From Bdellovibrionales bacterium (lineage in GTDB: Bacteria; Bdellovibrionota; Bdellovibrionia; Bdellovibrionales; JAUICD01), in NCBI GenBank assembly GCA_965262715.1, contig OZ253553.1:32001-96000 (forward strand): DNA of 64,000 bases, read 5' to 3'. Numbering within the stretch: the stretch's first letter is position 1; each line of letters starts with the position of its first letter. Position numbers and translations under genes: made by a program. Under the pieces are notes generated by a model. That model had not been told where the DNA came from. It saw nothing but the letters and a program-made list of their open reading frames with translations, and ran no database searches. Positions 1 through 64,000 of the stretch are shown piece by piece.

Positions 1-243
1 TAAACTTGCAAATATTTCATTTCAAAACATATTCTTCTAGGTCCTTAAAAAAAAGAGTAAATATAAACTCTATTTTAGGTTAAGTTTTTAATAACATGCC
101 GATAGTTAAATTATGAACTTGCTCTTTGTCTCTGTCTTTGGTGGTGGTCTGTACCCCATAAACTGGAGAGTTAAGTGATAAAGTAACTCACTTGAGATTC
201 CTGAATTTTAGCTATAAAAAGCTATAAGATCAGGAGGAAGATC

Positions 244-594
244 ATGGGCAAAGTAAGAAGACGATTTAATGTTGAATTTAAGGAAGCTATTTGTAAATCG
301 ATGCATGAAGGCAGATCTTTGTTAGAGATTTGCCGGGAGCATCAACTTCATCGCCAAACAGTCTTAGAGTGGTTTAAGAAGTATCAACAAGGGACACCTT
401 TGGGAAACCCTTCATCAAGGGAGAGATCTCTAGAGAGACAAATATATGCTCTTCAGGCAAAGGTAGGACAGCTCAGCTTAGAAAACGAGTTTTTAAAAAA
501 AGCCAAAAAGGAGCTTCAACAGAGGAAAAGCGTAGGATCGTCGGTAATCACTGGAAAGAATTTGGATCAATTTCAAAAACGTGTAAAGCGTTAG
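244..594 (+). CDS. IS3 transposase OrfA (HTH)
   Basis: RRRFNVEFK...ICREHQLHRQTVLEW HTH and LSLENEFLKKA end typical of OrfA; A7G slippery site at 495-502. Confidence 0.92.
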   Translation: MGKVRRRFNVEFKEAICKSMHEGRSLLEICREHQLHRQTVLEWFKKYQQGTPLGNPSSRERSLERQIYALQAKVGQLSLENEFLKKAKKELQQRKSVGSSVITGKNLDQFQKRVKR

Positions 595-1448
595 GGTTAC
601 CTTTAAGTAGCTACTATTACAAGAGAAAGATTTCACAGCAAGAGCGAGAGCAAAGGGATTTTGATTTGAAAGAGCAGATTGAGAGGATACAGTGTAAATA
701 CCCGATGTATGGAATACGTCGTATTCAATTGGAACTTGAGCAAGAGAAGAGTATTAAAGCCAACCACAAGAGGATTGCTCGCATTATGCGGAAATACGGT
801 TTAAAGGCTTTGATTTACAAAGGTTTTAAGGTTTCAACCACGGATTCTAAACATTCAAATCGAGTTTATCCGAATTTAACTTTTGGCATTGAAGTGAATA
901 GACCCAACCAGCTTTGGGTAACAGATATCACATACATTAGGATTCAAGATGGTTTTGTTTTTTTAGCAGTGATTTTAGATATTTTTTCAAGGAAGATTGT
1001 AGGGTGGGCTATTTCTAGAGAGATCAACACAGATCTTTGTTTAGGAGCTTTAGAGATGAGTTTAGATCAGAGATCAGATACTAAAGGATGTATTCATCAT
1101 AGTGATCAAGGTGTTCAATACACCAGTAAAGATTATACCTACAAGCTTAAAGAAAAAGGCTTTAAGATCAGTATGTCGAGAAAAGCCAATTGTTGGGATA
1201 ATGCATTTGTTGAATCTTTCTTTAGCTCTTTAAAACGAGAAGAGGTTCATCTGTGTGAATATAAAACTTTTGAAGATGTGTTAAGAAGTATTCCAAAGTT
1301 TATCGAAGGTATGTATAATAAAAAAAGGCGACATTCTTCATTAGGTTACTTATCACCTAATGAATTTGAAGCTAAATGGAAAACAGGAGAATTAACAACA
1401 ATGGGAATCTCAGCAGTGAGTAAAATATGGAACGGATCCTCCAAATAA
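498..1448 (+). CDS. IS3 transposase OrfB (DDE integrase core), probably expressed as OrfAB by -1 frameshift
   Basis: The -1 frame is open from the A7G site through 666 to 1448; motifs WVTDITYI, HHSDQGVQY, DNAFVESFF, YNKKRRHSSLGY. Confidence 0.92.
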   Translation, partial: KSQKGASTEEKRRIVGNHWKEFGSISKTCKALGLPLSSYYYKRKISQQEREQRDFDLKEQIERIQCKYPMYGIRRIQLELEQEKSIKANHKRIARIMRKYGLKALIYKGFKVSTTDSKHSNRVYPNLTFGIEVNRPNQLWVTDITYIRIQDGFVFLAVILDIFSRKIVGWAISREINTDLCLGALEMSLDQRSDTKGCIHHSDQGVQYTSKDYTYKLKEKGFKISMSRKANCWDNAFVESFFSSLKREEVHLCEYKTFEDVLRSIPKFIEGMYNKKRRHSSLGYLSPNEFEAKWKTGELTTMGISAVSKIWNGSSK

Positions 1449-3428
1449 AGGGTACACCTCATGGAGTGGCTCTTTTCAGTTTAACTGGTTTTATCCGTTA
1501 TACTTTATTATATCGCTCTAAAAGAGTACAAAGGTTGGAAAAGACACATTTTCCATCTTATGATATAGGAAGTTTTATTAAAGAGTTTCGTAAGCCGAAA
1601 TTAGATGCTCAGTCTGATGTCATTCAAGCTTCAAATATTTTGAATTCAAACAATTTAAAAACAAATCCAAAACACCATGATTTACCTATAGCTCCAGTTA
1701 TAGGTGATAGTGTTATTGCTGGAGCAAATGTATTTTATCAATATATGTGTATAGATAATCATGTCTATGAAGGGATATCTAGATTATCAGGTGAAAGTAT
1801 AGATAACTTTTCTGATCTATCAGCAAAAGTACATACTTATAGCAATGATTATCAAGGACTTACAGAGGGTGCTCTAAATAAGCTTAAAGGAAGTGTAGCT
1901 GAAAGCCATGTTGCTGAACATTTTAAGGAAGCTGGTGTAGAAGTAGTTTGGCCAGAATCTTCTAATCAAGAGGGATGGGATTTATTGTTAAATGGTAATC
2001 AAGTGAATGTCAAACTGGTCAGTGACGCTAATAATTTGGCAGAACACTTTAAAGAAAACTCTCAGATTCCTGTTGTGATCCCATCTGATGCAGATAATAT
2101 TCCAGAAACAGCATTTCATTTTGATCCCTCTGAAGGGGTAGATCATTTATTTGATTATCTTAAAGACAATCCTGAAAACGTAGTTATCGTAAATGAAAGT
2201 CTTTCTTCTGCAGATCTTACAGAGAGTGTTGAAGAAGGTACAGATTTTGCTTTAGGTGTTGATGAAGGTATTCCCGGCTTTAACTTTCCATTGGTCACAG
2301 CAGCTGTTTCAGGTTGGCGTGAAATCAAGCTTCTTGACAAGGGGCATACAGAAATGGAGACTTCTCTTAAAAATATAGGTCTCGATGTAGCTGGTATAGG
2401 AGTTGGCTTAGGTGTAGGGGCAGAGGCTGGTGCAGTGGTAGGCTCTCTTATTTTGCCCGGTATTGGAACAGCTATAGGTGGGGTTTTAGGGGGCCTATTT
2501 GGTGCTACTGTAGGTCGAGAGATCACAAATGATGTAAAAGAAGAACCCCTTAAAGAGGCAAAAAAGAAAATGAAAAAAACAGTTAAAAACCTTAAAAAAG
2601 AAACTCAAAAAACAGCTATAAAATATAAAAAGCAGTTTAATCAAGATCAGAAAATAGAGCAAAATGAATTAAAAAAACAAGCCCTTCAAGCAAAACAAAA
2701 AATTAATAATGAAGTCAAAAGTTTAAGACTGTGGTCTATAGAAAAAGAAAAACCTTCAAGACACTTAAAACAAAATTTATTGAAGAATATTTCTGATGAG
2801 GTTATGTCTATTAAACAATTAGAATGGAGTGACTATCTTTGGCCTAATCCACAAACAATTGTATGCCTAAAGAAAAGGAGCGTTATTAAAGCTTTAAGAG
2901 TGAAGATTGAAAATGATTCATATGTAGATAGAGCTAGTCTGTTTGAAATGTGTGCAAAAGAAGGCTTATGTCGTTCATATATTCTTTCTGATATAAAAAG
3001 AACAGAAGAAGACAGAAAAATGCATGAAAGTCAATTAACTGATAGTATTAGAGAAAAACAAGATACCTTGTTAAACCAACGCTTAACCAGTATGAAAAAA
3101 CTTTCCTCAAAAGTCACAGAATACACTCAGCAAATAAGAAAAGAGTTATCTCCTTATATTCATCAAGTTAAAATTTTTCAAGATTATGTTCAGAAAGAGG
3201 CTCGAAAGTTAGGAAAAAACATTGAAAAAGCAAAAGCTGCTTAGTAAATTTTTTGATGAACAGAATTAAAATAACATAAAGGTTAAGATGATTAATAATT
3301 AAAGTAATTTTTGAAAATATTCTATTAAAATAAAAGGGTATGGGGCTATATCTCTTATTTTCTAATAAACTTTATAGAATCAGACATTTATATCTATTTC
3401 TTTACAGTTATTAGAGAGGTTAAAAAGG

Positions 3429-4730
3429 ATGAATAATAAAGTATGCTCAAATTGTTTTATTGATAGTGGGTTAAGAGCTTATGTAAAAAATAATGGTAAA
3501 GATAGAGGTTGTACTTACTGTAAAAGCAAAGAAGTAAAAAGCCTAGACTTTCAAGCTTTAATAGACTTTATGTTTGAAGAGATTAAGAAAGTATATCCTC
3601 CTCAACCTAATTTACAGGCGCTAAATCCATCTCTAGATCATTTAACACATGTAATCACAGAAAATTTAACCCCTCTTTACAAAATAACAGAAAGAGATCT
3701 AACAGAAAAAGACCCTTTATTAACAGATATTATTACCTCTCTGAAGAATAAGTCACAGTATTGGTATGTTGAAAAAGACAAAGACGAAAGAATGATATGG
3801 CATCAATGGCGTCTATTTTCTCACAATATATCATATATAGATCGAATTTTTATTTCTGATGAGGATTTAAAGCTTTTGAAAACAATAGAAAAATTAATAA
3901 ATAAGTATAATTTAAAAACTATTTTAAAAAAAGAAAAAACCTTATTTCATAGAGCTAGAGCTTTTAAACAGAAATCAATTGCTAAGATGATTATAAATTA
4001 TGCAAATTTTCCTAAACCATCTGCCATAGAACACCAAAAAAATGGCCAAGTTATATATACAGCAAATTTAAATAAATCTACTCCACAGGAAATCAGAGAT
4101 ATATTATTGTCCATCTTAGGCCCTCCTTTATCAGAAGATATAAAAAATCAATCTACTCGTATTAGTCCTGCTGGCATACCCGTTTTTTATTGCTCCACTG
4201 ATCCAATTGTTGCCATAGGAGAAGTTGCTCTAAGTTGGGGAAAAAATATTAAGCAACAAAGCGGAGTTTGGGTAGGTGATAATATTCCAATAGCTGTATT
4301 CAATCTAAACAGAGACATCCCTATTATTGATTTCAGTAAAATTAATATTCCATCTTTTTTTGAAGCAAGCTCTAACAAAAAAGAAAGAAGTGAAATGGTA
4401 TTTTTATCTTTAATTATTAAATCTTTTTCTAATCCAATCAAAAAAGATGGCCGTGAACATACAGAATATGTACCAACACAAAATCTCTCTAATTTTTTAA
4501 AAAATCAGTTTTTTAGTTTTAGTTCATTAAAAAGTTGTCCATTAGGAATTAAATACCCAAGCGTAACGGATAAGGGAACAGAAGGTAAAGGATTCTCATA
4601 CGCATTTTTCATAAGAAGAGATGACCCACGTTTTGAAGACATCTTTTCATTAAAGTCTATACAAACTGCAAAATTTAAATCCGGACCTGTCATGGATAAT
4701 AATAAAGGCAGATATGTGCAGATATCTTAA
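3429..4730 (+). CDS. RES-domain protein with Cys-containing HEPN/RES-associated N-terminal domain
   Basis: VCSNCF..CTYCK N-terminus; FHRAR, RISPAGIPVFYCS..AIGEV, EYVPTQ, GIKYPS motifs. Confidence 0.8.
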   Translation: MNNKVCSNCFIDSGLRAYVKNNGKDRGCTYCKSKEVKSLDFQALIDFMFEEIKKVYPPQPNLQALNPSLDHLTHVITENLTPLYKITERDLTEKDPLLTDIITSLKNKSQYWYVEKDKDERMIWHQWRLFSHNISYIDRIFISDEDLKLLKTIEKLINKYNLKTILKKEKTLFHRARAFKQKSIAKMIINYANFPKPSAIEHQKNGQVIYTANLNKSTPQEIRDILLSILGPPLSEDIKNQSTRISPAGIPVFYCSTDPIVAIGEVALSWGKNIKQQSGVWVGDNIPIAVFNLNRDIPIIDFSKINIPSFFEASSNKKERSEMVFLSLIIKSFSNPIKKDGREHTEYVPTQNLSNFLKNQFFSFSSLKSCPLGIKYPSVTDKGTEGKGFSYAFFIRRDDPRFEDIFSLKSIQTAKFKSGPVMDNNKGRYVQIS

Positions 4731-4790
4731 TAATAATTCAGACACATCTCGACAATATAAATATTAACATTCCAAAGAAAGTTTAGAGTA

Positions 4791-6338
4791 ATGATTCAAA
4801 AAATAGCAAAAGACTATTTTAAAAATATTGAAGATGACCTTCTTAAAGAAGGCTTTAAGGCCTTTTCTAGAATTAGAAAATATGAAATAAGACAAAAAGA
4901 TCACAGAATAGAGCTATATATTCCACCTCCAAAAACATCTTCTGGAAAAATTCAATACCAGTGTCCTAATAGTAAGTGTAACCTTCAATTTTATATAGAA
5001 TTTCAATCTATAGAAAAAATATCAATGACATGTCCATATTGTGGAAAATCTTCTGAAGAAGAACAATTTGTATCAGAACAAAATAAAGTCAATATAATAG
5101 AAGAAGTTTGTTTCGCATTTTATCAAGACTGCTTAGAAATTTTTAAAAAATCATTTAAAAAAAGAATATATCAATTGCATCTTTTAAAACTATACAAAAC
5201 TAATAAAATTTTTGAAGAAGCTAAAGAATTGAGCTTTGGTATGCACAAGGCTTTTTTACTTTATTTCATAAAACCAAATAACGAAGAAGTTCCTAAATCA
5301 AGTCTATTGCTTACATTACGTGTTGGTACAGCGGTAGAGACAAAATTGTTACATAAAATAAAAAAACTTAAATTTGAAGATATAAAAAAGAAATTTAGTA
5401 TAGGCATTAATAATTACATTAAAAATCCCAATTATCCCAAAAAAGGCTCTCAATATTTTTCTATTGGTATTAATATCTCATATAAGTTGCCTTCAGAAAA
5501 GGTTAACCCTGTTAGAGAAGACCTTTTAAGGAATATTAAATGCATTAAGTGTTCGAATGAATACGGAATTTATGAGATAGGGTTTTTTTGTCCAATTTGT
5601 GGGACATATAATTTAAAACATCATTTTAATAGGGAAAAAGAATTGATAGAAAAACAATTAGAAGAAGCTGAGAAAAAAAAGAAAGAAGATAAAGAATACA
5701 GTTATCGTCTATTTGGGAATGCTCATGAAGATGTTCTAACAACTTTTGAAACCTATCTAAAAAAAATATTTTTTATGGTGAAATCTACAGTTTTCCAAAA
5801 TAGTTTTTATGAAAAAGATAATAATCAAAAACGTCTATCATTTCCTAACAACCTGTTTAAAACAACACTCTCAATAATAAGATTTTCTACTTTTTTCAAG
5901 AGCTCTTGCAAAAAAAATAACAATCAATATTATTTATCTTTTCAAAATATTAATAAAATAAAAAATCACTATAAACAAATTAAACTAAATCCATTCAGAT
6001 GTCTTACTAATAAAGAAAAGAAAGAACTTGAATTATATATTCAAGAACGACATCTCTTTGGACATAACCTAGGAATAGTTGATGAAAAATTTAAGAATAA
6101 ACATTATACTAAAGAAAGATTTAAAGAAAATATAATCTTAATAAATAATGAAACAATCCTATATTTTCTTTCTATCTGTCAAAAAGTTATTTTTTCTATC
6201 TCAGATGAAATAGAAAAAAGGTGCTGGATACAAAAAAAGACTTTTAATCTTAATTTATCTAAAGAAGTTAATCTGTTAGAAGACGACTTAGAAGTTATTG
6301 AATTACTCAAAAAATCTTGTTATTTAAAAGAACAATAG
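4791..6338 (+). CDS. Zinc-ribbon protein with C-terminal HEPN-like RxxxxH motif
   Basis: CPNSKC, CPYCG, CIKC and CPICG pairs; ERHLFGHNLG motif. Confidence 0.6.
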   Translation: MIQKIAKDYFKNIEDDLLKEGFKAFSRIRKYEIRQKDHRIELYIPPPKTSSGKIQYQCPNSKCNLQFYIEFQSIEKISMTCPYCGKSSEEEQFVSEQNKVNIIEEVCFAFYQDCLEIFKKSFKKRIYQLHLLKLYKTNKIFEEAKELSFGMHKAFLLYFIKPNNEEVPKSSLLLTLRVGTAVETKLLHKIKKLKFEDIKKKFSIGINNYIKNPNYPKKGSQYFSIGINISYKLPSEKVNPVREDLLRNIKCIKCSNEYGIYEIGFFCPICGTYNLKHHFNREKELIEKQLEEAEKKKKEDKEYSYRLFGNAHEDVLTTFETYLKKIFFMVKSTVFQNSFYEKDNNQKRLSFPNNLFKTTLSIIRFSTFFKSSCKKNNNQYYLSFQNINKIKNHYKQIKLNPFRCLTNKEKKELELYIQERHLFGHNLGIVDEKFKNKHYTKERFKENIILINNETILYFLSICQKVIFSISDEIEKRCWIQKKTFNLNLSKEVNLLEDDLEVIELLKKSCYLKEQ

Positions 6339-6711
6339 ATCATTTTTAACTTTAATAAAAATTAAGTCTATATTTGTCTTAAAGAGATAAATATTTTTTA
6401 GAAGATTTTACACAAATTGTGGTAGTTAATTATAATAAAAGATTTTTTGCAATATAAACAGCACCAATTCTTACAAGCTATGCTTGTGCTGCAAGTAGTA
6501 AGGCTGGAGCAAATACAATACCTATCTCCATTTCCATTCTTATCTCTTAAATCATCAGAAAGGTAGCTTTGTGTTAGTGAGCTTTTTGGCAAGGTCTTCT
6601 GAGGATGAAAATCCCTTTTTAATTCTATTAACAGTCACTTTCTCAACATCAAATAAAATCTCCTTAGCACAATAACTTGATCCAAGTAGCAATGAGATAT
6701 TTATAATCAAT

Positions 6712-6908
6712 CGTAACTTCAAATCACAAGTGCAACTCTTTTGTGTTTATAGATATTTTTAAAAGTTGTATCATTTTAAGATTAATATTTCAACAAAGTT
6801 TTAATTATCATGAAAGATTATTGTAAATTATTTAATTTGAATGAATGTATTTTGATGTTTATGGCAAAGCCAAAGTAGTCCTTAAGCTAAAGCTCTGCGG
6901 AAGAACGA
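6712..6908 (-). mobile_element. Solo right end of the IS30 element
   Basis: Near-exact reverse complement of ~12235-12432, including IR CGTAACTTCAAATCACAAGTGCAAC. Confidence 0.85.
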
Positions 6909-7151
6909 CAAAATATAAATGGAAAAGCCTGTTCAATAGAATGTCCCTTTTTTACGTTATTTATTTGTATTTAACGAAAAAATGGAACATATCTTTTATA
7001 AGGTCGTTAAATGATCAATTGGAACTGAATTCAATTAAAAAGAACCAAAACGATGAAGTCAGGAGAAAAGGCCAAAATAAGCTCCATAGAGTAAGAATAC
7101 AAATGCACTTTCAATAGACTGTCCAATTATTTTTGGAGCTTGTCTTTTTAT

Positions 7152-7604
7152 CTAAAAAACTGATTTAAATATTCTTATTAGAGGTGTATCAGGAAGAGTT
7201 GTAGAAGGTTCTTTTTCAATTTTTTCTCTAACATCCTTTAACTTCTTGTTGACAGCATCAATATCTACAAAAGATTGGAAATATTTAGTAACCTTATCAA
7301 GAAAGGCTTCTTCTTCTTGACTCATAACACGATCTTTCCAGAAAAGTAGACGAGTAAAATAAACAGATTGGGATCGATGACCTGGCTCTGTGATTTTAGG
7401 TAAAATTTCATCTATGGATGCTGGATCTTTCAGCTCTTTTCTTAATATTTGTTTTTCATTTTCATCTAGTTCTAGAGATTTAATGTAAGAGTTTATCATG
7501 TCTACTTCTTTTTCATGCACATTATGATCAACATGAACTGCTAAAACCACTAATCTCCACATATTAAAGAAACTTTCTGATGACATTACTAAAAACCTCC
7601 TCAA
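7152..7604 (-). CDS. TerB-like / DUF533-like helical protein
   Basis: LAVHVDHNVHEKE and WKDRVMSQEEEAFL resemble the two DG.v...E repeats of TerB-like folds. Confidence 0.55.
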   Translation of the reverse strand: MRRFLVMSSESFFNMWRLVVLAVHVDHNVHEKEVDMINSYIKSLELDENEKQILRKELKDPASIDEILPKITEPGHRSQSVYFTRLLFWKDRVMSQEEEAFLDKVTKYFQSFVDIDAVNKKLKDVREKIEKEPSTTLPDTPLIRIFKSVF

Positions 7605-8340
7605 ACTAACTTATTATTATAACTTTTCTACTTGAAAACAACAAAAACTATACCTTATAAAGCTTGCTCCTGACTCGAAGTTTTTCCCTGAGTAAGAACA
7701 CTTCCTCGATCACTGCCATATCTGTAGTATATCTATGGCAATGACAAACATAACGATCTCCACAAAGTTCGAGCCTTGACGCTGATGCCACTGCTTCACT
7801 GTTCCGATGAAAAATTATCCTCTATCGCCTGTTATTGCACTACAGATTGTCATATTGAATCAGTAAGAAATATTATATCCTACTAAATACCAAAATTCAA
7901 TTTTTCTTAAGATATTATGATAAAAATTCTTAAAGAAGCAAAAGCAGATATTGATTTTTACTCTAACAAGGCAAAAGCTTATAAAAAACTTCTAGAATCT
8001 GCAATAAAGACTTTGCTATATTTCAAAGAAAGAACTAAAGAAAAACTAAAAACAAGTCCTGGCTTCATCGTTTTACACATACTTCATTTAATAATTTTAA
8101 TAGTTTATGTGTTTCAGGTGTCACTACATTTGCTTGTTATTTGAGAGAGCTTTGGAAGTGTATGTTAAGTTAGTTTTTGTCTTCTCCTATAAGTTTTGTT
8201 TGAGAAAATTTGATATTAAGAGCTTCATAAATATGTCTTTGAAGGTTTGTGACATTTGAAGGTAGAATAAATTTTCTTCCTGTTATCTTATCCAAATCAT
8301 GAGTGGAGATATCTAGTATTTCAGTTACTCTACTAATTTC

Positions 8341-8485
8341 ACTCAAAATAAACCAGCCTCTGGCTGTTTTTGGGCAATCAGCGTGATGGTTAACACCATC
8401 AGCAAAATGCTGATTGCCTCAAAAATTTGTTTATTTTGAGTAGATAGATACTCTTCTTTTTTTACACAATATTAAGGAAAATTTA
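8341..8485 (-). repeat. Solo diverged copy of the structured repeat core (reverse orientation)
   Basis: Nested inverted repeats ACTCAAAATAAAC/GTTTATTTTGAGT, GGCAATCAGC/GCTGATTGCC and TGATGGT/ACCATCA. Confidence 0.8.
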
Positions 8486-8568
8486 TCTTTTTTTATAATA
8501 TGCAATAATGGTCCTCAAATCTACAAGTATCTAAAAAATATAAAAGCAATATTAATGAAATTAAGATA

Positions 8569-8596
8569 TTGACTTTGTTAATTTTTAGTATATACT
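8569..8596 (+). promoter_or_regulatory. Sigma70-like promoter of brnTA
   Basis: TTGACT-N16-TATACT upstream of ATG 8633. Confidence 0.5.
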
Positions 8597-8632
8597 GAAA
8601 ATATGATGATATGCCTGCGGCAGTTTTAGAAC

Positions 8633-8923
8633 ATGAAATTTGAATGGGATGAAAATAAATCAAAGCAAAACTTAAAAAAGCATGGAATCCACTTCTTTCT
8701 AGCAGTCACTGTTTTTGATGATCCTTTTGCTTTAATTGCGCCAGATGAAAAACATTCTACTGCAACTGAAAAACGAAAGTGGATTATAGGAAAATCTGAT
8801 AAAGGAGTTCTCGTTGTTGTTTTTACTATAAGGCTTCATCAAACTTATCGCATCATTAGTGCTAGAAAAGCAAATAAAAAGGAGAGAGAAAATTATGAAA
8901 AATATAAAAGAATTTCCATTTGA
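8633..8923 (+). CDS. brnT: BrnT family toxin
   Basis: MKFEWDENKSKQNLKKHGI..F...VFDDP...RIISARKA. Confidence 0.92.
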   Translation: MKFEWDENKSKQNLKKHGIHFFLAVTVFDDPFALIAPDEKHSTATEKRKWIIGKSDKGVLVVVFTIRLHQTYRIISARKANKKERENYEKYKRISI

Positions 8924-9161
8924 AAAATCTAGACGTATTACAGAAAAAGAAGCTTCTGCTGCTGCAAAAGCTATTGAAAAAGTAACAGGTAAAAAACGTC
9001 AGGCAAGAGGAAGGCCTATAAAGATAGAAAAAGACAAATATATTCCTATTTCTATCAGATTACATCCAAGAGTTTTAAAATGGGCTAAAAGAGAAGCAAA
9101 AGAAAGAAAAATAGGTTACCAAAGTATCATAAATGAAATATTAATGAAAAAATCTATTTAA
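8895..9161 (+). CDS. brnA: BrnA family antitoxin (start placed at ATG 8895)
   Basis: RGRP...ISIRLHPRVLKW...GYQSIINEIL; overlaps the brnT end. Confidence 0.85.
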   Translation: MKNIKEFPFEKSRRITEKEASAAAKAIEKVTGKKRQARGRPIKIEKDKYIPISIRLHPRVLKWAKREAKERKIGYQSIINEILMKKSI

Positions 9162-9260
9162 GTTTCAATAATCGTTGATTTTCCATATGTAATTTATAGG
9201 TTTTATTTGTATTAATTACAACCTATTTATTACATTTCTTTTTTTCAACAATATATTTTT

Positions 9261-9730
9261 TAAATCATTAGAAAGGTAGCTTTGTGTTAGTGAGCTTTCT
9301 GGCAAACCTTTCTGAGGATGAAAGTCCTTTTTTAGTCCTACCTGTGGTTAATTTCTCAACATCAAATAAAAGCTCTTTGGCGTGGGTAACCTGATCTAAA
9401 TAGCAATGATATGTTTATGATAATTTTAATGAGTGTTTTCATTATTTCCTCCTGTTTTTAAAAATTTGTGTATATTCTTTATAATTTTGTGTTTTCTTAA
9501 AGCTCTTAAAATAGAGCTTTTTGACCATGAAGATTGAGTTAGCTCCTCAATATCACGAGTGGAAAGCTTGAAATCAACATAGAGTTTCCATAATATTTTA
9601 ACGCTTTTTTTTTTTGGAGTGTTAAGAAAATGTGTAATAAATAAAGATACATGGCCAGAATCATAAGTGGAGATATCTAATACTTCCCTTACTCCATCAT
9701 ACCAACCAATATGCAATAATGGTACTCAAA
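9261..9730. repeat. ~450-bp dispersed direct repeat ('cassette-boundary' element), full copy; other copies at ~6549-6711, 14310-14480, 15675-15750, 22240-22660, 26820-26987, 29095-29287, 29695-29890, 41375-41565, 50908-51326, 58865-59315, 63315-63425
   Basis: Shared blocks AAATCATYAGAAAGGTAGCTTTGTGTTAGTGAG, CAACATCAAATAAAA..CTTGGCGTGGGTAACCTGATC, CAATATCACGAGTGGAAAGCTTGAGATC and TGTGTAATAAATAAAGATACATA; all in the same orientation; minus strand carries a decayed HTH ORF. Confidence 0.9.
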
Positions 9731-9917
9731 CTAGCAAGCAGTTGAAGAATCGTTTTAGGAGACAAACTTAAATTGTGCATTCTTGATCCATTTCCATTTT
9801 TTAATAAATTAATTTCTTTAAACCAATGTGTTAATTACTAAATTAAAAAGCGTTCTGTCTTGACAACAAAACTTAAAATCTATTTTTAGAAAAAGTTCGG
9901 ATTAGTTTCAACAGTGT

Positions 9918-10748
9918 TTATAAATCTAATTGTCTATAAGTCCTTTTTACTATTCGAAAAACATTTTCATATTCAGGTAATTCTTTAAACATTTGAATTG
10001 AAAGCCTCTTATCCCATAATTTTTTAAGACGTTTTTCTTTTTTTAGAAATTCACCACTTCTTTCTTTAAGTGAACTACCCTTAAATTTTAATTTTCTATC
10101 AACATATTCATTAAGGTTATCTAAATCTACTTTTGCTTCAGAAATGAGATAATAGAAATCAAATAAATCTCTAGGTTCGTTTCTAAATGGTGTAAAAAGT
10201 GTACAAGTTTTCTCAATAGCAATTTCTTTCAATGAATAAACTCTTACAGTTGGATTTTGTAGAAAGTCAGAATATTCTTCATAAGTTTTAATAATACTTT
10301 TTTCTTCCACAGAATCAACTAAAATCTCCCTATAAGTGATATCAATCTTTATTTCTTTTGCTTTCCCTGGAAATGGACCAATATAAGAGATATAAAAGGT
10401 GTGAGTGTTATATGTTGATATCTCTTGCCTAACATGGCTAAACTGAATCCCCACTTCTTTCTTTATCTAAGAGAAAGTTGCTTCGAACTCCTTTAAAATT
10501 TCTTTAAGAGATATTTCTTGTATAAGTGTGAAATCTAAGTCTTCCGAAAAACAATAATCGCTGAAATAACAACGTCTAAGAGCTGTACCTCCTTTAAAAA
10601 TAAGATGGTCCCTTAACTTTGAATTGGAAAGACCAAATAAAAACCATGCAAGACAGTAATCTTTTTCAATAACAGCTTCAGGGACCTTACGCATTCCATC
10701 TTGATAAACCCTATTTGAAATAAGTGAAATATTTCTTTGTGGAATCAA
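9918..10748 (-). pseudogene. abiEii: AbiEii/AbiGii nucleotidyltransferase toxin with in-frame TAG at 10467-10469
   Basis: IEKDY, FKGGTAL..Y....FSEDLDF, EK and PRDLFD motifs; the two ORFs (10467..10748, 9918..10454) are in the same frame. Confidence 0.85.
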
Positions 10749-10750
10749 AC

Positions 10751-11093
10751 TTATGTCCTTATTACAGCTTTAAACTCTTCTTCTAATATATTAAGTCTCA
10801 AATGCCACCTGGAGTCATATCTTCCTTCGTCTATAAGACATGGATCCAAAAGAAGATATTTTTTACTAATTTTATTTTTTAACTTCTTTAAAAGGCTTTC
10901 TTCTGCAACTTGATAAACATCTAATAGGAAACCCAGTCTTCTAAAAACAACTCCTATATTAACTTTAAATGCATATTTAACTAACTTATTTATATTAATT
11001 TTATTTCTTTTTATCCATAAACCTTTTGCAACTTCAGTGATCCCTCCGCAATACTGAGGGAGTTTAAGACCATCAATAATTGTTTTTTCAATA
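10751..11093 (-). pseudogene. abiEi: AbiEi-type antitoxin, C-terminal part only; 5' part lost at the IS30 boundary
   Basis: IEKTIIDGLKLPQYCGGITEV, RRLGFLL and RWHLRLN motifs; directly upstream of abiEii; no continuation beyond the IS. Confidence 0.8.
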
Positions 11094-12432
11094 GGTGGAT
11101 TCAAGTTGCAAGTGCAACTCCTTGCATAGTTATTTAAAGTGGGTTAGAGGAATACTCTAATCAATAACTTTACATAACGAAAGGAGTATTCCATGAGTAA
11201 GTACACTCATCTAACCCAAAGTGATAGATACCAGATTTTAGCTTTTTTGCAAAGTGGAAAATCAATAAGTTCAATTGCTACGCAACTAGGTCGAGATAAA
11301 AGCACCATATATAGGGAATTGAATCGTAACAAAGGTTTGCGAGGTTATCGTCCTCAACAAGCCCATGAAAAAGCAGTCGATCGTCTTCAAAACTCTCATA
11401 GACATATAAAGATAACACAAAAAGTCATTAATAAGCTTGAGAGGTTTCTTCGTGATCGTTTGAGTCCGGAACAGATATCCGGTTTTCTTAAACGAAAAGG
11501 TTTGTCTATAAGTCATGAGAGTATTTATCAGCATATTCTTGGAGATAAGCAATCAGGAGGAGATCTCTACAAATTTTTAAGATGTCAGAAGCAACGCAAG
11601 AAGCGATATGGTACAAGTAGATTTGATAAAAGGGGTCAGATAAAGAATAGAGTGAGCATTGATAAAAGGCCTAAGATAGTAGATAAGAAGCTTCGGATAG
11701 GAGACTGGGAAGGTGATCTAATGATAGGTAGACATCATAAAGGAGCTTTAGTCACTCTGGTAGATAGATGTTCTAAGAAGACGAGGATTGTCAAAATAGA
11801 ATCTAAGAGTTCTGAGGCAGTTTTTCATGCTATTTCTAAAGCTCTTAAAGGAGAGGTTGTTCATACAATGACTTTGGATAATGGTAAAGAGTTTTCGTGT
11901 CATGAGAAGATCAGTGAATATACTGGATGTAAAGTTTATTTTGCACATCCTTACAGTTCCTATGAGAGAGGTTTAAATGAGAACACGAATGGTTTAATCC
12001 GTCAGTATTTTCCAAAGAAGACAGATTTTAGAGAAGTCACCTCTAAGGATGTAAAAAAGGTTGAGTCTCTTTTAAACCATCGCCCTCGAAAGAGTTTAGG
12101 TTTTCTAACCCCTAATGAGTTTCATAGACAAAAGATGGTTTGCTGAAGTTATTCATAGTTTATCCATTTAATTTTACTTATATATAATAACTTCTGAAGA
12201 TGCTTATTTGACAGCTTGATGTTTATGGCAGAGGATCGTTCTTCCGCAGAGCTTTAGCTCGGGGACTACTTTGGCTTTGCCATAAACATCAAAATACATT
12301 CATTCAAATTAAATAATTTACTATAATCTTTCATGATAATTAAAACTTTGTTGAAATATTAATCTTAAAATGATACAACTTTTAAAAATATCTATAAACA
12401 TAAAAGAGTTGCACTTGTGATTTGAAGTTACG
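11094..12432 (+). mobile_element. IS30-family insertion sequence
   Basis: 25-bp imperfect IRs GGTGGATTCAAGTTGCAAGTGCAAC / GTTGCACTTGTGATTTGAAGTTACG; no clear target duplication. Confidence 0.9.
11193..12146 (+). CDS. IS30 family transposase
   Basis: YTHLT..DR, LGRDKSTIYREL, GDWEGDL, TLDNGKEF, ERGLNENTNGLIRQYFPK. Confidence 0.96.
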   Translation: MSKYTHLTQSDRYQILAFLQSGKSISSIATQLGRDKSTIYRELNRNKGLRGYRPQQAHEKAVDRLQNSHRHIKITQKVINKLERFLRDRLSPEQISGFLKRKGLSISHESIYQHILGDKQSGGDLYKFLRCQKQRKKRYGTSRFDKRGQIKNRVSIDKRPKIVDKKLRIGDWEGDLMIGRHHKGALVTLVDRCSKKTRIVKIESKSSEAVFHAISKALKGEVVHTMTLDNGKEFSCHEKISEYTGCKVYFAHPYSSYERGLNENTNGLIRQYFPKKTDFREVTSKDVKKVESLLNHRPRKSLGFLTPNEFHRQKMVC

Positions 12433-12509
12433 AAATAATATATATACCAAAGCTAGCTTATAAACTGAGAGAGTAATTTAAATCAACAGTCTCACTTTGA
12501 TAAAATGCT

Positions 12510-12608
12510 AAAATGACTACTGAGAGTAGTCATTTTTTTAGTTATTCAAATAATATCTTGCAAATACTTTGATAAAGTACTAAAATGACTACTATGAGTA
12601 GTCATTTT
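12510..12608 (+). promoter_or_regulatory. Two 27-bp palindromic operators overlapping the abiEi promoter
   Basis: AAAATGACTACTgagAGTAGTCATTTT (12510-12536) and AAAATGACTACTatgAGTAGTCATTTT (12582-12608); TTGCAA(12558)-N17-TAAAAT(12581). Confidence 0.75.
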
Positions 12609-13391
12609 GATGGAAAAATAAAGAAGCTTCAACACCTTTTACCTACTAATGGGATTATCACCCAACAGTGCATGGACTTATATGGCATATACCGTCAGCT
12701 TTCAAGGAAATATGTTTTAAGTGGTTGGCTTGAGCGTGTGGGGAATGGAGCTTTTAAAAGACAAGGTAATAATGTGAGCTGGGAAGCAGCCTTAAATGCC
12801 ATACAAAAGCAATTGAAATCACCTGTGCATATTGGAGCCAAGTCTGCTCTAGAAATCAAAGGAGGGGGTCATTATTTAAAACTAGGTCGTTATTTTAAGA
12901 TGTTTCTTTTTTCATATACCACCACATGCAATCTTCCTAAGTGGTTTTATGATCAAAATTGGAAATTAAGATTTATGCTTATTAAGACAAACTTATTTCC
13001 TGAAGGCTTTGAGGTAGGACATACAAAAGAAGAGATGAAGGGCTTTGAGGTGGTTCTCTCATCAAAAGAACGAGCTATATTTGAGCTTCTGTACCTCATA
13101 CCGAAGCACCAAACATGGAATGAGGCTGATCTCATATTTGAAAACCTTGTGTCTCTTCGACCCAAAGAAATACAAATTCTATTAGAGAAGTGTTCCTCTA
13201 TAAAAGTTAAGAGAATGTTCTTATTCTTTGCTGAACGACATAATCACCAATGGTTTAAAAAATTAGATCTTAAAAAAATTGATCTTGGATCGGGAGACCG
13301 ACTTATTCACAAAAAAGGAAAACTGGATAAAAAATATCGAATCACTGTTCCTAAATCTTTATTGAGTGAGAATAATTATGACAAAGACTAG
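12585..13391 (+). CDS. abiEi: AbiEi family antitoxin / transcriptional regulator (true start may be ATG 12594)
   Basis: SGWLERVGNGAF, HIGAKSALE..G..HY, SSKERAIFELL, CSSIKVKRMFLFFAE..NHQW. Confidence 0.88.
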   Translation: MTTMSSHFDGKIKKLQHLLPTNGIITQQCMDLYGIYRQLSRKYVLSGWLERVGNGAFKRQGNNVSWEAALNAIQKQLKSPVHIGAKSALEIKGGGHYLKLGRYFKMFLFSYTTTCNLPKWFYDQNWKLRFMLIKTNLFPEGFEVGHTKEEMKGFEVVLSSKERAIFELLYLIPKHQTWNEADLIFENLVSLRPKEIQILLEKCSSIKVKRMFLFFAERHNHQWFKKLDLKKIDLGSGDRLIHKKGKLDKKYRITVPKSLLSENNYDKD

Positions 13392-14304
13392 CTTTAAAGG
13401 ACAGGTCATGCTTATGCTTGACTGCCTTACACAAACATTCCCTTCGGACTTATTTGCTCTTAAAGGAGGAACGGCAATTAACTTTTTTATTCGTGATATG
13501 CCACGCCTTTCAGTTGATATTGACCTTACCTATCTCCCTCTTAGTGACAGACAGTCCTCGTTAAAAAATATAGAAGATGAACTTAAGAATATCGCCGGAA
13601 ATATCAGGCGTAACATTAAAGACTCTAAGGTTATTTTGAGTACTACTAAAGATAAATGGATAGATAAAATTATAGTTTCTAGAGGTAGTGTCAATATAAA
13701 GATTGAGCCCAACTTTATTCTTCGAGGAGTGGTTCATCCAATTCAGAGCATAGACCCTTGTAAGAGGGTACAAAATGAATTTGGGTTTTCTTATGAAACT
13801 TCTGTCTTATCATTTGAGGATCTTTATGGAGGAAAAATTTGTGCAGCTTTAGATAGACAACATCCAAGAGACTTATTTGATATAAAATGTCTTCTTGATA
13901 ATGAGGGACTTACAGACTCATTAAGGCAAACTTTTATTGTATACCTTCTCTCCCATTCTCGTCCTATTCACGAAATATTAAAACCTAACTTACTCAATAT
14001 AACAGAAGTTTATGAAGGAGAATTTATGGGAATGGTTACTGAAGGAGAGGAAGCATCTCTTAAAGAACTTCTTTCTACAAGAGAAAGAATAATAGATGAG
14101 ATAAACACTTCGCTCACCAGAGAAGAAAGGAAGTTTATTATCGGATTTCAAAATGCAGAGCCGGACTGGTCAATCTTCCCACTGGAGATTCAATACCTTC
14201 CGGGTATCAAGTGGAAGCTGATAAATTTAAAGAAGTTAAAGTATGATAACTCTTCAAAACACAGTGCTTTGGCTGACAAATTAAGAGAAAAATTAGATTT
14301 TTGA
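13366..14304 (+). CDS. abiEii: AbiEii/AbiGii nucleotidyltransferase toxin, intact
   Basis: FALKGGTAINFF..DMPRLSVDIDL, GGKICAALDRQHPRDLFD. Confidence 0.92.
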   Translation: MRIIMTKTSFKGQVMLMLDCLTQTFPSDLFALKGGTAINFFIRDMPRLSVDIDLTYLPLSDRQSSLKNIEDELKNIAGNIRRNIKDSKVILSTTKDKWIDKIIVSRGSVNIKIEPNFILRGVVHPIQSIDPCKRVQNEFGFSYETSVLSFEDLYGGKICAALDRQHPRDLFDIKCLLDNEGLTDSLRQTFIVYLLSHSRPIHEILKPNLLNITEVYEGEFMGMVTEGEEASLKELLSTRERIIDEINTSLTREERKFIIGFQNAEPDWSIFPLEIQYLPGIKWKLINLKKLKYDNSSKHSALADKLREKLDF

Positions 14305-14512
14305 GTGCCCTCAATCTGATGATGAAAATCCTTTTTTAATCCTCTTAGCAGTCATCTGCTCAATATCAAATAAAAGCTCTTTGGCGTGGGTAACCTGATC
14401 CTAATAGTAATGATATATTTACAATAATCTTAATAAATGTTTCCATCCTTTTATTTTCTTCTGTTTTTAAAAATTCGTGGCTACGGTGGTATAAGGCAGC
14501 AGTTTAAGTTCT

Positions 14513-15463
14513 TCAAGGCTCATTGGGTGTATTGAGGAACTCTTGCATTAAATGAGTGAGGTGCTGCCAGCTAGCTTCCCCTAGTGATGCCCGATCAATG
14601 ATGAGGTGGTGAATCCTTCTCCTAAGTGTCGAGTCTCGGTTACTGATAGAGGCAAGCTGGATTTGCGGGTGTGGGGAAAAGAGTTCTTGGCTGAGGGGCC
14701 AGCTAATGAATTCATCTTTGGGGTTTATAATGATAAGAGTTGGAGGCATGAGATGAGGGTTGTCTGTAAAGTGTTGGTTGAATTTCTTTCTGCCGTAATT
14801 GAGGGCTGAATAGGCATTGAGGCTGGTTCCGTAGTTAGCCATATAGGACCTAACATTGAGGCTAGGGATGACCAACTGGCCTGACACCATACCAGTCAAG
14901 AAGCGGGAGAGCCGGCGCAGTTGCACAGTAGGGGCAATCCAAATAATTTTTAATTGCTGTTTGACGAGTTCGGGAAATTCGTAGAGTAAATTGCCTTGCA
15001 GAATAGCTCCAATGGAGTAGCCCAAAAAGATTATGGGGTCACCTTGTGCACGCTCAATAAGCTCACATAAGTGAAGCCTCGCATGCTCAAGGAGAACGAA
15101 ATAGTTGGCTGTTTTCATTTCGCGCAAGCTTCCCCGGTGACCATAGAGAGCGGCATTGAGAACATCGTAGCCCAATTGGTTGAAGTGATGGACCATGTCA
15201 GACATGCTACGAGGGTCGTTATTGAGGCCATGAATACTGAGAACCACTCCTTTTCTTTTTTTGGCTTGAGGAGTAAGGAACCATTGGCTGAGCATATCGG
15301 AGTTCAAGGGAACGGAGGAGGCATTGAGTTGTTCCATCCTTGTAATGTCTTGTAATGTATTGTCGCATGGTGAGGAGTAGAGGGGCCGAGAAGTAAGTAT
15401 TGCTGCAGGAATAAAGGAATAAATCGTCATTTTAATCATCGACCCAAGTAAATAATCCAACAT
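14513..15463 (-). CDS. Alpha/beta hydrolase (esterase/lipase-like), possibly exported
   Basis: HGLNN oxyanion region, GYSIG nucleophile elbow, DE and HH toward the C-terminus; visibly more GC-rich than its flanks. Confidence 0.8.
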   Translation of the reverse strand: MLDYLLGSMIKMTIYSFIPAAILTSRPLYSSPCDNTLQDITRMEQLNASSVPLNSDMLSQWFLTPQAKKRKGVVLSIHGLNNDPRSMSDMVHHFNQLGYDVLNAALYGHRGSLREMKTANYFVLLEHARLHLCELIERAQGDPIIFLGYSIGAILQGNLLYEFPELVKQQLKIIWIAPTVQLRRLSRFLTGMVSGQLVIPSLNVRSYMANYGTSLNAYSALNYGRKKFNQHFTDNPHLMPPTLIIINPKDEFISWPLSQELFSPHPQIQLASISNRDSTLRRRIHHLIIDRASLGEASWQHLTHLMQEFLNTPNEP

Positions 15464-15793
15464 TAAAACACCGCCTTTAATTCATGTAACCGTAGACCCC
15501 CTCTTCTGTCTAATACTTCTCAGGGCATCCACTCCATTTTTTCTTTAAATAGCGCAATCTATCATATATAGTCCTCTTACCATCTTCAAAATACTCCTTT
15601 ATTCTCATTCATACTTATGATTTTGTGTACCCTTAAAGCCTTTAAAATAGAGTCTTTTGGCGATGAAGGTTGATTTAGCTTCTCAATATCATGAGTGGAA
15701 AGCTTGAGATCGATGTAGAGTTCTTTGTAAAATTTTAGGTTTTTTCTCATGTAACTTCTTGATTAATTCAATATAAATGAATGTTGAACAACT

Positions 15794-16243
15794 ATGATTG
15801 ATGTCTGTATATCAGGAAGCTATAACCAAGAGCATGGACCTTTGATTCCTGTAGTCGTCTTTGCTGTAAAAGATATAAGATCTCTTTCAAATATAAACCA
15901 TATAAAAATTCCTTCAAAAGCTCCAAGATATAACGCACTTATTGATACAGGAGCTGGTATAACCAGTATATCAAAGAAAGTGATTGAGGATTTGAACCTG
16001 GAAAAATTCATTGAAAAGAACATTGTTGGTGCCACAGGAAAAGGATCTGTGGATACTTTTATTATTTGTATAGGCCTTTTAAAAAATCTCACGGTTAGAG
16101 AAATTAGAGTTTTACCTCCAATAGAAGCACCTAAGTTTGTTAAAATAAATTTCCCAAATGAAGAAAGAAGTGGAAAGAAAAGCATAAATATCATAGAAGG
16201 TCTATATCAGAAACAGCTATGTATAGATTCAAAACTTTATTAG
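15794..16243 (+). CDS. Retropepsin-like aspartyl protease domain, probably C-terminally truncated
   Basis: ALIDTGAGITSIS motif; the usual (I/L)IGRD closing motif is missing. Confidence 0.6.
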   Translation: MIDVCISGSYNQEHGPLIPVVVFAVKDIRSLSNINHIKIPSKAPRYNALIDTGAGITSISKKVIEDLNLEKFIEKNIVGATGKGSVDTFIICIGLLKNLTVREIRVLPPIEAPKFVKINFPNEERSGKKSINIIEGLYQKQLCIDSKLY

Positions 16244-16420
16244 GGGATAAATTATCTTCTAGAGAATTTCAACGTCAGGCAAATGAAGTTTTTATTAAAT
16301 GCAAAATTCTTAATCAGATGTCTGTACCTGTTTCTCTTTCATCTTGATGACAAAATACGAAATAATAACCTTAAAAATAAATGAAAATACAACTTATTTA
16401 AATCTTCATGCAACAACGCC

Positions 16421-16525
16421 AGTCCTTTTTACTATTCGAAAAATATTTTTATATTCAGGTAACTCTTTAAACATTTGAATTAAAAGTCTTTTATCCCATA
16501 ATTTTTTAAGACGTTCTTCTTTCTA
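16421..16525 (-). pseudogene. Fragment of abiEii 3' end
   Basis: Close match to ~9940-10045. Confidence 0.7.
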
Positions 16526-16591
16526 GAGATAAAAATAAATTTACCAAGTGTTATAATTGATGTGTTTAGATAATCTCAAAAAGATTTTTTT

Positions 16592-17488
16592 TTAAAATGT
16601 AAGGAGATTTTCAGGGCAAGAACTAGAAAGTATAATTTTTTTTATATCGCTTATGTAAGGCTCTATTTCTTCAAAGTCTATTCTTCCATCTGATGATAAC
16701 TCTTCTTCAACTTCTTTTAATAAAGCTAAAAACTCTTCTCTTACTTCCTCTGAAAAAGTTGCTTCGCTATGAATTTCTTCAAATTTCGCTTTGAGATCAG
16801 TTAACACTTCAGGTATAAGACTCGGTGGATTTATTGTTATATTTTCTATTTCATCTTTAACTTCTGAGATCTCTCTTTGAGCTAAGTGTCGCTTTTGTGG
16901 AGCCACTGTTTGAGTTTGAGCTCTTCTTCTTCTCTTTTCTTCTTCGATGCGCGCCCATATAGTTACATTTATTGGGTGGGTGTTAAACTCTTTGGCCACT
17001 TCTTCCAAGTCCTGACCTTGTAAGAGCTTTTCAGCAGCTTGAGACTTTTCTTCTAAACTGAAATCTAGTCCCCTTCGCAGTTGTGAAGCTTCGCCTGTTC
17101 TTTCTCTTTCACTACGTATCAATCTAAATATATCTCCTGGAGTTGTATTAAATTCTGTAGCTAAGTCTTCAAAAGCGACCCCTTCTTCTACCTTTTCAAG
17201 TAACTCTGAAATTCTGTTTTGAGTAAGATGTTGCAGAGTGGAAGGTCGTTGTTGCCTTTGCCGTGGAACTGTCTGCTCATTTGTTCCTTGTCTTGCAGCA
17301 TGAACCCAATTACGAACACTTTGTACACTAGCATTGAATCTTCTTGCTACGTCTGCAACGGTACTACCACCATTTACCATTTGTACAGCTTCTGCTTTTT
17401 GTTCTGGAGTAAAATCAGCAAAAACTAACTCATGACTCAGTAAGAGGATAAAGAAAAAGAAAAGTATATAGCCTTGTAGAAAATTCAT
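16592..17488 (-). CDS. Signal-peptide protein with three HTH-like repeats
   Basis: Hydrophobic N-terminus ending VFA-D; FTPEQKAEAV..VADVARRFNAS..VRNW, FEDLATEFNTT and FSLEEKSQAA..LEEVAKEFNTH..W. Confidence 0.7.
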   Translation of the reverse strand: MNFLQGYILFFFFILLLSHELVFADFTPEQKAEAVQMVNGGSTVADVARRFNASVQSVRNWVHAARQGTNEQTVPRQRQQRPSTLQHLTQNRISELLEKVEEGVAFEDLATEFNTTPGDIFRLIRSERERTGEASQLRRGLDFSLEEKSQAAEKLLQGQDLEEVAKEFNTHPINVTIWARIEEEKRRRRAQTQTVAPQKRHLAQREISEVKDEIENITINPPSLIPEVLTDLKAKFEEIHSEATFSEEVREEFLALLKEVEEELSSDGRIDFEEIEPYISDIKKIILSSSCPENLLTF

Positions 17489-17728
17489 AAAACATAATCC
17501 TTATGATATGGTTATTTCAAGCTCTTACATTATTTGTTCAAATAAATCTAGGTTTTTTGTTACTATTTAAAGATTCTTTAGAATCTAAATAATTTAAATC
17601 AGTCTTGTTTTTAAAAGCATTCAAAATTATGTCTTTTTAGTTTATAAGGTTTCTATGATGTAATAAATAACTAAAATCACTCTATATTTTTAGTAAACCC
17701 TGGAATGAACTTTTTCAAGTTATTTTAA

Positions 17729-18425
17729 GGTTCATGACATCATGAGTTGACTTCTAGAGTGTTTAACTTATTGTTATGACTATGAAAAACAAGTATATTA
17801 TCTGTTCCCTCATTTCTGAGAAGAAATTTAGAGAAATTATCCGTTATTTTTCAGGAGATTTAACAGCTCAACAAATAAGTTATTTTTCCGGTATAAGCAG
17901 AAATGCTATTAACAGAATTTTAAAAAAGCTTCGCATAAGAATAGCTGAATTTTGTGAAAAGGAAAGTATTTTTTCAAAAGGAGAAATTGAAATAGATGAA
18001 AGTTATTTTGGAGCTAAACGGGTTCGTGGTCTTCGTGGTAGAGGATCAAGTGGGAAAACGATCGTCTTTGGTTTGAAAAAAAGAAAAGGCAAAGTATATA
18101 TACTCAAGTGATTAAAAATTGCTCACAAAGCATTCTCGTGCTTCTCATAAGCCAAAAAACACCTAAGAGTGCTACTGTTTTTACAGATGGTTTTAAATCC
18201 TATGATAGCCTTGTAAATATAGGGTATAAGAGACATTACCGTGTACATCATGGAAAGAATGAATTCGCTAAAAAAGAAAAAAATATTAACAATCACATTA
18301 ATGGAATAGAAAACTTTTGGGGTCTGGCTAAAGTAAGACTTTTTAAGTTTAGAGGTATGAATAAAAAAACATTTACTATTAATAAAAAAAATACACCTAA
18401 TAAGGTCCTGATGGTGTCATGAACC
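17729..18425 (+). mobile_element. IS1595-family element with frameshifted transposase (17776..18111, 18108..18422)
   Basis: IRs GGTTCATGACATCAT / ATGGTGTCATGAACC; EIDESYFG, GRG...KT.VFG, TDG..SY, HINGIENFW motifs. Confidence 0.88.
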
Positions 18426-18487
18426 TTTATTTATGCCATTGCTTTAGGCAATCTTTTATTAAAGGATAGTAAGTGAGGAGAGATTAG

Positions 18488-19452
18488 ATGAGAGTGTTAT
18501 ATCTATTTCTATCGATACTGGTGGTTAGTGTTTTTGCAAATGCTGATATTTGTGATTCTAATTGGCTTGCAAGTGTTAATGGTAATCGTGTAAGAAGTTT
18601 TGTTAATAATATTAATATTGGTGTAGATATTAATCAAGATTGTGACTTACAAGGTAATCGTCCTTTACTTTACATCGAGCTATATTGATTGATGAAATTG
18701 ATCCTCGTGTGATTGAAGTGCTTATTTATGAGGGTGCTGATGCTGATATTGAAAATCTTGATGGAGACACTCCTATGGACTATGCAAAGAGCCGATTTGA
18801 GAGGGCAATGGCAAGGCTTCATATGGAGAGTAGGGCGTATCAAAGGGAGCAGGTCATTTATAATGGTATGATGGGAATGGGCTCACTAGATTATACATTC
18901 AGTATTATAGATGATACTTACAGTAGGCTTTGTAGTTTTGCTTGGTGGAAAGATATTAATGAAGACCATAGCGAAGGTTTGGTTCAATCGCTTTTAAGTA
19001 CTTCCGGGGTAGATATCAACAATATTTGCAATTCAAATAATGATCGTCCAATCCATTTATCATTAAAGGGGAGTTCTGTTAGATTATCGCCTGATATTTA
19101 TTCAGCAATAGCTGATCTTATTGATGCAGGTGCTGATCTTCATGTTAAAAATAATAATGGTCATTCAGCTTTGGATCTTGTAGAGATGAGGTACCATGAT
19201 ATTACAAATAGAACGATTCAGCTTCAAGAAAGATGGTGTAGAAATGAAGCAGGAAATGATGAATTTAGATATAGAACTGAAGAGGTTGAATATGAGATAG
19301 GTCTTTATGCTTATATGAATGCATCAGTTACAGAGCAAACCTTCGATCAAATAAAAAACAGAATATTAGCACAACTTTATAGATTTAAATTTGATAAACG
19401 GTTAATAGAGAGAAATGTATTATGTCCTTATAGAGGATTTGATATGCCATAG
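18488..19452 (+). pseudogene. Secreted ankyrin-repeat protein, frameshifted
   Basis: Paralog of 20015..20998; a 5-bp duplication (TTTAC) at ~18664-18673 shifts the frame, and removing it gives 320 codons. Confidence 0.85.
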
Positions 19453-19489
19453 ATAAGATTTTATATTTATATAATCTTAACATCTTTAT

Positions 19490-19905
19490 TTTCTGGGATC
19501 TGGCAATCGAGCAATCGGGCAAACTGGCATTCAGGCATGACCATTCAAGTTCAACTTTTCTATTTGCAAGCACTATATATAGATTGAAAAGAGATAAGTA
19601 GTGATAAAAGCTAATGATAAAAATGGGCAGAGGCTCGCCTCGAGAGGCTCGCCTCAGGGCAATGATTTTGGATTTAAGAAAGAAATTGAAAGTCCAGCTC
19701 AAACAGTTCCCGGGGGCCGGTTTGCCAGATTTCCAGATCCCGGATAAGTAAAGGTGCTTAGATAAGAAAGATTATTATTTATTACTAGATAATCTATTTT
19801 GTTTAGGTCTTAAGCTTCCATGATATGGCTACCGGTCTCTGGGAGTCCGGCAAGCAGTTCGGGACCAGTTTGCCAGCCTGCCTGATTGCCGGATCCCGGA
19901 TAAAT
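19490..19905. repeat. Cluster of GC-rich REP-like imperfect repeats
   Basis: CAGTTC..GG.CC.GTTTGCCAG...GATCCCGGATAA at ~19704-19746 and ~19855-19902, inverted copy at ~19493-19528; GAGGCTCGCCTCGAGAGG at ~19630 recurs at ~60047 and ~60306. Confidence 0.6.
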
Positions 19906-20014
19906 AAGAGTATTATTACTGATTAAAAAAACCCTTGTTTTTATCTTTTATCTATGCCATTGCTTAGACAATATGATTAAAGTTATTAAAGAATAAAAAA
20001 TAAGGAACAATGAG

Positions 20015-20998
20015 ATGAGAGCGTTATATCTATTTTTATTGATAATGGTGGTTAATGTTTTTGCAGGTGCTGATACTTGTGATTCTAATTGGCTTGCAAG
20101 TGTTAATGGTGATCGTGTAAGAGCTTTTATTAATAATAATGTTAATTTTGGGGTAGATATTGATCAAGCTTGTGATTCAAAAGATAATCGTCCTTTACAC
20201 CGAGCCATATTGATTGATGGAATTGATCCTAGTGTGATTGAGGTGCTTCTCAGCAGGGGTGCTAATGTTGATATTGAAAATACTGATGGAATTACTGCCA
20301 TGAATTATGCAGAGGATCGGCTTGAAAGAGCGATGGTCAGGTTTTTGCCAGAGAGTGTTGCATATCAGAGGGAAGTGGCAATTTATAATGCTATGATGGG
20401 AATGGGCTTACTAGGTGATAATGGTATGATGGGAATAGGTTCACTAGGTTATACATTCAGTATTATTAATAGGTTTTGTGATTCTGCTTGGTGGAAAGAT
20501 ACTAATAGTGATCATAGTGATCATATGATTCAATCGCTTTTACGTATTCATGGGGAAGATATCAACAATATTTGCAATTCAAATAATGATCGTCCAATCC
20601 ATTTATCATTAAAGGGGAGTTCTATTAGATTATCGCCTGATATTTATTCAGCAATAGCTGATCTTATTGATGCAGGTGCTGATCTTCATGTTAAAAATGA
20701 TGATGGTCATTCAGCTTTAGGTCTTGTAGAGATGAGGTACCATGATGTTGCAAATAGGATGATTCAGCTTCAAGAGAAATGGTGTAGAAATGAAGCAGGA
20801 AATGATGAATTTGGATATGGCATTAGAGAGGCTGAATATGAGATAGGTCTTTATGCTTATATGAATGCATCAGTTACAGAGCAAACCTTCGATCAAATAA
20901 AAAACAGAATATTAGCACAACTTTATAGATTTAATTTTGATAAACGGTTAATAGAGAGAAATGTATTATGTCCTTATAGAGGATTTGATATGCCATAG
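20015..20998 (+). CDS. Secreted ankyrin-repeat protein
   Basis: Signal peptide (..VFA); RPLHRAI...LLSRGANVDIENTDGITAM and RPIHLSL...LIDAGADLHVKNDDGHSAL. Confidence 0.85.
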   Translation: MRALYLFLLIMVVNVFAGADTCDSNWLASVNGDRVRAFINNNVNFGVDIDQACDSKDNRPLHRAILIDGIDPSVIEVLLSRGANVDIENTDGITAMNYAEDRLERAMVRFLPESVAYQREVAIYNAMMGMGLLGDNGMMGIGSLGYTFSIINRFCDSAWWKDTNSDHSDHMIQSLLRIHGEDINNICNSNNDRPIHLSLKGSSIRLSPDIYSAIADLIDAGADLHVKNDDGHSALGLVEMRYHDVANRMIQLQEKWCRNEAGNDEFGYGIREAEYEIGLYAYMNASVTEQTFDQIKNRILAQLYRFNFDKRLIERNVLCPYRGFDMP

Positions 20999-21036
20999 AT
21001 GAGATTTTATATCCGGAATCTGGCATTCAGACAGAC

Positions 21037-21407
21037 TGGTCTGTACCCCATAAACTGGAAAGTTAAGTGATAAAGTAACTCACTTGAGATTCCTGAAGTG
21101 TGACTTATGATATTCAAAAAGTGTTACCTATGTCCCAGGGTTGGACACTTCCCAGATCACTGCTATACCTGTAGCATTAGATGATATAAGAAAGAACTAT
21201 TGACTTTAATTTAGGATCAATTTTGCAACTACAACTAACTCGTTTTGTGTTTTGCCTGAATATCTTGTATTAACCGCAAGACAGTCTTGACATCTTTTAT
21301 GTCAAATAAAGCAAACGATTGAGATTGAGTCTCCAAAAAATCCATCCCCGAATTAAGATAACTCTTTGAAAATCCCCGATGGTCACCAATAAAAAGGGTA
21401 CACCTTA
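21037..21407 (+). mobile_element. Non-coding remnant bounded by IS3-type ends (MITE-like or mosaic)
   Basis: 21037-21097 matches the IS3 left end 145-205; ...AAAAGGGTACACCTTA at 21392-21407 resembles the right end. Confidence 0.6.
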
Positions 21408-21446
21408 AACTCCATGATGAAGTATTTTAAAAGGTAGAACTTGATG

Positions 21447-21764
21447 TTATGCCACTTTACTGGAGTTAGGATCTTCAAGAGATAATTTAACTTTTAAATT
21501 AAAAACTTGTGCAATATGTTTTGTAAGTTTATCTGTACTCCATTTTTGTCTTTTCAAGACAAAGTCTGAAACAAATTGAATTGATAAGTTAGATCTCTTA
21601 GAAAATCTTTGAAGACCCATTGCTTTAATAGTTTCACGAAGTGCTTCATCTACAGTAAGCCCTTCATGATTTACTATATTTAATAAGTAACCCTGAGCAT
21701 ATTCAAGATTATCAAACTTTTTAGCTATAATTTTATCATAACTTTTATTTCTGTTTGGCATAAT
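21447..21764 (-). CDS. Addiction-module antidote / HTH antitoxin (start probably MPNRNKSY)
   Basis: Overlaps the upstream toxin; FDNLEYAQGYL...ALRETIKAMGL..FSKRSNLS pattern. Confidence 0.7.
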   Translation of the reverse strand: MMPNRNKSYDKIIAKKFDNLEYAQGYLLNIVNHEGLTVDEALRETIKAMGLQRFSKRSNLSIQFVSDFVLKRQKWSTDKLTKHIAQVFNLKVKLSLEDPNSSKVA

Positions 21765-22071
21765 AACCCCAATATTCTTTAGCTTTTTTAATATCCCTGT
21801 TTTGTGTCTTTTTATCTCCACCAACTAATAACAAAATAACCTCGTCATCATCTTCTCCAAAATACACTCTAAAACCAGATGCATATTGAATCTTTATTTC
21901 AAAAACACCATCTTTTAAATTCTTAAGCGACTTTTTTGCACCACCTTGTGCAACTCTTTGAATAAAACGGTCAATAATAATTTGACTTTTGATGTCCAAA
22001 TTATTAATCCAATCTAAAAAGGGAGATCTACCACTATCAGTTATATAATAATCAACCCTTTTAGCTACCAT
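21745..22071 (-). CDS. RelE/ParE-family addiction-module killer protein
   Basis: GRSPFLDWI, GVFEIKI..ASGFRVYFG, LLLVGGDKKTQNRDIKKA. Confidence 0.9.
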   Translation of the reverse strand: MVAKRVDYYITDSGRSPFLDWINNLDIKSQIIIDRFIQRVAQGGAKKSLKNLKDGVFEIKIQYASGFRVYFGEDDDEVILLLVGGDKKTQNRDIKKAKEYWGYYAKQK

Positions 22072-22088
22072 TTTACCCTTCTGATTAT

Positions 22089-22112
22089 AAACTACATAAA
22101 AATATGTAGTTT
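22089..22112. promoter_or_regulatory. Palindromic operator upstream of the TA pair
   Basis: AAACTACATA-AAAA-TATGTAGTTT adjacent to a minus-strand TTGACA. Confidence 0.6.
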
Positions 22113-22660
22113 GTCAAGCTCTTTAAAAACACCTTTAATTCTTTTTATCAATTCATCTTAACCTTCTACAACCAAATATCCTATATAATGTTCCTTGATA
22201 AACGAGAATTGTATAAAAGCAACATTGATACATCATATTTCTTAAATCATTAGAAAGGTAATTTTGTGTTAGTGAGTTTTTTGGTAAGGCTTTCTGATGA
22301 TGAAAATCCTTTTTTAATCCTCTTAATAGTCACTTTCTCAACATCAAATAAAATCTCCTTGGCGTGGGTAACCTGATCCAAGTAGCAATGATATGTTTAT
22401 GATAATTTTAATGAGTGTTTCCATTATTTCCTCTTTTTTTTAAAAAATTGTGTGTAAATATCCTTTATGATTTTATGCTTTCTTAAAGCCCTTAAAATAG
22501 AGCTTTTTGACGATGAATATTGAGTTAGCTTTTCAATATCACGAGTGGAAAACTTAAGATCAACATAAAGTTTTAAGTAAAATTTTAGCACTTTTTTCTG
22601 GAGTGTTAAGAAGATGTGTAATAAATAAAGATACATAACTAGAATTATCGGCGGAAATGC

Positions 22661-25003
22661 CTATAAACATAGCTGCTGAAATATTATAGATTTTAGTTTT
22701 TGACAATCTGTAGCCGTAGTGCCGCCGTTTGAGCCTACACAGTGCCATGTATAATGTGTATTTGTATCGGCTATCGCTGAGTCATTTGCTGTGCCAGAAG
22801 AACAACCATTTTGTTGACTGTTATTACAAACGCCGTTTACCGGTGCAGATTTTGCTTTTTGACAATTTGTAGCAGTAGTGCCGCCATTTGCACCTACGCA
22901 GTACCATCTATAATGTGTATTTGTATCTGCAATAGCGTTGTCATTAGCAGTACCAGCAGAGCAGCCATTTTGTTGGTTGTTATCACAAGCACCGTTAATA
23001 GGTTTTGCCTTTTGACAATTTGTAGCAGTAGTGCCGCCGTTTGAGCCTACACAGTGCCATGTATAATGTGTATTTGTATCGGCTATCGCTGAGTCATTTG
23101 CTGTGCCAGAAGAACAACCATTTTGTTGACTGTTATTACAAACGCCGTTTACCGGTGCAGATTTTGCTTTTTGACAATTTGTAGCAGTAGTGCCGCCATT
23201 TTTACCTACACAGTGCCATGTATAATGAGTATTTGTATCTGCTATAGCTGAGTCATTTGATGTGCCAGCAGAACAACCATTTTGTTGACTGTTATTACAA
23301 ACACCGTTAACAGGTTTTGCTTTTTGACAATTTGTAGCAGTGCTGCCTCCATTTGAACCTTCACAGTGCCATGTATAATGAGTGTTTGTATCGGCTATAG
23401 CTGCATCATTTGCTGTGCCCGAAGAACAACCATTTTGTTGACTGTTATTACAAACGCCGTTGACAGGAGGTATAGCTTTTGTACAACTTGCTGTTGCACC
23501 ACCATTTGAGCCAACACAATGCCATGTATAATGAGTACTTGTATCAGCTATTGCGCCGTCGTCTGGAGTCCCAGCAGTACAATCATTTCTGATGGTGTCA
23601 TCGCCGCAAACACCATTTATTGGTGCTGCTGTATCAATGGCCATACTGCAGCAACCTGTAGCATCAGTGCCATCGTTGGTACCTAAACACTGCCACTGAT
23701 AATGAGTTTCTGAATCATCTATGTCATTTAAAGTACCTTGAATACAACCATTTTTGACGGAGTTATTACATTCTCCATTTACGATTGAAGATGGATTGCG
23801 TGTAACAGCTTGGCCTAATATAGAATTGTCACAGGTCTGATAACTTAATGGACCAGGTAAAGGTCCGGAAAAATAACAATAGCTGCCATCTGATGGACAG
23901 TAATTATAATAAAACTGTTCAACTATATCATCTACCGAAGTTTGACTATCTATAGTGGTAGAAGAAGAGGTTGAAGCTTGTATTGCTATAGTACTTTTTA
24001 CACAGACTTCAGTTGAAGTGATGTCTATTACACCATCACTGCAATTTAGTACATCCTCACTGCCACTATCAATTTGAAATTCACATTGATTCGCATTTTG
24101 AATATTTGTATGTAATGTCCAAGTTCCACCTTCAGGTCTTAAATACTTATAAATGTTATTACTTTCTAACATCACAGCAATTTCTTCATCATTATGTTTA
24201 ATAGTTATTGGATTAAAATGAGGTTTAGAATTAGAGCTCACTTGCAAAACTTGTTTTCGATAGGTGAGGCAATCAGAATTGTCAGGATCTTCTGCAGACA
24301 CCTCAATAGTAACAGAACCAGTAGATTCATCGGTAAAGTCTAATTCAATACTTTCACTATCATCTTCGTTTGTCTCCTCAGTTGAAGAAGGTAATGTGAC
24401 TTTCCATATAATGTTCGAAAAATCTGTAGCATTCTTTAATTCAAAAGTGGCAGTCTGTCCAACAGTCAAAGAACCGCTTTCAAGAAAGATCTCTAAGACA
24501 TCTGTTAATGAGCATTCCTCACCAATCACGAGTTTTTTACTGGCCACAGTTAACAAATCGGAGTTTTTATAAGATGTAGCAAAAATATCATAACTTCCAG
24601 GTTTTTTAAATTGATATTGATATTCTGGTTCAGTTGTTGTCTCTTCTCCATCAGTAACAGTTTCAAAGGATCTAGTAATTTTCCATTTAAAATTTTCAGA
24701 ATCAGAATGACTATTCATAACCTTTAGTTTCACATCACTATCAATTAGGAAATAATCTTCTATCGAGATGCTTTCATCTTCTGATGGTAAATAAGCAATA
24801 ATATAACCTTTATCATTAGATACCGTTTGTTCAGAAAACAGGTTAGGAGCTTGACTTATATTTGAACCGCAGTTTTGAAAAGCTAATAACAATAAAAGTG
24901 AAGCCAATAGAAGTAGATAAAAAGCATTATTAAAACTTAACAAAAAATGCTTTTTTATGTTTTGTTTTTTTATAACCCTAAAGAATTTCATTATTTTTTT
25001 CAT
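22661..25003 (-). CDS. Cys-rich repeat lipoprotein, copy 1 (7 repeats)
   Basis: LLLLAFQNCG lipobox; PKD/Ig-like region (YQFKKPGSYDI); ~50-aa 4-Cys repeats NGVCNNSQQNGCSSGT..YTWHCVGSNGGTTATNC. Confidence 0.88.
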   Translation of the reverse strand: MKKIMKFFRVIKKQNIKKHFLLSFNNAFYLLLLASLLLLLAFQNCGSNISQAPNLFSEQTVSNDKGYIIAYLPSEDESISIEDYFLIDSDVKLKVMNSHSDSENFKWKITRSFETVTDGEETTTEPEYQYQFKKPGSYDIFATSYKNSDLLTVASKKLVIGEECSLTDVLEIFLESGSLTVGQTATFELKNATDFSNIIWKVTLPSSTEETNEDDSESIELDFTDESTGSVTIEVSAEDPDNSDCLTYRKQVLQVSSNSKPHFNPITIKHNDEEIAVMLESNNIYKYLRPEGGTWTLHTNIQNANQCEFQIDSGSEDVLNCSDGVIDITSTEVCVKSTIAIQASTSSSTTIDSQTSVDDIVEQFYYNYCPSDGSYCYFSGPLPGPLSYQTCDNSILGQAVTRNPSSIVNGECNNSVKNGCIQGTLNDIDDSETHYQWQCLGTNDGTDATGCCSMAIDTAAPINGVCGDDTIRNDCTAGTPDDGAIADTSTHYTWHCVGSNGGATASCTKAIPPVNGVCNNSQQNGCSSGTANDAAIADTNTHYTWHCEGSNGGSTATNCQKAKPVNGVCNNSQQNGCSAGTSNDSAIADTNTHYTWHCVGKNGGTTATNCQKAKSAPVNGVCNNSQQNGCSSGTANDSAIADTNTHYTWHCVGSNGGTTATNCQKAKPINGACDNNQQNGCSAGTANDNAIADTNTHYRWYCVGANGGTTATNCQKAKSAPVNGVCNNSQQNGCSSGTANDSAIADTNTHYTWHCVGSNGGTTATDCQKLKSIIFQQLCL

Positions 25004-25159
25004 TGCTCTATACTTTCATCATCGTTGTATTACGAACCTTCTTTTATGTGCTATGTACTGCTAGTTGTCCAAAAATTTGAAAGGTAAAATGAATAAAAAT
25101 ATCAAAAATGTAAATCTTTAAAACCAAGCCAAAAGACTGGGTTTTTAGCCTACCTGGAC

Positions 25160-25318
25160 TGTAACTTACGTACAAAAGTTACAGTATTAAGTTATTGAAA
25201 TAACTACCGATACAGGTATTGAAGGGCTTTAATTGCTAATAGTCTTTGGTGTAGAAAACGACCAAAAACATCAATGATTTTAAGGGGACAGGACTGTAAC
25301 TTATGTACGTAAGTTACA
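25160..25318. promoter_or_regulatory. Pair of 24-bp palindromic sites 135 bp apart in the module leader; also at 33517/33652, 45106/45241, 54265/54400
   Basis: TGTAACTT-ACGTACA(A/T)-AAGTTACA and TGTAACTT-ATGTACGT-AAGTTACA, each followed by ..AAGTTATTGA. Confidence 0.75.
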
Positions 25319-25405
25319 CTATCAAGTTATTGATTTTATTGAGTTATTCGAAGTTTCTATCTTTTTTCGATATGGCATTAAGGTCATGAAAAAGTCCAGG
25401 ACCGT

Positions 25406-26011
25406 TGTAAATTGATACAATATGTGCTTCTATGTGCCTTTCTTAAAAATAACTCCTTATATTTCCATTTTAGTGAGTTTTAAAGATTTCCTTAACATGA
25501 TGTAAGAGAATGAAGGGAGTCTCCTTACTAAAGAATAAACATGCTTTTGAGGTAGTCAGCTTTTTATTGAAGGTGTGAACCTTCAAGCTGATTAGATACA
25601 TTTAAAGAGTCTATTATCTATAAATTAAACACTGTAATCTTTAAAAATCTCAGTGAGACAAGCCTTAACGCTTGTCTATTCCAAAAGTGGTCAGAGACCA
25701 GTTTATTTTTAGTGAAACAATTGCAAATTGATACAATATGTGCTTCTATATGCCTTTCTTAAAAAAAACTTCTTATATTTCCATTTTAGTGAGTTTTAAA
25801 GATTTCCTTAACATGATGTAAGAGAATGAAGGGAGTCTCCTTACTAAAGAATAAACATGCTTTTGAGGTAGTCAGCTTTTTATTGAAGGTGTGAACCTTC
25901 AAGCTGATTAGATACATTTAAAGAGTCTATCATCTATAAATTAAACACTGTAATCTTTAAAAATCTCAGTGAGACAAGCCTTAACGCTTGTCTATTCCAA
26001 AAGTGGTCAGA
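25406..26011 (+). repeat. Structured tandem array A: two units, both the 316-bp form (second truncated)
   Basis: Unit starts at 25406 and 25722. Confidence 0.92.
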
Positions 26012-26276
26012 GTTAGGAGATGGATTGTTTTTTAGAAAAACAAGGAAAAATCTTTGGAGCAATGATTTTGATGTTTTAAGCCATTTCTGGAAGTCCTCGA
26101 TTGATCGCTTTGGTAGCGATCAATCTGCGGAAGATCTCGTCTTTGGCTTAAAACATCAACTCTTAATTCCTATGATAAAGATTATAGGTGATTTGTAAGG
26201 AGAAGAGACGGTAAGAGGAAGATTTCCTTAACATGATGTAAGAGAATGAAGGGAGTCTCCTTACTAAAAAATAAAC

Positions 26277-26462
26277 ATGCTTTTGAGAATGCCAGCATTA
26301 CAAATGATGAGAGATCGTATAAGGCAAGAAGCTCGACAGGAAGGGTTGCAGAAAGTTGCTATAAATCTTCTAAAAACAACTGATATGGATATACAAGCCA
26401 TAAGTAAAGCAACAGGGCTTTCAGAAAAAGAAGTCTTGCAAATTCAAAGCAAGTGCCAATAA
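26277..26462 (+). pseudogene. C-terminal fragment of an Rpn-family (recombination-promoting nuclease/putative transposase) protein
   Basis: RQEARQEGLQKVAINLLK..MDIQAISKATGLSEKEV is the typical Rpn C-terminal tail; fused to a partial repeat unit. Confidence 0.65.
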
Positions 26463-26987
26463 TGTACTTGTATCATTATATGACTTGTACAATACATACA
26501 TTTATACAACTCTATTTTCATTTGTTTATAAGAGGTAAAACTTTTTAGGAAGTTTGTTTCTAATCAAATAACGTAACTTCAAATGAGGTGCACCTTTTAT
26601 TTGGCCACCACTTCAAGTGAATTTTGTTTATTTCATCCTAAAAGCTCTAATAATGACAGTACAAAACTTTGCCGCACCTGCGCCTCATTCAGCTGTTTTA
26701 AGAAGGTTACGGCCTTCTGATGAGTGAGGTAGAATCTCGTTCTTAGAGATAAGATCATCATACTCACGACATAATAAATTTAGGTGTTCAGAACTGAAAT
26801 ATGACACAGTCATCCAAAATTGGATGAGTTTTTCAATATCACGAGTGGAAATCTTTAAATTGATGTAGAGTTTTAAGTAAAATCTCATCACTCTTTTCTG
26901 GAGTATTAGAAAAATGTGTAATAAATAAAGAGACATAGTTGGAGTCATAATTGGAGATATCTAAATATTGTATACTCCACCAATCCT

Positions 26988-28394
26988 GAGGATGTCCCAC
27001 GTTTCGGTGAAATTGAAGTTAAGCAGAGCTTGATGTTTTGCTACGCCTGTTTCTATTGTTAGTCAATAGGTTTAAATTTTCTTCCATTGTATTTAAATCT
27101 TTATACCCTTTAATAGCTCTAAACTTTTTTTCAGCTTCAACTAAAGAAGCAGCAGCCCATCTCATAACCTGATCTGGAGAACTTCTCCAGTTCTTAACCC
27201 TGCTGACTTTATCTCTTACAATAGAAAAAGCAGACTCAATAGGATTTGTAGAAGATAAGGTTCTCCTTAGCAGTGGAGATACCTTCAACTTGATAACTGT
27301 CAGTGTCTCCTCCTTTGCTTCCTTAAGTGAAGCCAATGCTGCATAATTAATCCTGCTTAACCAACTCAGTAACTTATTGTATTCTCTCTGAGCAGAATCA
27401 TAATCATTAAAACCATGCACCATCTTCCAGCGACGCTTAAACTCTAAATGACGTTCCTGAGGTAAATAACTTAAAACATTCCTCTCCTTGTGGTGAATAC
27501 AGCGTTGAACTACTGCTCTCTTACCAAAAACTCTATTAATAGCTGTCCTTAAAGATCTGCTACCATCAATTACAAAAAGGTAAGGCTTATCTGAACAAAG
27601 ACCTCTTGCTATTAAACTCTCTAATAAGTCCTTGCAAACTTCCCAGTTCTCTGTATGACCCTCTCTAAGACCCAGAACTAACTTCTTACCTTCAACTGTG
27701 ATGCCAAGAGCTACAACCACTGTCCTTGATCCAAAAACAACACCATCAATCATAATTGATGAAAACTTATCCTTACTCAGATCACGACCATTTAAAGATT
27801 CAAGAAACTTCCTAGATGACTTATTAAAGACTCTGCTCACTGTACTCTTAGAAAGACCCGTCCCTCCTACAATATCATCAAGAAGTTCATTGTAATTACG
27901 ACAAGATACCCCTCTCATAGCATGACTCAAAACTTTATCACAAAGTATGTCATACTTTTGAAGCACTGAATAAGACCGCAGCTTAATATCAGAACCTCCC
28001 TTCTCCTTCACCCTAGGCTTCCTCACCTGAAGCCTTTGACCTTGTGCAAGAACACTCCCAGAATCACTACCCGCTCTGTAATATCTTGTATCACGACCAC
28101 GACCATGACGCTTACCACACAGTGATAATAACTCATCCTCAAAGAAATCATGGATCATATTAATAACCATTGATCTCATGCGATGCTCTAGGATCTCTCG
28201 AATCTCATTTGACTCAGATGATAAAACTTGAATTGAATAACCATTCTTACTACTCTTCATAATAGCTCCTTTCTGTTATCTATTTCCTGATAAAATAAAA
28301 ACAGTAAACAACGGCTAGACCACTTAGGATAGCCGGGAGCTCTACTTTCTTCTAATTTCTATAAGAAAATTTCACCGATCTATGGGACAACCTC
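26988..28394 (-). mobile_element. IS256-family insertion sequence, complete
   Basis: IRs GAGGATGTCCCACGTTTCGGTGAAATT / AATTTCACCGATCTATGGGACAACCTC; 8-bp target duplication CCAATCCT at 26980-26987 and 28395-28402. Confidence 0.95.
27019..28260 (-). CDS. IS256 (Mutator) family transposase
   Basis: GVSCR, IMIDG, VIDGSRSL, QRCIHHKERN, STNPIES motifs. Confidence 0.95.
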   Translation of the reverse strand: MKSSKNGYSIQVLSSESNEIREILEHRMRSMVINMIHDFFEDELLSLCGKRHGRGRDTRYYRAGSDSGSVLAQGQRLQVRKPRVKEKGGSDIKLRSYSVLQKYDILCDKVLSHAMRGVSCRNYNELLDDIVGGTGLSKSTVSRVFNKSSRKFLESLNGRDLSKDKFSSIMIDGVVFGSRTVVVALGITVEGKKLVLGLREGHTENWEVCKDLLESLIARGLCSDKPYLFVIDGSRSLRTAINRVFGKRAVVQRCIHHKERNVLSYLPQERHLEFKRRWKMVHGFNDYDSAQREYNKLLSWLSRINYAALASLKEAKEETLTVIKLKVSPLLRRTLSSTNPIESAFSIVRDKVSRVKNWRSSPDQVMRWAAASLVEAEKKFRAIKGYKDLNTMEENLNLLTNNRNRRSKTSSSA

Positions 28395-28429
28395 CCAATC
28401 CTTTTGACCCTTATAAAATACTTGCTTCT

Positions 28430-28485
28430 CAAAATTATAACAGTAAGTTAACTCCTATAAAAGTCAACTTAAGGTGTCATGAACC
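28430..28485 (-). mobile_element. Solo IS1595-type left end
   Basis: Reverse complement GGTTCATGACACCTTAAGTTGACTT..GTTAACTTACTGTTAT resembles 17729-17780. Confidence 0.6.
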
Positions 28486-28595
28486 TACTAAATAATTGCG
28501 ATCAAGTTGGGATTTATCTAATATTGTTTAAGATTTGCACAAAATAATTTACAAGTTCTAAATTTGTGGTATATTTGTTGTTAGGTGGTGATATT

Positions 28596-28811
28596 ATGAA
28601 AGCTACAAAAAATAATTCTCCTATTTCTATAGACTTGACTGAAGACACCAAAAGTCTTCTTGAAAATTTCTGTAAGAAAAAAGAAATAGATATCAATGAT
28701 CTAGTTGAAAATGCAATACTTGAACACATTGAAGATGAAATGGATAGGTCTATCATTACAACGAGAGAACATGAAGAATTTGTTGAGTGGAAGAAAAAAA
28801 AGCACGCCTAG
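28596..28811 (+). CDS. RHH-type antitoxin (RelB-like)
   Basis: ISIDLTED.K.LLE..C......NDLVENAILEHIEDEMD; upstream of a RelE toxin. Confidence 0.7.
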   Translation: MKATKNNSPISIDLTEDTKSLLENFCKKKEIDINDLVENAILEHIEDEMDRSIITTREHEEFVEWKKKKHA

Positions 28812-29076
28812 ATGGAAAATAGTTTTTCAAAAATCGGCTTATAAAGAATATCAAAAGCTTCCTCAAAAATTTCAAGAGAAGATAGACAAACTCCTAGAAC
28901 GTCTTAAAATTAACCCTTTTGATGATGTTTTAAACTTCAGGAAAATTCAAGGAAGAGAGCATTTTTATAGAATTAGAGTCGGAAATTATAGAATTGTCTA
29001 TACATTAAAGAAATCCATATTAATCATATTTATTATCAGAATAGGTCACAGAAAAGATATTTACAAATTTTTTTAA
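28771..29076 (+). CDS. RelE/StbE family toxin (start uncertain)
   Basis: WKIVFQKSAYKEYQKLP, YRIRVGNYRIVY, RIGHRKDIY. Confidence 0.9.
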   Translation: MKNLLSGRKKSTPRWKIVFQKSAYKEYQKLPQKFQEKIDKLLERLKINPFDDVLNFRKIQGREHFYRIRVGNYRIVYTLKKSILIIFIIRIGHRKDIYKFF

Positions 29077-29343
29077 ATTACTCTTACTCTTATTTTGATT
29101 TTGTGCGTTCTTAAAGTTCTTAAAATAGAGCTTTTTGACGATGAATATTGAGTTAGCTTTTCAATATCACGAGTGGAAATCTTTAAATTGATGTAGAGTT
29201 TTAAGTAAAATCTCATCACTTTTTTCTGGAGTATTTAAAAAGTATGTAATAAACAAAGATACATAGCTAGAGTTATAAGTGGAGACGCACAAGACATCTT
29301 TACCAGATTTAAATATTGCTAAAAAAAGAATGAAGGATGTTTT

Positions 29344-29652
29344 ATGAAGAAAAAACATTATAAACCTGCAAAACCTTTTTTTAAGAAAATCCTTGAGGAT
29401 CCAGAAATACGTATTAAATATGAAGAAGAAAAAGCAAAAACTGAAATTGCTTTAATGGTTAAGAGAGCAAGAAAAAATGCTTTACTTACACAGTGTGAGT
29501 TAGCAGAGAAAATTGGAACGAGTCAAAGTGTTATTGCCAGACTAGAAGGGGGTCATGACTTATGTACACCATCACTTTCTTTGCTTTCTCGAATAGCTGG
29601 TGTTTGCGGCGGTATTTTAGAGCTTGGATTTGTTTTTAAAAAAAACTTATAA
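29344..29652 (+). CDS. XRE-family HTH protein (HigA-like antitoxin), with only the 3' tail of its toxin left upstream
   Basis: LTQCELAEKIGTSQSVIARLEGG...PSL; upstream 29291-29362 reads KTSLPDLNIAKKRMKDVYEEKTL*, like a Gp49/RelE toxin C-terminus. Confidence 0.8.
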   Translation: MKKKHYKPAKPFFKKILEDPEIRIKYEEEKAKTEIALMVKRARKNALLTQCELAEKIGTSQSVIARLEGGHDLCTPSLSLLSRIAGVCGGILELGFVFKKNL

Positions 29653-30111
29653 GATTTAACAAACTATTCTTTAAGAACTGTATTGTCATTCATAGTATGA
29701 TTTTGTGTTTTTTTAAAACCCTTAAAATAGAGCTTTTTGACGATGAATATTGAGTTAGCTTTTCAATATCACGAGTGGAAAGCTTGAGATCAACATACAA
29801 TTTTAAGTAAAATTTTAGCACTTTTTTCTGGAGTGTTAAGAAGATGTGTAATAAATAAAGATACATAACTAGAATTATCGGCGGAAATGCCTATAAACAT
29901 AGCTGCTGAAATATTATAGATTTTAGTTTTTGACAATCTGTAGCCGTAGTGCCGCCTCTTGAACCTACACAATGCCATGTATAATGTGTATTTGTATCTG
30001 AGATGGCTGCATCATTTGCTCTGCCAGCAGAGCAACCGTTTTGTTGACTCTCATCACAAACACCGTTTACTGGACAGGTTTTTGAATGTTCCAGGAAAAA
30101 ATTTAGAAATT

Positions 30112-33100
30112 TTACTTACGTTTGAAACATATTGCTGATGTACCGCCATTTGAACCTTCACAATGCCATCTATAGTGGCTGTCTGTATCTGGCGCGTCGT
30201 TTGCAGTGCCCGAAGAGCAGCTATTTTTTGGGTTTTTACGGGCGTTGCTACTACAAGCACCGTGTATTGGTGGTTTCGCTTTTTGACAATCTGTAGCAGT
30301 AGCACCGCCTTTTGCGCCCATACAGAGCCATGTATAATGTGTATCTGTATCATCTATTGCGCCATCGTCTGGAGTCCCAGAGCTGCAGCCATTTCGTTGG
30401 CTGTTATCACAAACTCCTTCGATGATACTTTTTAATCTAGTACAACTTTGATTTCCACCTCCATGCAAACCTTCACAAGTCCATAGATAAAGGGTGGAAT
30501 GTGTATTATCTGGCAATGCCTTTGCAGTCCCAGCAGAGCAACCATTTCTTTGACTTTGATCACAAACGGCATCGATAGGTATCAGCTTTTGACAATCTAT
30601 AGCAGTAGTGCCGCCATTTGCACCTATGCAGTACCATGTATAATGTGTATTTGTATCTGCAATAACGCCGTCGTTTGGAGTGCCGGAAGAGCAGCTATTT
30701 TGTTTACTGTTATCACAAACGCCATGGATAGGCATTAGTTTTTGACAACTTTGTGCTGTAGTGCCGCCGTTTGCACCTACGCAGTGCCATCTATAATGAG
30801 TATTTGTATCGGCTATTGCGCCATCGTTTGCAGTGCCCGAAGAACAGTCATTTCTTTGAGCATTATTACAAGCACCGTTAATAGATTTTGCCTTTTGACA
30901 ATTTTGTGCTGTAGTGCCGCCGTTTGCACCTACGCAGTGCCATGTATAATGTGTATTTGTATCTGTTATAACTGCATCATTTGCTCTGCCGGAAGAACAG
31001 CTATTTCTTTGACTGTTATTACAAACGCCGTTAATAGGTTTTGCCTTTTGACAATTTGTAGCAGTACTGCCGCCATTTGAACCTTCACAATGCCATGTAT
31101 AATGAGTGTTTGTATCGGCTATAGCTGAGTCATTTGCTCTGCCAGCAGTACAGCTATTTCTTTGGCTGTTATTACAAACACCGTTTACTGGTGCAGGTTT
31201 CTCTTTTTGACAATTTTGTGCTGTAGTGCCGCCATTTGTACCTACACAGTGCCATGTATAATGTGTATTTGTATCAGCTATAGCTAAGTCACTTGCTGTG
31301 CCGGAAGAACAACCATTTTGTTGACTGTTATTACAAACACCGTTGACTGGTGCAGGTTTCGCTTTTTGACAATTTGTAGCTGTACTGCCTCCATTTGCAC
31401 CTACACAGTGCCATGTATAATGAGTATTTGTATCTGCTATCGCTGAGTCATTTGCAGTTCCAGAAGAACAACCATTTTGTTGACTGTTATTACAAACGCC
31501 GTTTACTGGTGCAGGTTTCGCTTTTTGACAATTTGTAGCTGTACTGCCTCCATTTGCACCTACACAGTGCCATGTATAATGAGTATTTGTATCTGCTATC
31601 GCTGAGTCATTTGCAGTTCCAGAAGAACAACCATTTTGTTGACTGTTATTACAAACGCCGTTTACTGGTGCAGATTTTGCTTTTTGACAATTTGTAGCAG
31701 TGCTGCCTCCATTTGAACCTTCACAGTGCCATGTATAATGAGTGTTTGTATCGGCTATAGCTGCATCATTTGCTGTGCCCGAAGAACAACCATTTTGTTG
31801 ACTGTTATTACAGACGCCATTGACAGGGATAGCTTTTGTACAACTTGCTGTTGCACCACCATTTGAGCCAACACAATGCCATGTATAATGAGTACTTGTA
31901 TCAGCTATTGCGCCGTCGTCTGGAGTCCCAGCAGTACAATCATTTCTGATGGTGTCATCGCCGCAAACACCATTTATTGGTGCTGCTGTATCAATGGCCA
32001 TACTGCAGCAACCTGTAGCATCAGTGCCATCGTTGGTACCTAAACACTGCCACTGATAATGAGTTTCTGAATCATCTATGTCATTTAAAGTACCTTGAAT
32101 ACAACCATTTTTGACGGAGTTATTACATTCTCCATTTACGATTGAAGATGGATTGCGTGTAACAGCTTGGCCTAATATAGAATTGTCACAGGTCTGATAA
32201 CTTAATGGACCAGGTAAAGGTCCGGAAAAATAACAATAGCTGCCATCTGATGGACAGTAATTATAATAAAACTGTTCAACTATATCATCTACCGAAGTTT
32301 GACTATCTATAGTGGTAGAAGAAGAGGTTGAAGCTTGTATTGCTATAGTACTTTTTACACAGACTTCAGTTGAAGTGATGTCTATTACACCATCACTGCA
32401 ATTTAGTACATCCTCACTGCCACTATCAATTTGAAATTCACATTGATTCGCATTTTGAATATTTGTATGTAATGTCCAAGTTCCACCTTCAGGTCTTAAA
32501 TACTTATAAATGTTATTACTTTCTAACATCACAGCAATTTCTTCATCATTATGTTTAATAGTTATTGGATTAAAATGAGGTTTAGAATTAGAGCTCACTT
32601 GCAAAACTTGTTTTCGATAGGTGAGGCAATCAGAATTGTCAGGATCTTCTGCAGACACCTCAATAGTAACAGAACCAGTAGATTCATCGGTAAAGTCTAA
32701 TTCAATACTTTCACTATCATCTTCGTTTGTCTCCTCAGTTGAAGAAGGTAATGTGACTTTCCATATAATGTTCGAAAAATCTGTAGCATTCTTTAATTCA
32801 AAAGTGGCAGTCTGTCCAACAGTCAAAGAACCGCTTTCAAGAAAGATCTCTAAGACATCTGTTAATGAGCATTCCTCACCAATCACGAGTTTTTTACTGG
32901 CCACAGTTAACAAATCGGAGTTTTTATAAGATGTAGCAAAAATATCATAACTTCCAGGTTTTTTAAATTGATATTGATATTCTGGTTCAGTTGTTGTCTC
33001 TTCTCCATCAGTAACAGTTTCAAAGGATCTAGTAATTTTCCATTTAAAATTTTCAGAATCAGAATGACTATTCATAACCTTTAGTTTCACATCACTATCA

Positions 33101-33360
33101 ATTAGGAAATAATCTTCTATCGAGATGCTTTCATCTTCTGATGGTAAATAAGCAATAATATAACCTTTATCATTAGATACCGTTTGTTCAGAAAACAGGT
33201 TAGGAGCTTGACTTATATTTGAACCGCAGTTTTGAAAAGCTAATAACAATAAAAGTGAAGCCAATAGAAGTAGATAAAAAGCATTATTAAAACTTAACAA
33301 AAAATGCTTTTTTATGTTTTGTTTTTTTATAACCCTAAAGAATTTCATTATTTTTTTCAT
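30112..33360 (-). CDS. Cys-rich repeat lipoprotein, copy 2 (13 repeats)
   Basis: First ~510 aa identical to copy 1; distinct C-terminal repeats ending ..SAICFKRK. Confidence 0.88.
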   Translation of the reverse strand: MKKIMKFFRVIKKQNIKKHFLLSFNNAFYLLLLASLLLLLAFQNCGSNISQAPNLFSEQTVSNDKGYIIAYLPSEDESISIEDYFLIDSDVKLKVMNSHSDSENFKWKITRSFETVTDGEETTTEPEYQYQFKKPGSYDIFATSYKNSDLLTVASKKLVIGEECSLTDVLEIFLESGSLTVGQTATFELKNATDFSNIIWKVTLPSSTEETNEDDSESIELDFTDESTGSVTIEVSAEDPDNSDCLTYRKQVLQVSSNSKPHFNPITIKHNDEEIAVMLESNNIYKYLRPEGGTWTLHTNIQNANQCEFQIDSGSEDVLNCSDGVIDITSTEVCVKSTIAIQASTSSSTTIDSQTSVDDIVEQFYYNYCPSDGSYCYFSGPLPGPLSYQTCDNSILGQAVTRNPSSIVNGECNNSVKNGCIQGTLNDIDDSETHYQWQCLGTNDGTDATGCCSMAIDTAAPINGVCGDDTIRNDCTAGTPDDGAIADTSTHYTWHCVGSNGGATASCTKAIPVNGVCNNSQQNGCSSGTANDAAIADTNTHYTWHCEGSNGGSTATNCQKAKSAPVNGVCNNSQQNGCSSGTANDSAIADTNTHYTWHCVGANGGSTATNCQKAKPAPVNGVCNNSQQNGCSSGTANDSAIADTNTHYTWHCVGANGGSTATNCQKAKPAPVNGVCNNSQQNGCSSGTASDLAIADTNTHYTWHCVGTNGGTTAQNCQKEKPAPVNGVCNNSQRNSCTAGRANDSAIADTNTHYTWHCEGSNGGSTATNCQKAKPINGVCNNSQRNSCSSGRANDAVITDTNTHYTWHCVGANGGTTAQNCQKAKSINGACNNAQRNDCSSGTANDGAIADTNTHYRWHCVGANGGTTAQSCQKLMPIHGVCDNSKQNSCSSGTPNDGVIADTNTHYTWYCIGANGGTTAIDCQKLIPIDAVCDQSQRNGCSAGTAKALPDNTHSTLYLWTCEGLHGGGNQSCTRLKSIIEGVCDNSQRNGCSSGTPDDGAIDDTDTHYTWLCMGAKGGATATDCQKAKPPIHGACSSNARKNPKNSCSSGTANDAPDTDSHYRWHCEGSNGGTSAICFKRK

Positions 33361-33762
33361 TGCTCTATACTTTCATCATCGTTGTATTACGAACCTTCTT
33401 TTATGTGCTATGTACTGCTAGTTGTCCAAAAATTTGAAAGGTAAAATGAATAAAAATATCAAAAATGTAAATCTTTAAAACCAAGCCAAAAGACTGGGTT
33501 TTTAGCCTACCTGGACTGTAACTTACGTACAAAAGTTACAGTATTAAGTTATTGAAATAACTACCGATACAGGTATTGAAGGGCTTTAATTGCTAATAGT
33601 CTTTGGTGTAGAAAACGACCAAAAACATCAATGATTTTAAGGGGACAGGACTGTAACTTATGTACGTAAGTTACACTATCAAGTTATTGATTTTATTGAG
33701 TTATTCGAAGTTTCTATCTTTTTTCGATATGGCATTAAGGTCATGAAAAAGTCCAGGACCGT

Positions 33763-34854
33763 TGTAAATTGATACAATATGTGCTTCTATGTGCCTTTCT
33801 TAAAAAAAACTTCTTATATTTCCATTTTAGTGAGTTTTAAAGATTTCCTTAACATGATGTAAGAGAATGAAGGGAGTCTCCTTACTAAAGAATAAACATG
33901 CTTTTGAGGTAGTCAGCTTTTTATTGAAGGTGTGAACCTTCAAGCTGACTACCCAAAAGTGGTCAGAGACCAGTTTATTTTTAGTGAAACAATTGCAAAT
34001 TGATACAATATGTGCTTCTATGTGCCTTTTTTAAAAATAACTTCTTATATTTCCATTTTAGTGAGTTTTAAAGATTTCCTTAACATGATGTAAGAGAATG
34101 AAGGGAGTCTCCTTACTAAAGAATAAACATGCTTTTGAGGTAGTCAGCTTTTTATTGAAGGTGTGAACCTTCAAGCTGACTACCCAAAAGTGGTCAGAGA
34201 CCAGTTTATTTTTAGTGAAACAATTGCAAATTGATACAATATGTGCTTCTATGTGCCTTTTTTAAAAATAACTCCTTATATTTCCATTTTAGTGAGTTTT
34301 AAAGATTTCCTTAACATGATGTAAGAGAATGAAGGGAGTCTCCTTACTAAAGAATAAACATGCTTTTGAGGTAGTCAGCTTTTTATTGAAGGTGTGAACC
34401 TTCAAGCTGATTAGATACATTTAAAGAGTCTATTATCTATAAATTAAACACTGTAATCTTTAAAAATCTCAGTGAGACAAGCCTTAACGCTTGTCTATTC
34501 CAAAAGTGGTCAGAGACCAGTTTATTTTTAGTGAAACAATTGCAAATTGATACAATATGTGCTTCTATATGCCTTTCTTAAAAATAACTTCTTATATTTC
34601 CATTTTAGTGAGTTTTAAAGATTTCCTTAACATGATGTAAGAGAATGAAGGGAGTCTCCTTACTAAAGAATAAACATGCTTTTGAGGTAGTCAGCTTTTT
34701 ATTGAAGGTGTGAACCTTCAAGCTGATTAGATACATTTAAAGAGTCTATCATCTATAAATTAAACACTGTAATCTTTAAAAATCTCAGTGAGACAAGCCT
34801 TAACGCTTGTCTATTCCAAAAGTGGTCAGAGACCAGTTTATTTTTAGTGAAACA
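33763..34854 (+). repeat. Structured tandem array B: four units (231, 231, 316, ~314 bp)
   Basis: Unit starts at 33763, 33994, 34225, 34541. Confidence 0.92.
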
Positions 34855-35124
34855 GCATTGCCCTATTTGCCAAACGGCGTGAGCCAGTTTGGGGGCAATG
34901 CCAGAAAGTGGCCAGAGTTAGGAGATGGATTGTTTTTTAGAAAAACAAGGAAAAATCTTTGGAGCAATGATTTTGATGTTTTAAGCCATTTCTCGAAGTC
35001 CTCGATTGATCGCTTTGGTAGCGATCAATCTGCGGAAGATCTCGTCTTTGGCTTAAAACATCAACTCTTAATTCCTATGATAAAGATTATAGGTGATTTG
35101 TAAGGAGAAGAGACGGTAAGAGGA

Positions 35125-35272
35125 AGTTTTCCTTAACATTTTGTTAAAAAAGAAGAGATTCTCATTACTAAAAATAAACGGATTTTTTAGGCAATGAGTA
35201 TTTTACGAGGGCGTTAGCCGTCGTGCTCATTGCCCAAAAACAGTCAGAGACTGGTTTATTTTTAGTGAGACA
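35125..35272 (+). repeat. Diverged solo copy of the structured repeat
   Basis: ACTAAAAATAAAC..GGCAATGAGT..ACGAGGGC-GTTA-GCCGTCGT-GCTCATTGCC..CAGTC-AGA-GACTG-GTTTATTTTTAGT. Confidence 0.8.
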
Positions 35273-35376
35273 GCATCGAGATACATTTTAGTGAAATATT
35301 TTACTAGGTTGACCTAGTAAAAATACTAGACATGCCTAGTAAAATGATGCTACAGTTTAAGAAGGTTTTAAGATAA

Positions 35377-36546
35377 GTGTTGGAGGTAAATATTATGAGA
35401 AAACCCATAAGTAACTCTAATCTAGTGACCTTGCCCATTGTAAAAGATCTTAAATACAATCTCAAACAAAAAAATGCTTTAATACAAGTTGTTGTAGGTC
35501 CTAGGCAGGTAGGTAAAACTACTTCTGTAGATATGTATCTTAAGCATCTGAAAAAGGATCAATACCTATATGCATCTGCTGACGTGATAATTCAACGTTC
35601 AAATGCGTGGCTGCTTGAACAATGGGTTTTAGCCCAACAAAAGAATCCTAGAGGAACGTTGATTATAGATGAAATTCAGCAGGTGGAAAATTGGTCCACT
35701 CAGATCAAAAAACTATGGGATCAACAAAGAAGGCAAAGACACTCATTGAAAGTTATTCTTTTAGGCTCTAGTTCATTAGATATTCAAAAGGGTTTAGAAG
35801 AAAGCCTAACAGGACGTTATCAGTTGCATCAAATGCATCATTGGAATTTTGCAGAAAGTTATAAAGGTTATGGACTCTCCCATGAGGATTTCATAGTTTA
35901 TGGTGGATATCCTGGCAGTTATCGATTTCTCAATAATGAAGTAGAATGGTTAAAATATTTAAGGCATTCCATTATAGAGCCAGTGATAGGTAAGGATATT
36001 TTATCTCTAGCGAGAGTCAAATCAGCAGCCTTATTTAAACAGTGTTTTGATCTTGTGTGTTCTTATCCAGCTCAAGAGATCAGTTACACAAAATTGCTTG
36101 GTCAGTTACAAGATAAAGGCCACATTGATACAATAAAGTATTATTTGGAATTACTGGAGGGAGCTTTTTTAGTCAAACAGGTGTTTAAATTTTCTGTTAA
36201 GGAGAGGTTGGTGCGATCATCTTCGCCAAAACTTCTGCCTTTATGCCCGGCACTCTATTCTGTTTATAAAGATGCAGAATTAGATAGCAGTGAGAGAGGC
36301 AGAGCCTTTGAGGTGATTGTGGGCATGGTTTTAAACAGGCTGCCTGGCCAGGTGTTCTACTGGAGAGAACGCAATTATGAAGTAGATTATGTCTATAAAT
36401 ATAAAAAGAAGCTCTATGCCATAGAGGTCAAATCGGGACGTGCAAATAAAATAAAAGGACTGCAAAGGTTTATAGAAAAATTTAAGGGTAGCATCCCATT
36501 GATTGTCACTCCTCAAAATTATGAAAAGCTCCTCTCACAACTTTAG
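35377..36546 (+). CDS. AAA_14-type ATPase with DUF4143-like C-terminal PD-(D/E)XK domain
   Basis: GPRQVGKT, IIDEIQ, LGSS, ESLTGR, YGGYP, EVDYV..AIEVKSG; upstream palindrome TTTACTAGGT-TG-ACCTAGTAAA near 35300. Confidence 0.88.
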   Translation: MLEVNIMRKPISNSNLVTLPIVKDLKYNLKQKNALIQVVVGPRQVGKTTSVDMYLKHLKKDQYLYASADVIIQRSNAWLLEQWVLAQQKNPRGTLIIDEIQQVENWSTQIKKLWDQQRRQRHSLKVILLGSSSLDIQKGLEESLTGRYQLHQMHHWNFAESYKGYGLSHEDFIVYGGYPGSYRFLNNEVEWLKYLRHSIIEPVIGKDILSLARVKSAALFKQCFDLVCSYPAQEISYTKLLGQLQDKGHIDTIKYYLELLEGAFLVKQVFKFSVKERLVRSSSPKLLPLCPALYSVYKDAELDSSERGRAFEVIVGMVLNRLPGQVFYWRERNYEVDYVYKYKKKLYAIEVKSGRANKIKGLQRFIEKFKGSIPLIVTPQNYEKLLSQL

Positions 36547-36562
36547 CTGGCAACAAGTTTGA

Positions 36563-37280
36563 TTGAAAGTGAAAAAAGGATGTGACGACTTAATTTTAAA
36601 ATTAAGTCTTTCTAGAGAAAACCTTATTTCTTTATCGAGTCTTATAAAGAATACAGGGACTAAGAAGTATCTTAAGATTGACAAAAAAAATAAACAAGAG
36701 GCAACTTTAAATCAAAAGAAAATAGATGAAGATACTCAATGGGATGGTATTCACGGAGTTATCACTAATCATAAACCAGAAGATTTAACACCATCAGAGA
36801 TTTTAGAAAGATACAAGGGTTTATGGCAAATAGAGAATGCTTTTAGAGTTAATAAGCATGACCTTAAGATGCGTCCTATCTACCATTGGACACCGAGAAG
36901 AATTAGATCTCATATTTTAATTTGTTATATAGCATATAGTGTAATGACCTTTATTAAATTTCAATTAAAACAGAAGAACATTGATCTTAGTTTCAAAAGA
37001 CTTAGAGATGAGTTAAAGAGTATACAATATAGTATTGTATTAGATAAGACGACGAACAAGAGATTCATTTTACCTTTAAATATCACAAGTCTTCACAAAC
37101 AAATTTATGAAGCTCTTAATATTAAATTCACTCAAGCAAGATTCTTAGGAGAAAAAGAGTTTCCGACAAGTTAAATACAATCATAAAATCCTCTTAAATA
37201 AACAAAAAGTGTAGTGACCCCTGAACTACCTAAACTATTGTAATCATTACATGACGCATGCGCAATATGACGAAGTCGGG
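36563..37280 (+). pseudogene. 3' fragment of an IS1634-family transposase with probable right end
   Basis: DGIHGVITN, YKGLWQIENAFR..K..L.MRPIYHW..RRIRSHILICYIAY; no N-terminus. Confidence 0.8.
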
Positions 37281-37575
37281 TGAAAATATGTAAAATTTAC
37301 ATGAATTTTAGAAAAAATTGTTTTTGCTTGCGATTTTATTTTTTTCGATTATTTTGCATAGGTAGATTTTAAAACAATTTGAAGTCAGAGGGTTTTGAAT
37401 ATATAAGAATATATAACATGACGGCTCTTATACCACTAAATAGGCAATTACATAACTTTTATTACAGTGCCCAATTTACAGGAGAGTTGGTATTATAGTA
37501 TTGTGGATGCAAGAGCTTACTTAATCTCTATTTTTTTATTTGTTAGTATGTTACTTAAAATGATCGGAAAATTCC

Positions 37576-38544
37576 ATGGCAAGAGCAGATATAATCGTTA
37601 ATCTTATAAAATCGGGCTATTCGGGGGATAGAACTTCATTTAGAAAAATTGTTGAAACACTAATTTCTGAAGAACAAGCAAAGAACCATTATGTTTTTGC
37701 CAACCAGTTGAGAAATATCCTTTATCATGAAATTCCACAGCAACAATCATTTCATAGTATCACTAAATGTGATGATTTAATTTTTGAGTCAATTCCCAAA
37801 AGAAAATTAGGCAGTCTAGTTCTAAATGATACCATTCTCAAGCCTTGCAAGGAATTAGTCGAAGAACACAATCGCTCTGAATTATTACGCTCTTATGGGC
37901 TTGAACCTCGACATAGAATACTGCTTAAAGGGCCTCCTGGAAATGGAAAAACTAGTTTAGCTGAAGCTATGGCAGTAGAGCTTATGTATCCCTTGTTTAC
38001 GATAAGGTATGAGAGCCTAATCGGGAGTTATCTGGGAGAAACGGCAACAAGACTTCAAAAAATATTCGATTATGTAGCTACCCGAAAATGTATCCTCTTT
38101 TTTGATGAGTTTGACACTTTGGCCAAGGAACGAGGAGATACACGAGAAACAGGAGAGATTAAGAGAGTTGTAAGCTCTCTCCTACTGCAGATAGATCGGC
38201 TACCAAGTTATGTTGTTGTTATTACGGCAAGTAATCATCCCGAATTGCTTGACCGAGCAGTATGGAGAAGGTTTCAGCTTAAATTAGATTTATCATTGCC
38301 AAAGAAAAAAGATATTGAACAATTTGTTAAAAGTTTTTCCGATAAAACAAAAATTACATTTGATTATAGATACGAATATCTAGCAAAACAACTTCAAGGG
38401 CTTAGTTTTTCAGATATAGAGAATTTTTGTTTAGACATTCTCAGGCAATTTATATTATCAAAAAATCATCAATCTACAAGAATAATTGTTAAAAATAGAC
38501 TAAATCAATTGCGGACAACTACCACCAATTCAAAAAATGCCTAG
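37576..38544 (+). CDS. ietA: AAA+ ATPase, IetA-like
   Basis: GPPGNGKT, SYLGETA, LFFDEFD..KER....GEIKRVV, ASNHPELLDRAVWRRF; overlaps the S8 protease gene. Confidence 0.85.
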   Translation: MARADIIVNLIKSGYSGDRTSFRKIVETLISEEQAKNHYVFANQLRNILYHEIPQQQSFHSITKCDDLIFESIPKRKLGSLVLNDTILKPCKELVEEHNRSELLRSYGLEPRHRILLKGPPGNGKTSLAEAMAVELMYPLFTIRYESLIGSYLGETATRLQKIFDYVATRKCILFFDEFDTLAKERGDTRETGEIKRVVSSLLLQIDRLPSYVVVITASNHPELLDRAVWRRFQLKLDLSLPKKKDIEQFVKSFSDKTKITFDYRYEYLAKQLQGLSFSDIENFCLDILRQFILSKNHQSTRIIVKNRLNQLRTTTTNSKNA

Positions 38545-41251
38545 CGACAGACCAATACTGAGTTTTAATAAACCAATAAAATCTCAACGAGAAAGCAACT
38601 CTCGCTTCTTCTCTAATCCAATAATTCCACCTTCGAGAGAACATCAAAGTATTCGCTTTGACGAAAAAATAAAAAATATGAAAAATGCATTCATTGTTGA
38701 TCATCCGTCAGGGCTTGAAGTAGAACGAGTACTTGTCCTTGAGGTGATTGGTGGCAGTATTGAAAAACTAAAAAATGCAGCGATAAATGTGGGACTTAGA
38801 TGGCTAGCCGAGATAGACGAAGATGAGATAGTTTTAACTGAAGATAGCGGTTTTTTGAAAAAAGTAGAAATTTCAGAAAAATTTTTTAAAACTAAAAATG
38901 TTGTGGACAATAATGATGAGTCAAAAGAAATATTTGATGCCTTAATCAAAAGTGATTTCCTTGTAAAAGAAAGCCAAGGGAGCAAAGCACCTTATTGTTG
39001 GAATACAGAAAAACAACCAGAAGAATTTAAAAACTTAATCTCCACGAGGTTTGAAGATAAAAGAGAAGCGATTATTACATCTTTAAGAGATAAAATTGAG
39101 GAAATGAATAAAAAATCTGTCAAGGGAAGACTATTCCTTTTTATGAGCAATATGGCAGGCATGGATAAGCTTTTAGCTATTTGGAAAAAATACCAAAAAA
39201 ATGAAATGATGCACGGGGAAGGTATATGGAAGAATCTTTTTCAATATTTGAATAATATTCGTTATTGGGGCGAAAATGACCGTCTAGAAGAGAATAATGT
39301 CTTAGATAAATTTAGAGAAGATATCGAGATTCGAGGCGACAAAGATAGCGTGCCATTTGAGTTAGAACTTTGGTACAACAGTGATAACAATAAAAGAACT
39401 GCCTATGAGAAAGATATTTCTAACAGAATAGAAGAGCTGGGAGGAGATATTAGCACAGTCAGTTTTTATGAAAATAAAGAAACTGGAATTCACTTAGCAA
39501 AAGTTAATTTACAAGCTCAAGAAATTAAAAAACTAGTTCGAAAAAATCATTATAATATACTATTCAAAAGTGAATTTATAAAATTTGTTCGACCATCTGG
39601 TCAAAACATATTACAAATAAATGTTGATGAGACAACGCCGATTGTGCCACCCGCCATAGAGCCTCAGGATATTTTCAATACTCCCCCTATTATCGCTCTA
39701 TTAGATGGCCTTCCCATGGAAAACCATGAGGCAATCAAAGACAAAGTCATTATAGATGACCCTGATTCTATGAGTGAAAATTATATGGCAGAGCAGAGGG
39801 TTCACGGGACTAGCATGGCATCTCTAATTTGCAATGGAGACTTAGAAAAACCTTCAAAAGCACTTGCAAGAAGAATTTATGTTAGACCTATTATGGAACC
39901 ACACCTTCTTCCAATAGGAAACGAAGTTGTGCCAGAGAATATCTTTTTTGAAGATATAATTGAAAGGTCTGTAAAAAGAATTTTCGAAGATTTAAAACTG
40001 AATGTCAAAGTCATCAATCTTTCAGTTTGCCATTCTTCGAGGTGGCTTTATTCAAATATGACTTCTGGTGGAAGACTTTTAGATTGGCCCTCTTGGAAAT
40101 ATAAAGTGCTCTTTTGTGTTAGTGCTGGAAATTGCATAGAACCAATACCTATTAAAGATGAAAGAAACCCCCAAAATATTGTTAGACAAATGAAAGAAGA
40201 TAATAGAAATAAAAAAATCTTAATGCCTGCAGACTCAATAAATGCAATAACAGTAGGGGCCTTACACCAAGATAAATGTATTGATTTTAATATAGGTCAG
40301 AGGATTGATCTCCTAGTTGGTTATAGTAATGTGCCCTCACCAATTTCTTCATTTGGACACGGATTTTCTTCCTCGATAAAGCCTGAAATTTTACTTCCTG
40401 GAGGAAGACAGCTATATGATAAGATAGATGGATTCTATAAAATAAATCCTTATTCCTCTGCACCAGGCCAAAAAACTGCCATTGGAAGCTCTACAGGGGC
40501 TAACGAATATGTTTATTCCCGTGGAACGAGTAATGCAACTGCATTAGCAACAAGGAATGTCGGTCTTATTTTTGAAATGCTAGAAGACGTTGGGTTTGGA
40601 ATACCTGATACATATCAAGCAGTGGTTTTAAAAACATTACTTGTTCATGGTGCTCGCCAGGGAAAAATTAAAAAAGAATTTTGCAAACTTCTTGATGAAA
40701 GCTTGATTAAAAAAGAGTTGTCCAAGTATTTAGGTTATGGTGCTCCAGATATTTCTCGGGTTATGAATTGCACAGAAAAGAGAGTAACTCTCTTGGGATT
40801 CAACTCAATATCCAATGATCAAAAGCACGAATATTCATTTCCCTTGCCAGCAATTCTGAGCGGTTCACAAAAAAAGAGAACTTTGGTTGTAACTCTATCT
40901 TGGATAACTCCCGTAAATATCTTTGACTCAAAGTATAGAGTTGCTCGTTTGACATTGGCTTCTCTTGGAAAGAACAATCTGTTGAATTTAAAAAGAAAGG
41001 AAATCGATAGTCGTCAATCTATTCGTGGTACTACTCAACATGAAATATTATCATCACGGAATGAGATAGAAAATTTTACCAATGATAAAGAAATAAAAAT
41101 CCCTATTGAGTGCATTTTTTCAAAAGAAACTTCCTCAATAAATCAGGAGATACCTTATGCTTTAGCTGTCACCCTAGAGATTGAAGATGATATAGAAATA
41201 TACGAAAAGATTAGATCTGCTGTTATGATTCAAGAGACAATTCACGCTTAA
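38537..41251 (+). CDS. ietS: S8 subtilisin-like protease, IetS-like, no signal peptide
   Basis: Catalytic D (IALLDG), H (HGTSMAS), oxyanion SAGN, S (GTSNAT); IKPE and LGYGAP motifs. Confidence 0.85.
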   Translation: MPSDRPILSFNKPIKSQRESNSRFFSNPIIPPSREHQSIRFDEKIKNMKNAFIVDHPSGLEVERVLVLEVIGGSIEKLKNAAINVGLRWLAEIDEDEIVLTEDSGFLKKVEISEKFFKTKNVVDNNDESKEIFDALIKSDFLVKESQGSKAPYCWNTEKQPEEFKNLISTRFEDKREAIITSLRDKIEEMNKKSVKGRLFLFMSNMAGMDKLLAIWKKYQKNEMMHGEGIWKNLFQYLNNIRYWGENDRLEENNVLDKFREDIEIRGDKDSVPFELELWYNSDNNKRTAYEKDISNRIEELGGDISTVSFYENKETGIHLAKVNLQAQEIKKLVRKNHYNILFKSEFIKFVRPSGQNILQINVDETTPIVPPAIEPQDIFNTPPIIALLDGLPMENHEAIKDKVIIDDPDSMSENYMAEQRVHGTSMASLICNGDLEKPSKALARRIYVRPIMEPHLLPIGNEVVPENIFFEDIIERSVKRIFEDLKLNVKVINLSVCHSSRWLYSNMTSGGRLLDWPSWKYKVLFCVSAGNCIEPIPIKDERNPQNIVRQMKEDNRNKKILMPADSINAITVGALHQDKCIDFNIGQRIDLLVGYSNVPSPISSFGHGFSSSIKPEILLPGGRQLYDKIDGFYKINPYSSAPGQKTAIGSSTGANEYVYSRGTSNATALATRNVGLIFEMLEDVGFGIPDTYQAVVLKTLLVHGARQGKIKKEFCKLLDESLIKKELSKYLGYGAPDISRVMNCTEKRVTLLGFNSISNDQKHEYSFPLPAILSGSQKKRTLVVTLSWITPVNIFDSKYRVARLTLASLGKNNLLNLKRKEIDSRQSIRGTTQHEILSSRNEIENFTNDKEIKIPIECIFSKETSSINQEIPYALAVTLEIEDDIEIYEKIRSAVMIQETIHA

Positions 41252-41724
41252 ACAAGGTTTTCTTGAAAGGAAAAACGCTGCGTCCATATGATGGACGGCA
41301 GTGGGCAATGAAAATATAGTAAAAACAGTCTCATGGAAGTGCCGGCGACACCTCCACCATTATAAGTTCAGTTTTTTTGTGCTCTCTTAAAGTTCTTAAA
41401 GTAGAACTTTTGGACCATGAGGACTGAGTGATTTTTTCAATATCACGAGTGGAAAGCTTGAGATCAACATACAATTTTAAGTAAAATTTCTAAACTTTTT
41501 CCTGGAACATTAAGGAAACGTGTAATAAATAAAGATACATAACTAGAACTATCGGAGGAAATGCCTATAAACATAGCTACTGAAATATTATAGATTTTAG
41601 TTTTTGACAATTTGTAGCCGTACTGCCGCCTCTTGAACCTTCACAATGCCATCTGTAATGTGTATTTGTATCTGAGATGGCTGCATCATTTACTCTGCCA
41701 GCGTTGCAGCCATTTCGTTAGCTG

Positions 41725-44700
41725 TTATTTTGGTTTGTTACATCTTACCGTTTCACCGCCATTGAAACCTACACATTGCCATATATAAAATAGGCGACCT
41801 GATGGAAGTTCCTTTGCCGTGCCAACAGAGCAACCATTCCTTCGAGTCTGATCACAAACACCATCGATAGGTTTTGGTTTTTTGCAACGTGTAGCAGTAG
41901 CGCCGCCATTTGCACCTACACAGTGCCATGTATAATGTGTATTTGTATCTGCTATAGCACCGTCGTTTGCAGTGCCGGAAGAGCAGCCATTTCTTCGATT
42001 ATTATTACAAACACCGTTTACTGGTACAGGTTTTGCTCTGGTACAATGTAATGTATTTTTACCTCCATGCAAACCTTCACAAGTCCATAGATAAAGGGTG
42101 GAATGTGTATTATCTGGCAATGCCTTTGCAGTCCCAGCAGAGCAACCATTTCTTTGACTCGTATCACAAACGCCATCGATAGGTATCAGCTTTTGACAAT
42201 CTGTAGCAGTAGCGCCGCCATTTGCACCTACACAGTGCCATGTATAATGTGTATTTGTATCGTCTATAGCACCGTCGTTTGCAGTGCCGGAAGAGCAGCC
42301 ATTTTGTTGACTGTTATCACAAACACCGTTAACAGGTCTTGCCTTTTGACAATTTTGCGCTGTAGTGCCGCCATTTGAACCTTCACAGTGCCATGTATAA
42401 TGTGTATTTGTATCGGCTATTACGGCGTCGTTTGCTCTGCCAGCAGAGCAGCCATTTCGCTGACTGTTATTACAAACACCGTTTACTGGTGCAGGTTTTG
42501 CTTTTTGACAATTTTGTGCTGTAGTGCCGCCGTTTGCACCTACGCAGTGCCATGTATAATGTGTATTTGTATCGGCTATTACGGCGTCGTTTGCTCTGCC
42601 AGCAGAGCAGCCATTTCGCTGACTGTTATTACAAACACCGTTTACTGGTGCAGGTTTTGCTTTTTGACAATTTTGTGCTGTAGTGCCGCCATTTGCACCT
42701 ACGCAGTACCATCTATAATGTGTATTTGTATCTGCTATTGCGCTGTCGTTTGCAGTGCCGGAAGAGCAGCCATTTTGTTGGTTGTTATCACAAGCACCGT
42801 TAATAGATTTTGCCTTTTGACAATTTTGTGCTGTAGTGCCGCCGTTTGCACCTACGCAGTACCATCTATAATGTGTATTTGTATCTGCAATAGCGTTGTC
42901 ATTAGCAGTACCAGCAGAGCAGCCATTTTGTTGGTTGTTATCACAAGCACCGTTAATAGATTTTGCCTTTTGACAATTTTGTGCTGTAGTGCCGCCATTT
43001 GCACCTACGCAGTGCCATGTATAATGTGTATTTGTATCGGCTATTGCGCCATCGTTTGCAGTGCCGGAAGAACAACCATTTTGTTGACTGTTATTACAAA
43101 CGCCGTTGACTGGTGCAGGTTTCTCTTTTTGACAATTTGTAGCAGTAGTGCCGCCATTTGTACCTACACAGTGCCATGTATAATGTGTATTTGTATCTGC
43201 TATAGCTGAGTCATTTGCTGTGCCGGAAGAACAACCATTTTGTTGACTATTATTACAAACGCCATTGACAGGAGGGATAGTTTTTGTACAACTTGCTGTT
43301 GCACCACCATTTGAGCCAACACAATGCCATGTATAATGTGTATTTGTATCGGCTATAGCTGAGTCATTTGCTGTGCCCGAAGAACAACCATTTTGTTGAC
43401 TGTTATTACAAACGCCATTGACAGGAGGGATAGCTTTTGTACAACTTGCTGTTGCACCACCATTTGAGCCAACACAATGCCATGTATAATGAGTACTTGT
43501 ATCAGCTATTGCGCCGTCGTCTGGAGTCCCAGCAGTACAACCATTTCTGATGGTGTCATCGCCGCAAACACCATTTATTGGTGCTGCTGTATCAATGGCC
43601 ATACTGCAGCAACCTGTAGCATCAGTGCCATCGTTGGTACCTAAACACTGCCACTGATAATGAGTTTCTGAATCATCTATGTCATTTAAAGTACCTTGAA
43701 TACAACCATTCTTGACGGAGTTATTACATTCTCCATTTACGATTGAAGATGGATTACGTGTAACAGCTTGGCCTAATATAGAATTTTCACAGGTCTGATA
43801 ACTTAATGGGCCAGGTAAAGGTCCGGAAAAATAACAATAGCTGCCTTCTGATGGACAGTAATTATAATAAAACTGTTCAACTATATCATCTACCGAAGTT
43901 TGACTATCTATAGTGGTAGATGCTTGTATTGCTATAGTACTTTTTACACAGACTTCAGTTGAAGTGATGTCTATTACACCATCACTGCAATTTAGTACCT
44001 GCTCACTGCCACTATCAATTTGAAGTTCACATTGATTAGCATTTTGAATATTTGTATGTAATGTCCAAGTTCCACCTTCAGGTCTTAAATACTTATAAAT
44101 GTTATTACTTTCTAACATCACAGCAATTTCTTCATCATTATGTTTAATAGTTATTGGATTAAAATGAGGTTTAGAATTAGAGCTCACTTGCAAAACTTGT
44201 TTTCGATAGGTGAGGCAATCAGAATTGTCAGGATCTTCTGCAGACACCTCAATAGTAACAGAACCAGTAGATTCATCGGTAAAGTCTAATTCAATACTTT
44301 CACTATCATCTTCGTTTGTCTCCTCAGTTGAAGAAGGTAATGTGACTTTCCATATAATGTTCGAAAAATCTGTAGCATTCTTTAATTCAAAAGTGGCAGT
44401 CTGTCCAACAGTCAAAGAACCGCTTTCAAGAAATATCTCTAAGACATCTGTTAATGAACATTCCTCACCAATCACAAGTTTTTTACTGGCCACAGTTAAC
44501 AAATCGGAGTTTTTATAAGATGTAGCAAAAATATCATAACTTCCAGATTTTTTAAATTGATATTGATATTCTGGTTCAGTTGTTGTCTCTTCTCCATCAG
44601 TAACAATTTCAAAGGCTCTAGTGATTTTCCATTTAAAATCTTCAGAATCAGAATGACTATTCATAACCTTTAGTTTCACATCACTATCAATTAGGAAATA

Positions 44701-44949
44701 ATCTTCTATCGAGATGCTTTCATCTTCTGATGGTAAATAAGCAATAATATAACCTTTATCATTAGATACCGTTTGTTCAGAAAACAAGTTAGGAGCTTGA
44801 CTTACATTTGAACCGCAGTTTTGAAAAGCTAATAACAATAAAAGTGAAGCCAATAGAAGTAGATAAAAGGCATTATTAAAACTTAACAAAAAATGCTTTT
44901 TTATGTTTCGTTTTTTTATAACCCTAAAGAATTTCATTATTCTTGTCAT
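41725..44949 (-). CDS. Cys-rich repeat lipoprotein, copy 3 (13 repeats)
   Basis: Same N-terminal half with a few substitutions; unique end ..TAKELPSGRLFYIWQC..RCNKPK. Confidence 0.88.
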   Translation of the reverse strand: MTRIMKFFRVIKKRNIKKHFLLSFNNAFYLLLLASLLLLLAFQNCGSNVSQAPNLFSEQTVSNDKGYIIAYLPSEDESISIEDYFLIDSDVKLKVMNSHSDSEDFKWKITRAFEIVTDGEETTTEPEYQYQFKKSGSYDIFATSYKNSDLLTVASKKLVIGEECSLTDVLEIFLESGSLTVGQTATFELKNATDFSNIIWKVTLPSSTEETNEDDSESIELDFTDESTGSVTIEVSAEDPDNSDCLTYRKQVLQVSSNSKPHFNPITIKHNDEEIAVMLESNNIYKYLRPEGGTWTLHTNIQNANQCELQIDSGSEQVLNCSDGVIDITSTEVCVKSTIAIQASTTIDSQTSVDDIVEQFYYNYCPSEGSYCYFSGPLPGPLSYQTCENSILGQAVTRNPSSIVNGECNNSVKNGCIQGTLNDIDDSETHYQWQCLGTNDGTDATGCCSMAIDTAAPINGVCGDDTIRNGCTAGTPDDGAIADTSTHYTWHCVGSNGGATASCTKAIPPVNGVCNNSQQNGCSSGTANDSAIADTNTHYTWHCVGSNGGATASCTKTIPPVNGVCNNSQQNGCSSGTANDSAIADTNTHYTWHCVGTNGGTTATNCQKEKPAPVNGVCNNSQQNGCSSGTANDGAIADTNTHYTWHCVGANGGTTAQNCQKAKSINGACDNNQQNGCSAGTANDNAIADTNTHYRWYCVGANGGTTAQNCQKAKSINGACDNNQQNGCSSGTANDSAIADTNTHYRWYCVGANGGTTAQNCQKAKPAPVNGVCNNSQRNGCSAGRANDAVIADTNTHYTWHCVGANGGTTAQNCQKAKPAPVNGVCNNSQRNGCSAGRANDAVIADTNTHYTWHCEGSNGGTTAQNCQKARPVNGVCDNSQQNGCSSGTANDGAIDDTNTHYTWHCVGANGGATATDCQKLIPIDGVCDTSQRNGCSAGTAKALPDNTHSTLYLWTCEGLHGGKNTLHCTRAKPVPVNGVCNNNRRNGCSSGTANDGAIADTNTHYTWHCVGANGGATATRCKKPKPIDGVCDQTRRNGCSVGTAKELPSGRLFYIWQCVGFNGGETVRCNKPK

Positions 44950-45351
44950 TGCTCTATACTTTCATCATCGTTGTATTACGAACCTTCTTTTATGTGCTAT
45001 GTGGTGCTAGTTGTCTAAAAACTTGAAAGGTAAAATGAATAAAAATATCAAAAATGTAAATCTTTAAAACCAAGCCAAAAGACTGGGTTTTTAGCCTGCC
45101 TAGACTGTAACTTACGTACATAAGTTACAGTATTAAGTTATTGAAATAACTACCGATACAGGTATTGAAGGGCTTTAATTGCTAATAGTCTTTGGTGTAG
45201 AAAACGACCAAAAACATCAATGATTTTAAGGGGACAGGACTGTAACTTATGTACGTAAGTTACACTATCAAGTTATTGATTTCATTGAGTTATTCGAAGT
45301 TTCTATCTTTTTTCGATATGGCATTAAGGTCATGAAAAAGTCCAGGACCGT

Positions 45352-45930
45352 TGCAAATTGATACAATATGTGCTTCTATGTGCCTTTTTTAAAAATAACT
45401 CCTTATATTTCCATTTTAGTGAGTTTTAAAGATTTCCTTAACATGATGTAAGAGAATGAAGGGAGTCTCCTTACTAAAGAATAAACATGCTTTTGAGGTA
45501 GTCAGTTTTTTATTGAAGGTGTGAACCTTCAAGCTGACTACCCAAAAGTGGTCAGAGACCAGTTTATTTTTAGTGAAACAATTGCAAATTGATACAATAT
45601 GTGCTTCTATGTGCCTTTCTTAAAAAAAACTTCTTATATTTCCATTTTAGTGAGTTTTAAAGATTTCCTTAACATGATGTAAGAGAATGAAGGGAGTCTC
45701 CTTACTAAAAATAAACAAGTTTTTGAGGCAATCAGCATTTTGCTGACAGGGATACATCCCGTAGTGTTAACTGTCACGCTGATTGCCCAAAAATAGCCAG
45801 AGGCTAGTTCATTTTTAGTGAAACAATTGCAAATTGATACAATATGTGCTTCTATATGCCTTTTTTGAAAATAACTCCTTATATTTCCATTTTAGTAAGA
45901 AAAAACACAAGAAAAAGATTTCCCTATTAC
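45352..45930 (+). repeat. Structured tandem array C: 231-bp unit, 245-bp variant unit, partial unit
   Basis: Unit starts at 45352, 45583, 45828. Confidence 0.9.
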
Positions 45931-46259
45931 CATTTGCGTTCAATTCTTCCATTTGAAAACTGTAACTAAAGCTTATGGGTTTAGATAACTTGAAATTTGC
46001 CAAATACCCAAATGTTGTTTTCTTTAATCTTTAACTCTAAACAGTCTTGTTGCACAAAGATTTAGGGAATATGTCTATACAAGTTAGAGAATTATGTCAG
46101 GCATCTTCCATAGGCCTTAGGCAACTCCCGTGCCTTTTATTGCTAGTATTTTGAGATTTTATTATAGAATAAAATCCTTTAAGAGATATTTATTCCCTAA
46201 GGCACTGGCCTAGTCCTATTTCAGAAACCTGCCATAATTCTCCTAGATGTTTATGTAAT

Positions 46260-46512
46260 AAACTTTTTTATTGGTTTAATATATCTATTATTTTTTAACT
46301 TCTTTAGAAGGCTTTCTTCTGCAAGTTGATAAATATCAAGCAGGAAACTAAGTCTTCTAAAAATAACTCCCATATTAACTTTAAATGCATATTTAGCTAG
46401 TTTGTTTATGTTAATTTTACTTCTCCCTATCCATAACCCTTTTGCAACCTCAGTGATCCCTCCACAATATTGAGGGAGCTTAAGACCATCGATAATTGTC
46501 TTTTCAATATCA
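46260..46512 (-). pseudogene. Decayed abiEi fragment
   Basis: Homologous to ~10855-11093 (DIEKTIIDGLKLPQYCGGITEVAKGLW). Confidence 0.75.
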
Positions 46513-46625
46513 CTTACAAATATTATTTCAGACGTTTCAATCCAGTGTTTTTCAACCCCAAAATAATGTGGCCATTATTACTAGATTTTGTCATTCCTAT
46601 TGCTATACAAAGTTTTAGTAAGTTT

Positions 46626-46790
46626 ATGGAAGATAATTCAGATGAATATCTACGAGAATATATAGAAGATCTTGAATATAGAATTCAAACACTTGAGAAA
46701 AAAGTTAGAGCATTACAGATATGTTTTTTGATAGCAGGCCTATTAATAGGTATAGGATATATTGTTTTTTCAAGCCTACATTTCTTTTAG
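46626..46790 (+). CDS. Small coiled-coil protein with one C-terminal TM helix
   Basis: MEDNSDEYLREYIEDLEYRIQTLEKKV followed by a hydrophobic tail; the longer 46470 start overlaps the abiEi remnant. Confidence 0.4.
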   Translation: MEDNSDEYLREYIEDLEYRIQTLEKKVRALQICFLIAGLLIGIGYIVFSSLHFF

Positions 46791-47193
46791 TCCTTTTAAG
46801 AAAGAAAGAAGGTAACTTAGATAAAGCGAGTTTTTAAGGCTTATTGTAAAAAAGGTCATTTAACCATAAGATACGACAAGAAGTTTTCAAAAACATTATA
46901 CTGCCTTTTTTATTTTTTTAGCAGTTGTACCCTTTTGCGCTCACAAACTTTTCAATTTAAGCCTAAAGATATGAAGTATAACTTGGTGATAGGCTCATTT
47001 TGACACAAAGAGACACAGCAAGTAACCTTTCTGTAAAATTGGTAAGCTGCATTTAAATCTAGAGTTAATATTTTGCCTAAAAAGAACCAGTTCTTATTTT
47101 TTAAACAATCTTTATTATTTTGCAGATTAACTTGACAGTTTGAAATAATCCATATTAAAAGGTATAAATTTCTTTTCTCCTTGTATTATATGC

Positions 47194-48520
47194 TGTAACT
47201 TCAAATCGCAAGTGCAACACTTTTGCGGTTATAGATATTTTTAAAAGTTATATCATTTTAAGATTAATATTCCAACAAAGTTTTAATTATAGTGAAAGAT
47301 TACAGTAAATTATTTTATTTGAAGAGATATACTTTGATGTTTATAGTAAAGGCAAGTAGTCCTCGAGCTAAAGCTCTGCGGAAAAACTTGCCTTTACTAT
47401 AAACATCAATTTTTACTTACAAAAAGCTGTTATATAGGATAAGTAATTTTGAATTGATAATGATTTCAACAAATCATCTTCTGTCTATGAAACTCATTGG
47501 GAGTTAGAAAACCTAAACTCTTTCGAGGGCGGTGATTTAAAAGAAACTCAACCTTTTTTACATCCTTAGAGGTGATTTCTCTAAAGTCTGTCTTCTTTGG
47601 AAAATACTGACGGATTAAACCATTCGTGTTCTCATTTAAACCCCTCTGATATGAACTGTAAGGATGTGCAAAATAAACTTTACATCCGGTATATTCACTG
47701 ATCTTCTCATGACACGAAAACTCTTTACCATTATCCAAAGTCATTGTATGAACAACCTCTCTTTTAAGAGTTTTAGAAATAGCATGAAATACTGCCTCAG
47801 AACTCTTAGATTCTATTTTGACAATCCTCGTCTTCTTAGAACATCTATCTACCAGTGTGACTAAAGCTCCTTTATGATGTCTACCTATCATTAAATCACC
47901 TTCCCAGTCTCCTATGCGAATCCTCTTATCTACTATCTTAGGTCTTTTATCAATACTCACTCTATTCTGTATCTGACCCCTTTTATCAAACCTACTTGTA
48001 CCATATCGCTTCTTGCGTTTCTTCTGACATCTTAAAAATTTGTAGAGATCACCTCCTGATTTCTTATCTCGCAGAATATGTTGATAAATACTCTCATGAC
48101 TTATAGAAAAACCTTTTGTTTTAAGAAAACCGGATATTTGTTCCGGACTCCAACGTTCACAAAGAAACCTCTCAAGCTTATTAATGACTTTTTGTGTTAT
48201 CTTTATATGTCTATGAGAGTCTTGAAGACGATCGACTGCTTTTTCATGGGCTTGTTGAGCACGATAACCTCGCAAACCTTTGTTACGACTCAGCTCCCTA
48301 TATATCGTGCTTTTATCTCGACCTAGCTGCGTAGCAATTGAACTTATTGATTTTCCACTTTGCAAAAGTGCTAAAATCTGGTATCTGTCACTTTGGGTTA
48401 GATGAGTGTATTTACTCATGGAATACTCCTCTCGTTATGTAAAGGTATTGATTAGAGTATTCCTCTAACCCCCTTTAAACAACTAGGCAAGGAGTGTTGC
48501 ACTTACGACTTGAATCCACC
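47194..48520 (-). mobile_element. IS30-family insertion sequence, complete, diverged isoform of 11094-12432
   Basis: IRs TGTAACTTCAAATCGCAAGTGCAAC / GTTGCACTTACGACTTGAATCCACC; 3-bp target duplication TGC at 47191-47193 and 48521-48523. Confidence 0.93.
47466..48419 (-). CDS. IS30 family transposase
   Basis: Near-identical protein to 11193..12146. Confidence 0.96.
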   Translation of the reverse strand: MSKYTHLTQSDRYQILALLQSGKSISSIATQLGRDKSTIYRELSRNKGLRGYRAQQAHEKAVDRLQDSHRHIKITQKVINKLERFLCERWSPEQISGFLKTKGFSISHESIYQHILRDKKSGGDLYKFLRCQKKRKKRYGTSRFDKRGQIQNRVSIDKRPKIVDKRIRIGDWEGDLMIGRHHKGALVTLVDRCSKKTRIVKIESKSSEAVFHAISKTLKREVVHTMTLDNGKEFSCHEKISEYTGCKVYFAHPYSSYQRGLNENTNGLIRQYFPKKTDFREITSKDVKKVEFLLNHRPRKSLGFLTPNEFHRQKMIC

Positions 48521-48621
48521 TGCTTTATTATGATACTCATTTACTACTTAGTTAATTTAGTTAATAATGGGCTATCATTTAATTTATACCGATAATAAAC
48601 ATAGGGGAACTTGAGACTTAT

Positions 48622-49311
48622 ATGAAAAAAATAAAATTGGAAAAAACTTCAATAGTTTTATTAACACAAGGTTACGTATCACCTGTAACTCATGATTTTT
48701 TAATTACTCAAAAGATAATTCCTAGTCAAGATTCAGGGTTTCAACTAATTCCAAATATTTCTTTTTTTGCTCCTCCTATAAGTCAGATGATTTTTCAAAA
48801 TGGACTTAGCATCATTAATGATCCAGAAAAAATAATATTCCAAGTATCAAAAGGTTCTGTTACAGAAAATGAACAAGAACATTGCTTAAGTTTATTACAG
48901 GATATATCTTCAAAATATGTTGAGTCTGAACCTTTTAAAAGTGCAAGATATCTAGCTATAGGAATTAATCTTCATTTTATAAGAGATGATTTAATCTTTA
49001 ACCCTTTTATTGAAAAGTCTATAACATCAGATAGTCCATGTTGGTTTTTTGAATCTCAAGGTAGTAAAGGTAAAGTCAATGATATCAAATTCTCTTACTT
49101 TTATGATAACAAGCAAGTCAATGTAACTATTAGCAAGCTCCCTTTCGTTACTCATCCTCAAAATAAAAGTAATGATCAAAATTCTGTTTCACGCTTTGAT
49201 GTAAATGTACATTATAATCAACCCAATAATCATACTAATATAAATAAAATCATCAAAGAAATTAGAGAAGACTACCAAAAATCAAAACACTTCATAGGAG
49301 GTCTTAAATGA
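48622..49311 (+). CDS. Hypothetical protein, possibly TIGR04255/SecB-like fold
   Basis: SIVL..G...P......L, AIGIN and FDVNVH motifs; first gene of an overlapping 3-gene operon. Confidence 0.45.
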   Translation: MKKIKLEKTSIVLLTQGYVSPVTHDFLITQKIIPSQDSGFQLIPNISFFAPPISQMIFQNGLSIINDPEKIIFQVSKGSVTENEQEHCLSLLQDISSKYVESEPFKSARYLAIGINLHFIRDDLIFNPFIEKSITSDSPCWFFESQGSKGKVNDIKFSYFYDNKQVNVTISKLPFVTHPQNKSNDQNSVSRFDVNVHYNQPNNHTNINKIIKEIREDYQKSKHFIGGLK

Positions 49312-50012
49312 AATCTACTTTTAATGAGAATTTATTTCATTTGTTTCACAGGCAAAACTCTTTCACTGAAACCCCATCCTTAATCAATGACCAAGTAACA
49401 AACGATATTAGTAAAACAACTGCACCTTTTCCAACTCCTTATAAAACACTGATTTCCATTTTGTCAACAGGGCCTTATAAAACTCTTTTAGATAAAGAAA
49501 ATAAACTTACTTCCTTTATTGATAGTAATTTGTCTAGATACTTTTTGGATAAGAAAAAATTCGACAATCTTTATAAAGACTTAGATAACTTACATAAAGA
49601 ATGTGAAGAAGAAGGGTATGAAGTATTTAATGAAATAGCAAGAGCAAATGCTAAGAAAGTTTTAGACTTTTTATTTAAAGAAATCCCTGCTTTTGATTAT
49701 TATATTTATTCTACAGCGGATCGTGAAATTGCCATTGATTACACTCAAGATGAAGGTTCAGGAAAAGGACTATTGATACTGTGTGCTTCTGATGGAACAA
49801 TAACTTACTTTAAAACCTACAATGGGACAAATACTAGTACCTGTCTTAAAAGTATTGATAACATCATTAATTTTTGTGAAAAATTAAAAGAAGCTTTCAA
49901 ACAATTTGAAATTAAAAACCCTTATATTACTACTGACTTCGAAGAAGACAAGAAGGGTATTAAAAGCGTTTGGATTAATCTTAATAATCTCATAAGTCAA
50001 AGTAAAATTTGA
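49308..50012 (+). CDS. Hypothetical protein, middle gene of operon
   Basis: 234-aa ORF with 4-bp overlaps to both neighbours. Confidence 0.65.
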   Translation: MKSTFNENLFHLFHRQNSFTETPSLINDQVTNDISKTTAPFPTPYKTLISILSTGPYKTLLDKENKLTSFIDSNLSRYFLDKKKFDNLYKDLDNLHKECEEEGYEVFNEIARANAKKVLDFLFKEIPAFDYYIYSTADREIAIDYTQDEGSGKGLLILCASDGTITYFKTYNGTNTSTCLKSIDNIINFCEKLKEAFKQFEIKNPYITTDFEEDKKGIKSVWINLNNLISQSKI

Positions 50013-50461
50013 TAATGAGACTTTGCATGCCTACTGAATATATTGAGAATGATGAGCTACTTGGTAGGGGAGTTTTTTCAGAAAGACGTGCTAAATTAGC
50101 TGAGAAAGGAAAACTGACATTTGATAGATTTAAAGAAAAGCACCCATCTATTCCTATTTCAGTAGATCGCTTTGGTTTTTGCTCAGATAAAGATTTGACC
50201 AACATTCAAGACAAAGCAGCAAAATTAAGAAAAGGAAATAACGGAAAAACACAATTTTTTTATGGATGGTTTCAAATGAAAGCAGAAAACATTCGAAAAA
50301 AGGGTAGAGAAGTTAAACCTGACAAAACTGAAGACAATCCTTACCATGCTGAAATCTCTTTACCTGAAAATATAAAAAATAATGAATGGATAAAACACGC
50401 AAAAGAGCTTGCATCCTATTCTAAATGGCGTTCTAGAAAAAATAATATTGAAAATACATGA
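50009..50461 (+). CDS. Hypothetical protein with ADP-ribosyltransferase/RES-like motif pattern
   Basis: ELLGR...F...ISVDR...NPYHAEI (R..S..H spacing). Confidence 0.5.
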   Translation: MIMRLCMPTEYIENDELLGRGVFSERRAKLAEKGKLTFDRFKEKHPSIPISVDRFGFCSDKDLTNIQDKAAKLRKGNNGKTQFFYGWFQMKAENIRKKGREVKPDKTEDNPYHAEISLPENIKNNEWIKHAKELASYSKWRSRKNNIENT

Positions 50462-51498
50462 TATATATAATAATGTACCTTAAAAAACCTTTGTCAAATT
50501 AATAAGTTTTAACCTAAAACTCAATATTTTCTAAATATCATTTTAATTGAACTATTGTTAATAGTACATAGACAATAAAACTTAAAGGAAATAAAAATCT
50601 ATATGAAAGAAAAAAGATTTGATAAATCTTATAAAACTTTAGAGCATTTACATAAAAAAGACACGAAATATTTGACAAAATAGCAAGACAAATGTCAATC
50701 ATAAATAATCTAAGAGCAATCAAATAATTATTGATTCCTTCTAGTATCACAAGTATAATTTAAAAAAGGTTATCTTATTTTAAAAAACCAATATTAAGGT
50801 TCAAGTTTGTATAAATAGTTCTATGTTCATAAGTATCTTAGACCTTATATCCGACAACATAAGAAACAAAAATATTATAGACTCATATATAGCATAGGTG
50901 TCTATATCCTAAATCATCAGAAAGGTAGCTTTGTACTAGTCAGTTTTCTAGAAAGTTGTTCTGATGATGAAAATCCTTTTTTGATCCTCTCAGTGGTTAT
51001 CTTCTCAACATCAAATAAAAACTCTTTGGCAAAATAACCCGACTCTAATAGTAATGATATATTTATAATCAATTTAATGAGTGTCTCCACTTTTCCTCCT
51101 TTTGCAAAAATTATAGTTTATAAATATCCTTTATGATTTTGTACCTTCTTAAAGCTCTTAAAATAGAGCTTTTTGAACATAAAAATTGAGTTAGCTTTTC
51201 AATATCACGAGTGGAAAGCTTGAGATCAACATAAAGTTTTAAGTAAAATTTTAGGATTTATTTCTGGAGTGTTAAGAAGATGTGTAATAAATAAAGATAC
51301 ATAACTAGAACTATCGGAGGAAATGCCTATAAACAAGGCTATTGCAATATAAGTTTTAGTTTTCGACAACCTGTAGCCGTAGTGCCGCCATTTGAACCTA
51401 CACAATGCCATCTGTAATGTGTATTTGTATCGGCATAGCTGCATCATTTGCTCTGCCAGCAGAGCAACCGTTTTGTTGACTCTCATCACAAACACCGT

Positions 51499-54108
51499 TT
51501 ACTGGTCTGGTATCGCTTTTTGACAATCTGTAGCAGTAGTGCCGCCTCTTCTACCTTCACAATGCCATCTATAGTGAGTACTTGTATCAGCTATAGCTCT
51601 GTCATTAGAAATTCCAGTAGTACAGCCATTTCTTTGGCTGTTATTACAAACTCCGGTGATAGGTTTTAGTCTCAAACAATTTGCTGTTCTACCTCCATGC
51701 AAACCTTCACAATGCCATCTATGATAGGCTGTATCTGAAAGTGCTTTTGCAGTGCCCGAAGAGCAACCATTCCTTTGACTCGTATCACAAACGCCATGGA
51801 TAGGTTTCCGTATCTGACAATTTGTTACAGTACTGCCACCATGCAGCCCTACACAATGCCATGTATAATGAGTATTTGTATCTGCTATTACGTCGTCGTT
51901 TGCTGTGCCCGAAGAGCAACCATTCCTTTGATTTTCATCACAAACACCATCGATAGGAGGAGGTATCAGTTTTTGACAATCTGTAGCCGTAGTGCCGCCA
52001 TTTAAACCTACACAGTGCCATGTATAATGTGTATTTGTATCTGCTATTACGGCATCGTTTGCAGTACCAGCAGTACAACCATTTTGTTGACTGTTATCAC
52101 AAACACCGTTAACAGGTTTTGCTTTTTGACAATTCGTAGCTGTAGTGCCGCCATTTGTACCTTCACAGTGCCATGTATAATGAGTACTTGTATCTGCTAT
52201 CGCTGCATCATTTGCTCTGCCAGCAGTACAGTTATTTCTTTGGCTGTTATTACAAACTCCGGTGATAGGTTTTAGTCTCAAACAATTTGCTGTTCTACCT
52301 CCATGCAAACCTTCACAATGCCATCTATGATAGGCTGTATCTGAAAGTGCTTTTGCAGTGCCCGAAGAGCAACCATTCCTTTGACTCGTATCACAAACGC
52401 CATGGATAGGTTTCCGTATCTGACAATTTGTTACAGTACTGCCACCATGCAGCCCTACACAATGCCATGTATAATGAGTATTTGTATCTGCTATTACGTC
52501 GTCGTTTGCTGTGCCCGAAGAGCAACCATTCCTTTGATTTTCATCACAAACACCATCGATAGGAGGAGGTATCAGTTTTTGACAATCTGTAGCCGTAGTG
52601 CCGCCATTTAAACCTACACAGTGCCATGTATAATGAGTACTTGTATCAGCTATTGCGCCGTCGTCTGGAGTCCCAGCAGTACAACCATTTTTGATGGTGT
52701 CATCGCCGCAAACACCATTTATTGGTGCTGCTGTATCAATGGCCATACTGCAGCAACCTGTAGCATCAGTGCCATCGTTGGTACCTAAACACTGCCACTG
52801 ATAATGAGTTTCTGAATCATCTATTAAAGTACCTTGAATACAACTATTCTTAACGGAGTTATTACATTCTCCATTTACGATTGAAGATGGATTGCGTGTA
52901 ACACTCTGGCTTAATATAGAATTGTCACAGGTCTGATAACTTAATGGACCAGGTAAAGGTCCGGAAAAATAACAATAGCTGCCTTCTGATGGACAGTAAT
53001 TATAATAAAACTGTTCAATTATATCATCTGCATCATCTACCGAAGTTTGACTATCTATAGTGGTAGAAGAAGAGGTTGAAGCTTGTATTGCTATAGTACT
53101 TTTTACACATGATTCACTTGAAGTGATATCTATTACACCATCACTGCAATTTAGTACATCCTCACTGCCACTATCAATTTGAAGTTCACATTGATTCGCA
53201 TTTTGAATATTTGTATGTAATGTCCAAGTTCCACCTTCAGGTCTTAAATATTTATAAATGTTATTACTTTCTAACATCACAGCAATTTCTTCATCATTAT
53301 GTTTAATAGTTATTGGATTAAAATGAGGTTTAGAATTAGAGCTCACTTGCAAAACTTGTTTTCGATAGGTGAGGCAATCAGAATTGTCAGGATCTTCTGC
53401 AGACACCTCAATAGTAACAGAACCAGCAGATTCATTGGTAAAGTCTAATTCAATACTTTCACTATCATCTTCGTTTGTCTCCTCAGTTGAAGAAGGTAAT
53501 GTGACCTTCCATAAGATGTTCGAAAAATCTATAGCATTCTTTAATTCAAAAGTGGCAGTCTGTCCAACAGTCAAAGAACCGCTTTCAAGAAAGATCTCTA
53601 AGACATCTGTTAATGAGCATTCCTCACCAATCACAAGTTTTTTACTGGCCACAGTTAACAAATCGGAGTTTTTATAAGATGTAGCAAAAATATCATAACT
53701 TCCAGGTTTTTTAAATTGATATTGATATTCTGGTTCAGTTGTTGTCTCTTCTCCATCAGTAACAGTTTCAAAGGATCTAGTGATTTTCCATTTAAAATTT
53801 TCAGAATCAGAATGACTATTCATAACCTTTAGTTTCACATCACTATCAATTAGGAAATAATCTTCTATCGAGATGCTTTCATCTTCTGATGGTAAATAAG
53901 CAATAATATAACCTTTATCATTAGATACCGTTTGTTCAGAAAACAAGTTAGGAGCTTGACTTACATTTGAACCGCAGTTTTGAAAAGCTAATAACAATAA
54001 AAGTGAAGCCAATAGAAGTAGATAAAAGGCATTATTAAAACTTAACAAAAAATGCTTTTTTATGTTTCGTTTTTTTATAACCCTAAAGAATTTCATTATT
54101 CTTGTCAT
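51499..54108 (-). CDS. Cys-rich repeat lipoprotein, copy 4 (9 repeats plus a frameshifted tenth)
   Basis: Same N-terminal half; internal 606-bp-period duplication; ends KAIPDQ* where PVNGVCDESQ continues out of frame. Confidence 0.86.
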   Translation of the reverse strand: MTRIMKFFRVIKKRNIKKHFLLSFNNAFYLLLLASLLLLLAFQNCGSNVSQAPNLFSEQTVSNDKGYIIAYLPSEDESISIEDYFLIDSDVKLKVMNSHSDSENFKWKITRSFETVTDGEETTTEPEYQYQFKKPGSYDIFATSYKNSDLLTVASKKLVIGEECSLTDVLEIFLESGSLTVGQTATFELKNAIDFSNILWKVTLPSSTEETNEDDSESIELDFTNESAGSVTIEVSAEDPDNSDCLTYRKQVLQVSSNSKPHFNPITIKHNDEEIAVMLESNNIYKYLRPEGGTWTLHTNIQNANQCELQIDSGSEDVLNCSDGVIDITSSESCVKSTIAIQASTSSSTTIDSQTSVDDADDIIEQFYYNYCPSEGSYCYFSGPLPGPLSYQTCDNSILSQSVTRNPSSIVNGECNNSVKNSCIQGTLIDDSETHYQWQCLGTNDGTDATGCCSMAIDTAAPINGVCGDDTIKNGCTAGTPDDGAIADTSTHYTWHCVGLNGGTTATDCQKLIPPPIDGVCDENQRNGCSSGTANDDVIADTNTHYTWHCVGLHGGSTVTNCQIRKPIHGVCDTSQRNGCSSGTAKALSDTAYHRWHCEGLHGGRTANCLRLKPITGVCNNSQRNNCTAGRANDAAIADTSTHYTWHCEGTNGGTTATNCQKAKPVNGVCDNSQQNGCTAGTANDAVIADTNTHYTWHCVGLNGGTTATDCQKLIPPPIDGVCDENQRNGCSSGTANDDVIADTNTHYTWHCVGLHGGSTVTNCQIRKPIHGVCDTSQRNGCSSGTAKALSDTAYHRWHCEGLHGGRTANCLRLKPITGVCNNSQRNGCTTGISNDRAIADTSTHYRWHCEGRRGGTTATDCQKAIPDQ

Positions 54109-54510
54109 TGCTCTATACTTTCATCATTGTTGTATTACGAACCTTCTTTTATGTGCTATGTGCTGCTAGTTGTCCAAAAATTTGAAAGGTAAAATAAGTA
54201 AAAATATCAAAAATGTAAATCTTTAAAACCAAGCCAAAAGACTTGGTTTTTAGCCTACCTGGACTGTAACTTACGTACAAAAGTTACAGTATTAAGTTAT
54301 TGAAATAACTACCGATACAGGTATTGAAGAGCTTTAATTGCTAATAGTCTTTGGTGTGGAAAATGACCAAAAACATCAATGATTTTAAGGGGTCAGGACT
54401 GTAACTTATGTACGTAAGTTACACTATCAAGTTATTGATTTCATTGAGTTATTCGGAATTTCTATCTTTTCTCGATATGGCATTAAGGTCATGAAAAAGT
54501 CCAGGACCGT

Positions 54511-56565
54511 TGCAAATTGATACAATATATGCCTCTATATGCCTTTTTTGAAAATAACTCCTTATATTTCCATTTTAGTGAGTTTTAAAGATTTCCTTAA
54601 CATGATGTAAGAGAATGAAGGGAGTCTCCTTACTAAAGAATAAACATGCTTTTGAGGTAGTCAGTTTTTTATTGAAGGTGTGAACCTTCAAGCTGACTAC
54701 CCAAAAGTGGTCAGAGACCAGTTTATTTTTAGTGAAACAATTGCAAATTGATACAATATATGCCTCTATATGCCTTTTTTGAAAATAACTCCTTATATTT
54801 CCATTTTAGTGAGTTTTAAAGATTTCCTTAACATGATGTAAGAGAATGAAGGGAGTCTCCTTACTAAAGAATAAACATGCTTTTGAGGTAGTCAGTTTTT
54901 TATTGAAGGTGTGAACCTTCAAGCTGACTACCCAAAAGTGGTCAGAGACCAGTTTATTTTTAGTGAAACAATTGCAAATTGATACAATATATGCCTCTAT
55001 ATGCCTTTTTTGAAAATAACTCCTTATATTTCCATTTTAGTGAGTTTTAAAGATTTCCTTAACATGATGTAAGAGAATGAAGGGAGTCTCCTTACTAAAG
55101 AATAAACATGCTTTTGAGGTAGTCAGTTTTTTATTGAAGGTGTGAACCTTCAAGCTGACTACCCAAAAGTGGTCAGAGACCAGTTTATTTTTAGTGAAAC
55201 AATTGCAAATTGATACAATATATGCCTCTATATGCCTTTTTTGAAAATAACTCCTTATATTTCCATTTTAGTGAGTTTTAAAGATTTCCTTAACATGATG
55301 TAAGAGAATGAAGGGAGTCTCCTTACTAAAGAATAAACATGCTTTTGAGGTAGTCAGCTTTTTATTGAAGGTGTGAACCTTCAAGCTGACTACCCAAAAG
55401 TGGTCAGAGACCAGTTTATTTTTAGTGAAACAATTGCAAATTGATACAATATGTGCTTCTATATGCCTTTTTTGAAAATAACTCCTTATATTTCCATTTT
55501 AGTGAGTTTTAAAGATTTCCTTAACATGATGTAAGAGAATGAAGGGAGTCTCCTTACTAAAGAATAAACATGCTTTTGAGGTAGTCAGCTTTTTATTGAA
55601 GGTGTGAACCTTCAAGCTGACTACCCAAAAGTGGTCAGAGACCAGTTTATTTTTAGTGAAACAATTGCAAATTGATACAATATGTGCTTCTATGTGCCTT
55701 TCTTAAAAATAACTCCTTATATTTCCATTTTAGTGAGTTTTAAAGATTTCCTTAACATGATGTAAGAGAATGAAGGGAGTCTCCTTACTAAAGAATAAAC
55801 ATGCTTTTGAGGTAGTCAGTTTTTTATTGAAGGTGTGAACCTTCAAGCTGACTACCCAAAAGTGGTCAGAGACCAGTTTATTTTTAGTGAAACAATTGCA
55901 AATTGATACAATATGTGCTTCTATGTGCCTTTCTTAAAAATAACTCCTTATATTTCCATTTTAGTGAGTTTTAAAGATTTCCTTAACATGATGTAAGAGA
56001 ATGAAGGGAGTCTCCTTACTAAAGAATAAACATGCTTTTGAGGTAGTCAGCTTTTTATTGAAGGTGTGAACCTTCAAGCTGATTAGATACATTTAAAGAG
56101 TCTATCATCTATAAATTAAACACTGTAATCTTTAAAAATCTCAGTGAGACAAGCCTTAACGCTTGTCTATTCCAAAAGTGGTCAGAGACCAGTTTATTTT
56201 TAGTGAAACAATTGCAAATTGATACAATATGTGCTTCTATATGCCTTTTTTGAAAATAACTCCTTATATTTCCATTTTAGTGAGTTTTAAAGATTTCCTT
56301 AACATGATGTAAGAGAATGAAGGGAGTCTCCTTACTAAAAATAAACAAGTTTTTGAGGCAATCAGCATTTTGCTGACAGGGATACATCCCGTAGTGTTAA
56401 CTGTCACGCTGATTGCCCAAAAATAGCCAGAGGCTAGTTCATTTTTAGTGAAACAATTGCAAATTGATACAATATATGCTTCTATGTGCCTTTCTTGAAA
56501 ATAACTCCTTATATTTTCTTTTTAGTAAGAAAAAACACAAGAAAAAAATTTCCTTAACATTTGCG
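54511..56565 (+). repeat. Structured tandem array D: six 231-bp units, one 316-bp unit, one 245-bp unit and a partial unit
   Basis: Unit starts at 54511, 54742, 54973, 55204, 55435, 55666, 55897, 56213, 56458. Confidence 0.95.
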
Positions 56566-56845
56566 TTCAATTCTTCCATTTGAAAACTGTAACTAAAGCT
56601 TATGGGTTTAGATAACTTGAGATTTGCCAAATACCCAAATATTGTTTTCTTTAACTTTTAACTCTAAACATGAAGGTTGTTCAGGCTGCGCTTAAATGTT
56701 CAAAAAAAACATACAAACCATGTTCTAACCTAAGTTCCTCTTTTACATAGTGATGAAATATACGAGGAGTGATAAGAATCGTGCAATAAGAAAATATCAT
56801 ACATGGTTATGTGGAGGCTTTGAAGTTTCCTTCTATTCCACTGGA

Positions 56846-57672
56846 TTAGTTTTTCTGAGAAGTGTTTAAGGTTTTCTTCATTTCATCTATACCCATAATT
56901 CTGTCCAAAATGGTAAAGCGATGACGATAGTTTGTTGCAGCAGCCTCTGAATTGAACAAGTATGGGTCATTATAAAATCCTCTATACGTTGTTAAATAAA
57001 TAGCCACTGCTTGAGCAAAGTCTTGCTCAATATCAAAATCCCTATCATCTTCAGAAAGCCTGATCTCACCATAAGTGAAGGTACCATCTCTTACAATAGC
57101 ATCATACCACTCTTGACTAGAATAACCAGATGCAGGGTGTCTTGCAATTAAATGTCCCAATTCATGTCGCATTGTTTGAGTAGCTTTAGCTCTATATCTT
57201 GCATCTTGGAAATCATAATAAAAATCGACTTGAATTGCGTTATAAATAAGATAAACAATACCACTGTCATCATCATTGATAACTCTTGGTGACAGTTGAG
57301 GAAACATTTGTTGTAGCCAGCCACATTCACTACAATCAGATATAAAAGAATTCGAAGAGGCTAAAAACTCACCATGTTGTCTGGGAGAATCAGTTTCCCT
57401 TTTTATTTTAATAAAATGCACTTTGCTTAACTATCTCTCCGGCATTTTACCCAAGATAGGTCTAACTTCTTGAAGTATTTCTGAAGAAGAATGTTCCCTA
57501 CTTTCTTCAACAGCAAGTATCAAAGACTTCTGCTGTCCATTTGCTAAAAAGGAAACATCATAAATATGATAACAAGTATTATTGAAAGGTAGTTCTTCCG
57601 GTATATCAATATCACAGGCATACTGCATTCTTATATCTTGTAAAAAGTATCCAAGTGTCAAATCTGCTGTCC
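56846..57672 (-). pseudogene. HExxH zinc-metallopeptidase-like protein, 5'-truncated with in-frame TAG at 57431
   Basis: MRHELGHLIA and EQDFAQAV motifs; 56846..57421 is in frame with the tail of 57431..58207. Confidence 0.6.
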
Positions 57673-58207
57673 CCAATTTTTCTGCAAATATAAATTCTGC
57701 AGGATAAACAGAAAGAGATATCTCTTTAATTTCAGGAAGTAAAAACAAGTCCTTTGATGTGATAAACTTCACATCAACATCATCTCCAGCGCATACATCA
57801 ATTTTTAAACTCTCTGATTGGCTACGATCAAATAAGCTCCAATTGATTTCAAAACGATCTCCTCCATAAGGAGTTTCTCGCTCCATTTTTGATTTACTTA
57901 AGCTTTTAAAATGAAATCCATCTTTCAAGTCTATTTTCATGGCTTCTAGTAAGACATCTTGAACTTGTACAATCTCCATGTCCCTTACCAAAAAATCAAT
58001 ATCAACTGTAAAACGAGGGATTTCAAGATGTTGATACAACCTTAAAAGTAAACTACCTCCTTTCCAAATATAATGACGACTCTCTCTAAGTTGACAAAGC
58101 CTCGCTAAAAACCTTTCTTGACTTAAAAGAGTTTGCATTTGAGGCATTCTAAGACCAAGCTCAGTAGCTTTCTTTTCAAGAGCCTCTCTTACTCTGCAGA
58201 TGTCCAT
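57673..58207 (-). pseudogene. abiEii: AbiEii toxin N-terminal part, fused to unrelated sequence after FAEKL
   Basis: ERFLARL, WKGGSLL, RFTVDIDF, YPAEFIFAEKL; the expected R.KD motif is missing. Confidence 0.75.
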
Positions 58208-58211
58208 ATCA

Positions 58212-58790
58212 TTATAAATAAGCCTCTATGAGCTTATCAAAATGTCCTTTCACTCGAAAATCAACAGCTAACTTTTTCATCTTTGAAATATTAATAGGAA
58301 TACCTTTCTTTTGAGCAGTGAACATAACTTTTAAAACCATAGAAATTGATTTTTGTGTGCGTAATAAGTCTATTAAAGTACGTTCAATTGAAGTTATTGG
58401 AATACCATTTACTTTTCTTACTGCTTTTTTATAAAGGGTATCTTTAACTCTATAAAACCTCACATCTTTAATTTTTCTTTTGGGAACATTAGAAAGAGGT
58501 ACTATCAAATGAATATTTCTGGGAGCCTCATCTGTCAGGTCATAAAACTTTAATGCAGATTCAAGCCCAAGAATAGCTTGTGGGATCATTTTGAGTTTTT
58601 CTTTGATTAAAGACTCAAAATCAAAGCTTAAATGTTCAGGAAAAGCATACAAACCATGCCCTAATCTAACTAAAACCTTCTTTTTTTTAACATAGTAATG
58701 AAGCATACGAGGACTTACACCTTTTTTCTGAGCCTGCTTAGTTCGAAAAGGACCTTGTCCTTTAAGTTTAAATAATCTTTGATTTCCCAT
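58212..58790 (-). CDS. abiEi: AbiEi family antitoxin
   Basis: LVRLGHGLY, LESALKFYDLTDEAP, ITSIERTLIDL. Confidence 0.85.
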   Translation of the reverse strand: MGNQRLFKLKGQGPFRTKQAQKKGVSPRMLHYYVKKKKVLVRLGHGLYAFPEHLSFDFESLIKEKLKMIPQAILGLESALKFYDLTDEAPRNIHLIVPLSNVPKRKIKDVRFYRVKDTLYKKAVRKVNGIPITSIERTLIDLLRTQKSISMVLKVMFTAQKKGIPINISKMKKLAVDFRVKGHFDKLIEAYL

Positions 58791-59667
58791 ATGTAAATTA
58801 TAGGTTTTATTTATATGAATTACAACCTATTTATTACATTTTTTCTTTTCAACGATGTACTATATTTCTTAAATCATCAGAAGGCTAACTTTGTGCCAGT
58901 GAGCTTTCTGGCAAGTTCTTCTGATGATGAAAATCCCTGTTTAATCCTTTTTGTAGCCATTTTCTCAATATTAAATAAAATCTCTTTGGCGTGGGTAACC
59001 TGATCCAAATAGCAATGATATATTTATAATGATTTTAATGAGTGTTTCCATTATTCCCTCCTGTTTTTTAAAATTCGTGTATAAATATTCTTTATGATTT
59101 TACGTTCTCTTAAAGCCCTTAAAGTAGAGCTTTTTGACCATGAAAATTGAGTTAGCTTCTCAATATTACGAGTGGAAAGCTTGAGATCAATATAAAGTTT
59201 CTGTAGAATTTTAAAGCTTTTTTCTGGGGTATTAAAAAAATGTGTAATAAATAAAGATACATAGCTGGAGTCATAAGTGGAGATGTCCAATACTTCAGCT
59301 ACTCCACCAATCCCAGTTTTAGACGAACCTGGGCCTACCAAACGATCATTGTGATGTAAGGCATAAGTTCCAAATCCAACAGCTTTTCTTATATTTGAAA
59401 ACCGATCTTATTGAGATTTATTTTGATGAAACGATGCCTCAAGGGGTCTTGCAAGTTTACGAAAGGGCAATACGACTCCCGGTTGATGAGGAGTTTCTTT
59501 AAAACAAAATATCTACTAATCTGTTAACTATTCCTTCTTATAAAATCTATTACCGAAGTCCTTTGTAGCACACACTCTTCTACTAGTTTTGACTAGAAGT
59601 CATCTCAAAAATGCTCCTAGAGAGAAAAGTTTTAAAAAAGATACCAGTTTTGCATTTAATTTATTTC

Positions 59668-60341
59668 ACTCAAAATAAATCAACCTCTGGTTGTTTTTGG
59701 GCAGCCAGCTTGACGGTTAACACCGTCAATAAAATGCTGACTGCCTCAAAAATCCATTTATTTTAAGTAAGGAGAATGTCTTCATTCTTTTACATCATGT
59801 TAAAGAAAATTTCCTTCATTCTGTTTTACTCAAAATGAATAGAAGACAAGCCTCTCGAGGCTAGCCTTTTTGAGGATTGCCCATGAAATAAATCTAGGTA
59901 CTGATCCGATGGCAAGAATAAAACTTCCCTAACATTGTGTTAAGAAACAAGAAGATCCTCCTACTAAAATGCATTAGCCTTTCTAGGCAGTAAGCTATTT
60001 GCCAACGGCCATAAGAGCCGTCGGGCTTACTGCCAGAAAGTGACCAGAGGCTCGCCTCGAGAGGTCAGATGCATTTTAGTGAAAAAAAAGCTGATTCATT
60101 TTGAGGAAGACAGCCCTTTTATATAAGAAATTAGAGGTAATAGGTACAAACGTTTATAGACTTTTACTGAAACAGCACGATTCCCTTAACATGATGTTAA
60201 ATAATGAGGAGTATCTGGTTTACTAAAATGCAGCAGGCTTTCTAGGCAGTAAGCTATTTGCCGACGGCCATAAGAGCCGTCGGGCTTACTGCCAGAAAAT
60301 GACCAGAGGCTCGCCTCGAGAGGCGAGATGCATTTTAGTGA
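59668..60341. repeat. Three diverged copies of the structured repeat: ~59668-59820 (-), ~59925-60082 (+), ~60181-60341 (+)
   Basis: C(C/T)TAACAT..TGTTAA, ACTAAAATGCA/TGCATTTTAGT, GGCAGTAAGC/GCTTACTGCC and C(A/G)ACGGC..GCCGTCG stems. Confidence 0.8.
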
Positions 60342-60406
60342 AAATAGTTAGATAAAGTTATGAACTTCTGGCAATACTTATTAAACTTTTATTTTTGAGA
60401 CCGCTT

Positions 60407-62535
60407 CTAGTTAGGATCTTGTGTAAAATAAGGTCTAAATCTATTTGTCATACTCTCAGAAGGTCCTTCATATACTGTATTTAATCTATCTCTTATTTCC
60501 GACAAAGCCTCGTATGTTGGTGGTATGGAGGTAGCAAAAGCATGTGATGCAGCCCTTAAATTAAGAATTAAGTTATTCATTCTATCTATTAATTCTCCAA
60601 GTGGGGGTCTGTCGGCGAATCTATCTTTAAATGTAAGGCCATTTATAGCATCTAACTCATCTCTGCTTTCGTCTATTAACTTTTGATTACAATTTTCATC
60701 ACACTGTAGATTAGTCATTATGCCTCTTAAATCAGGCACAATGTCTTCTAATCTCTCATGCATTCTTGTAAAATATAGCACTTCAACAAAATCTGGCCTT
60801 CTATCTAAATCATCCAGTACTTCTTGTGCTAACATTGGTACTTCAACCCCAGCCGGTTCTTCAACCGATAGTGATTCTGTGTAGTTGTCAGTAACGGGAT
60901 CGTTTCCAGCCGGTTCCGGTGCTACAGCCGATGGTGATTCTGTATAATCGTCTCCAGCCGGTTCTTCAACCGATAGTGATTCTGTGTAGTTGTCAGTAAC
61001 GGGATCGTTTCCAGCCGGTTCCGGTGCTACAGCCGATGGTGATTCTGTATAATCGTCTCCAGCCGGTTCTTCAACCGATAGTGATTCTGTGTAGTTGTCA
61101 GTAAATCGTTTCCAGCCGGTTCCGGTGCTACAGCCGATGGTGATTCTGTATAATCGTCTCCAGCCGGTTCTTTAACCGATAGTGATTCTGTGTAGTTGTC
61201 AGTAACGGGATCGTTTCCAGCCGGTTCCGGTGCTACAGCCGATGGTGATTCTGTATAATCGTCTCCAGCCGGTTCTTCAACCGATAGTGATTCTGTGTAG
61301 TTGTCGTTAGGTACAGCCCATGTTCCATCATCAGTATCATTTATTGGTGCTTCTACCGTTGTTGGTATTTCCCCGTCGGGAACATATCTTGTATCATCAC
61401 CAAATCTGTCACGTACTTGCACCTCTAAATCTACTAGTTCATCTCTTATATCTATGATCCGTCCTGTATATTCTGTAGCATCTATTGTAAGAGCTAAATC
61501 ATTGATGTTCTGATATATTGCATTCAAAGCATAAATCAAATCCCATAATATACTTGCAGTGATCGTCTCAAATGCCTGTGGTGTATATCTTATATTATTA
61601 AATTGATTATTTATGATTTCACATAGATCAATAGCATCAGCATTTGGGCATAGCTCATCAAATAGGCTGGATAGCTTATTTAAAATACTTGTAAAGGAAC
61701 CACTCTCAAAGGAATCATTCTGAGAAGCAATTAAATCTATCTCTGAAAAGTCTGTGTCTTCTGGTACATATATTCGCACGTCGGGGTTTCTTTCATCGTC
61801 AGAACCGAATAACATTGGCAACAAACTTGATGTGATTGGATCTAAACCCAATGCCATGAGCTTTTCATTGGCAAAGCTTAGAAAATCACGAATATCTCTG
61901 GTCTCAGAGTAGGTCTCATCGGTGACCAGAGGTGTGTAAGTCTCATATTCAGAGCTTAACATAGCCAAGCTTGTTTGTGTAAAAATCCTTATAAATTCCA
62001 AGGCTTGTTGAGTTTGGTTGTATCTGGCTTGGGCCTCATCAAAAGGGATTTGTCCTAGTCTTTCCCATCTATTGCTTATTTCCTGTAATGCAGCTTCCAT
62101 CTCATCAACCATTTCAGGATTGCTTTCGTTTTGAATTCCTTGTGTTATTCTGTTTTGAGCTTGTTCGTATTCTTCTTTGACAAGGTTGTTCCATCTATAG
62201 CTTGCTTGTTGTAGCTGGCCATACATGGTTTTATCTAACTCCCGTAAAACAGCAAAAGGAGTTTGATCAGCATCATTGACAGCCAATAGATTGGCACCTT
62301 CCATAATAAGAGCTATCAGAGCATATATATTTTGAGGGTTAGCAGCCGCAACATGCAAGGGGGTTGTGGGTCGTCCGTTTTCATCAAGACAGTCTTGATT
62401 GACATCCCATCCTTGTGCGTAAATACCTGTATATATCTTAGAGGTTGCAATATTTTGCCACAGGCTAGGATCACAAAAATCTGCTTTCACATTAGAAAAA
62501 CTACAAACAATAAATAAAAATATGAAATATTTCAT
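60407..62535 (-). pseudogene. Secreted ankyrin-containing protein with acidic 35-aa tandem repeats, frameshifted
   Basis: Signal peptide ..VKA-D; TPLHVAA..LIMEGANL; restoring a 4-bp deletion near 61104 joins 61027..62535 and 60407..60835 into 711 codons. Confidence 0.8.
60849..61305 (-). repeat. 105-bp coding tandem repeat (4 units plus a partial one; one unit 101 bp)
   Basis: AGCCGGTTCT register at 60851, 60956, 61061, 61162, 61267; encodes DNYTESLSVEEPAGDDYTESPSAVAPEPAGNDPVT. Confidence 0.92.
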
Positions 62536-63022
62536 GGTTTTATATCTCCCTTAGGAATTTATGGTTGTGATTTCAAAATCACACCTTACATTTTTTAAAA
62601 GCTACTTTTACGGCAGTTATCGTTGAAAGTCAAGGTTTTTAAAGTCCAATGAAAACTTTTCATTATCTTGGATAAAGACTTAAATTTGCTTTTTTTTTGA
62701 CTATATTCACTCATTGATTAAGTGAGGAAAGATAAGCCTACAAAGCCTTTTTAGTCTAGCTTGATCTTCTCTAGGGCTTAACTCTACCGGACAAAGAACG
62801 ACTTGAAAACGACTCATATCTTTTAACATTTCGTGCGATATAATAGTCATTGAACTTGTCTTTATGCCTCGCGTTATTTTTTTATGTAGCATCAAACTCA
62901 ATGATTAAATCTAAAATACCTATTTTGGTATCTATCAGGATAACTCCATTACTGTTTAATTCAACGAATGGTTGAAACTGTGTATTATCTTTGAATTCAT
63001 TGCAGGATTGAAGGACACTTCA

Positions 63023-63243
63023 CAGAAAGAGAAGTTTCTGCAGCTGTAAAAGTAATTGAAAAAGTAACAGGAAAAAAACGTAAAGTAAGAGGAAGACCCA
63101 TAAAAGTAGAAAAAAACAAATATGTTCCTATTTCTATCAGATTACATCCAAGAGTTTTAAAGTGGGCTAAAAAAGAAGCGAAAGAAAAAAAAGTTGGTTA
63201 TCAAAGTATCATAAATGAGGTGTTAATAAAAAAATCTATTTAA
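63023..63243 (+). pseudogene. brnA: 5'-truncated brnA copy without toxin
   Basis: Closely matches ~8940-9161 (TEREVSAAVKVIEKVTGKKRKVRGRP...KKSI*). Confidence 0.8.
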
Positions 63244-63424
63244 GTTTCAACAATCTAGCTTCATGATAAGTGAATATCAAAGCAGCAAATAAAACAAATG
63301 ATACATTATGTTTCTTAAATCATCAAAAGGGTAACTTTGTGTTAGTGAGTTTTCTAGCAAGGTCTTCTAATGATGAAAGTCTTTTTTTTAATGCCCTTCT
63401 TCTCAACATTAAATAAAAACTCTT

Positions 63425-64000
63425 TTAGTTTCGCTGAGCGGCATTTAAGGTATTTATCATTTCATCTATACCCATAATTCTATCTAAAATAGCAAAGCGA
63501 TGATGATAGTCTGTTGCAGCAGCCTCTGACTTGAACAAATATGGGTCATTATAAAACCCTCTATACGTTGTTAAATAAATAGCCACTGTTTGAGCAAAGT
63601 CTTGCTCAATATCATACTCTATCATCTTCAGAAAGCCTAATCTCGCCATAAGTGAAGGTACCATCTCTTACAATAGCATCATGCCACTCTTGGCTAGAAT
63701 AACCAGAACCAGGGTGCCTTGCAATTAAATGTCCCAATTCATGTCGCATTGTTTGAGTAGCTTTAGCTCTATATCTTGCATCTTGGAAATCATAATAGAA
63801 ATCGACTTGAATTGCGTTATAAATAAGATAAGCAATACCACTGTCATCATTATTGATAACTCTTGGTGACAATTGAGGAAACATTTGTTGTAGCCAGGTG
63901 TTCTCGAGGCTCTCATTAAAATCAGGTATAAAACTACTTGAACTAGCTAAAAACTCACCACGGTTTCTATGAGAATCAACTTCCCTTTTTATCTTAATAA
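63425..64000 (-). pseudogene. Second copy of the HExxH peptidase-like gene, frameshifted, running off the window
   Basis: Near-identical to 56846..57421; frameshift near 63615. Confidence 0.7.

Follow-up and report, generated by a model that had tools for sequence, protein, structure and literature searches.

The four repeated modules analysed here likely serve the phase variation of surface proteins, brought about by promoter inversion. Each module is a lipoprotein paralogue placed behind a 111-bp segment that probably acts as a flippable promoter and would be turned by a small tyrosine recombinase, a reading drawn from sequence comparison. The recombinase would flip the segment between inverted sites, and the gene would be expressed when the promoter points toward it and silent when the promoter points away.

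Module layout and the lipoprotein family

The window is a stretch of 64,000 nucleotides (OZ253553.1:32001-96000) from the Bdellovibrionales genome GCA_965262715.1, here called G000. The source organism is an uncultured relative of the predator Bdellovibrio. Four lipoprotein modules were present and the order of their parts was confirmed across the window, so the fourfold arrangement of the original prediction was borne out, together with its array counts (2, 4, 2, and 8) and protein repeat counts (7, 13, 13, and 9). The parts are not specific to the modules: the gene with its leader occurs 8 times in the genome, the pair of sites 18 times, and the array core gives 456 non-overlapping HMM matches, covering 2.1% of the genome. 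A 402-bp leader follows each ORF, and the leaders of the other modules are 95.8-96.8% identical to that of module 4. The genes and the sequences lying behind them are as follows.

22661-25003, minus strand: lipoprotein copy 1, 780 aa, 7 four-Cys repeats
29696-30111, minus strand: short tail remnant and silent out-of-gene Cys repeat past the copy 2 stop codon
30112-33360, minus strand: lipoprotein copy 2, 1082 aa, 13 repeats
41375-41724, minus strand: tail remnant and silent Cys repeat behind copy 3
41725-44949, minus strand: lipoprotein copy 3, 1074 aa, 13 repeats
50903-51498, minus strand: tail remnant and silent Cys repeat behind copy 4
51499-54108, minus strand: lipoprotein copy 4, 869 aa, 9 repeats, a three-repeat block duplicated internally

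The proteins combine a putative lipid anchor, Ig/PKD-like domains, and four-Cys repeats. The putative lipoprotein start, a helix at residues 23-43 followed by FQNC with Cys45, is nearly invariant in 24 homologues, and its box is non-canonical. The four-Cys repeat has 691 relatives, with no Pfam family and no fold match, and it is a candidate new extracellular module. The proposal of a surface-protein diversification locus with a constant N-terminal anchor and variable tips held up well, as the tips are mosaic, all 8 genome copies end differently, and related proteins of 1005-1236 aa in other assemblies carry other tips again. The family may serve either prey attachment or phage-receptor variation. 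Repeat number and tip identity were likely changed by recombination between repeats and between paralogues.

The four ORFs are 95.6-100% identical over their first 1350 nt. Between copies 1 and 2 the identity over this length is 100%, and their arrays have 608 bp in common at 99.5%, as would be expected if part of the fourfold repetition, copy 1 above all, were an assembly artefact. This is very unlikely, however, because the other copies differ by 2.7-4.4%, each with a unique tip and cargo, the genome is one contig without N, and the relatives with other tips come from separate assemblies. The last repeat of copy 1 runs into the tail that lies silent behind copy 2, and copy 1 is likely a contracted duplicate of copy 2.

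Paired sites and predicted invertible segments

The leader was originally described as palindromic. A dyad-bearing leader was indeed found, and what that description missed is the predicted invertible promoter inside it. Each leader carries two 24-bp recombination-type sites with asymmetric 6-bp cores in inverted order, which enclose a sigma-28-type motif.

25160-25183: gene-proximal site of switch 1, core CGTACA
25184-25294, plus strand: 111-bp segment of switch 1, predicted invertible, with the sigma-28-type promoter motif at 25187-25212 directed away from the gene (probably OFF)
25295-25318: gene-distal site of switch 1, core TGTACG, inverted
33517-33675: switch 2, sites 33517-33540 and 33652-33675, motif 33544-33569 on the plus strand, away from the gene
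45106-45264: switch 3, sites 45106-45129 and 45241-45264, motif 45133-45158 on the plus strand, away from the gene
54265-54423: switch 4, sites 54265-54288 and 54400-54423, motif 54292-54317 on the plus strand, away from the gene

The site pattern had 39 matches in G000 and none in a reversed control, and thus it is not due to chance. The 39 sites form 18 pairs with a spacing of 135-136 bp, located before 8 copies of the lipoprotein gene, 8 pilin genes, and 2 giant pilin-like genes. The cores are inverted and matching over 6 bp in every pair, and over 8 bp in only 9 of the 18. Counting exact sites, G000 has 39 and its congener G001 has 51, with 0 or 1 in each of 249 other genomes. In G001, the sites are similar, and the segment between them (320-322 bp, typically 321 bp) is unrelated to that of G000.

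Both orientations of the segment, with precise boundaries, exist among paralogous loci of G000 and G001. The motif faces away from the gene in 17 of the 18 segments of G000, including all four window modules, which would leave these four copies OFF in the assembled consensus. The single example facing the gene is a pilin locus; 0 of 8 lipoprotein copies face ON. At that locus (G000:1186614), the inner 111 bp match the twin at 1719674 with 0 mismatches as the reverse complement and with 69 in the same orientation, and 200 bp of the left flank are identical between the two. Among the 22 pairs in the G001 loci examined, 20 segments face away from the gene and 2 toward it, with the flanks fixed. 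Inversion may be ongoing. No inversion joint was seen in the contigs of 7 different runs, and the contigs break at the sites.

The dominance of one orientation (17/18 and 20/22) and the lack of a joint in contigs would also suit a different explanation, in which the palindrome pairs are the operator of a dimeric regulator of surface genes and the reversed segments are rare, fixed recombination accidents between short inverted repeats. We regard this as improbable. An operator has no need for an invariant asymmetric core inverted between partners, yet this was found in 18 of 18 pairs; three reversals, independent and precise, occur in the two genomes, and in each of them the promoter ends up facing the gene; and the single-copy relatives of the site adjoin a recombinase gene, not surface genes.

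Promoter motif

The motif T[TC]AAG-N15-CCGATA is present in 18/18 segments of G000, as a motif match only, and TAAAG-N16-[AC]CGATA in 22/22 segments at the G001 loci examined. It may be a working promoter. Putative IHF-like boxes, assigned from the IHF consensus, adjoin each site. The -35 element of the G000 motif overlaps this conserved box, and thus only the -10 element counts as independent evidence for a promoter. The attack-phase FliA consensus of B. bacteriovorus is given as TTAAG-N16-CCGATA (PMC3627812), one nucleotide longer in spacing than the N15 of G000. A FliA-family sigma factor of G000 scores above its cut-off, and in this genome 13 of 19 N16 motifs are found at most 300 bp upstream of a gene on the same strand, among them several genes for FQNC-type lipoproteins. 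Flagellin was not found in G000, and hence its sigma-28 regulon lacks calibration on flagellar genes. Sigma-70-like promoters in the leader were not above chance (3 found, 3.2 expected). The would-be ON leader contains a hairpin with T-runs, which counts against the reading.

The small tyrosine recombinase and its native site

The candidate enzyme is encoded elsewhere in the genome.

G000:892897-893454: candidate small tyrosine recombinase, 185 aa

Of 61 genomes of the order, 51 carry its gene as a single copy. A site matrix built without G000 and G001 detected a site next to the gene at 24 of 30 related loci (12 of 18 among those held out). With this matrix, the recombinase-adjacent site ranked first in G000, and 35 of the 36 switch sites were within the top 41 matches. 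The core is CGTACA in the G000 switches, TGTATA in those of G001, and TAGTTA at the native site; the changed core may prevent recombination between switch sites and the native one. G001 has no site adjoining the recombinase gene and no good site with the TAGTTA core. The distance between the native site and the local GC-skew maximum is 9 kb in G058 and 6 kb in G046, both complete genomes from a single genus; it is about 19 kb in G009, where the skew is weak, and 125 kb in G000. The 185-aa recombinase, aided by the IHF-like boxes beside each site, would flip the switches.

Catalytic-type motifs are present in this protein, which is short and does not pass the models of FimB/FimE-type tyrosine invertases, staying far below their cut-offs (43.5 and 35.7 bits against 222 and 221). 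G000 and G001 have exactly two Phage_integrase-family genes each, and a length of 6 bp would suit an Xer-like core. The switches could be real and flipped by the 320-aa XerD-like recombinase, or need both enzymes, which we consider unlikely. The site family travels with the gene of the small recombinase, its arms are near-symmetric, as expected of a single enzyme, and in G058 a canonical dif-like site is separate, 12 kb from the small-recombinase site. The candidate 24-bp site of this recombinase appears compact and its core re-codable.

On a broader view, to which we give an even chance, one genus would have recruited the order's conserved, terminus-linked recombinase, together with the one site it has there, as a combinatorial switchboard spanning the genome. 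This site would have been copied 40-50 times, given a re-coded insulating core, paired round an attack-phase sigma-28 promoter (with inner segments that differ in the two species), and placed before pilins and a set of adhesin-like lipoproteins whose four-Cys repeat is unclassified, so that single cells would show different surfaces to prey or phage.

Arrays and the dispersed hairpin repeat

Each array unit consists of a local flank (83 bp) and a hairpin repeat of ~150 bp.

25405-26012, plus strand: array 1, two 316-bp-type units, each an 83-bp flank and the dispersed hairpin repeat with an insert
33762-34854, plus strand: array 2, units of 231, 231, and 316 bp and one of 316 type
45351-45899, plus strand: array 3, units of 231 and 245 bp, then a partial flank
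54510-56529, plus strand: array 4, six units of 231 bp, one of 316 and one of 245, ending in a partial flank; in unit 1 the dispersed element spans 54588-54740

The 231-bp unit of the original prediction is present in modules 2-4, but the real units measure 231, 245, or 316 bp, and module 1 has none of 231. The repeat folds as a three-way junction of about 105 bp with a 5' extension. On the same alignment that yielded the structure, Watson-Crick pairing accounts for 3950 of the 4162 cells, and compensatory variation is seen at 24 of the 36 pairs across 116 distinct copies. Only 6 of 300 full copies are inside ORFs. Of 148 non-internal copies, 21 are followed by a duplication of the upstream flank, variable in length (mostly 30-88 bp), compared with 29 of 2000 random positions. 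A CRISPR or guide-RNA array was rejected, as the spacers of any one array repeat a single local flank and no Rfam match reached the gathering score. A MITE was also rejected, because the repeat ends are unrelated and there are no terminal inverted repeats or fixed target duplication. As for a RAYT (Y1 HUH) partner, no Y1_Tnp match was found in G001, and G000 has one short IS200-type gene.

It had been proposed that array length possibly tunes the expression of each copy, with the interleaved toxin-antitoxin (TA) genes preventing collapse of the modules. Array length does vary between the modules, and 14 of the 18 switches have the repeat on their far side, in cassettes that are copies of each other, compared with 15.5% of genes that have it within 300 bp. 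Nevertheless, tuning is unsupported and the explanation highly improbable, because the arrays are beyond the promoter relative to the gene and are not part of the ON transcript, their core recurs throughout the genome, also in arrays unrelated to the lipoprotein genes, and 4 of the 18 switches, two of them at lipoprotein copies, have no repeat within 700 bp. In G001, moreover, the repeat also sits between the switch and the pilin gene, in either orientation. It is likely that neighbouring arrays do not set lipoprotein expression. They are tandem expansions of the 83-bp local flank and the genome-wide hairpin repeat, downstream of an OFF-facing promoter.

Putative tail remnants and cargo

The modules are bordered by a further repeated element and by different cargo genes.

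22240-22660, minus strand: candidate decayed HTH/recombinase-tail remnant; its ORF (22424-22636) begins just past a core resembling the 3' end of tRNA-Ala
26277-29652: cargo 1, Rpn-like tail (weak match, E 8.6e-5), IS256 transposase, ParE/RelE-type toxin with a DUF6290 partner, HTH gene, two more tail remnants
35377-41251, plus strand: cargo 2, AAA_14+DUF4143 ATPase (PADLOC PDC-S01), DDE fragment, IetA/IetS
47466-50461: cargo 3, IS30-type transposase and a three-gene operon with no convincing family match
57431-58790, minus strand: cargo 4, AbiEii and AbiEi

The remnant corresponds to what was called a 450-bp repeat. It has full length in modules 1 and 4 but measures about 190 bp in modules 2 and 3, and it gave 26 tblastn matches in G000 and falls at 9 places in the window. 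Its homologues in two other genomes are weak (E about 3e-4) and carry the Pfam Recombinase domain PF07508. The element may be a decayed recombinase tail, and it is a candidate att arm of a serine integrase whose tail, homologous to the DNA-binding region of the recombinase, was severed. No intact integrase for it was found in G000 by motif scan, and the search for longer homologues was empty.

The cargo differs between modules as predicted and all genes listed for it were found; the IS30-type transposase and the DDE fragment had been omitted. TA and defence genes lie between all modules, in keeping with a putative stabilising role, but TA genes also fill the window outside the modules. The spread of defence cargo fits a pile of decayed islands equally well, and the cargo may be island debris.

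Significance and comparison with known systems

Phase variation through promoter inversion has been described in pathogens and gut commensals, and the system proposed here is likely a variant of this known type. No description of it in Bdellovibrionota was found in the searchable literature, which included few subscription papers, and one passage on Bdellovibrio goes no further than speculation on invertible promoters (PMC2797640). If the reading is true, stochastic switches linked to the attack-phase sigma factor let a bacterium related to predators hedge its use of pilins and adhesin-like lipoproteins. The switch system also offers a handle on an unstudied 185-aa recombinase kept by most of the order.

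FimB and FimE are about 200 aa in size. The E. coli fimS switch with these enzymes is similar to the predicted system in having a short invertible promoter before a surface-structure gene, inverted repeats, IHF sites that adjoin and lie within the switch (putative IHF-like boxes here), and a small tyrosine recombinase (PMC8777976). However, the 18-22 switches here are scattered round the chromosome, distant from the recombinase gene; 24-bp dyads with a 6-bp core replace the 9-bp repeats of fimS, the promoter motif is of the sigma-28 type, and the recombinase reaches 36-44 bits in the FimB/FimE models, whose cut-offs are 221-222. The multi-locus invertible promoters of Bacteroides (Mpi, and tyrosine recombinases for surface proteins) resemble the predicted system in that one global enzyme would act on many dispersed switches of surface promoters, in a different phylum and with a different site and enzyme (PMC12632263). 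Here it is type IV pilins and repeat lipoproteins that would be switched. Unlike in Bacteroides, the site family here probably derives from one conserved site beside a housekeeping-like recombinase gene.

A single-copy recombinase gene adjoining a dyad site is also described for XerS/difSL and XerH/difH (PMC5357621) and for XerL (PMC9765430), and resembles the arrangement near the skew switch in G058 and G046. The enzyme measures 185 aa here, compared with about 355 aa in those systems, and in G058 a canonical dif-like site coexists. In G000 the native site is 125 kb away from the skew maximum, and in G001 none was found. In the Vpma system, genes are shuffled behind one promoter in one locus, whereas each gene here is predicted to have its own small invertible promoter. 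Vpma/Xer1 of Mycoplasma agalactiae resembles the predicted system in that a variable surface lipoprotein family is switched by a tyrosine recombinase (PMC2268961).

The hairpin repeat recalls REP/REPIN and MITE-type repeats, short high-copy intergenic hairpins with tandem arrays (PMC3337134, PMC3184786). It is likewise high-copy and extragenic with conserved pairing, but its carriers have no RAYT-like enzyme in common, and it differs by the three-way junction with a 5' extension and by its unrelated ends. Finally, the MAT fibre adhesins of B. bacteriovorus are a repertoire with varied tips in Bdellovibrionales, proposed for prey recognition (PMC10769870). They are architecturally unrelated to the putatively lipid-anchored Ig/PKD-like four-Cys proteins, and the available portion of that report does not describe inversion switching for them, the feature that we predict for the lipoproteins of the present locus.

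Organization of the modules

The genome studied (G000) is a single contig of 2.94 Mb with 33.6% GC and 0 N, in which IS families are abundant; the window corresponds to G000:C1:32001-96000. Homologues of one of the core genes of G000 come from sources that would place the genome in Bdellovibrionales. It has about 45 Rpn-like genes or fragments and large IS families (40, 28, 15, and 14 members), the family names being taken from the appearance of the sequences. The four modules of the window, each with a Cys-rich lipoprotein gene, a leader, and a repeat array followed by defence cargo, were found in the order originally described, and the lipoprotein ORFs of 780, 1082, 1074, and 869 aa carry the 7, 13, 13, and 9 repeats that had been counted. 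The first 1350 nt of these ORFs are 95.6-100% identical. The cargo assignments were mostly correct. The arrays do contain 2, 4, 2, and 8 units, but the unit measures 231, 245, or 316 bp and not 231 bp throughout. In a whole-genome search every part proved to belong to a separate dispersed family, and the module must therefore be read part by part.

Two other features of the window were observed. Three overlapping genes at 48622-50461 lie amid defence genes and have related copies elsewhere in G000; no convincing match was obtained for them in Pfam, NCBIfam, or PADLOC. An ankyrin-like ORF of 502 aa, of the secreted type, carries 4.4 tandem copies of a 105-bp repeat at its 3' end (60849-61305).

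Probable invertible promoter segments

The leader holds two 24-bp dyads of the form TGTAACTTW-core-WAAGTTACA, 135 bp apart. This pattern matched 39 times in G000, compared with 0 for a reversed control, and 36 of the 39 sites form 18 pairs. Eight of these pairs stand in front of lipoprotein genes, eight in front of type IV pilin genes, and two in front of giant pilin-like genes. Within each of the 18 pairs, the asymmetric 6-bp core of one site matches that of the other in inverted orientation, an arrangement established for sites at which a tyrosine recombinase inverts the intervening DNA (PMC5357621, accessible text). The locus at G000:1186614 and its twin at 1719674 have identical left flanks, while the inner 111 bp of one is exactly the reverse complement of the other's. 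Inversion joints were sought in contigs for a lipoprotein switch and for the flipped pilin switch (4 runs each); none was found, which is uninformative because the contigs break at the sites.

All 18 segments contain the motif T[TC]AAG-N15-CCGATA. It faces away from the gene (presumed OFF) at 17 loci, including all four window modules, and toward the gene (presumed ON) at the flipped locus; none of the lipoprotein copies is in the ON orientation in the assembly. The motif is close to the attack-phase FliA consensus given for B. bacteriovorus in the available portion of PMC3627812 (TTAAG-N16-CCGATA), suggesting a putative sigma-28-type promoter. A FliA-family sigma factor scored above the cut-off in G000 (L072), and no flagellin match was found in this genome. 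Counted by spacing, the motif occurs 25 times with N15, 19 times with N16, 11 times with N20, and 2-6 times with most other spacings. When the whole genome was scanned with a loose sigma-28 pattern, the matches were not enriched upstream of genes (16 sense vs. 21 antisense), unlike those of the N16-spaced motif (13 of 19 within 300 bp upstream). The sigma-28 motif also precedes FQNC-type lipoproteins and kinase-like genes in G000.

Exchange between loci at the switch sites was considered as well. In two of the 8 lipoprotein copies the SNP pattern changes at the switch sites, but it also changes many times within the gene. The changes at the sites therefore do not show exchange there. Separately, a pair of inverted sites whose core, TATATA, is symmetric occurs between two divergent pilin operons (G000:C1:1006327-1012472, L068), the sites being separated by 6.1 kb; this pair is a possible larger inversion switch.

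The congener G001 has 51 exact sites. Among the matches listed, at least 22 pairs were found, 344-346 bp apart and mostly preceding pilins, with 20 segments facing away from the gene, 2 facing toward it, and the flanks fixed. The G001 switch core is TGTATA, and the inner segment shows no sequence relationship to that of G000, yet it too holds a sigma-28 motif, here with N16 spacing. Single unpaired sites were observed before a gene family starting MKKYIFILFI (L039, L046, L050, and L051); they may have arisen through recombination of switch sites belonging to different loci.

The small recombinase and its native site

Two tyrosine recombinases were found in each of G000 and G001. The gene for the small one, of 185 aa, occurs exactly once in 51 of the 61 genomes compared in the order, and one of the three unpaired G000 sites, the native site, lies 153 bp past its 3' end in G000. 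A matrix built from 12 seed sites of genomes other than G000 and G001 found a site at 24 of the best 30 recombinase loci (12/12 seeds by leave-one-out and 12/18 held out), and no site at the other 6, including that of G001. Twenty-three of the 24 sites are upstream of the recombinase gene; in most, the core is TAGTTA, the arms covary, and an IHF-like box adjoins the site. When G000 was ranked with this matrix, the native site came first and 35 of the 36 switch sites fell within the top 41 matches. From site identity alone, we infer that the 185-aa recombinase would be the enzyme that turns the switches. A related-locus search with the recombinase gave 2 distant loci and was uninformative.

The distance between the native site and the local GC-skew maximum is 9 kb in one and 6 kb in the other of two complete genomes that belong to the same genus. 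In a third genome, whose skew is weak, it is about 19 kb, and in G000 it is 125 kb. In G058, one of the two complete genomes, a canonical dif-like site is located 12 kb from the native site; a dif-like site of that kind was predicted for HD100, according to the accessible part of PMC2731167. A second site with the TAGTTA core occurs in G000 (G000:C1:218718-218761, L144), inverted relative to the native site and 674 kb from it, and together the two could allow a large chromosomal inversion.

The lipoprotein family and its probable island setting

G000 has 8 near-identical lipoprotein copies, four of them outside the window, besides more distant paralogues. The protein starts with a hydrophobic helix followed by FQNC (Cys45). 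The constant region is predicted to form beta-sandwich domains, with a weak PKD_3 match (model pLDDT 75), and then come repeats of about 51 aa with four Cys and one Trp invariant. Structure comparison of the full model returned only generic Ig-like stacks (TM <=0.15). The two-repeat model, which is confident (pLDDT 91.7), gave a best Z of 3.1 and no Foldseek match under E 2.6, which does not imply a new fold. The ESM Atlas yielded PKD-like leads under 0.9 for the N-terminus; for the repeats it contained no named match. The four-Cys repeat is present in 691 representative proteins, and 14 of 30 repeat proteins scanned also contain Ig, FN3, cadherin, FG-GAP, RCC1, Calx-beta, or S8 domains, companions that would fit an extracellular role. 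We infer adhesion as the role of the lipoprotein.

The proximal repeats are common to the copies, the distal repeats differ, and the C-termini are distinct in 8/8, which supports the predicted constant anchor with a variable tip. The C-termini of relatives' lipoproteins differ too. Copies 2, 3, 4, and 6 each have a silent repeat beyond the stop codon, and copy 1 reads into the tail that is silent in copy 2, so copy 1 likely arose from copy 2 by an internal deletion. The eighth copy (G000:C1:2736758-2738911) is cut short at 717 aa, and additional repeats follow its stop codon.

The 450-bp repeat of the modules encodes a truncated HTH-type ORF. The window has 9 loci of it, each in minus-strand orientation. 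Weak homologues of this ORF elsewhere extend into a PF07508 recombinase domain, and the ORF starts directly after a core resembling the 3' end of tRNA-Ala. These features would be compatible with a severed tail of a serine integrase. The region then looks like a stack of decayed islands with defence genes, into which a gene-plus-switch cassette was apparently copied.

The array and the dispersed hairpin repeat

The array unit consists of about 83 bp of local flank and an element of about 150 bp, which has 456 non-overlapping matches in G000 (2.1% of the genome). Its 3' 105 bp folds as a three-way junction with strong compensatory variation, and the tandem units show precise joins at its 3' end and variable start points upstream. 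The behaviour of this element is REP-like. No mobilising enzyme common to the carriers was found by searches for Y1/RAYT, a HUH/YxDD motif scan, or IS-family proximity, no candidate reverse transcriptase was found in G001, and Rfam gave nothing at gathering level. Within the modules, a transcript from the OFF-facing promoter would run into the element, and the ON transcript would not include it. The element may damp OFF read-through; it is not placed to tune ON expression, contrary to the suggestion of array-tuned expression.

Elsewhere in G000, the hairpin repeat lies within 150 bp of 13 of the 38 tRNA genes, several copies directly at the tRNA end, and beside one copy stands a 30-bp sequence that perfectly duplicates a tRNA-like 3' end. 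Within the ribosomal-protein operon, rplN is immediately preceded by a hairpin array (G000:C1:2842750-2843519) that has a duplicate of the upstream gene's 3' end as its spacer.

The element is also abundant in G001, and it was not found in 38 of 40 relatives searched, the carriers besides G000 being G001 and G004. The latter, filed under another genus, was considered as an independent lineage having the lipoprotein and the repeat and lacking the recombinase and sites. Its three relevant contigs (C11, C1, and C4; L010-L012) are syntenic with G000 at about 91% identity, and its RplN shares 98% identity with that of G000 vs. 76% with that of its congener. These contigs are probably mis-binned, and G004 was therefore dropped as a control.

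Comparison with known inversion systems

No description of a promoter-inversion system in Bdellovibrionota was found in the literature searched. As far as the accessible texts describe them, the predicted system resembles fimS in being an inversion switch for the promoter of a surface gene (PMC8777976), and the Bacteroides systems in having many dispersed switches, the fimS type multiplied (PMC12632263). However, the candidate recombinase is no member of the FimB/FimE family, and the sites probably derive from a single site that may be linked to the terminus.

Follow-up and report, generated by a model that had tools for sequence, protein, structure and literature searches.

REPs are simple (imperfect) palindromes of ~20-40 nt, often present as inverted doublets, and the gene of RAYT, a Y1 HUH protein, is typically flanked by such repeats. 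The repeat described here, which forms a head-to-tail array (array D) in a 64,000-nt stretch of Bdellovibrionales DNA (the window), resembles REP/BIME and the REPINs with their RAYT in its hundreds of intergenic copies, its hairpin-forming single strand, its tandem mosaics and its lack of coding capacity. It differs from REPs in its length of ~155 nt, its three-way junction and its unpaired 5' third with an invariant box, and from REP/REPIN-RAYT systems in that its densest carrier, a genome of the same genus (G001), has no RAYT or Y1 gene. The palindrome-associated (PATE-like) elements derived from IS200/IS605 are also free of terminal inverted repeats and target duplication, and are alike in their strand-specific fold and in sitting behind a motif that resembles their own end. 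However, our element has one structured domain instead of two subterminal hairpins, G001 has neither TnpA nor TnpB, and the element shows no replication-strand bias. In size class (100-200 nt), copy number, predicted structure, narrow lineage and modular mosaics it is like the Rickettsia palindromic elements, ERIC/IRU, Correia, BOX and the Coxiella QMITE, with no sequence relation seen when compared with their descriptions and Rfam models only. Inverted-repeat ends and a TA duplication, typical of Correia and other MITEs, were not found here, and as regards the MITE of a DDE transposon, the genome holds no full-length IS with the element's ends. Like integron attC sites, the element is structure-conserved and sequence-variable, folds as a single strand and stands head to tail; attC sites, however, lie in one array beside an integrase gene, whereas copies of the element are scattered, in either orientation, among 175 intergenic regions, and since the inner pairs of its stem P1 vary, the element has no conserved attC R''/R' core (RYYYAAC / GTTRRRY). 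Literature searches on Bdellovibrionota and sponge symbionts, on three-way-junction intergenic repeats, and on MITE or REP of Bdellovibrio and Bacteriovorax listed no account of such a repeat in this lineage. The passages found in 10.64898/2026.09.22.753630 treat other multicopy structured RNAs (TwoAYGGAY), not this element.

Here, we argue that array D is a ~155-nt interspersed repeat amplified in tandem together with a 76-nt neighbour, and that this repeat is probably a non-autonomous mobile element of which the fold of one strand is recognised. That the 231-base tandem units are real, as the initial annotation had claimed, is confirmed by Tandem Repeats Finder (54510-56082, period 231, 6.8 copies, 99% matches) and by blastn, which extends the array to 56529 with a 316-bp unit, a diverged 245-bp unit and a 73-nt partial unit (Table 1). 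Each unit consists of a 76-nt spacer and a ~155-nt element. The spacers of array D are 93-100% identical to each other. At its end, the spacer of the first unit carries the element's 3' motif by itself (CCATTTTAGTGAG), and ~10 nt separate this motif from the 5' box that follows; 18 of the 23 spacers in the genome lie within the four arrays of the window. The 86-nt insert of the longer unit occurs eight times in the genome, every time within an element. The longest ORF between 54511 and 56565 encodes 27 aa on the + strand and 47 aa on the - strand, in agreement with the earlier statement that no long ORF spans the units. A small ORF from the ATG of the 5' box was dropped: G is found there in just 105 of 238 copies, and the window units read ATG ATG TAA. 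A Type III toxin-antitoxin or CRISPR-like array, which would have short repeats beside a cognate nuclease gene and, for CRISPR, variable spacers, was rejected: the spacers are nearly identical, array D is flanked by an AbiE pair and an ORF without family, and the arrays at other loci adjoin other genes.

Table 1. Features of array D, its first unit and other copies in the window
Feature	Position	Strand	Basis
Array D	54510..56529	+	TRF, blastn with unit, sequence
Array D, six 231-bp units	54510-55895		
Array D, one 316-bp unit	55896-56211		
Array D, one diverged 245-bp unit	56212-56456		
Array D, partial spacer, 73 nt	56457-56529		
Spacer of first unit, 76 nt	54510..54585	+	sequence
Element copy of first unit, ~155 nt	54585..54741	+	nhmmer (model positions 4-159); covariance model R1 match
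Unpaired invariant 5' box TTTCCTTAACAT	54592..54603	+	column counts; kept in sister-genome consensus
P1 5' strand, partner 54721-54733	54632..54645	+	
P2, long hairpin: bulged A, U-rich internal loop, apical GTGA loop	54649..54707	+	
P3, 5-bp hairpin, near-invariant AGA loop	54708..54720	+	
P1 3' strand and conserved tail (GTTTATTTTTAGTGAAACAA)	54721..54740	+	
86-nt insert in P2 3' strand, giving the 316-bp unit	56086..56171	+	
Solo 5' box at right edge of array D, unrelated sequence directly after	56549..56560	+	
Repeat-rich ORF, 869 aa, start facing array D	51499..54108	-	context, outside element
Array A, of the array D kind, with about two 316-bp units	25405..26012	+	TRF, blastn, nhmmer
Array B, 231-bp and 316-bp units	33762..34856	+	TRF, blastn, nhmmer
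Array C, 231-bp unit, diverged 245-bp unit and partial unit	45351..45899	+	blastn, nhmmer
Single diverged element copy	35124..35274	+	nhmmer
Single element copy	8337..8484	-	nhmmer
Single element copy	59662..59812	-	nhmmer
Two element copies (59921-60086, 60176-60344)	59921..60344	+	nhmmer

The element is built of the invariant 5' box (TTTCCTTAACAT), a three-way junction of P1, a long P2 and a short P3 with one joining strand of 3 nt, and a 3' tail (TTTTTAGTGAAAC); its ends read GATTTCC and TTTTTAGTG. The stems named in the initial annotation are present where it had placed them in the first unit: ACTAAAGAATAAAC pairs with GTTTATTTTTAGT in P1, GGTAGTCAG pairs with CTGACTACC, P2 is capped by the hairpin TTGAAGGT-GTGA-ACCTTCAA (54672-54691), and P3 reads TGGTC-AGA-GACCA. 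Among the copies of the window's genome (G000, 2.94 Mb) and G001, the apical loop of P2 is GNRA in 148/235 and 130/224, respectively, and P1 retains a T-G at its foot in 216/235 and 221/224. Of the 235 copies, 223 have AGA as the P3 loop, and the inner pairs of P1 change between AAAC/GTTT, GAAC/GTTC, GGTC/GACC and GCATC/GATGC. Bases in the loops are conserved in both species, with stems that differ. Two further pairings, a 5'-box hairpin (TTAAC-ATGAT-GTTAA) and TTTCC/GAGGA, were dropped because changes in their partner columns are not compensated. For one unit, the predicted folding energy is -63.3 kcal/mol on the + strand (z -5.36, 200 shuffles), compared with -57.2 (z -4.63) on the - strand.

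The element is by no means confined to the arrays of the window. While blastn gave 319 HSPs in G000, an iterated nhmmer search found 518 hits, 267 on the + strand and 251 on the - strand, of which 492 are intergenic. The near-full copies (~311 of ~155 nt) account for ~1.6% of G000 and for a larger fraction of G001, where the first 800 kb hold 558 hits (266 near-full) at a greater density. Within the window there are 28 hits (16 near-full, 5 copies halved by the 86-nt insert, and partial copies), which fits the ‘about 22 copies’ counted earlier; a diverged copy that had been placed at 56356 starts at 56357. Arrays with at least three same-strand copies number 21, with periods from 158 to 431 bp; they differ in their spacers and adjoin unrelated genes. 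The ~155-nt core is thus interspersed throughout the genome, its 518 hits being spread over both strands and 175 intergenic regions. Of the two options put forward in the initial annotation, the REP/MITE-like one fits better than a dedicated RNA gene.

Carriers are 3 of the 141 genomes of the order. G004 was rejected as evidence of a further carrier genus. All its matches are on three small contigs, which show synteny and 88-92% identity with G000, and on these grounds the contigs are probably mis-binned and come from a third species of the same genus. Outside the Bdellovibrionales record, exact-pattern scans gave single matches among the matches listed, and model R1 (E up to 0.01) matched none of these 56 loci (at least 10 from genome contigs, 5 from viral contigs and 41 from metagenome contigs). 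The proposed check against Rfam found no family at gathering score in the window, and at E up to 5 over 54300-56700 gave only sub-threshold noise, with no self-cleaving ribozyme.

The relatedness of the copies supports a recent, lineage-specific spread. The nearest dispersed neighbour lies in the same genome for 99% of the copies in G000 and 100% in G001, with a median identity of 0.89 and 0.94, whereas the nearest copy across genomes has an identity of 0.77. Occupied and empty sites differ by a precise block of 155-165 nt, and site pairs show neither target duplication nor terminal inverted repeats. The paralogous empty sites are e82, e23, e144, e256, e41 and e113; three orthologous presence/absence differences were seen against ~90%-identical contigs, with the insertion boundary directly after TTTTTAGTG(A/G). 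Some of these differences could be deletions. Orthologous comparison with G001 gave no exact boundaries because the intergenic flanks are too diverged (identity ~75-78%), and no strain-level empty site was obtained because public contigs from four runs, over one stretch, end at every element and none bridges a site. Among 254 unique contexts, 78 have a 3' motif upstream of the 5' box at a distance of no more than 60 nt, compared with 170 of 5000 background intergenic 70-mers. Copies in G001 are in places nested and mosaic, A-runs terminate some copies, and six solo 5' boxes end 0-3 nt past AACAT.

Alternatively, the copies might serve the host as small RNA genes or cis RNA modules (processing or stability signals, two-way terminators) transcribed from the + strand, in which case the RNA of an array would be multimeric and processed into its units. 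The better fold of one strand, the GNRA loop, the T-G at the foot of P1 and the loop bases invariant across two species agree with such a role, and P3 with its T-run is terminator-like on both strands. We nevertheless consider it unlikely, as orientation is random with respect to the flanking genes (47, 44, 47 and 56 in the four classes), copies group according to genome, are gained or lost between orthologous sites, and in some cases are nested in one another. No conserved sigma-70-like promoter was found on the + strand of the unit, where conservation is lower at the candidate -10 positions than beside them. A terminator would stop RNA within the 3' strand of P1, yet P1 covaries. Moreover, we know of no precedent for 300 to roughly 800 gene copies in a genome of 2.6-2.9 Mb, which counts against RNA genes. 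Of the earlier interpretation, what stands is that compensatory changes maintain the fold, to a greater degree on the + strand, and that no ORF spans the units and no Rfam family matches; the local multimeric ncRNA locus does not stand.

The claim that diverged copies keep pairing is borne out by an alignment of 63 diverse copies, in which 31 of 38 pairs show compensatory changes. Of the aligned cells, 93.6% pair compared with 77.2% in shuffles, none of the 500 shuffles reaching the observed value, and sliding the partners by 1-3 columns leaves at most 50.6% paired. The pairs with the highest mutual information are the predicted ones. Alifold energies are -41.8 on the + strand and -27.8 on the - strand. 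The excess of G-T over A-C mildly favours the + strand of the array: the counts are 269 against 153 in G000 (28 pairs against 8) and ~105 against 75 in G001 (15 pairs against 14), so that the G-T argument made earlier for this strand holds in G000 and is weaker in G001.

Paired changes could also arise each in one mutational step, through hairpin-templated template-switch repair of the kind known in E. coli quasi-palindromes; the element would then be an ordinary palindromic repeat, its stem complementarity owing nothing to selection on a folded intermediate. The small strand asymmetry in G001 agrees with this, but we think it quite improbable. The asymmetry in G000 is seen despite the presence of copies in both orientations, unpaired bases of loop, bulge and tail are invariant in two species whose stems differ, and the geometry of the three-way junction is kept as stem sequences are swapped.

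In the window, an array lies upstream of each of four related ORFs made of 153-159-bp tandem repeats (22661-25003, 30112-33360, 41725-44949 and 51499-54108); Pfam gave no family for the last, of 869 aa. The ORFs are related surface-protein genes, and the arrays upstream of them mark segments of the island that were duplicated recently and are likely recombination hot spots. They might instead be a working upstream part of these genes, such as a copy-number-variable promoter or insulator, with the dispersed copies being incidental. The array is indeed on the start side of all four genes, copy number varies among the loci, and each spacer has a gene-facing sigma-70-like match on the - strand (TTCAAA, 17 nt, TATATT). 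We find this very doubtful, as promoter-like matches number 6 against a shuffled mean of 5.9, the 21 arrays with other spacers and periods stand beside unrelated genes, and the right ends of arrays C and D, which are built alike, fit a segmental duplication of gene plus array.

Profile searches for a mobilising enzyme covered five genomes. The initial annotation had proposed looking for an HUH/RAYT partner, and none is present in G001, the genome with the most copies. Y1_Tnp (PF01797) has one match in G000 and none in G001; the sole Y1 gene of G000 is of the IS200 type, and no copy of the element lies within 1.5 kb of it. The element's top strand is on the leading strand in 118 of 231 clusters, hence without replication bias, and this random orientation argues against IS200/IS605-style transposition at the fork. 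There is no match to RVT_1 (reverse transcriptase) in G001 or to the IS110 family in G000 or G001, and Y2_Tnp has no match in the five genomes, the controls being likewise silent. PF07282 hits, considered as a TnpB partner, proved to be Cas12-like proteins. Serine recombinases (Resolvase) occur in all five genomes, element-free ones included, and thus show no correlation with the element. The abundant IS4-family IS has ends unrelated to the element's, and 350 of the 357 genomic occurrences of the 5' box lie in elements, with none bounding a larger unit. In G001, a multicopy gene for an Avd/S23p-like four-helix-bundle protein of 97 aa travels beside the element, and in both species this gene is split by the element at one codon. 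Several copies inside it have a common leader and hence arose by duplication, not by independent insertion. We take the gene as one lead for the mobilising activity.

Movement through RNA, by retro-copying or self-processing as in retrozymes or SINEs and with arrays as templates for multimeric transcripts, would agree with the one-strand fold, the GNRA loop, the conserved U-G at the foot of P1, the random orientation relative to replication, the solo 5' boxes that end just past AACAT and the terminal A-runs, but is the least probable of these alternatives, as G001, which had the latest burst, has no reverse transcriptase, Rfam gave no self-cleaving ribozyme, and a single 3-nt joining strand is unlike the hammerhead core.

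The best reading is that of an orphan, fold-dependent, non-autonomous element whose arrays have grown by tandem amplification. A putative protein, or with lower probability the nucleic acid on its own, would recognise the folded top strand together with the 5' box and so copy or move the element. Insertion would favour positions directly after the 3' tail of an older copy and thereby create adjacent direct repeats. Through unequal recombination or slippage at such repeats, the element plus whatever lay between would then be amplified, giving arrays of many different periods, of which the 231-bp period upstream of the four repeat-rich genes would be one.

In general kind, such a small, selfish and probably mobile element is familiar. 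Repeats of this sort will continue to be picked up as candidate RNAs by gene finders and RNA-motif screens, and the covariance model R1 with a clear description should prevent repeated false leads. The real interest is in how the element moves. As the usual enzymes for mobilising DNA that lacks inverted-repeat ends and target duplications are missing where it is youngest, the genus is a clean place to seek the mobiliser of an orphan folded repeat. It is a long shot that an element read by its fold is now spreading in a genus without a recognisable transposase, reverse transcriptase or HUH nuclease, moved by an undiscovered class of enzyme or by the nucleic acid's own chemistry. If so, this would point to an unrecognised mode of DNA mobility.

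The fold of the ~155-nt element is real and under constraint. Among 238 distinct copies, the pairs with the highest mutual information were the predicted ones (columns 80-113, for example: CG 91, GC 69, AT 40, TA 16). For 63 maximally diverse copies, RNAalifold gave 38 pairs, 31 of which have compensatory changes; the pairing cells reached 93.6% as compared with 77.2% upon shuffling, with none of 500 shuffles as high, and sliding the partners by 1-3 columns left pairing at no more than 50.6%. That structure is kept by covariation had been proposed in the initial annotation, whose listed stems we found in place. Its statement that no long ORF spans the units is also supported, the longest in the region being 27 aa on the + strand and 47 aa on the - strand. 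The family, which it did not recognise, has no Rfam match at the gathering score anywhere in the window; searches at E up to 5 over 54300-56700 returned only sub-threshold noise, and ARAGORN found no tRNA-like gene.

The + strand of the array is moderately favoured, since the alifold energy is -41.8 on this strand and -27.8 on the other, G-T exceeds A-C in the window's genome (269 vs 153; 28 pairs against 8), 148 of 235 and 130 of 224 copies have a GNRA apical loop, and 216 of 235 and 221 of 224 retain a T-G at the base of P1. The earlier argument from G-T wobbles stands in the window's genome and is weaker in the sister genome of the same genus (~105 vs ~75; 15 pairs against 14).

The ~155-nt core gave 319 blastn HSPs in the 2.94-Mb genome containing the window, and three rounds of nhmmer gave 518 element matches (267 + and 251 -), ∼311 of them near full length. 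With ORFs counted from at least 90 aa, 492 of the 518 lie outside ORFs, and 175 intergenic regions hold the element. Its 5' box is nearly confined to it: 350 of 357 occurrences are within elements, six of the other seven run into unrelated sequence 0-3 nt past the box, and one belongs to a miniature element. All four classes of orientation relative to the genes on either side occur equally often (47, 44, 47 and 56), and 118 of 231 element clusters are on the leading strand, so that orientation is random with respect to replication. Such intergenic spread and random orientation do not fit a cis-regulatory RNA. The random replication orientation is likewise a poor match for IS200/IS605-style transposition at the replication fork.

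Several observations indicate that the element is mobile. Copies group by genome. The nearest same-genome copy more than 3 kb away has a median identity of 0.89 in the window's genome and 0.94 in the sister, where the first 800 kb hold 558 element matches (266 near-full), while the best cross-genome copy has a median identity of 0.77 and never exceeds 0.85. Where the element landed within another repeat family, the uninterrupted paralogues represent empty sites, and comparison of occupied with empty sites shows a clean block of ~155-165 nt with neither target duplication nor inverted-repeat ends. Three orthologous sites vary in the presence or absence of the element when compared with ~90%-identical contigs, with the 3' boundary directly after TTTTTAGTG(A/G); one orthologous site has the full three-way junction in the window's genome and a 'mini' body in the relative, between a 5' region and tail common to both. 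In the sister genome, elements are also found within, or spliced onto, other elements. Three host elements there carry an unrelated 148-nt insert at an identical P2/P3 junction, between GCCC and AAAA, which suggests a second small element targeting this junction; the window's 316-bp units have their 86-nt insert at about this position.

In array D of the window, Tandem Repeats Finder reports a 231-bp period at 54510-56082, with 6.8 copies at 99% identity. Recurrence elsewhere is limited to unit positions ~78-231, i.e. the ~155-nt core. The 76-nt remainder, which completes the period, is a spacer with 23 copies genome-wide, of which the window's arrays hold 18, and it terminates in a solo 3' motif of the element. 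The 86-nt insert of the 316-bp units lies within the 3' strand of P2, and all eight of its copies in the genome are within elements. Of 254 unique contexts, 78 have the 3' motif in the 60 nt preceding the 5' box, as compared with 3.4% of background intergenic 70-mers, and the most common spacing is ~10 nt; elements thus often sit immediately after an older tail. Two adjacent direct copies could then give rise to arrays by unequal recombination or slippage, the intervening sequence setting the period. Varied periods are the outcome expected of such a process, and the genome's 21 arrays with at least three same-strand copies have periods from 158 to 431 bp. The window contains four large minus-strand ORFs made up of related tandem repeats of 153-159 bp, none with a convincing Pfam family, and one array faces the start of each. 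The right-end build common to arrays C and D, a diverged 245-bp unit and then a partial spacer, points to gene-plus-array segments that may have been duplicated and then expanded locally. Two palindromes between array D and the 869-aa ORF are possible operator or terminator sites.

Parts of the element and positions of features (window coordinates unless a genome or segment is named; G000, genome containing the window; G001, sister genome; L-numbers, genomic segments)
Feature	Position	Description	Basis
Element, 5' leader		purine-rich	
Element, 5' box		TTTCCTTAACAT, almost invariant	
Element, stretch after 5' box		~30 unpaired bases, moderately conserved	
Element, P1		ACTAAAAATAAAC / GTTTATTTTTAGT	
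Element, P2		long hairpin; bulged A, U-rich internal loop, four-base apical loop	
Element, P3		five pairs, AGA loop closing	
Element, tail		AGTGAAAC	
Array A	25405-26012	unit as in array D	
Array B	33762-34856	unit as in array D	
Array C	45351-45899	unit as in array D	
Array D, 316-bp unit	55896-56211		blastn of one unit
Array D, diverged 245-bp unit	56212-56456		blastn of one unit
Array D, partial unit	ends 56529	73 nt	blastn of one unit
Palindromes	54262-54290, 54399-54425	CTGTAACTTACGTAC-AAAAGTTACAG type, two copies, before the 869-aa ORF start	
AbiEii/AbiEi toxin-antitoxin pair	57431-58790	just right of array D	
IS30-like transposase	47466-48419		
Mutator-family transposase	27019-28260		
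Module B	34925-35118	structured repeat, ~190 nt; ~35 other places in G000	
148-nt insert	G001 L082:3841-4142, L082:4904-5207, L088:10935-11235		
Four-helix-bundle gene copies	G000:C1:2622800-2623090 and 34 further matches; L273-L284		
Type V CRISPR-Cas locus	L123 (G000:C1:2589400-2602000)	1407-aa Cas12a and Cas4; second ORF of 1334 aa	
IS4-family IS, 1.96 kb	e.g. G000 C1:2534891-2536846	at least 21 places; ends CCTGAGTTTGACAGTTG; copies 82-95% identical; 551-aa DDE transposase	

Matches to R1, the covariance model of the element, were found in three of 31 relatives and three of 141 genomes of the order, namely the window's genome, its sister and a third genome, G004. The latter is filed in a different genus, and its matches are on three small contigs (C1, C4 and C11; segments L223-L226) that are syntenic with the window's genome at 88-92% identity, whereas the gene flanks of the window's genome and its sister share only ~75-78% identity. 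As these contigs are far closer to the window's genome than the sister is, they are probably mis-binned sequence from a third species within the window's genus. In an exact-pattern scan of species-representative genomes, nearly all matches listed fall on one Bdellovibrionales MAG record; among the matches listed, R1 hit none of 56 loci comprising scattered single pattern matches elsewhere and all viral and metagenome contig matches.

Twenty ORFs have elements on both sides, and three of these encode a 97-aa four-helix-bundle protein of the Avd/S23p family (PF05635 / TIGR02436). Its gene is multicopy, with 35, 26 and 24 matches in the window's genome, the sister and G004, respectively, and none in G002 or G003, two genomes without the element. 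An element in the gene's orientation interrupts many copies at codon ~62-68, at an identical nucleotide position in both species; in the window's genome, a common 14-nt leader shows that several of these interruptions come from one event. In the sister, the gene is in a ~480-nt cassette of >95% identity between (GGGATCC)n repeats, and in seven of eight cases an element follows 64-85 nt downstream. Since G004's own copies have no R1 element beside them, the association is suggestive only, and we regard it as a lead. Immediately upstream of 26 of 311 elements is a second structured repeat, Module B, which has a folding energy of -65.3 kcal/mol (z -5.9) and a long outer stem that looks covarying; Rfam gave no match to it at E up to 1.

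Searches for a mobilising enzyme covered five genomes. The initial annotation had proposed looking for an HUH or RAYT transposase flanked by the hairpin, and this was not borne out: the sole Y1 HUH gene of the window's genome is an ordinary IS200-type with no element nearby, and the sister has none. Reverse transcriptases number three in the window's genome and zero in the sister, IS110-family genes are absent from both, and Y2 searches gave no matches, with the controls equally silent. As candidate partners, serine recombinases were rejected because they are found in carriers and non-carriers alike, the abundant 1.96-kb IS because it is IS4-family with ends unrelated to the element's, and the PF07282 matches because they belong to the Cas12a locus. 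In that type V locus, the second ORF matches only a Cas12f1-like TNB zinc-ribbon. With these outcomes, and with no larger autonomous relative carrying the 5' box in the window's genome, the element is an orphan. It is most likely a selfish repeat that depends on its fold, restricted to one genus and present in high copy number, with the arrays as secondary amplifications.
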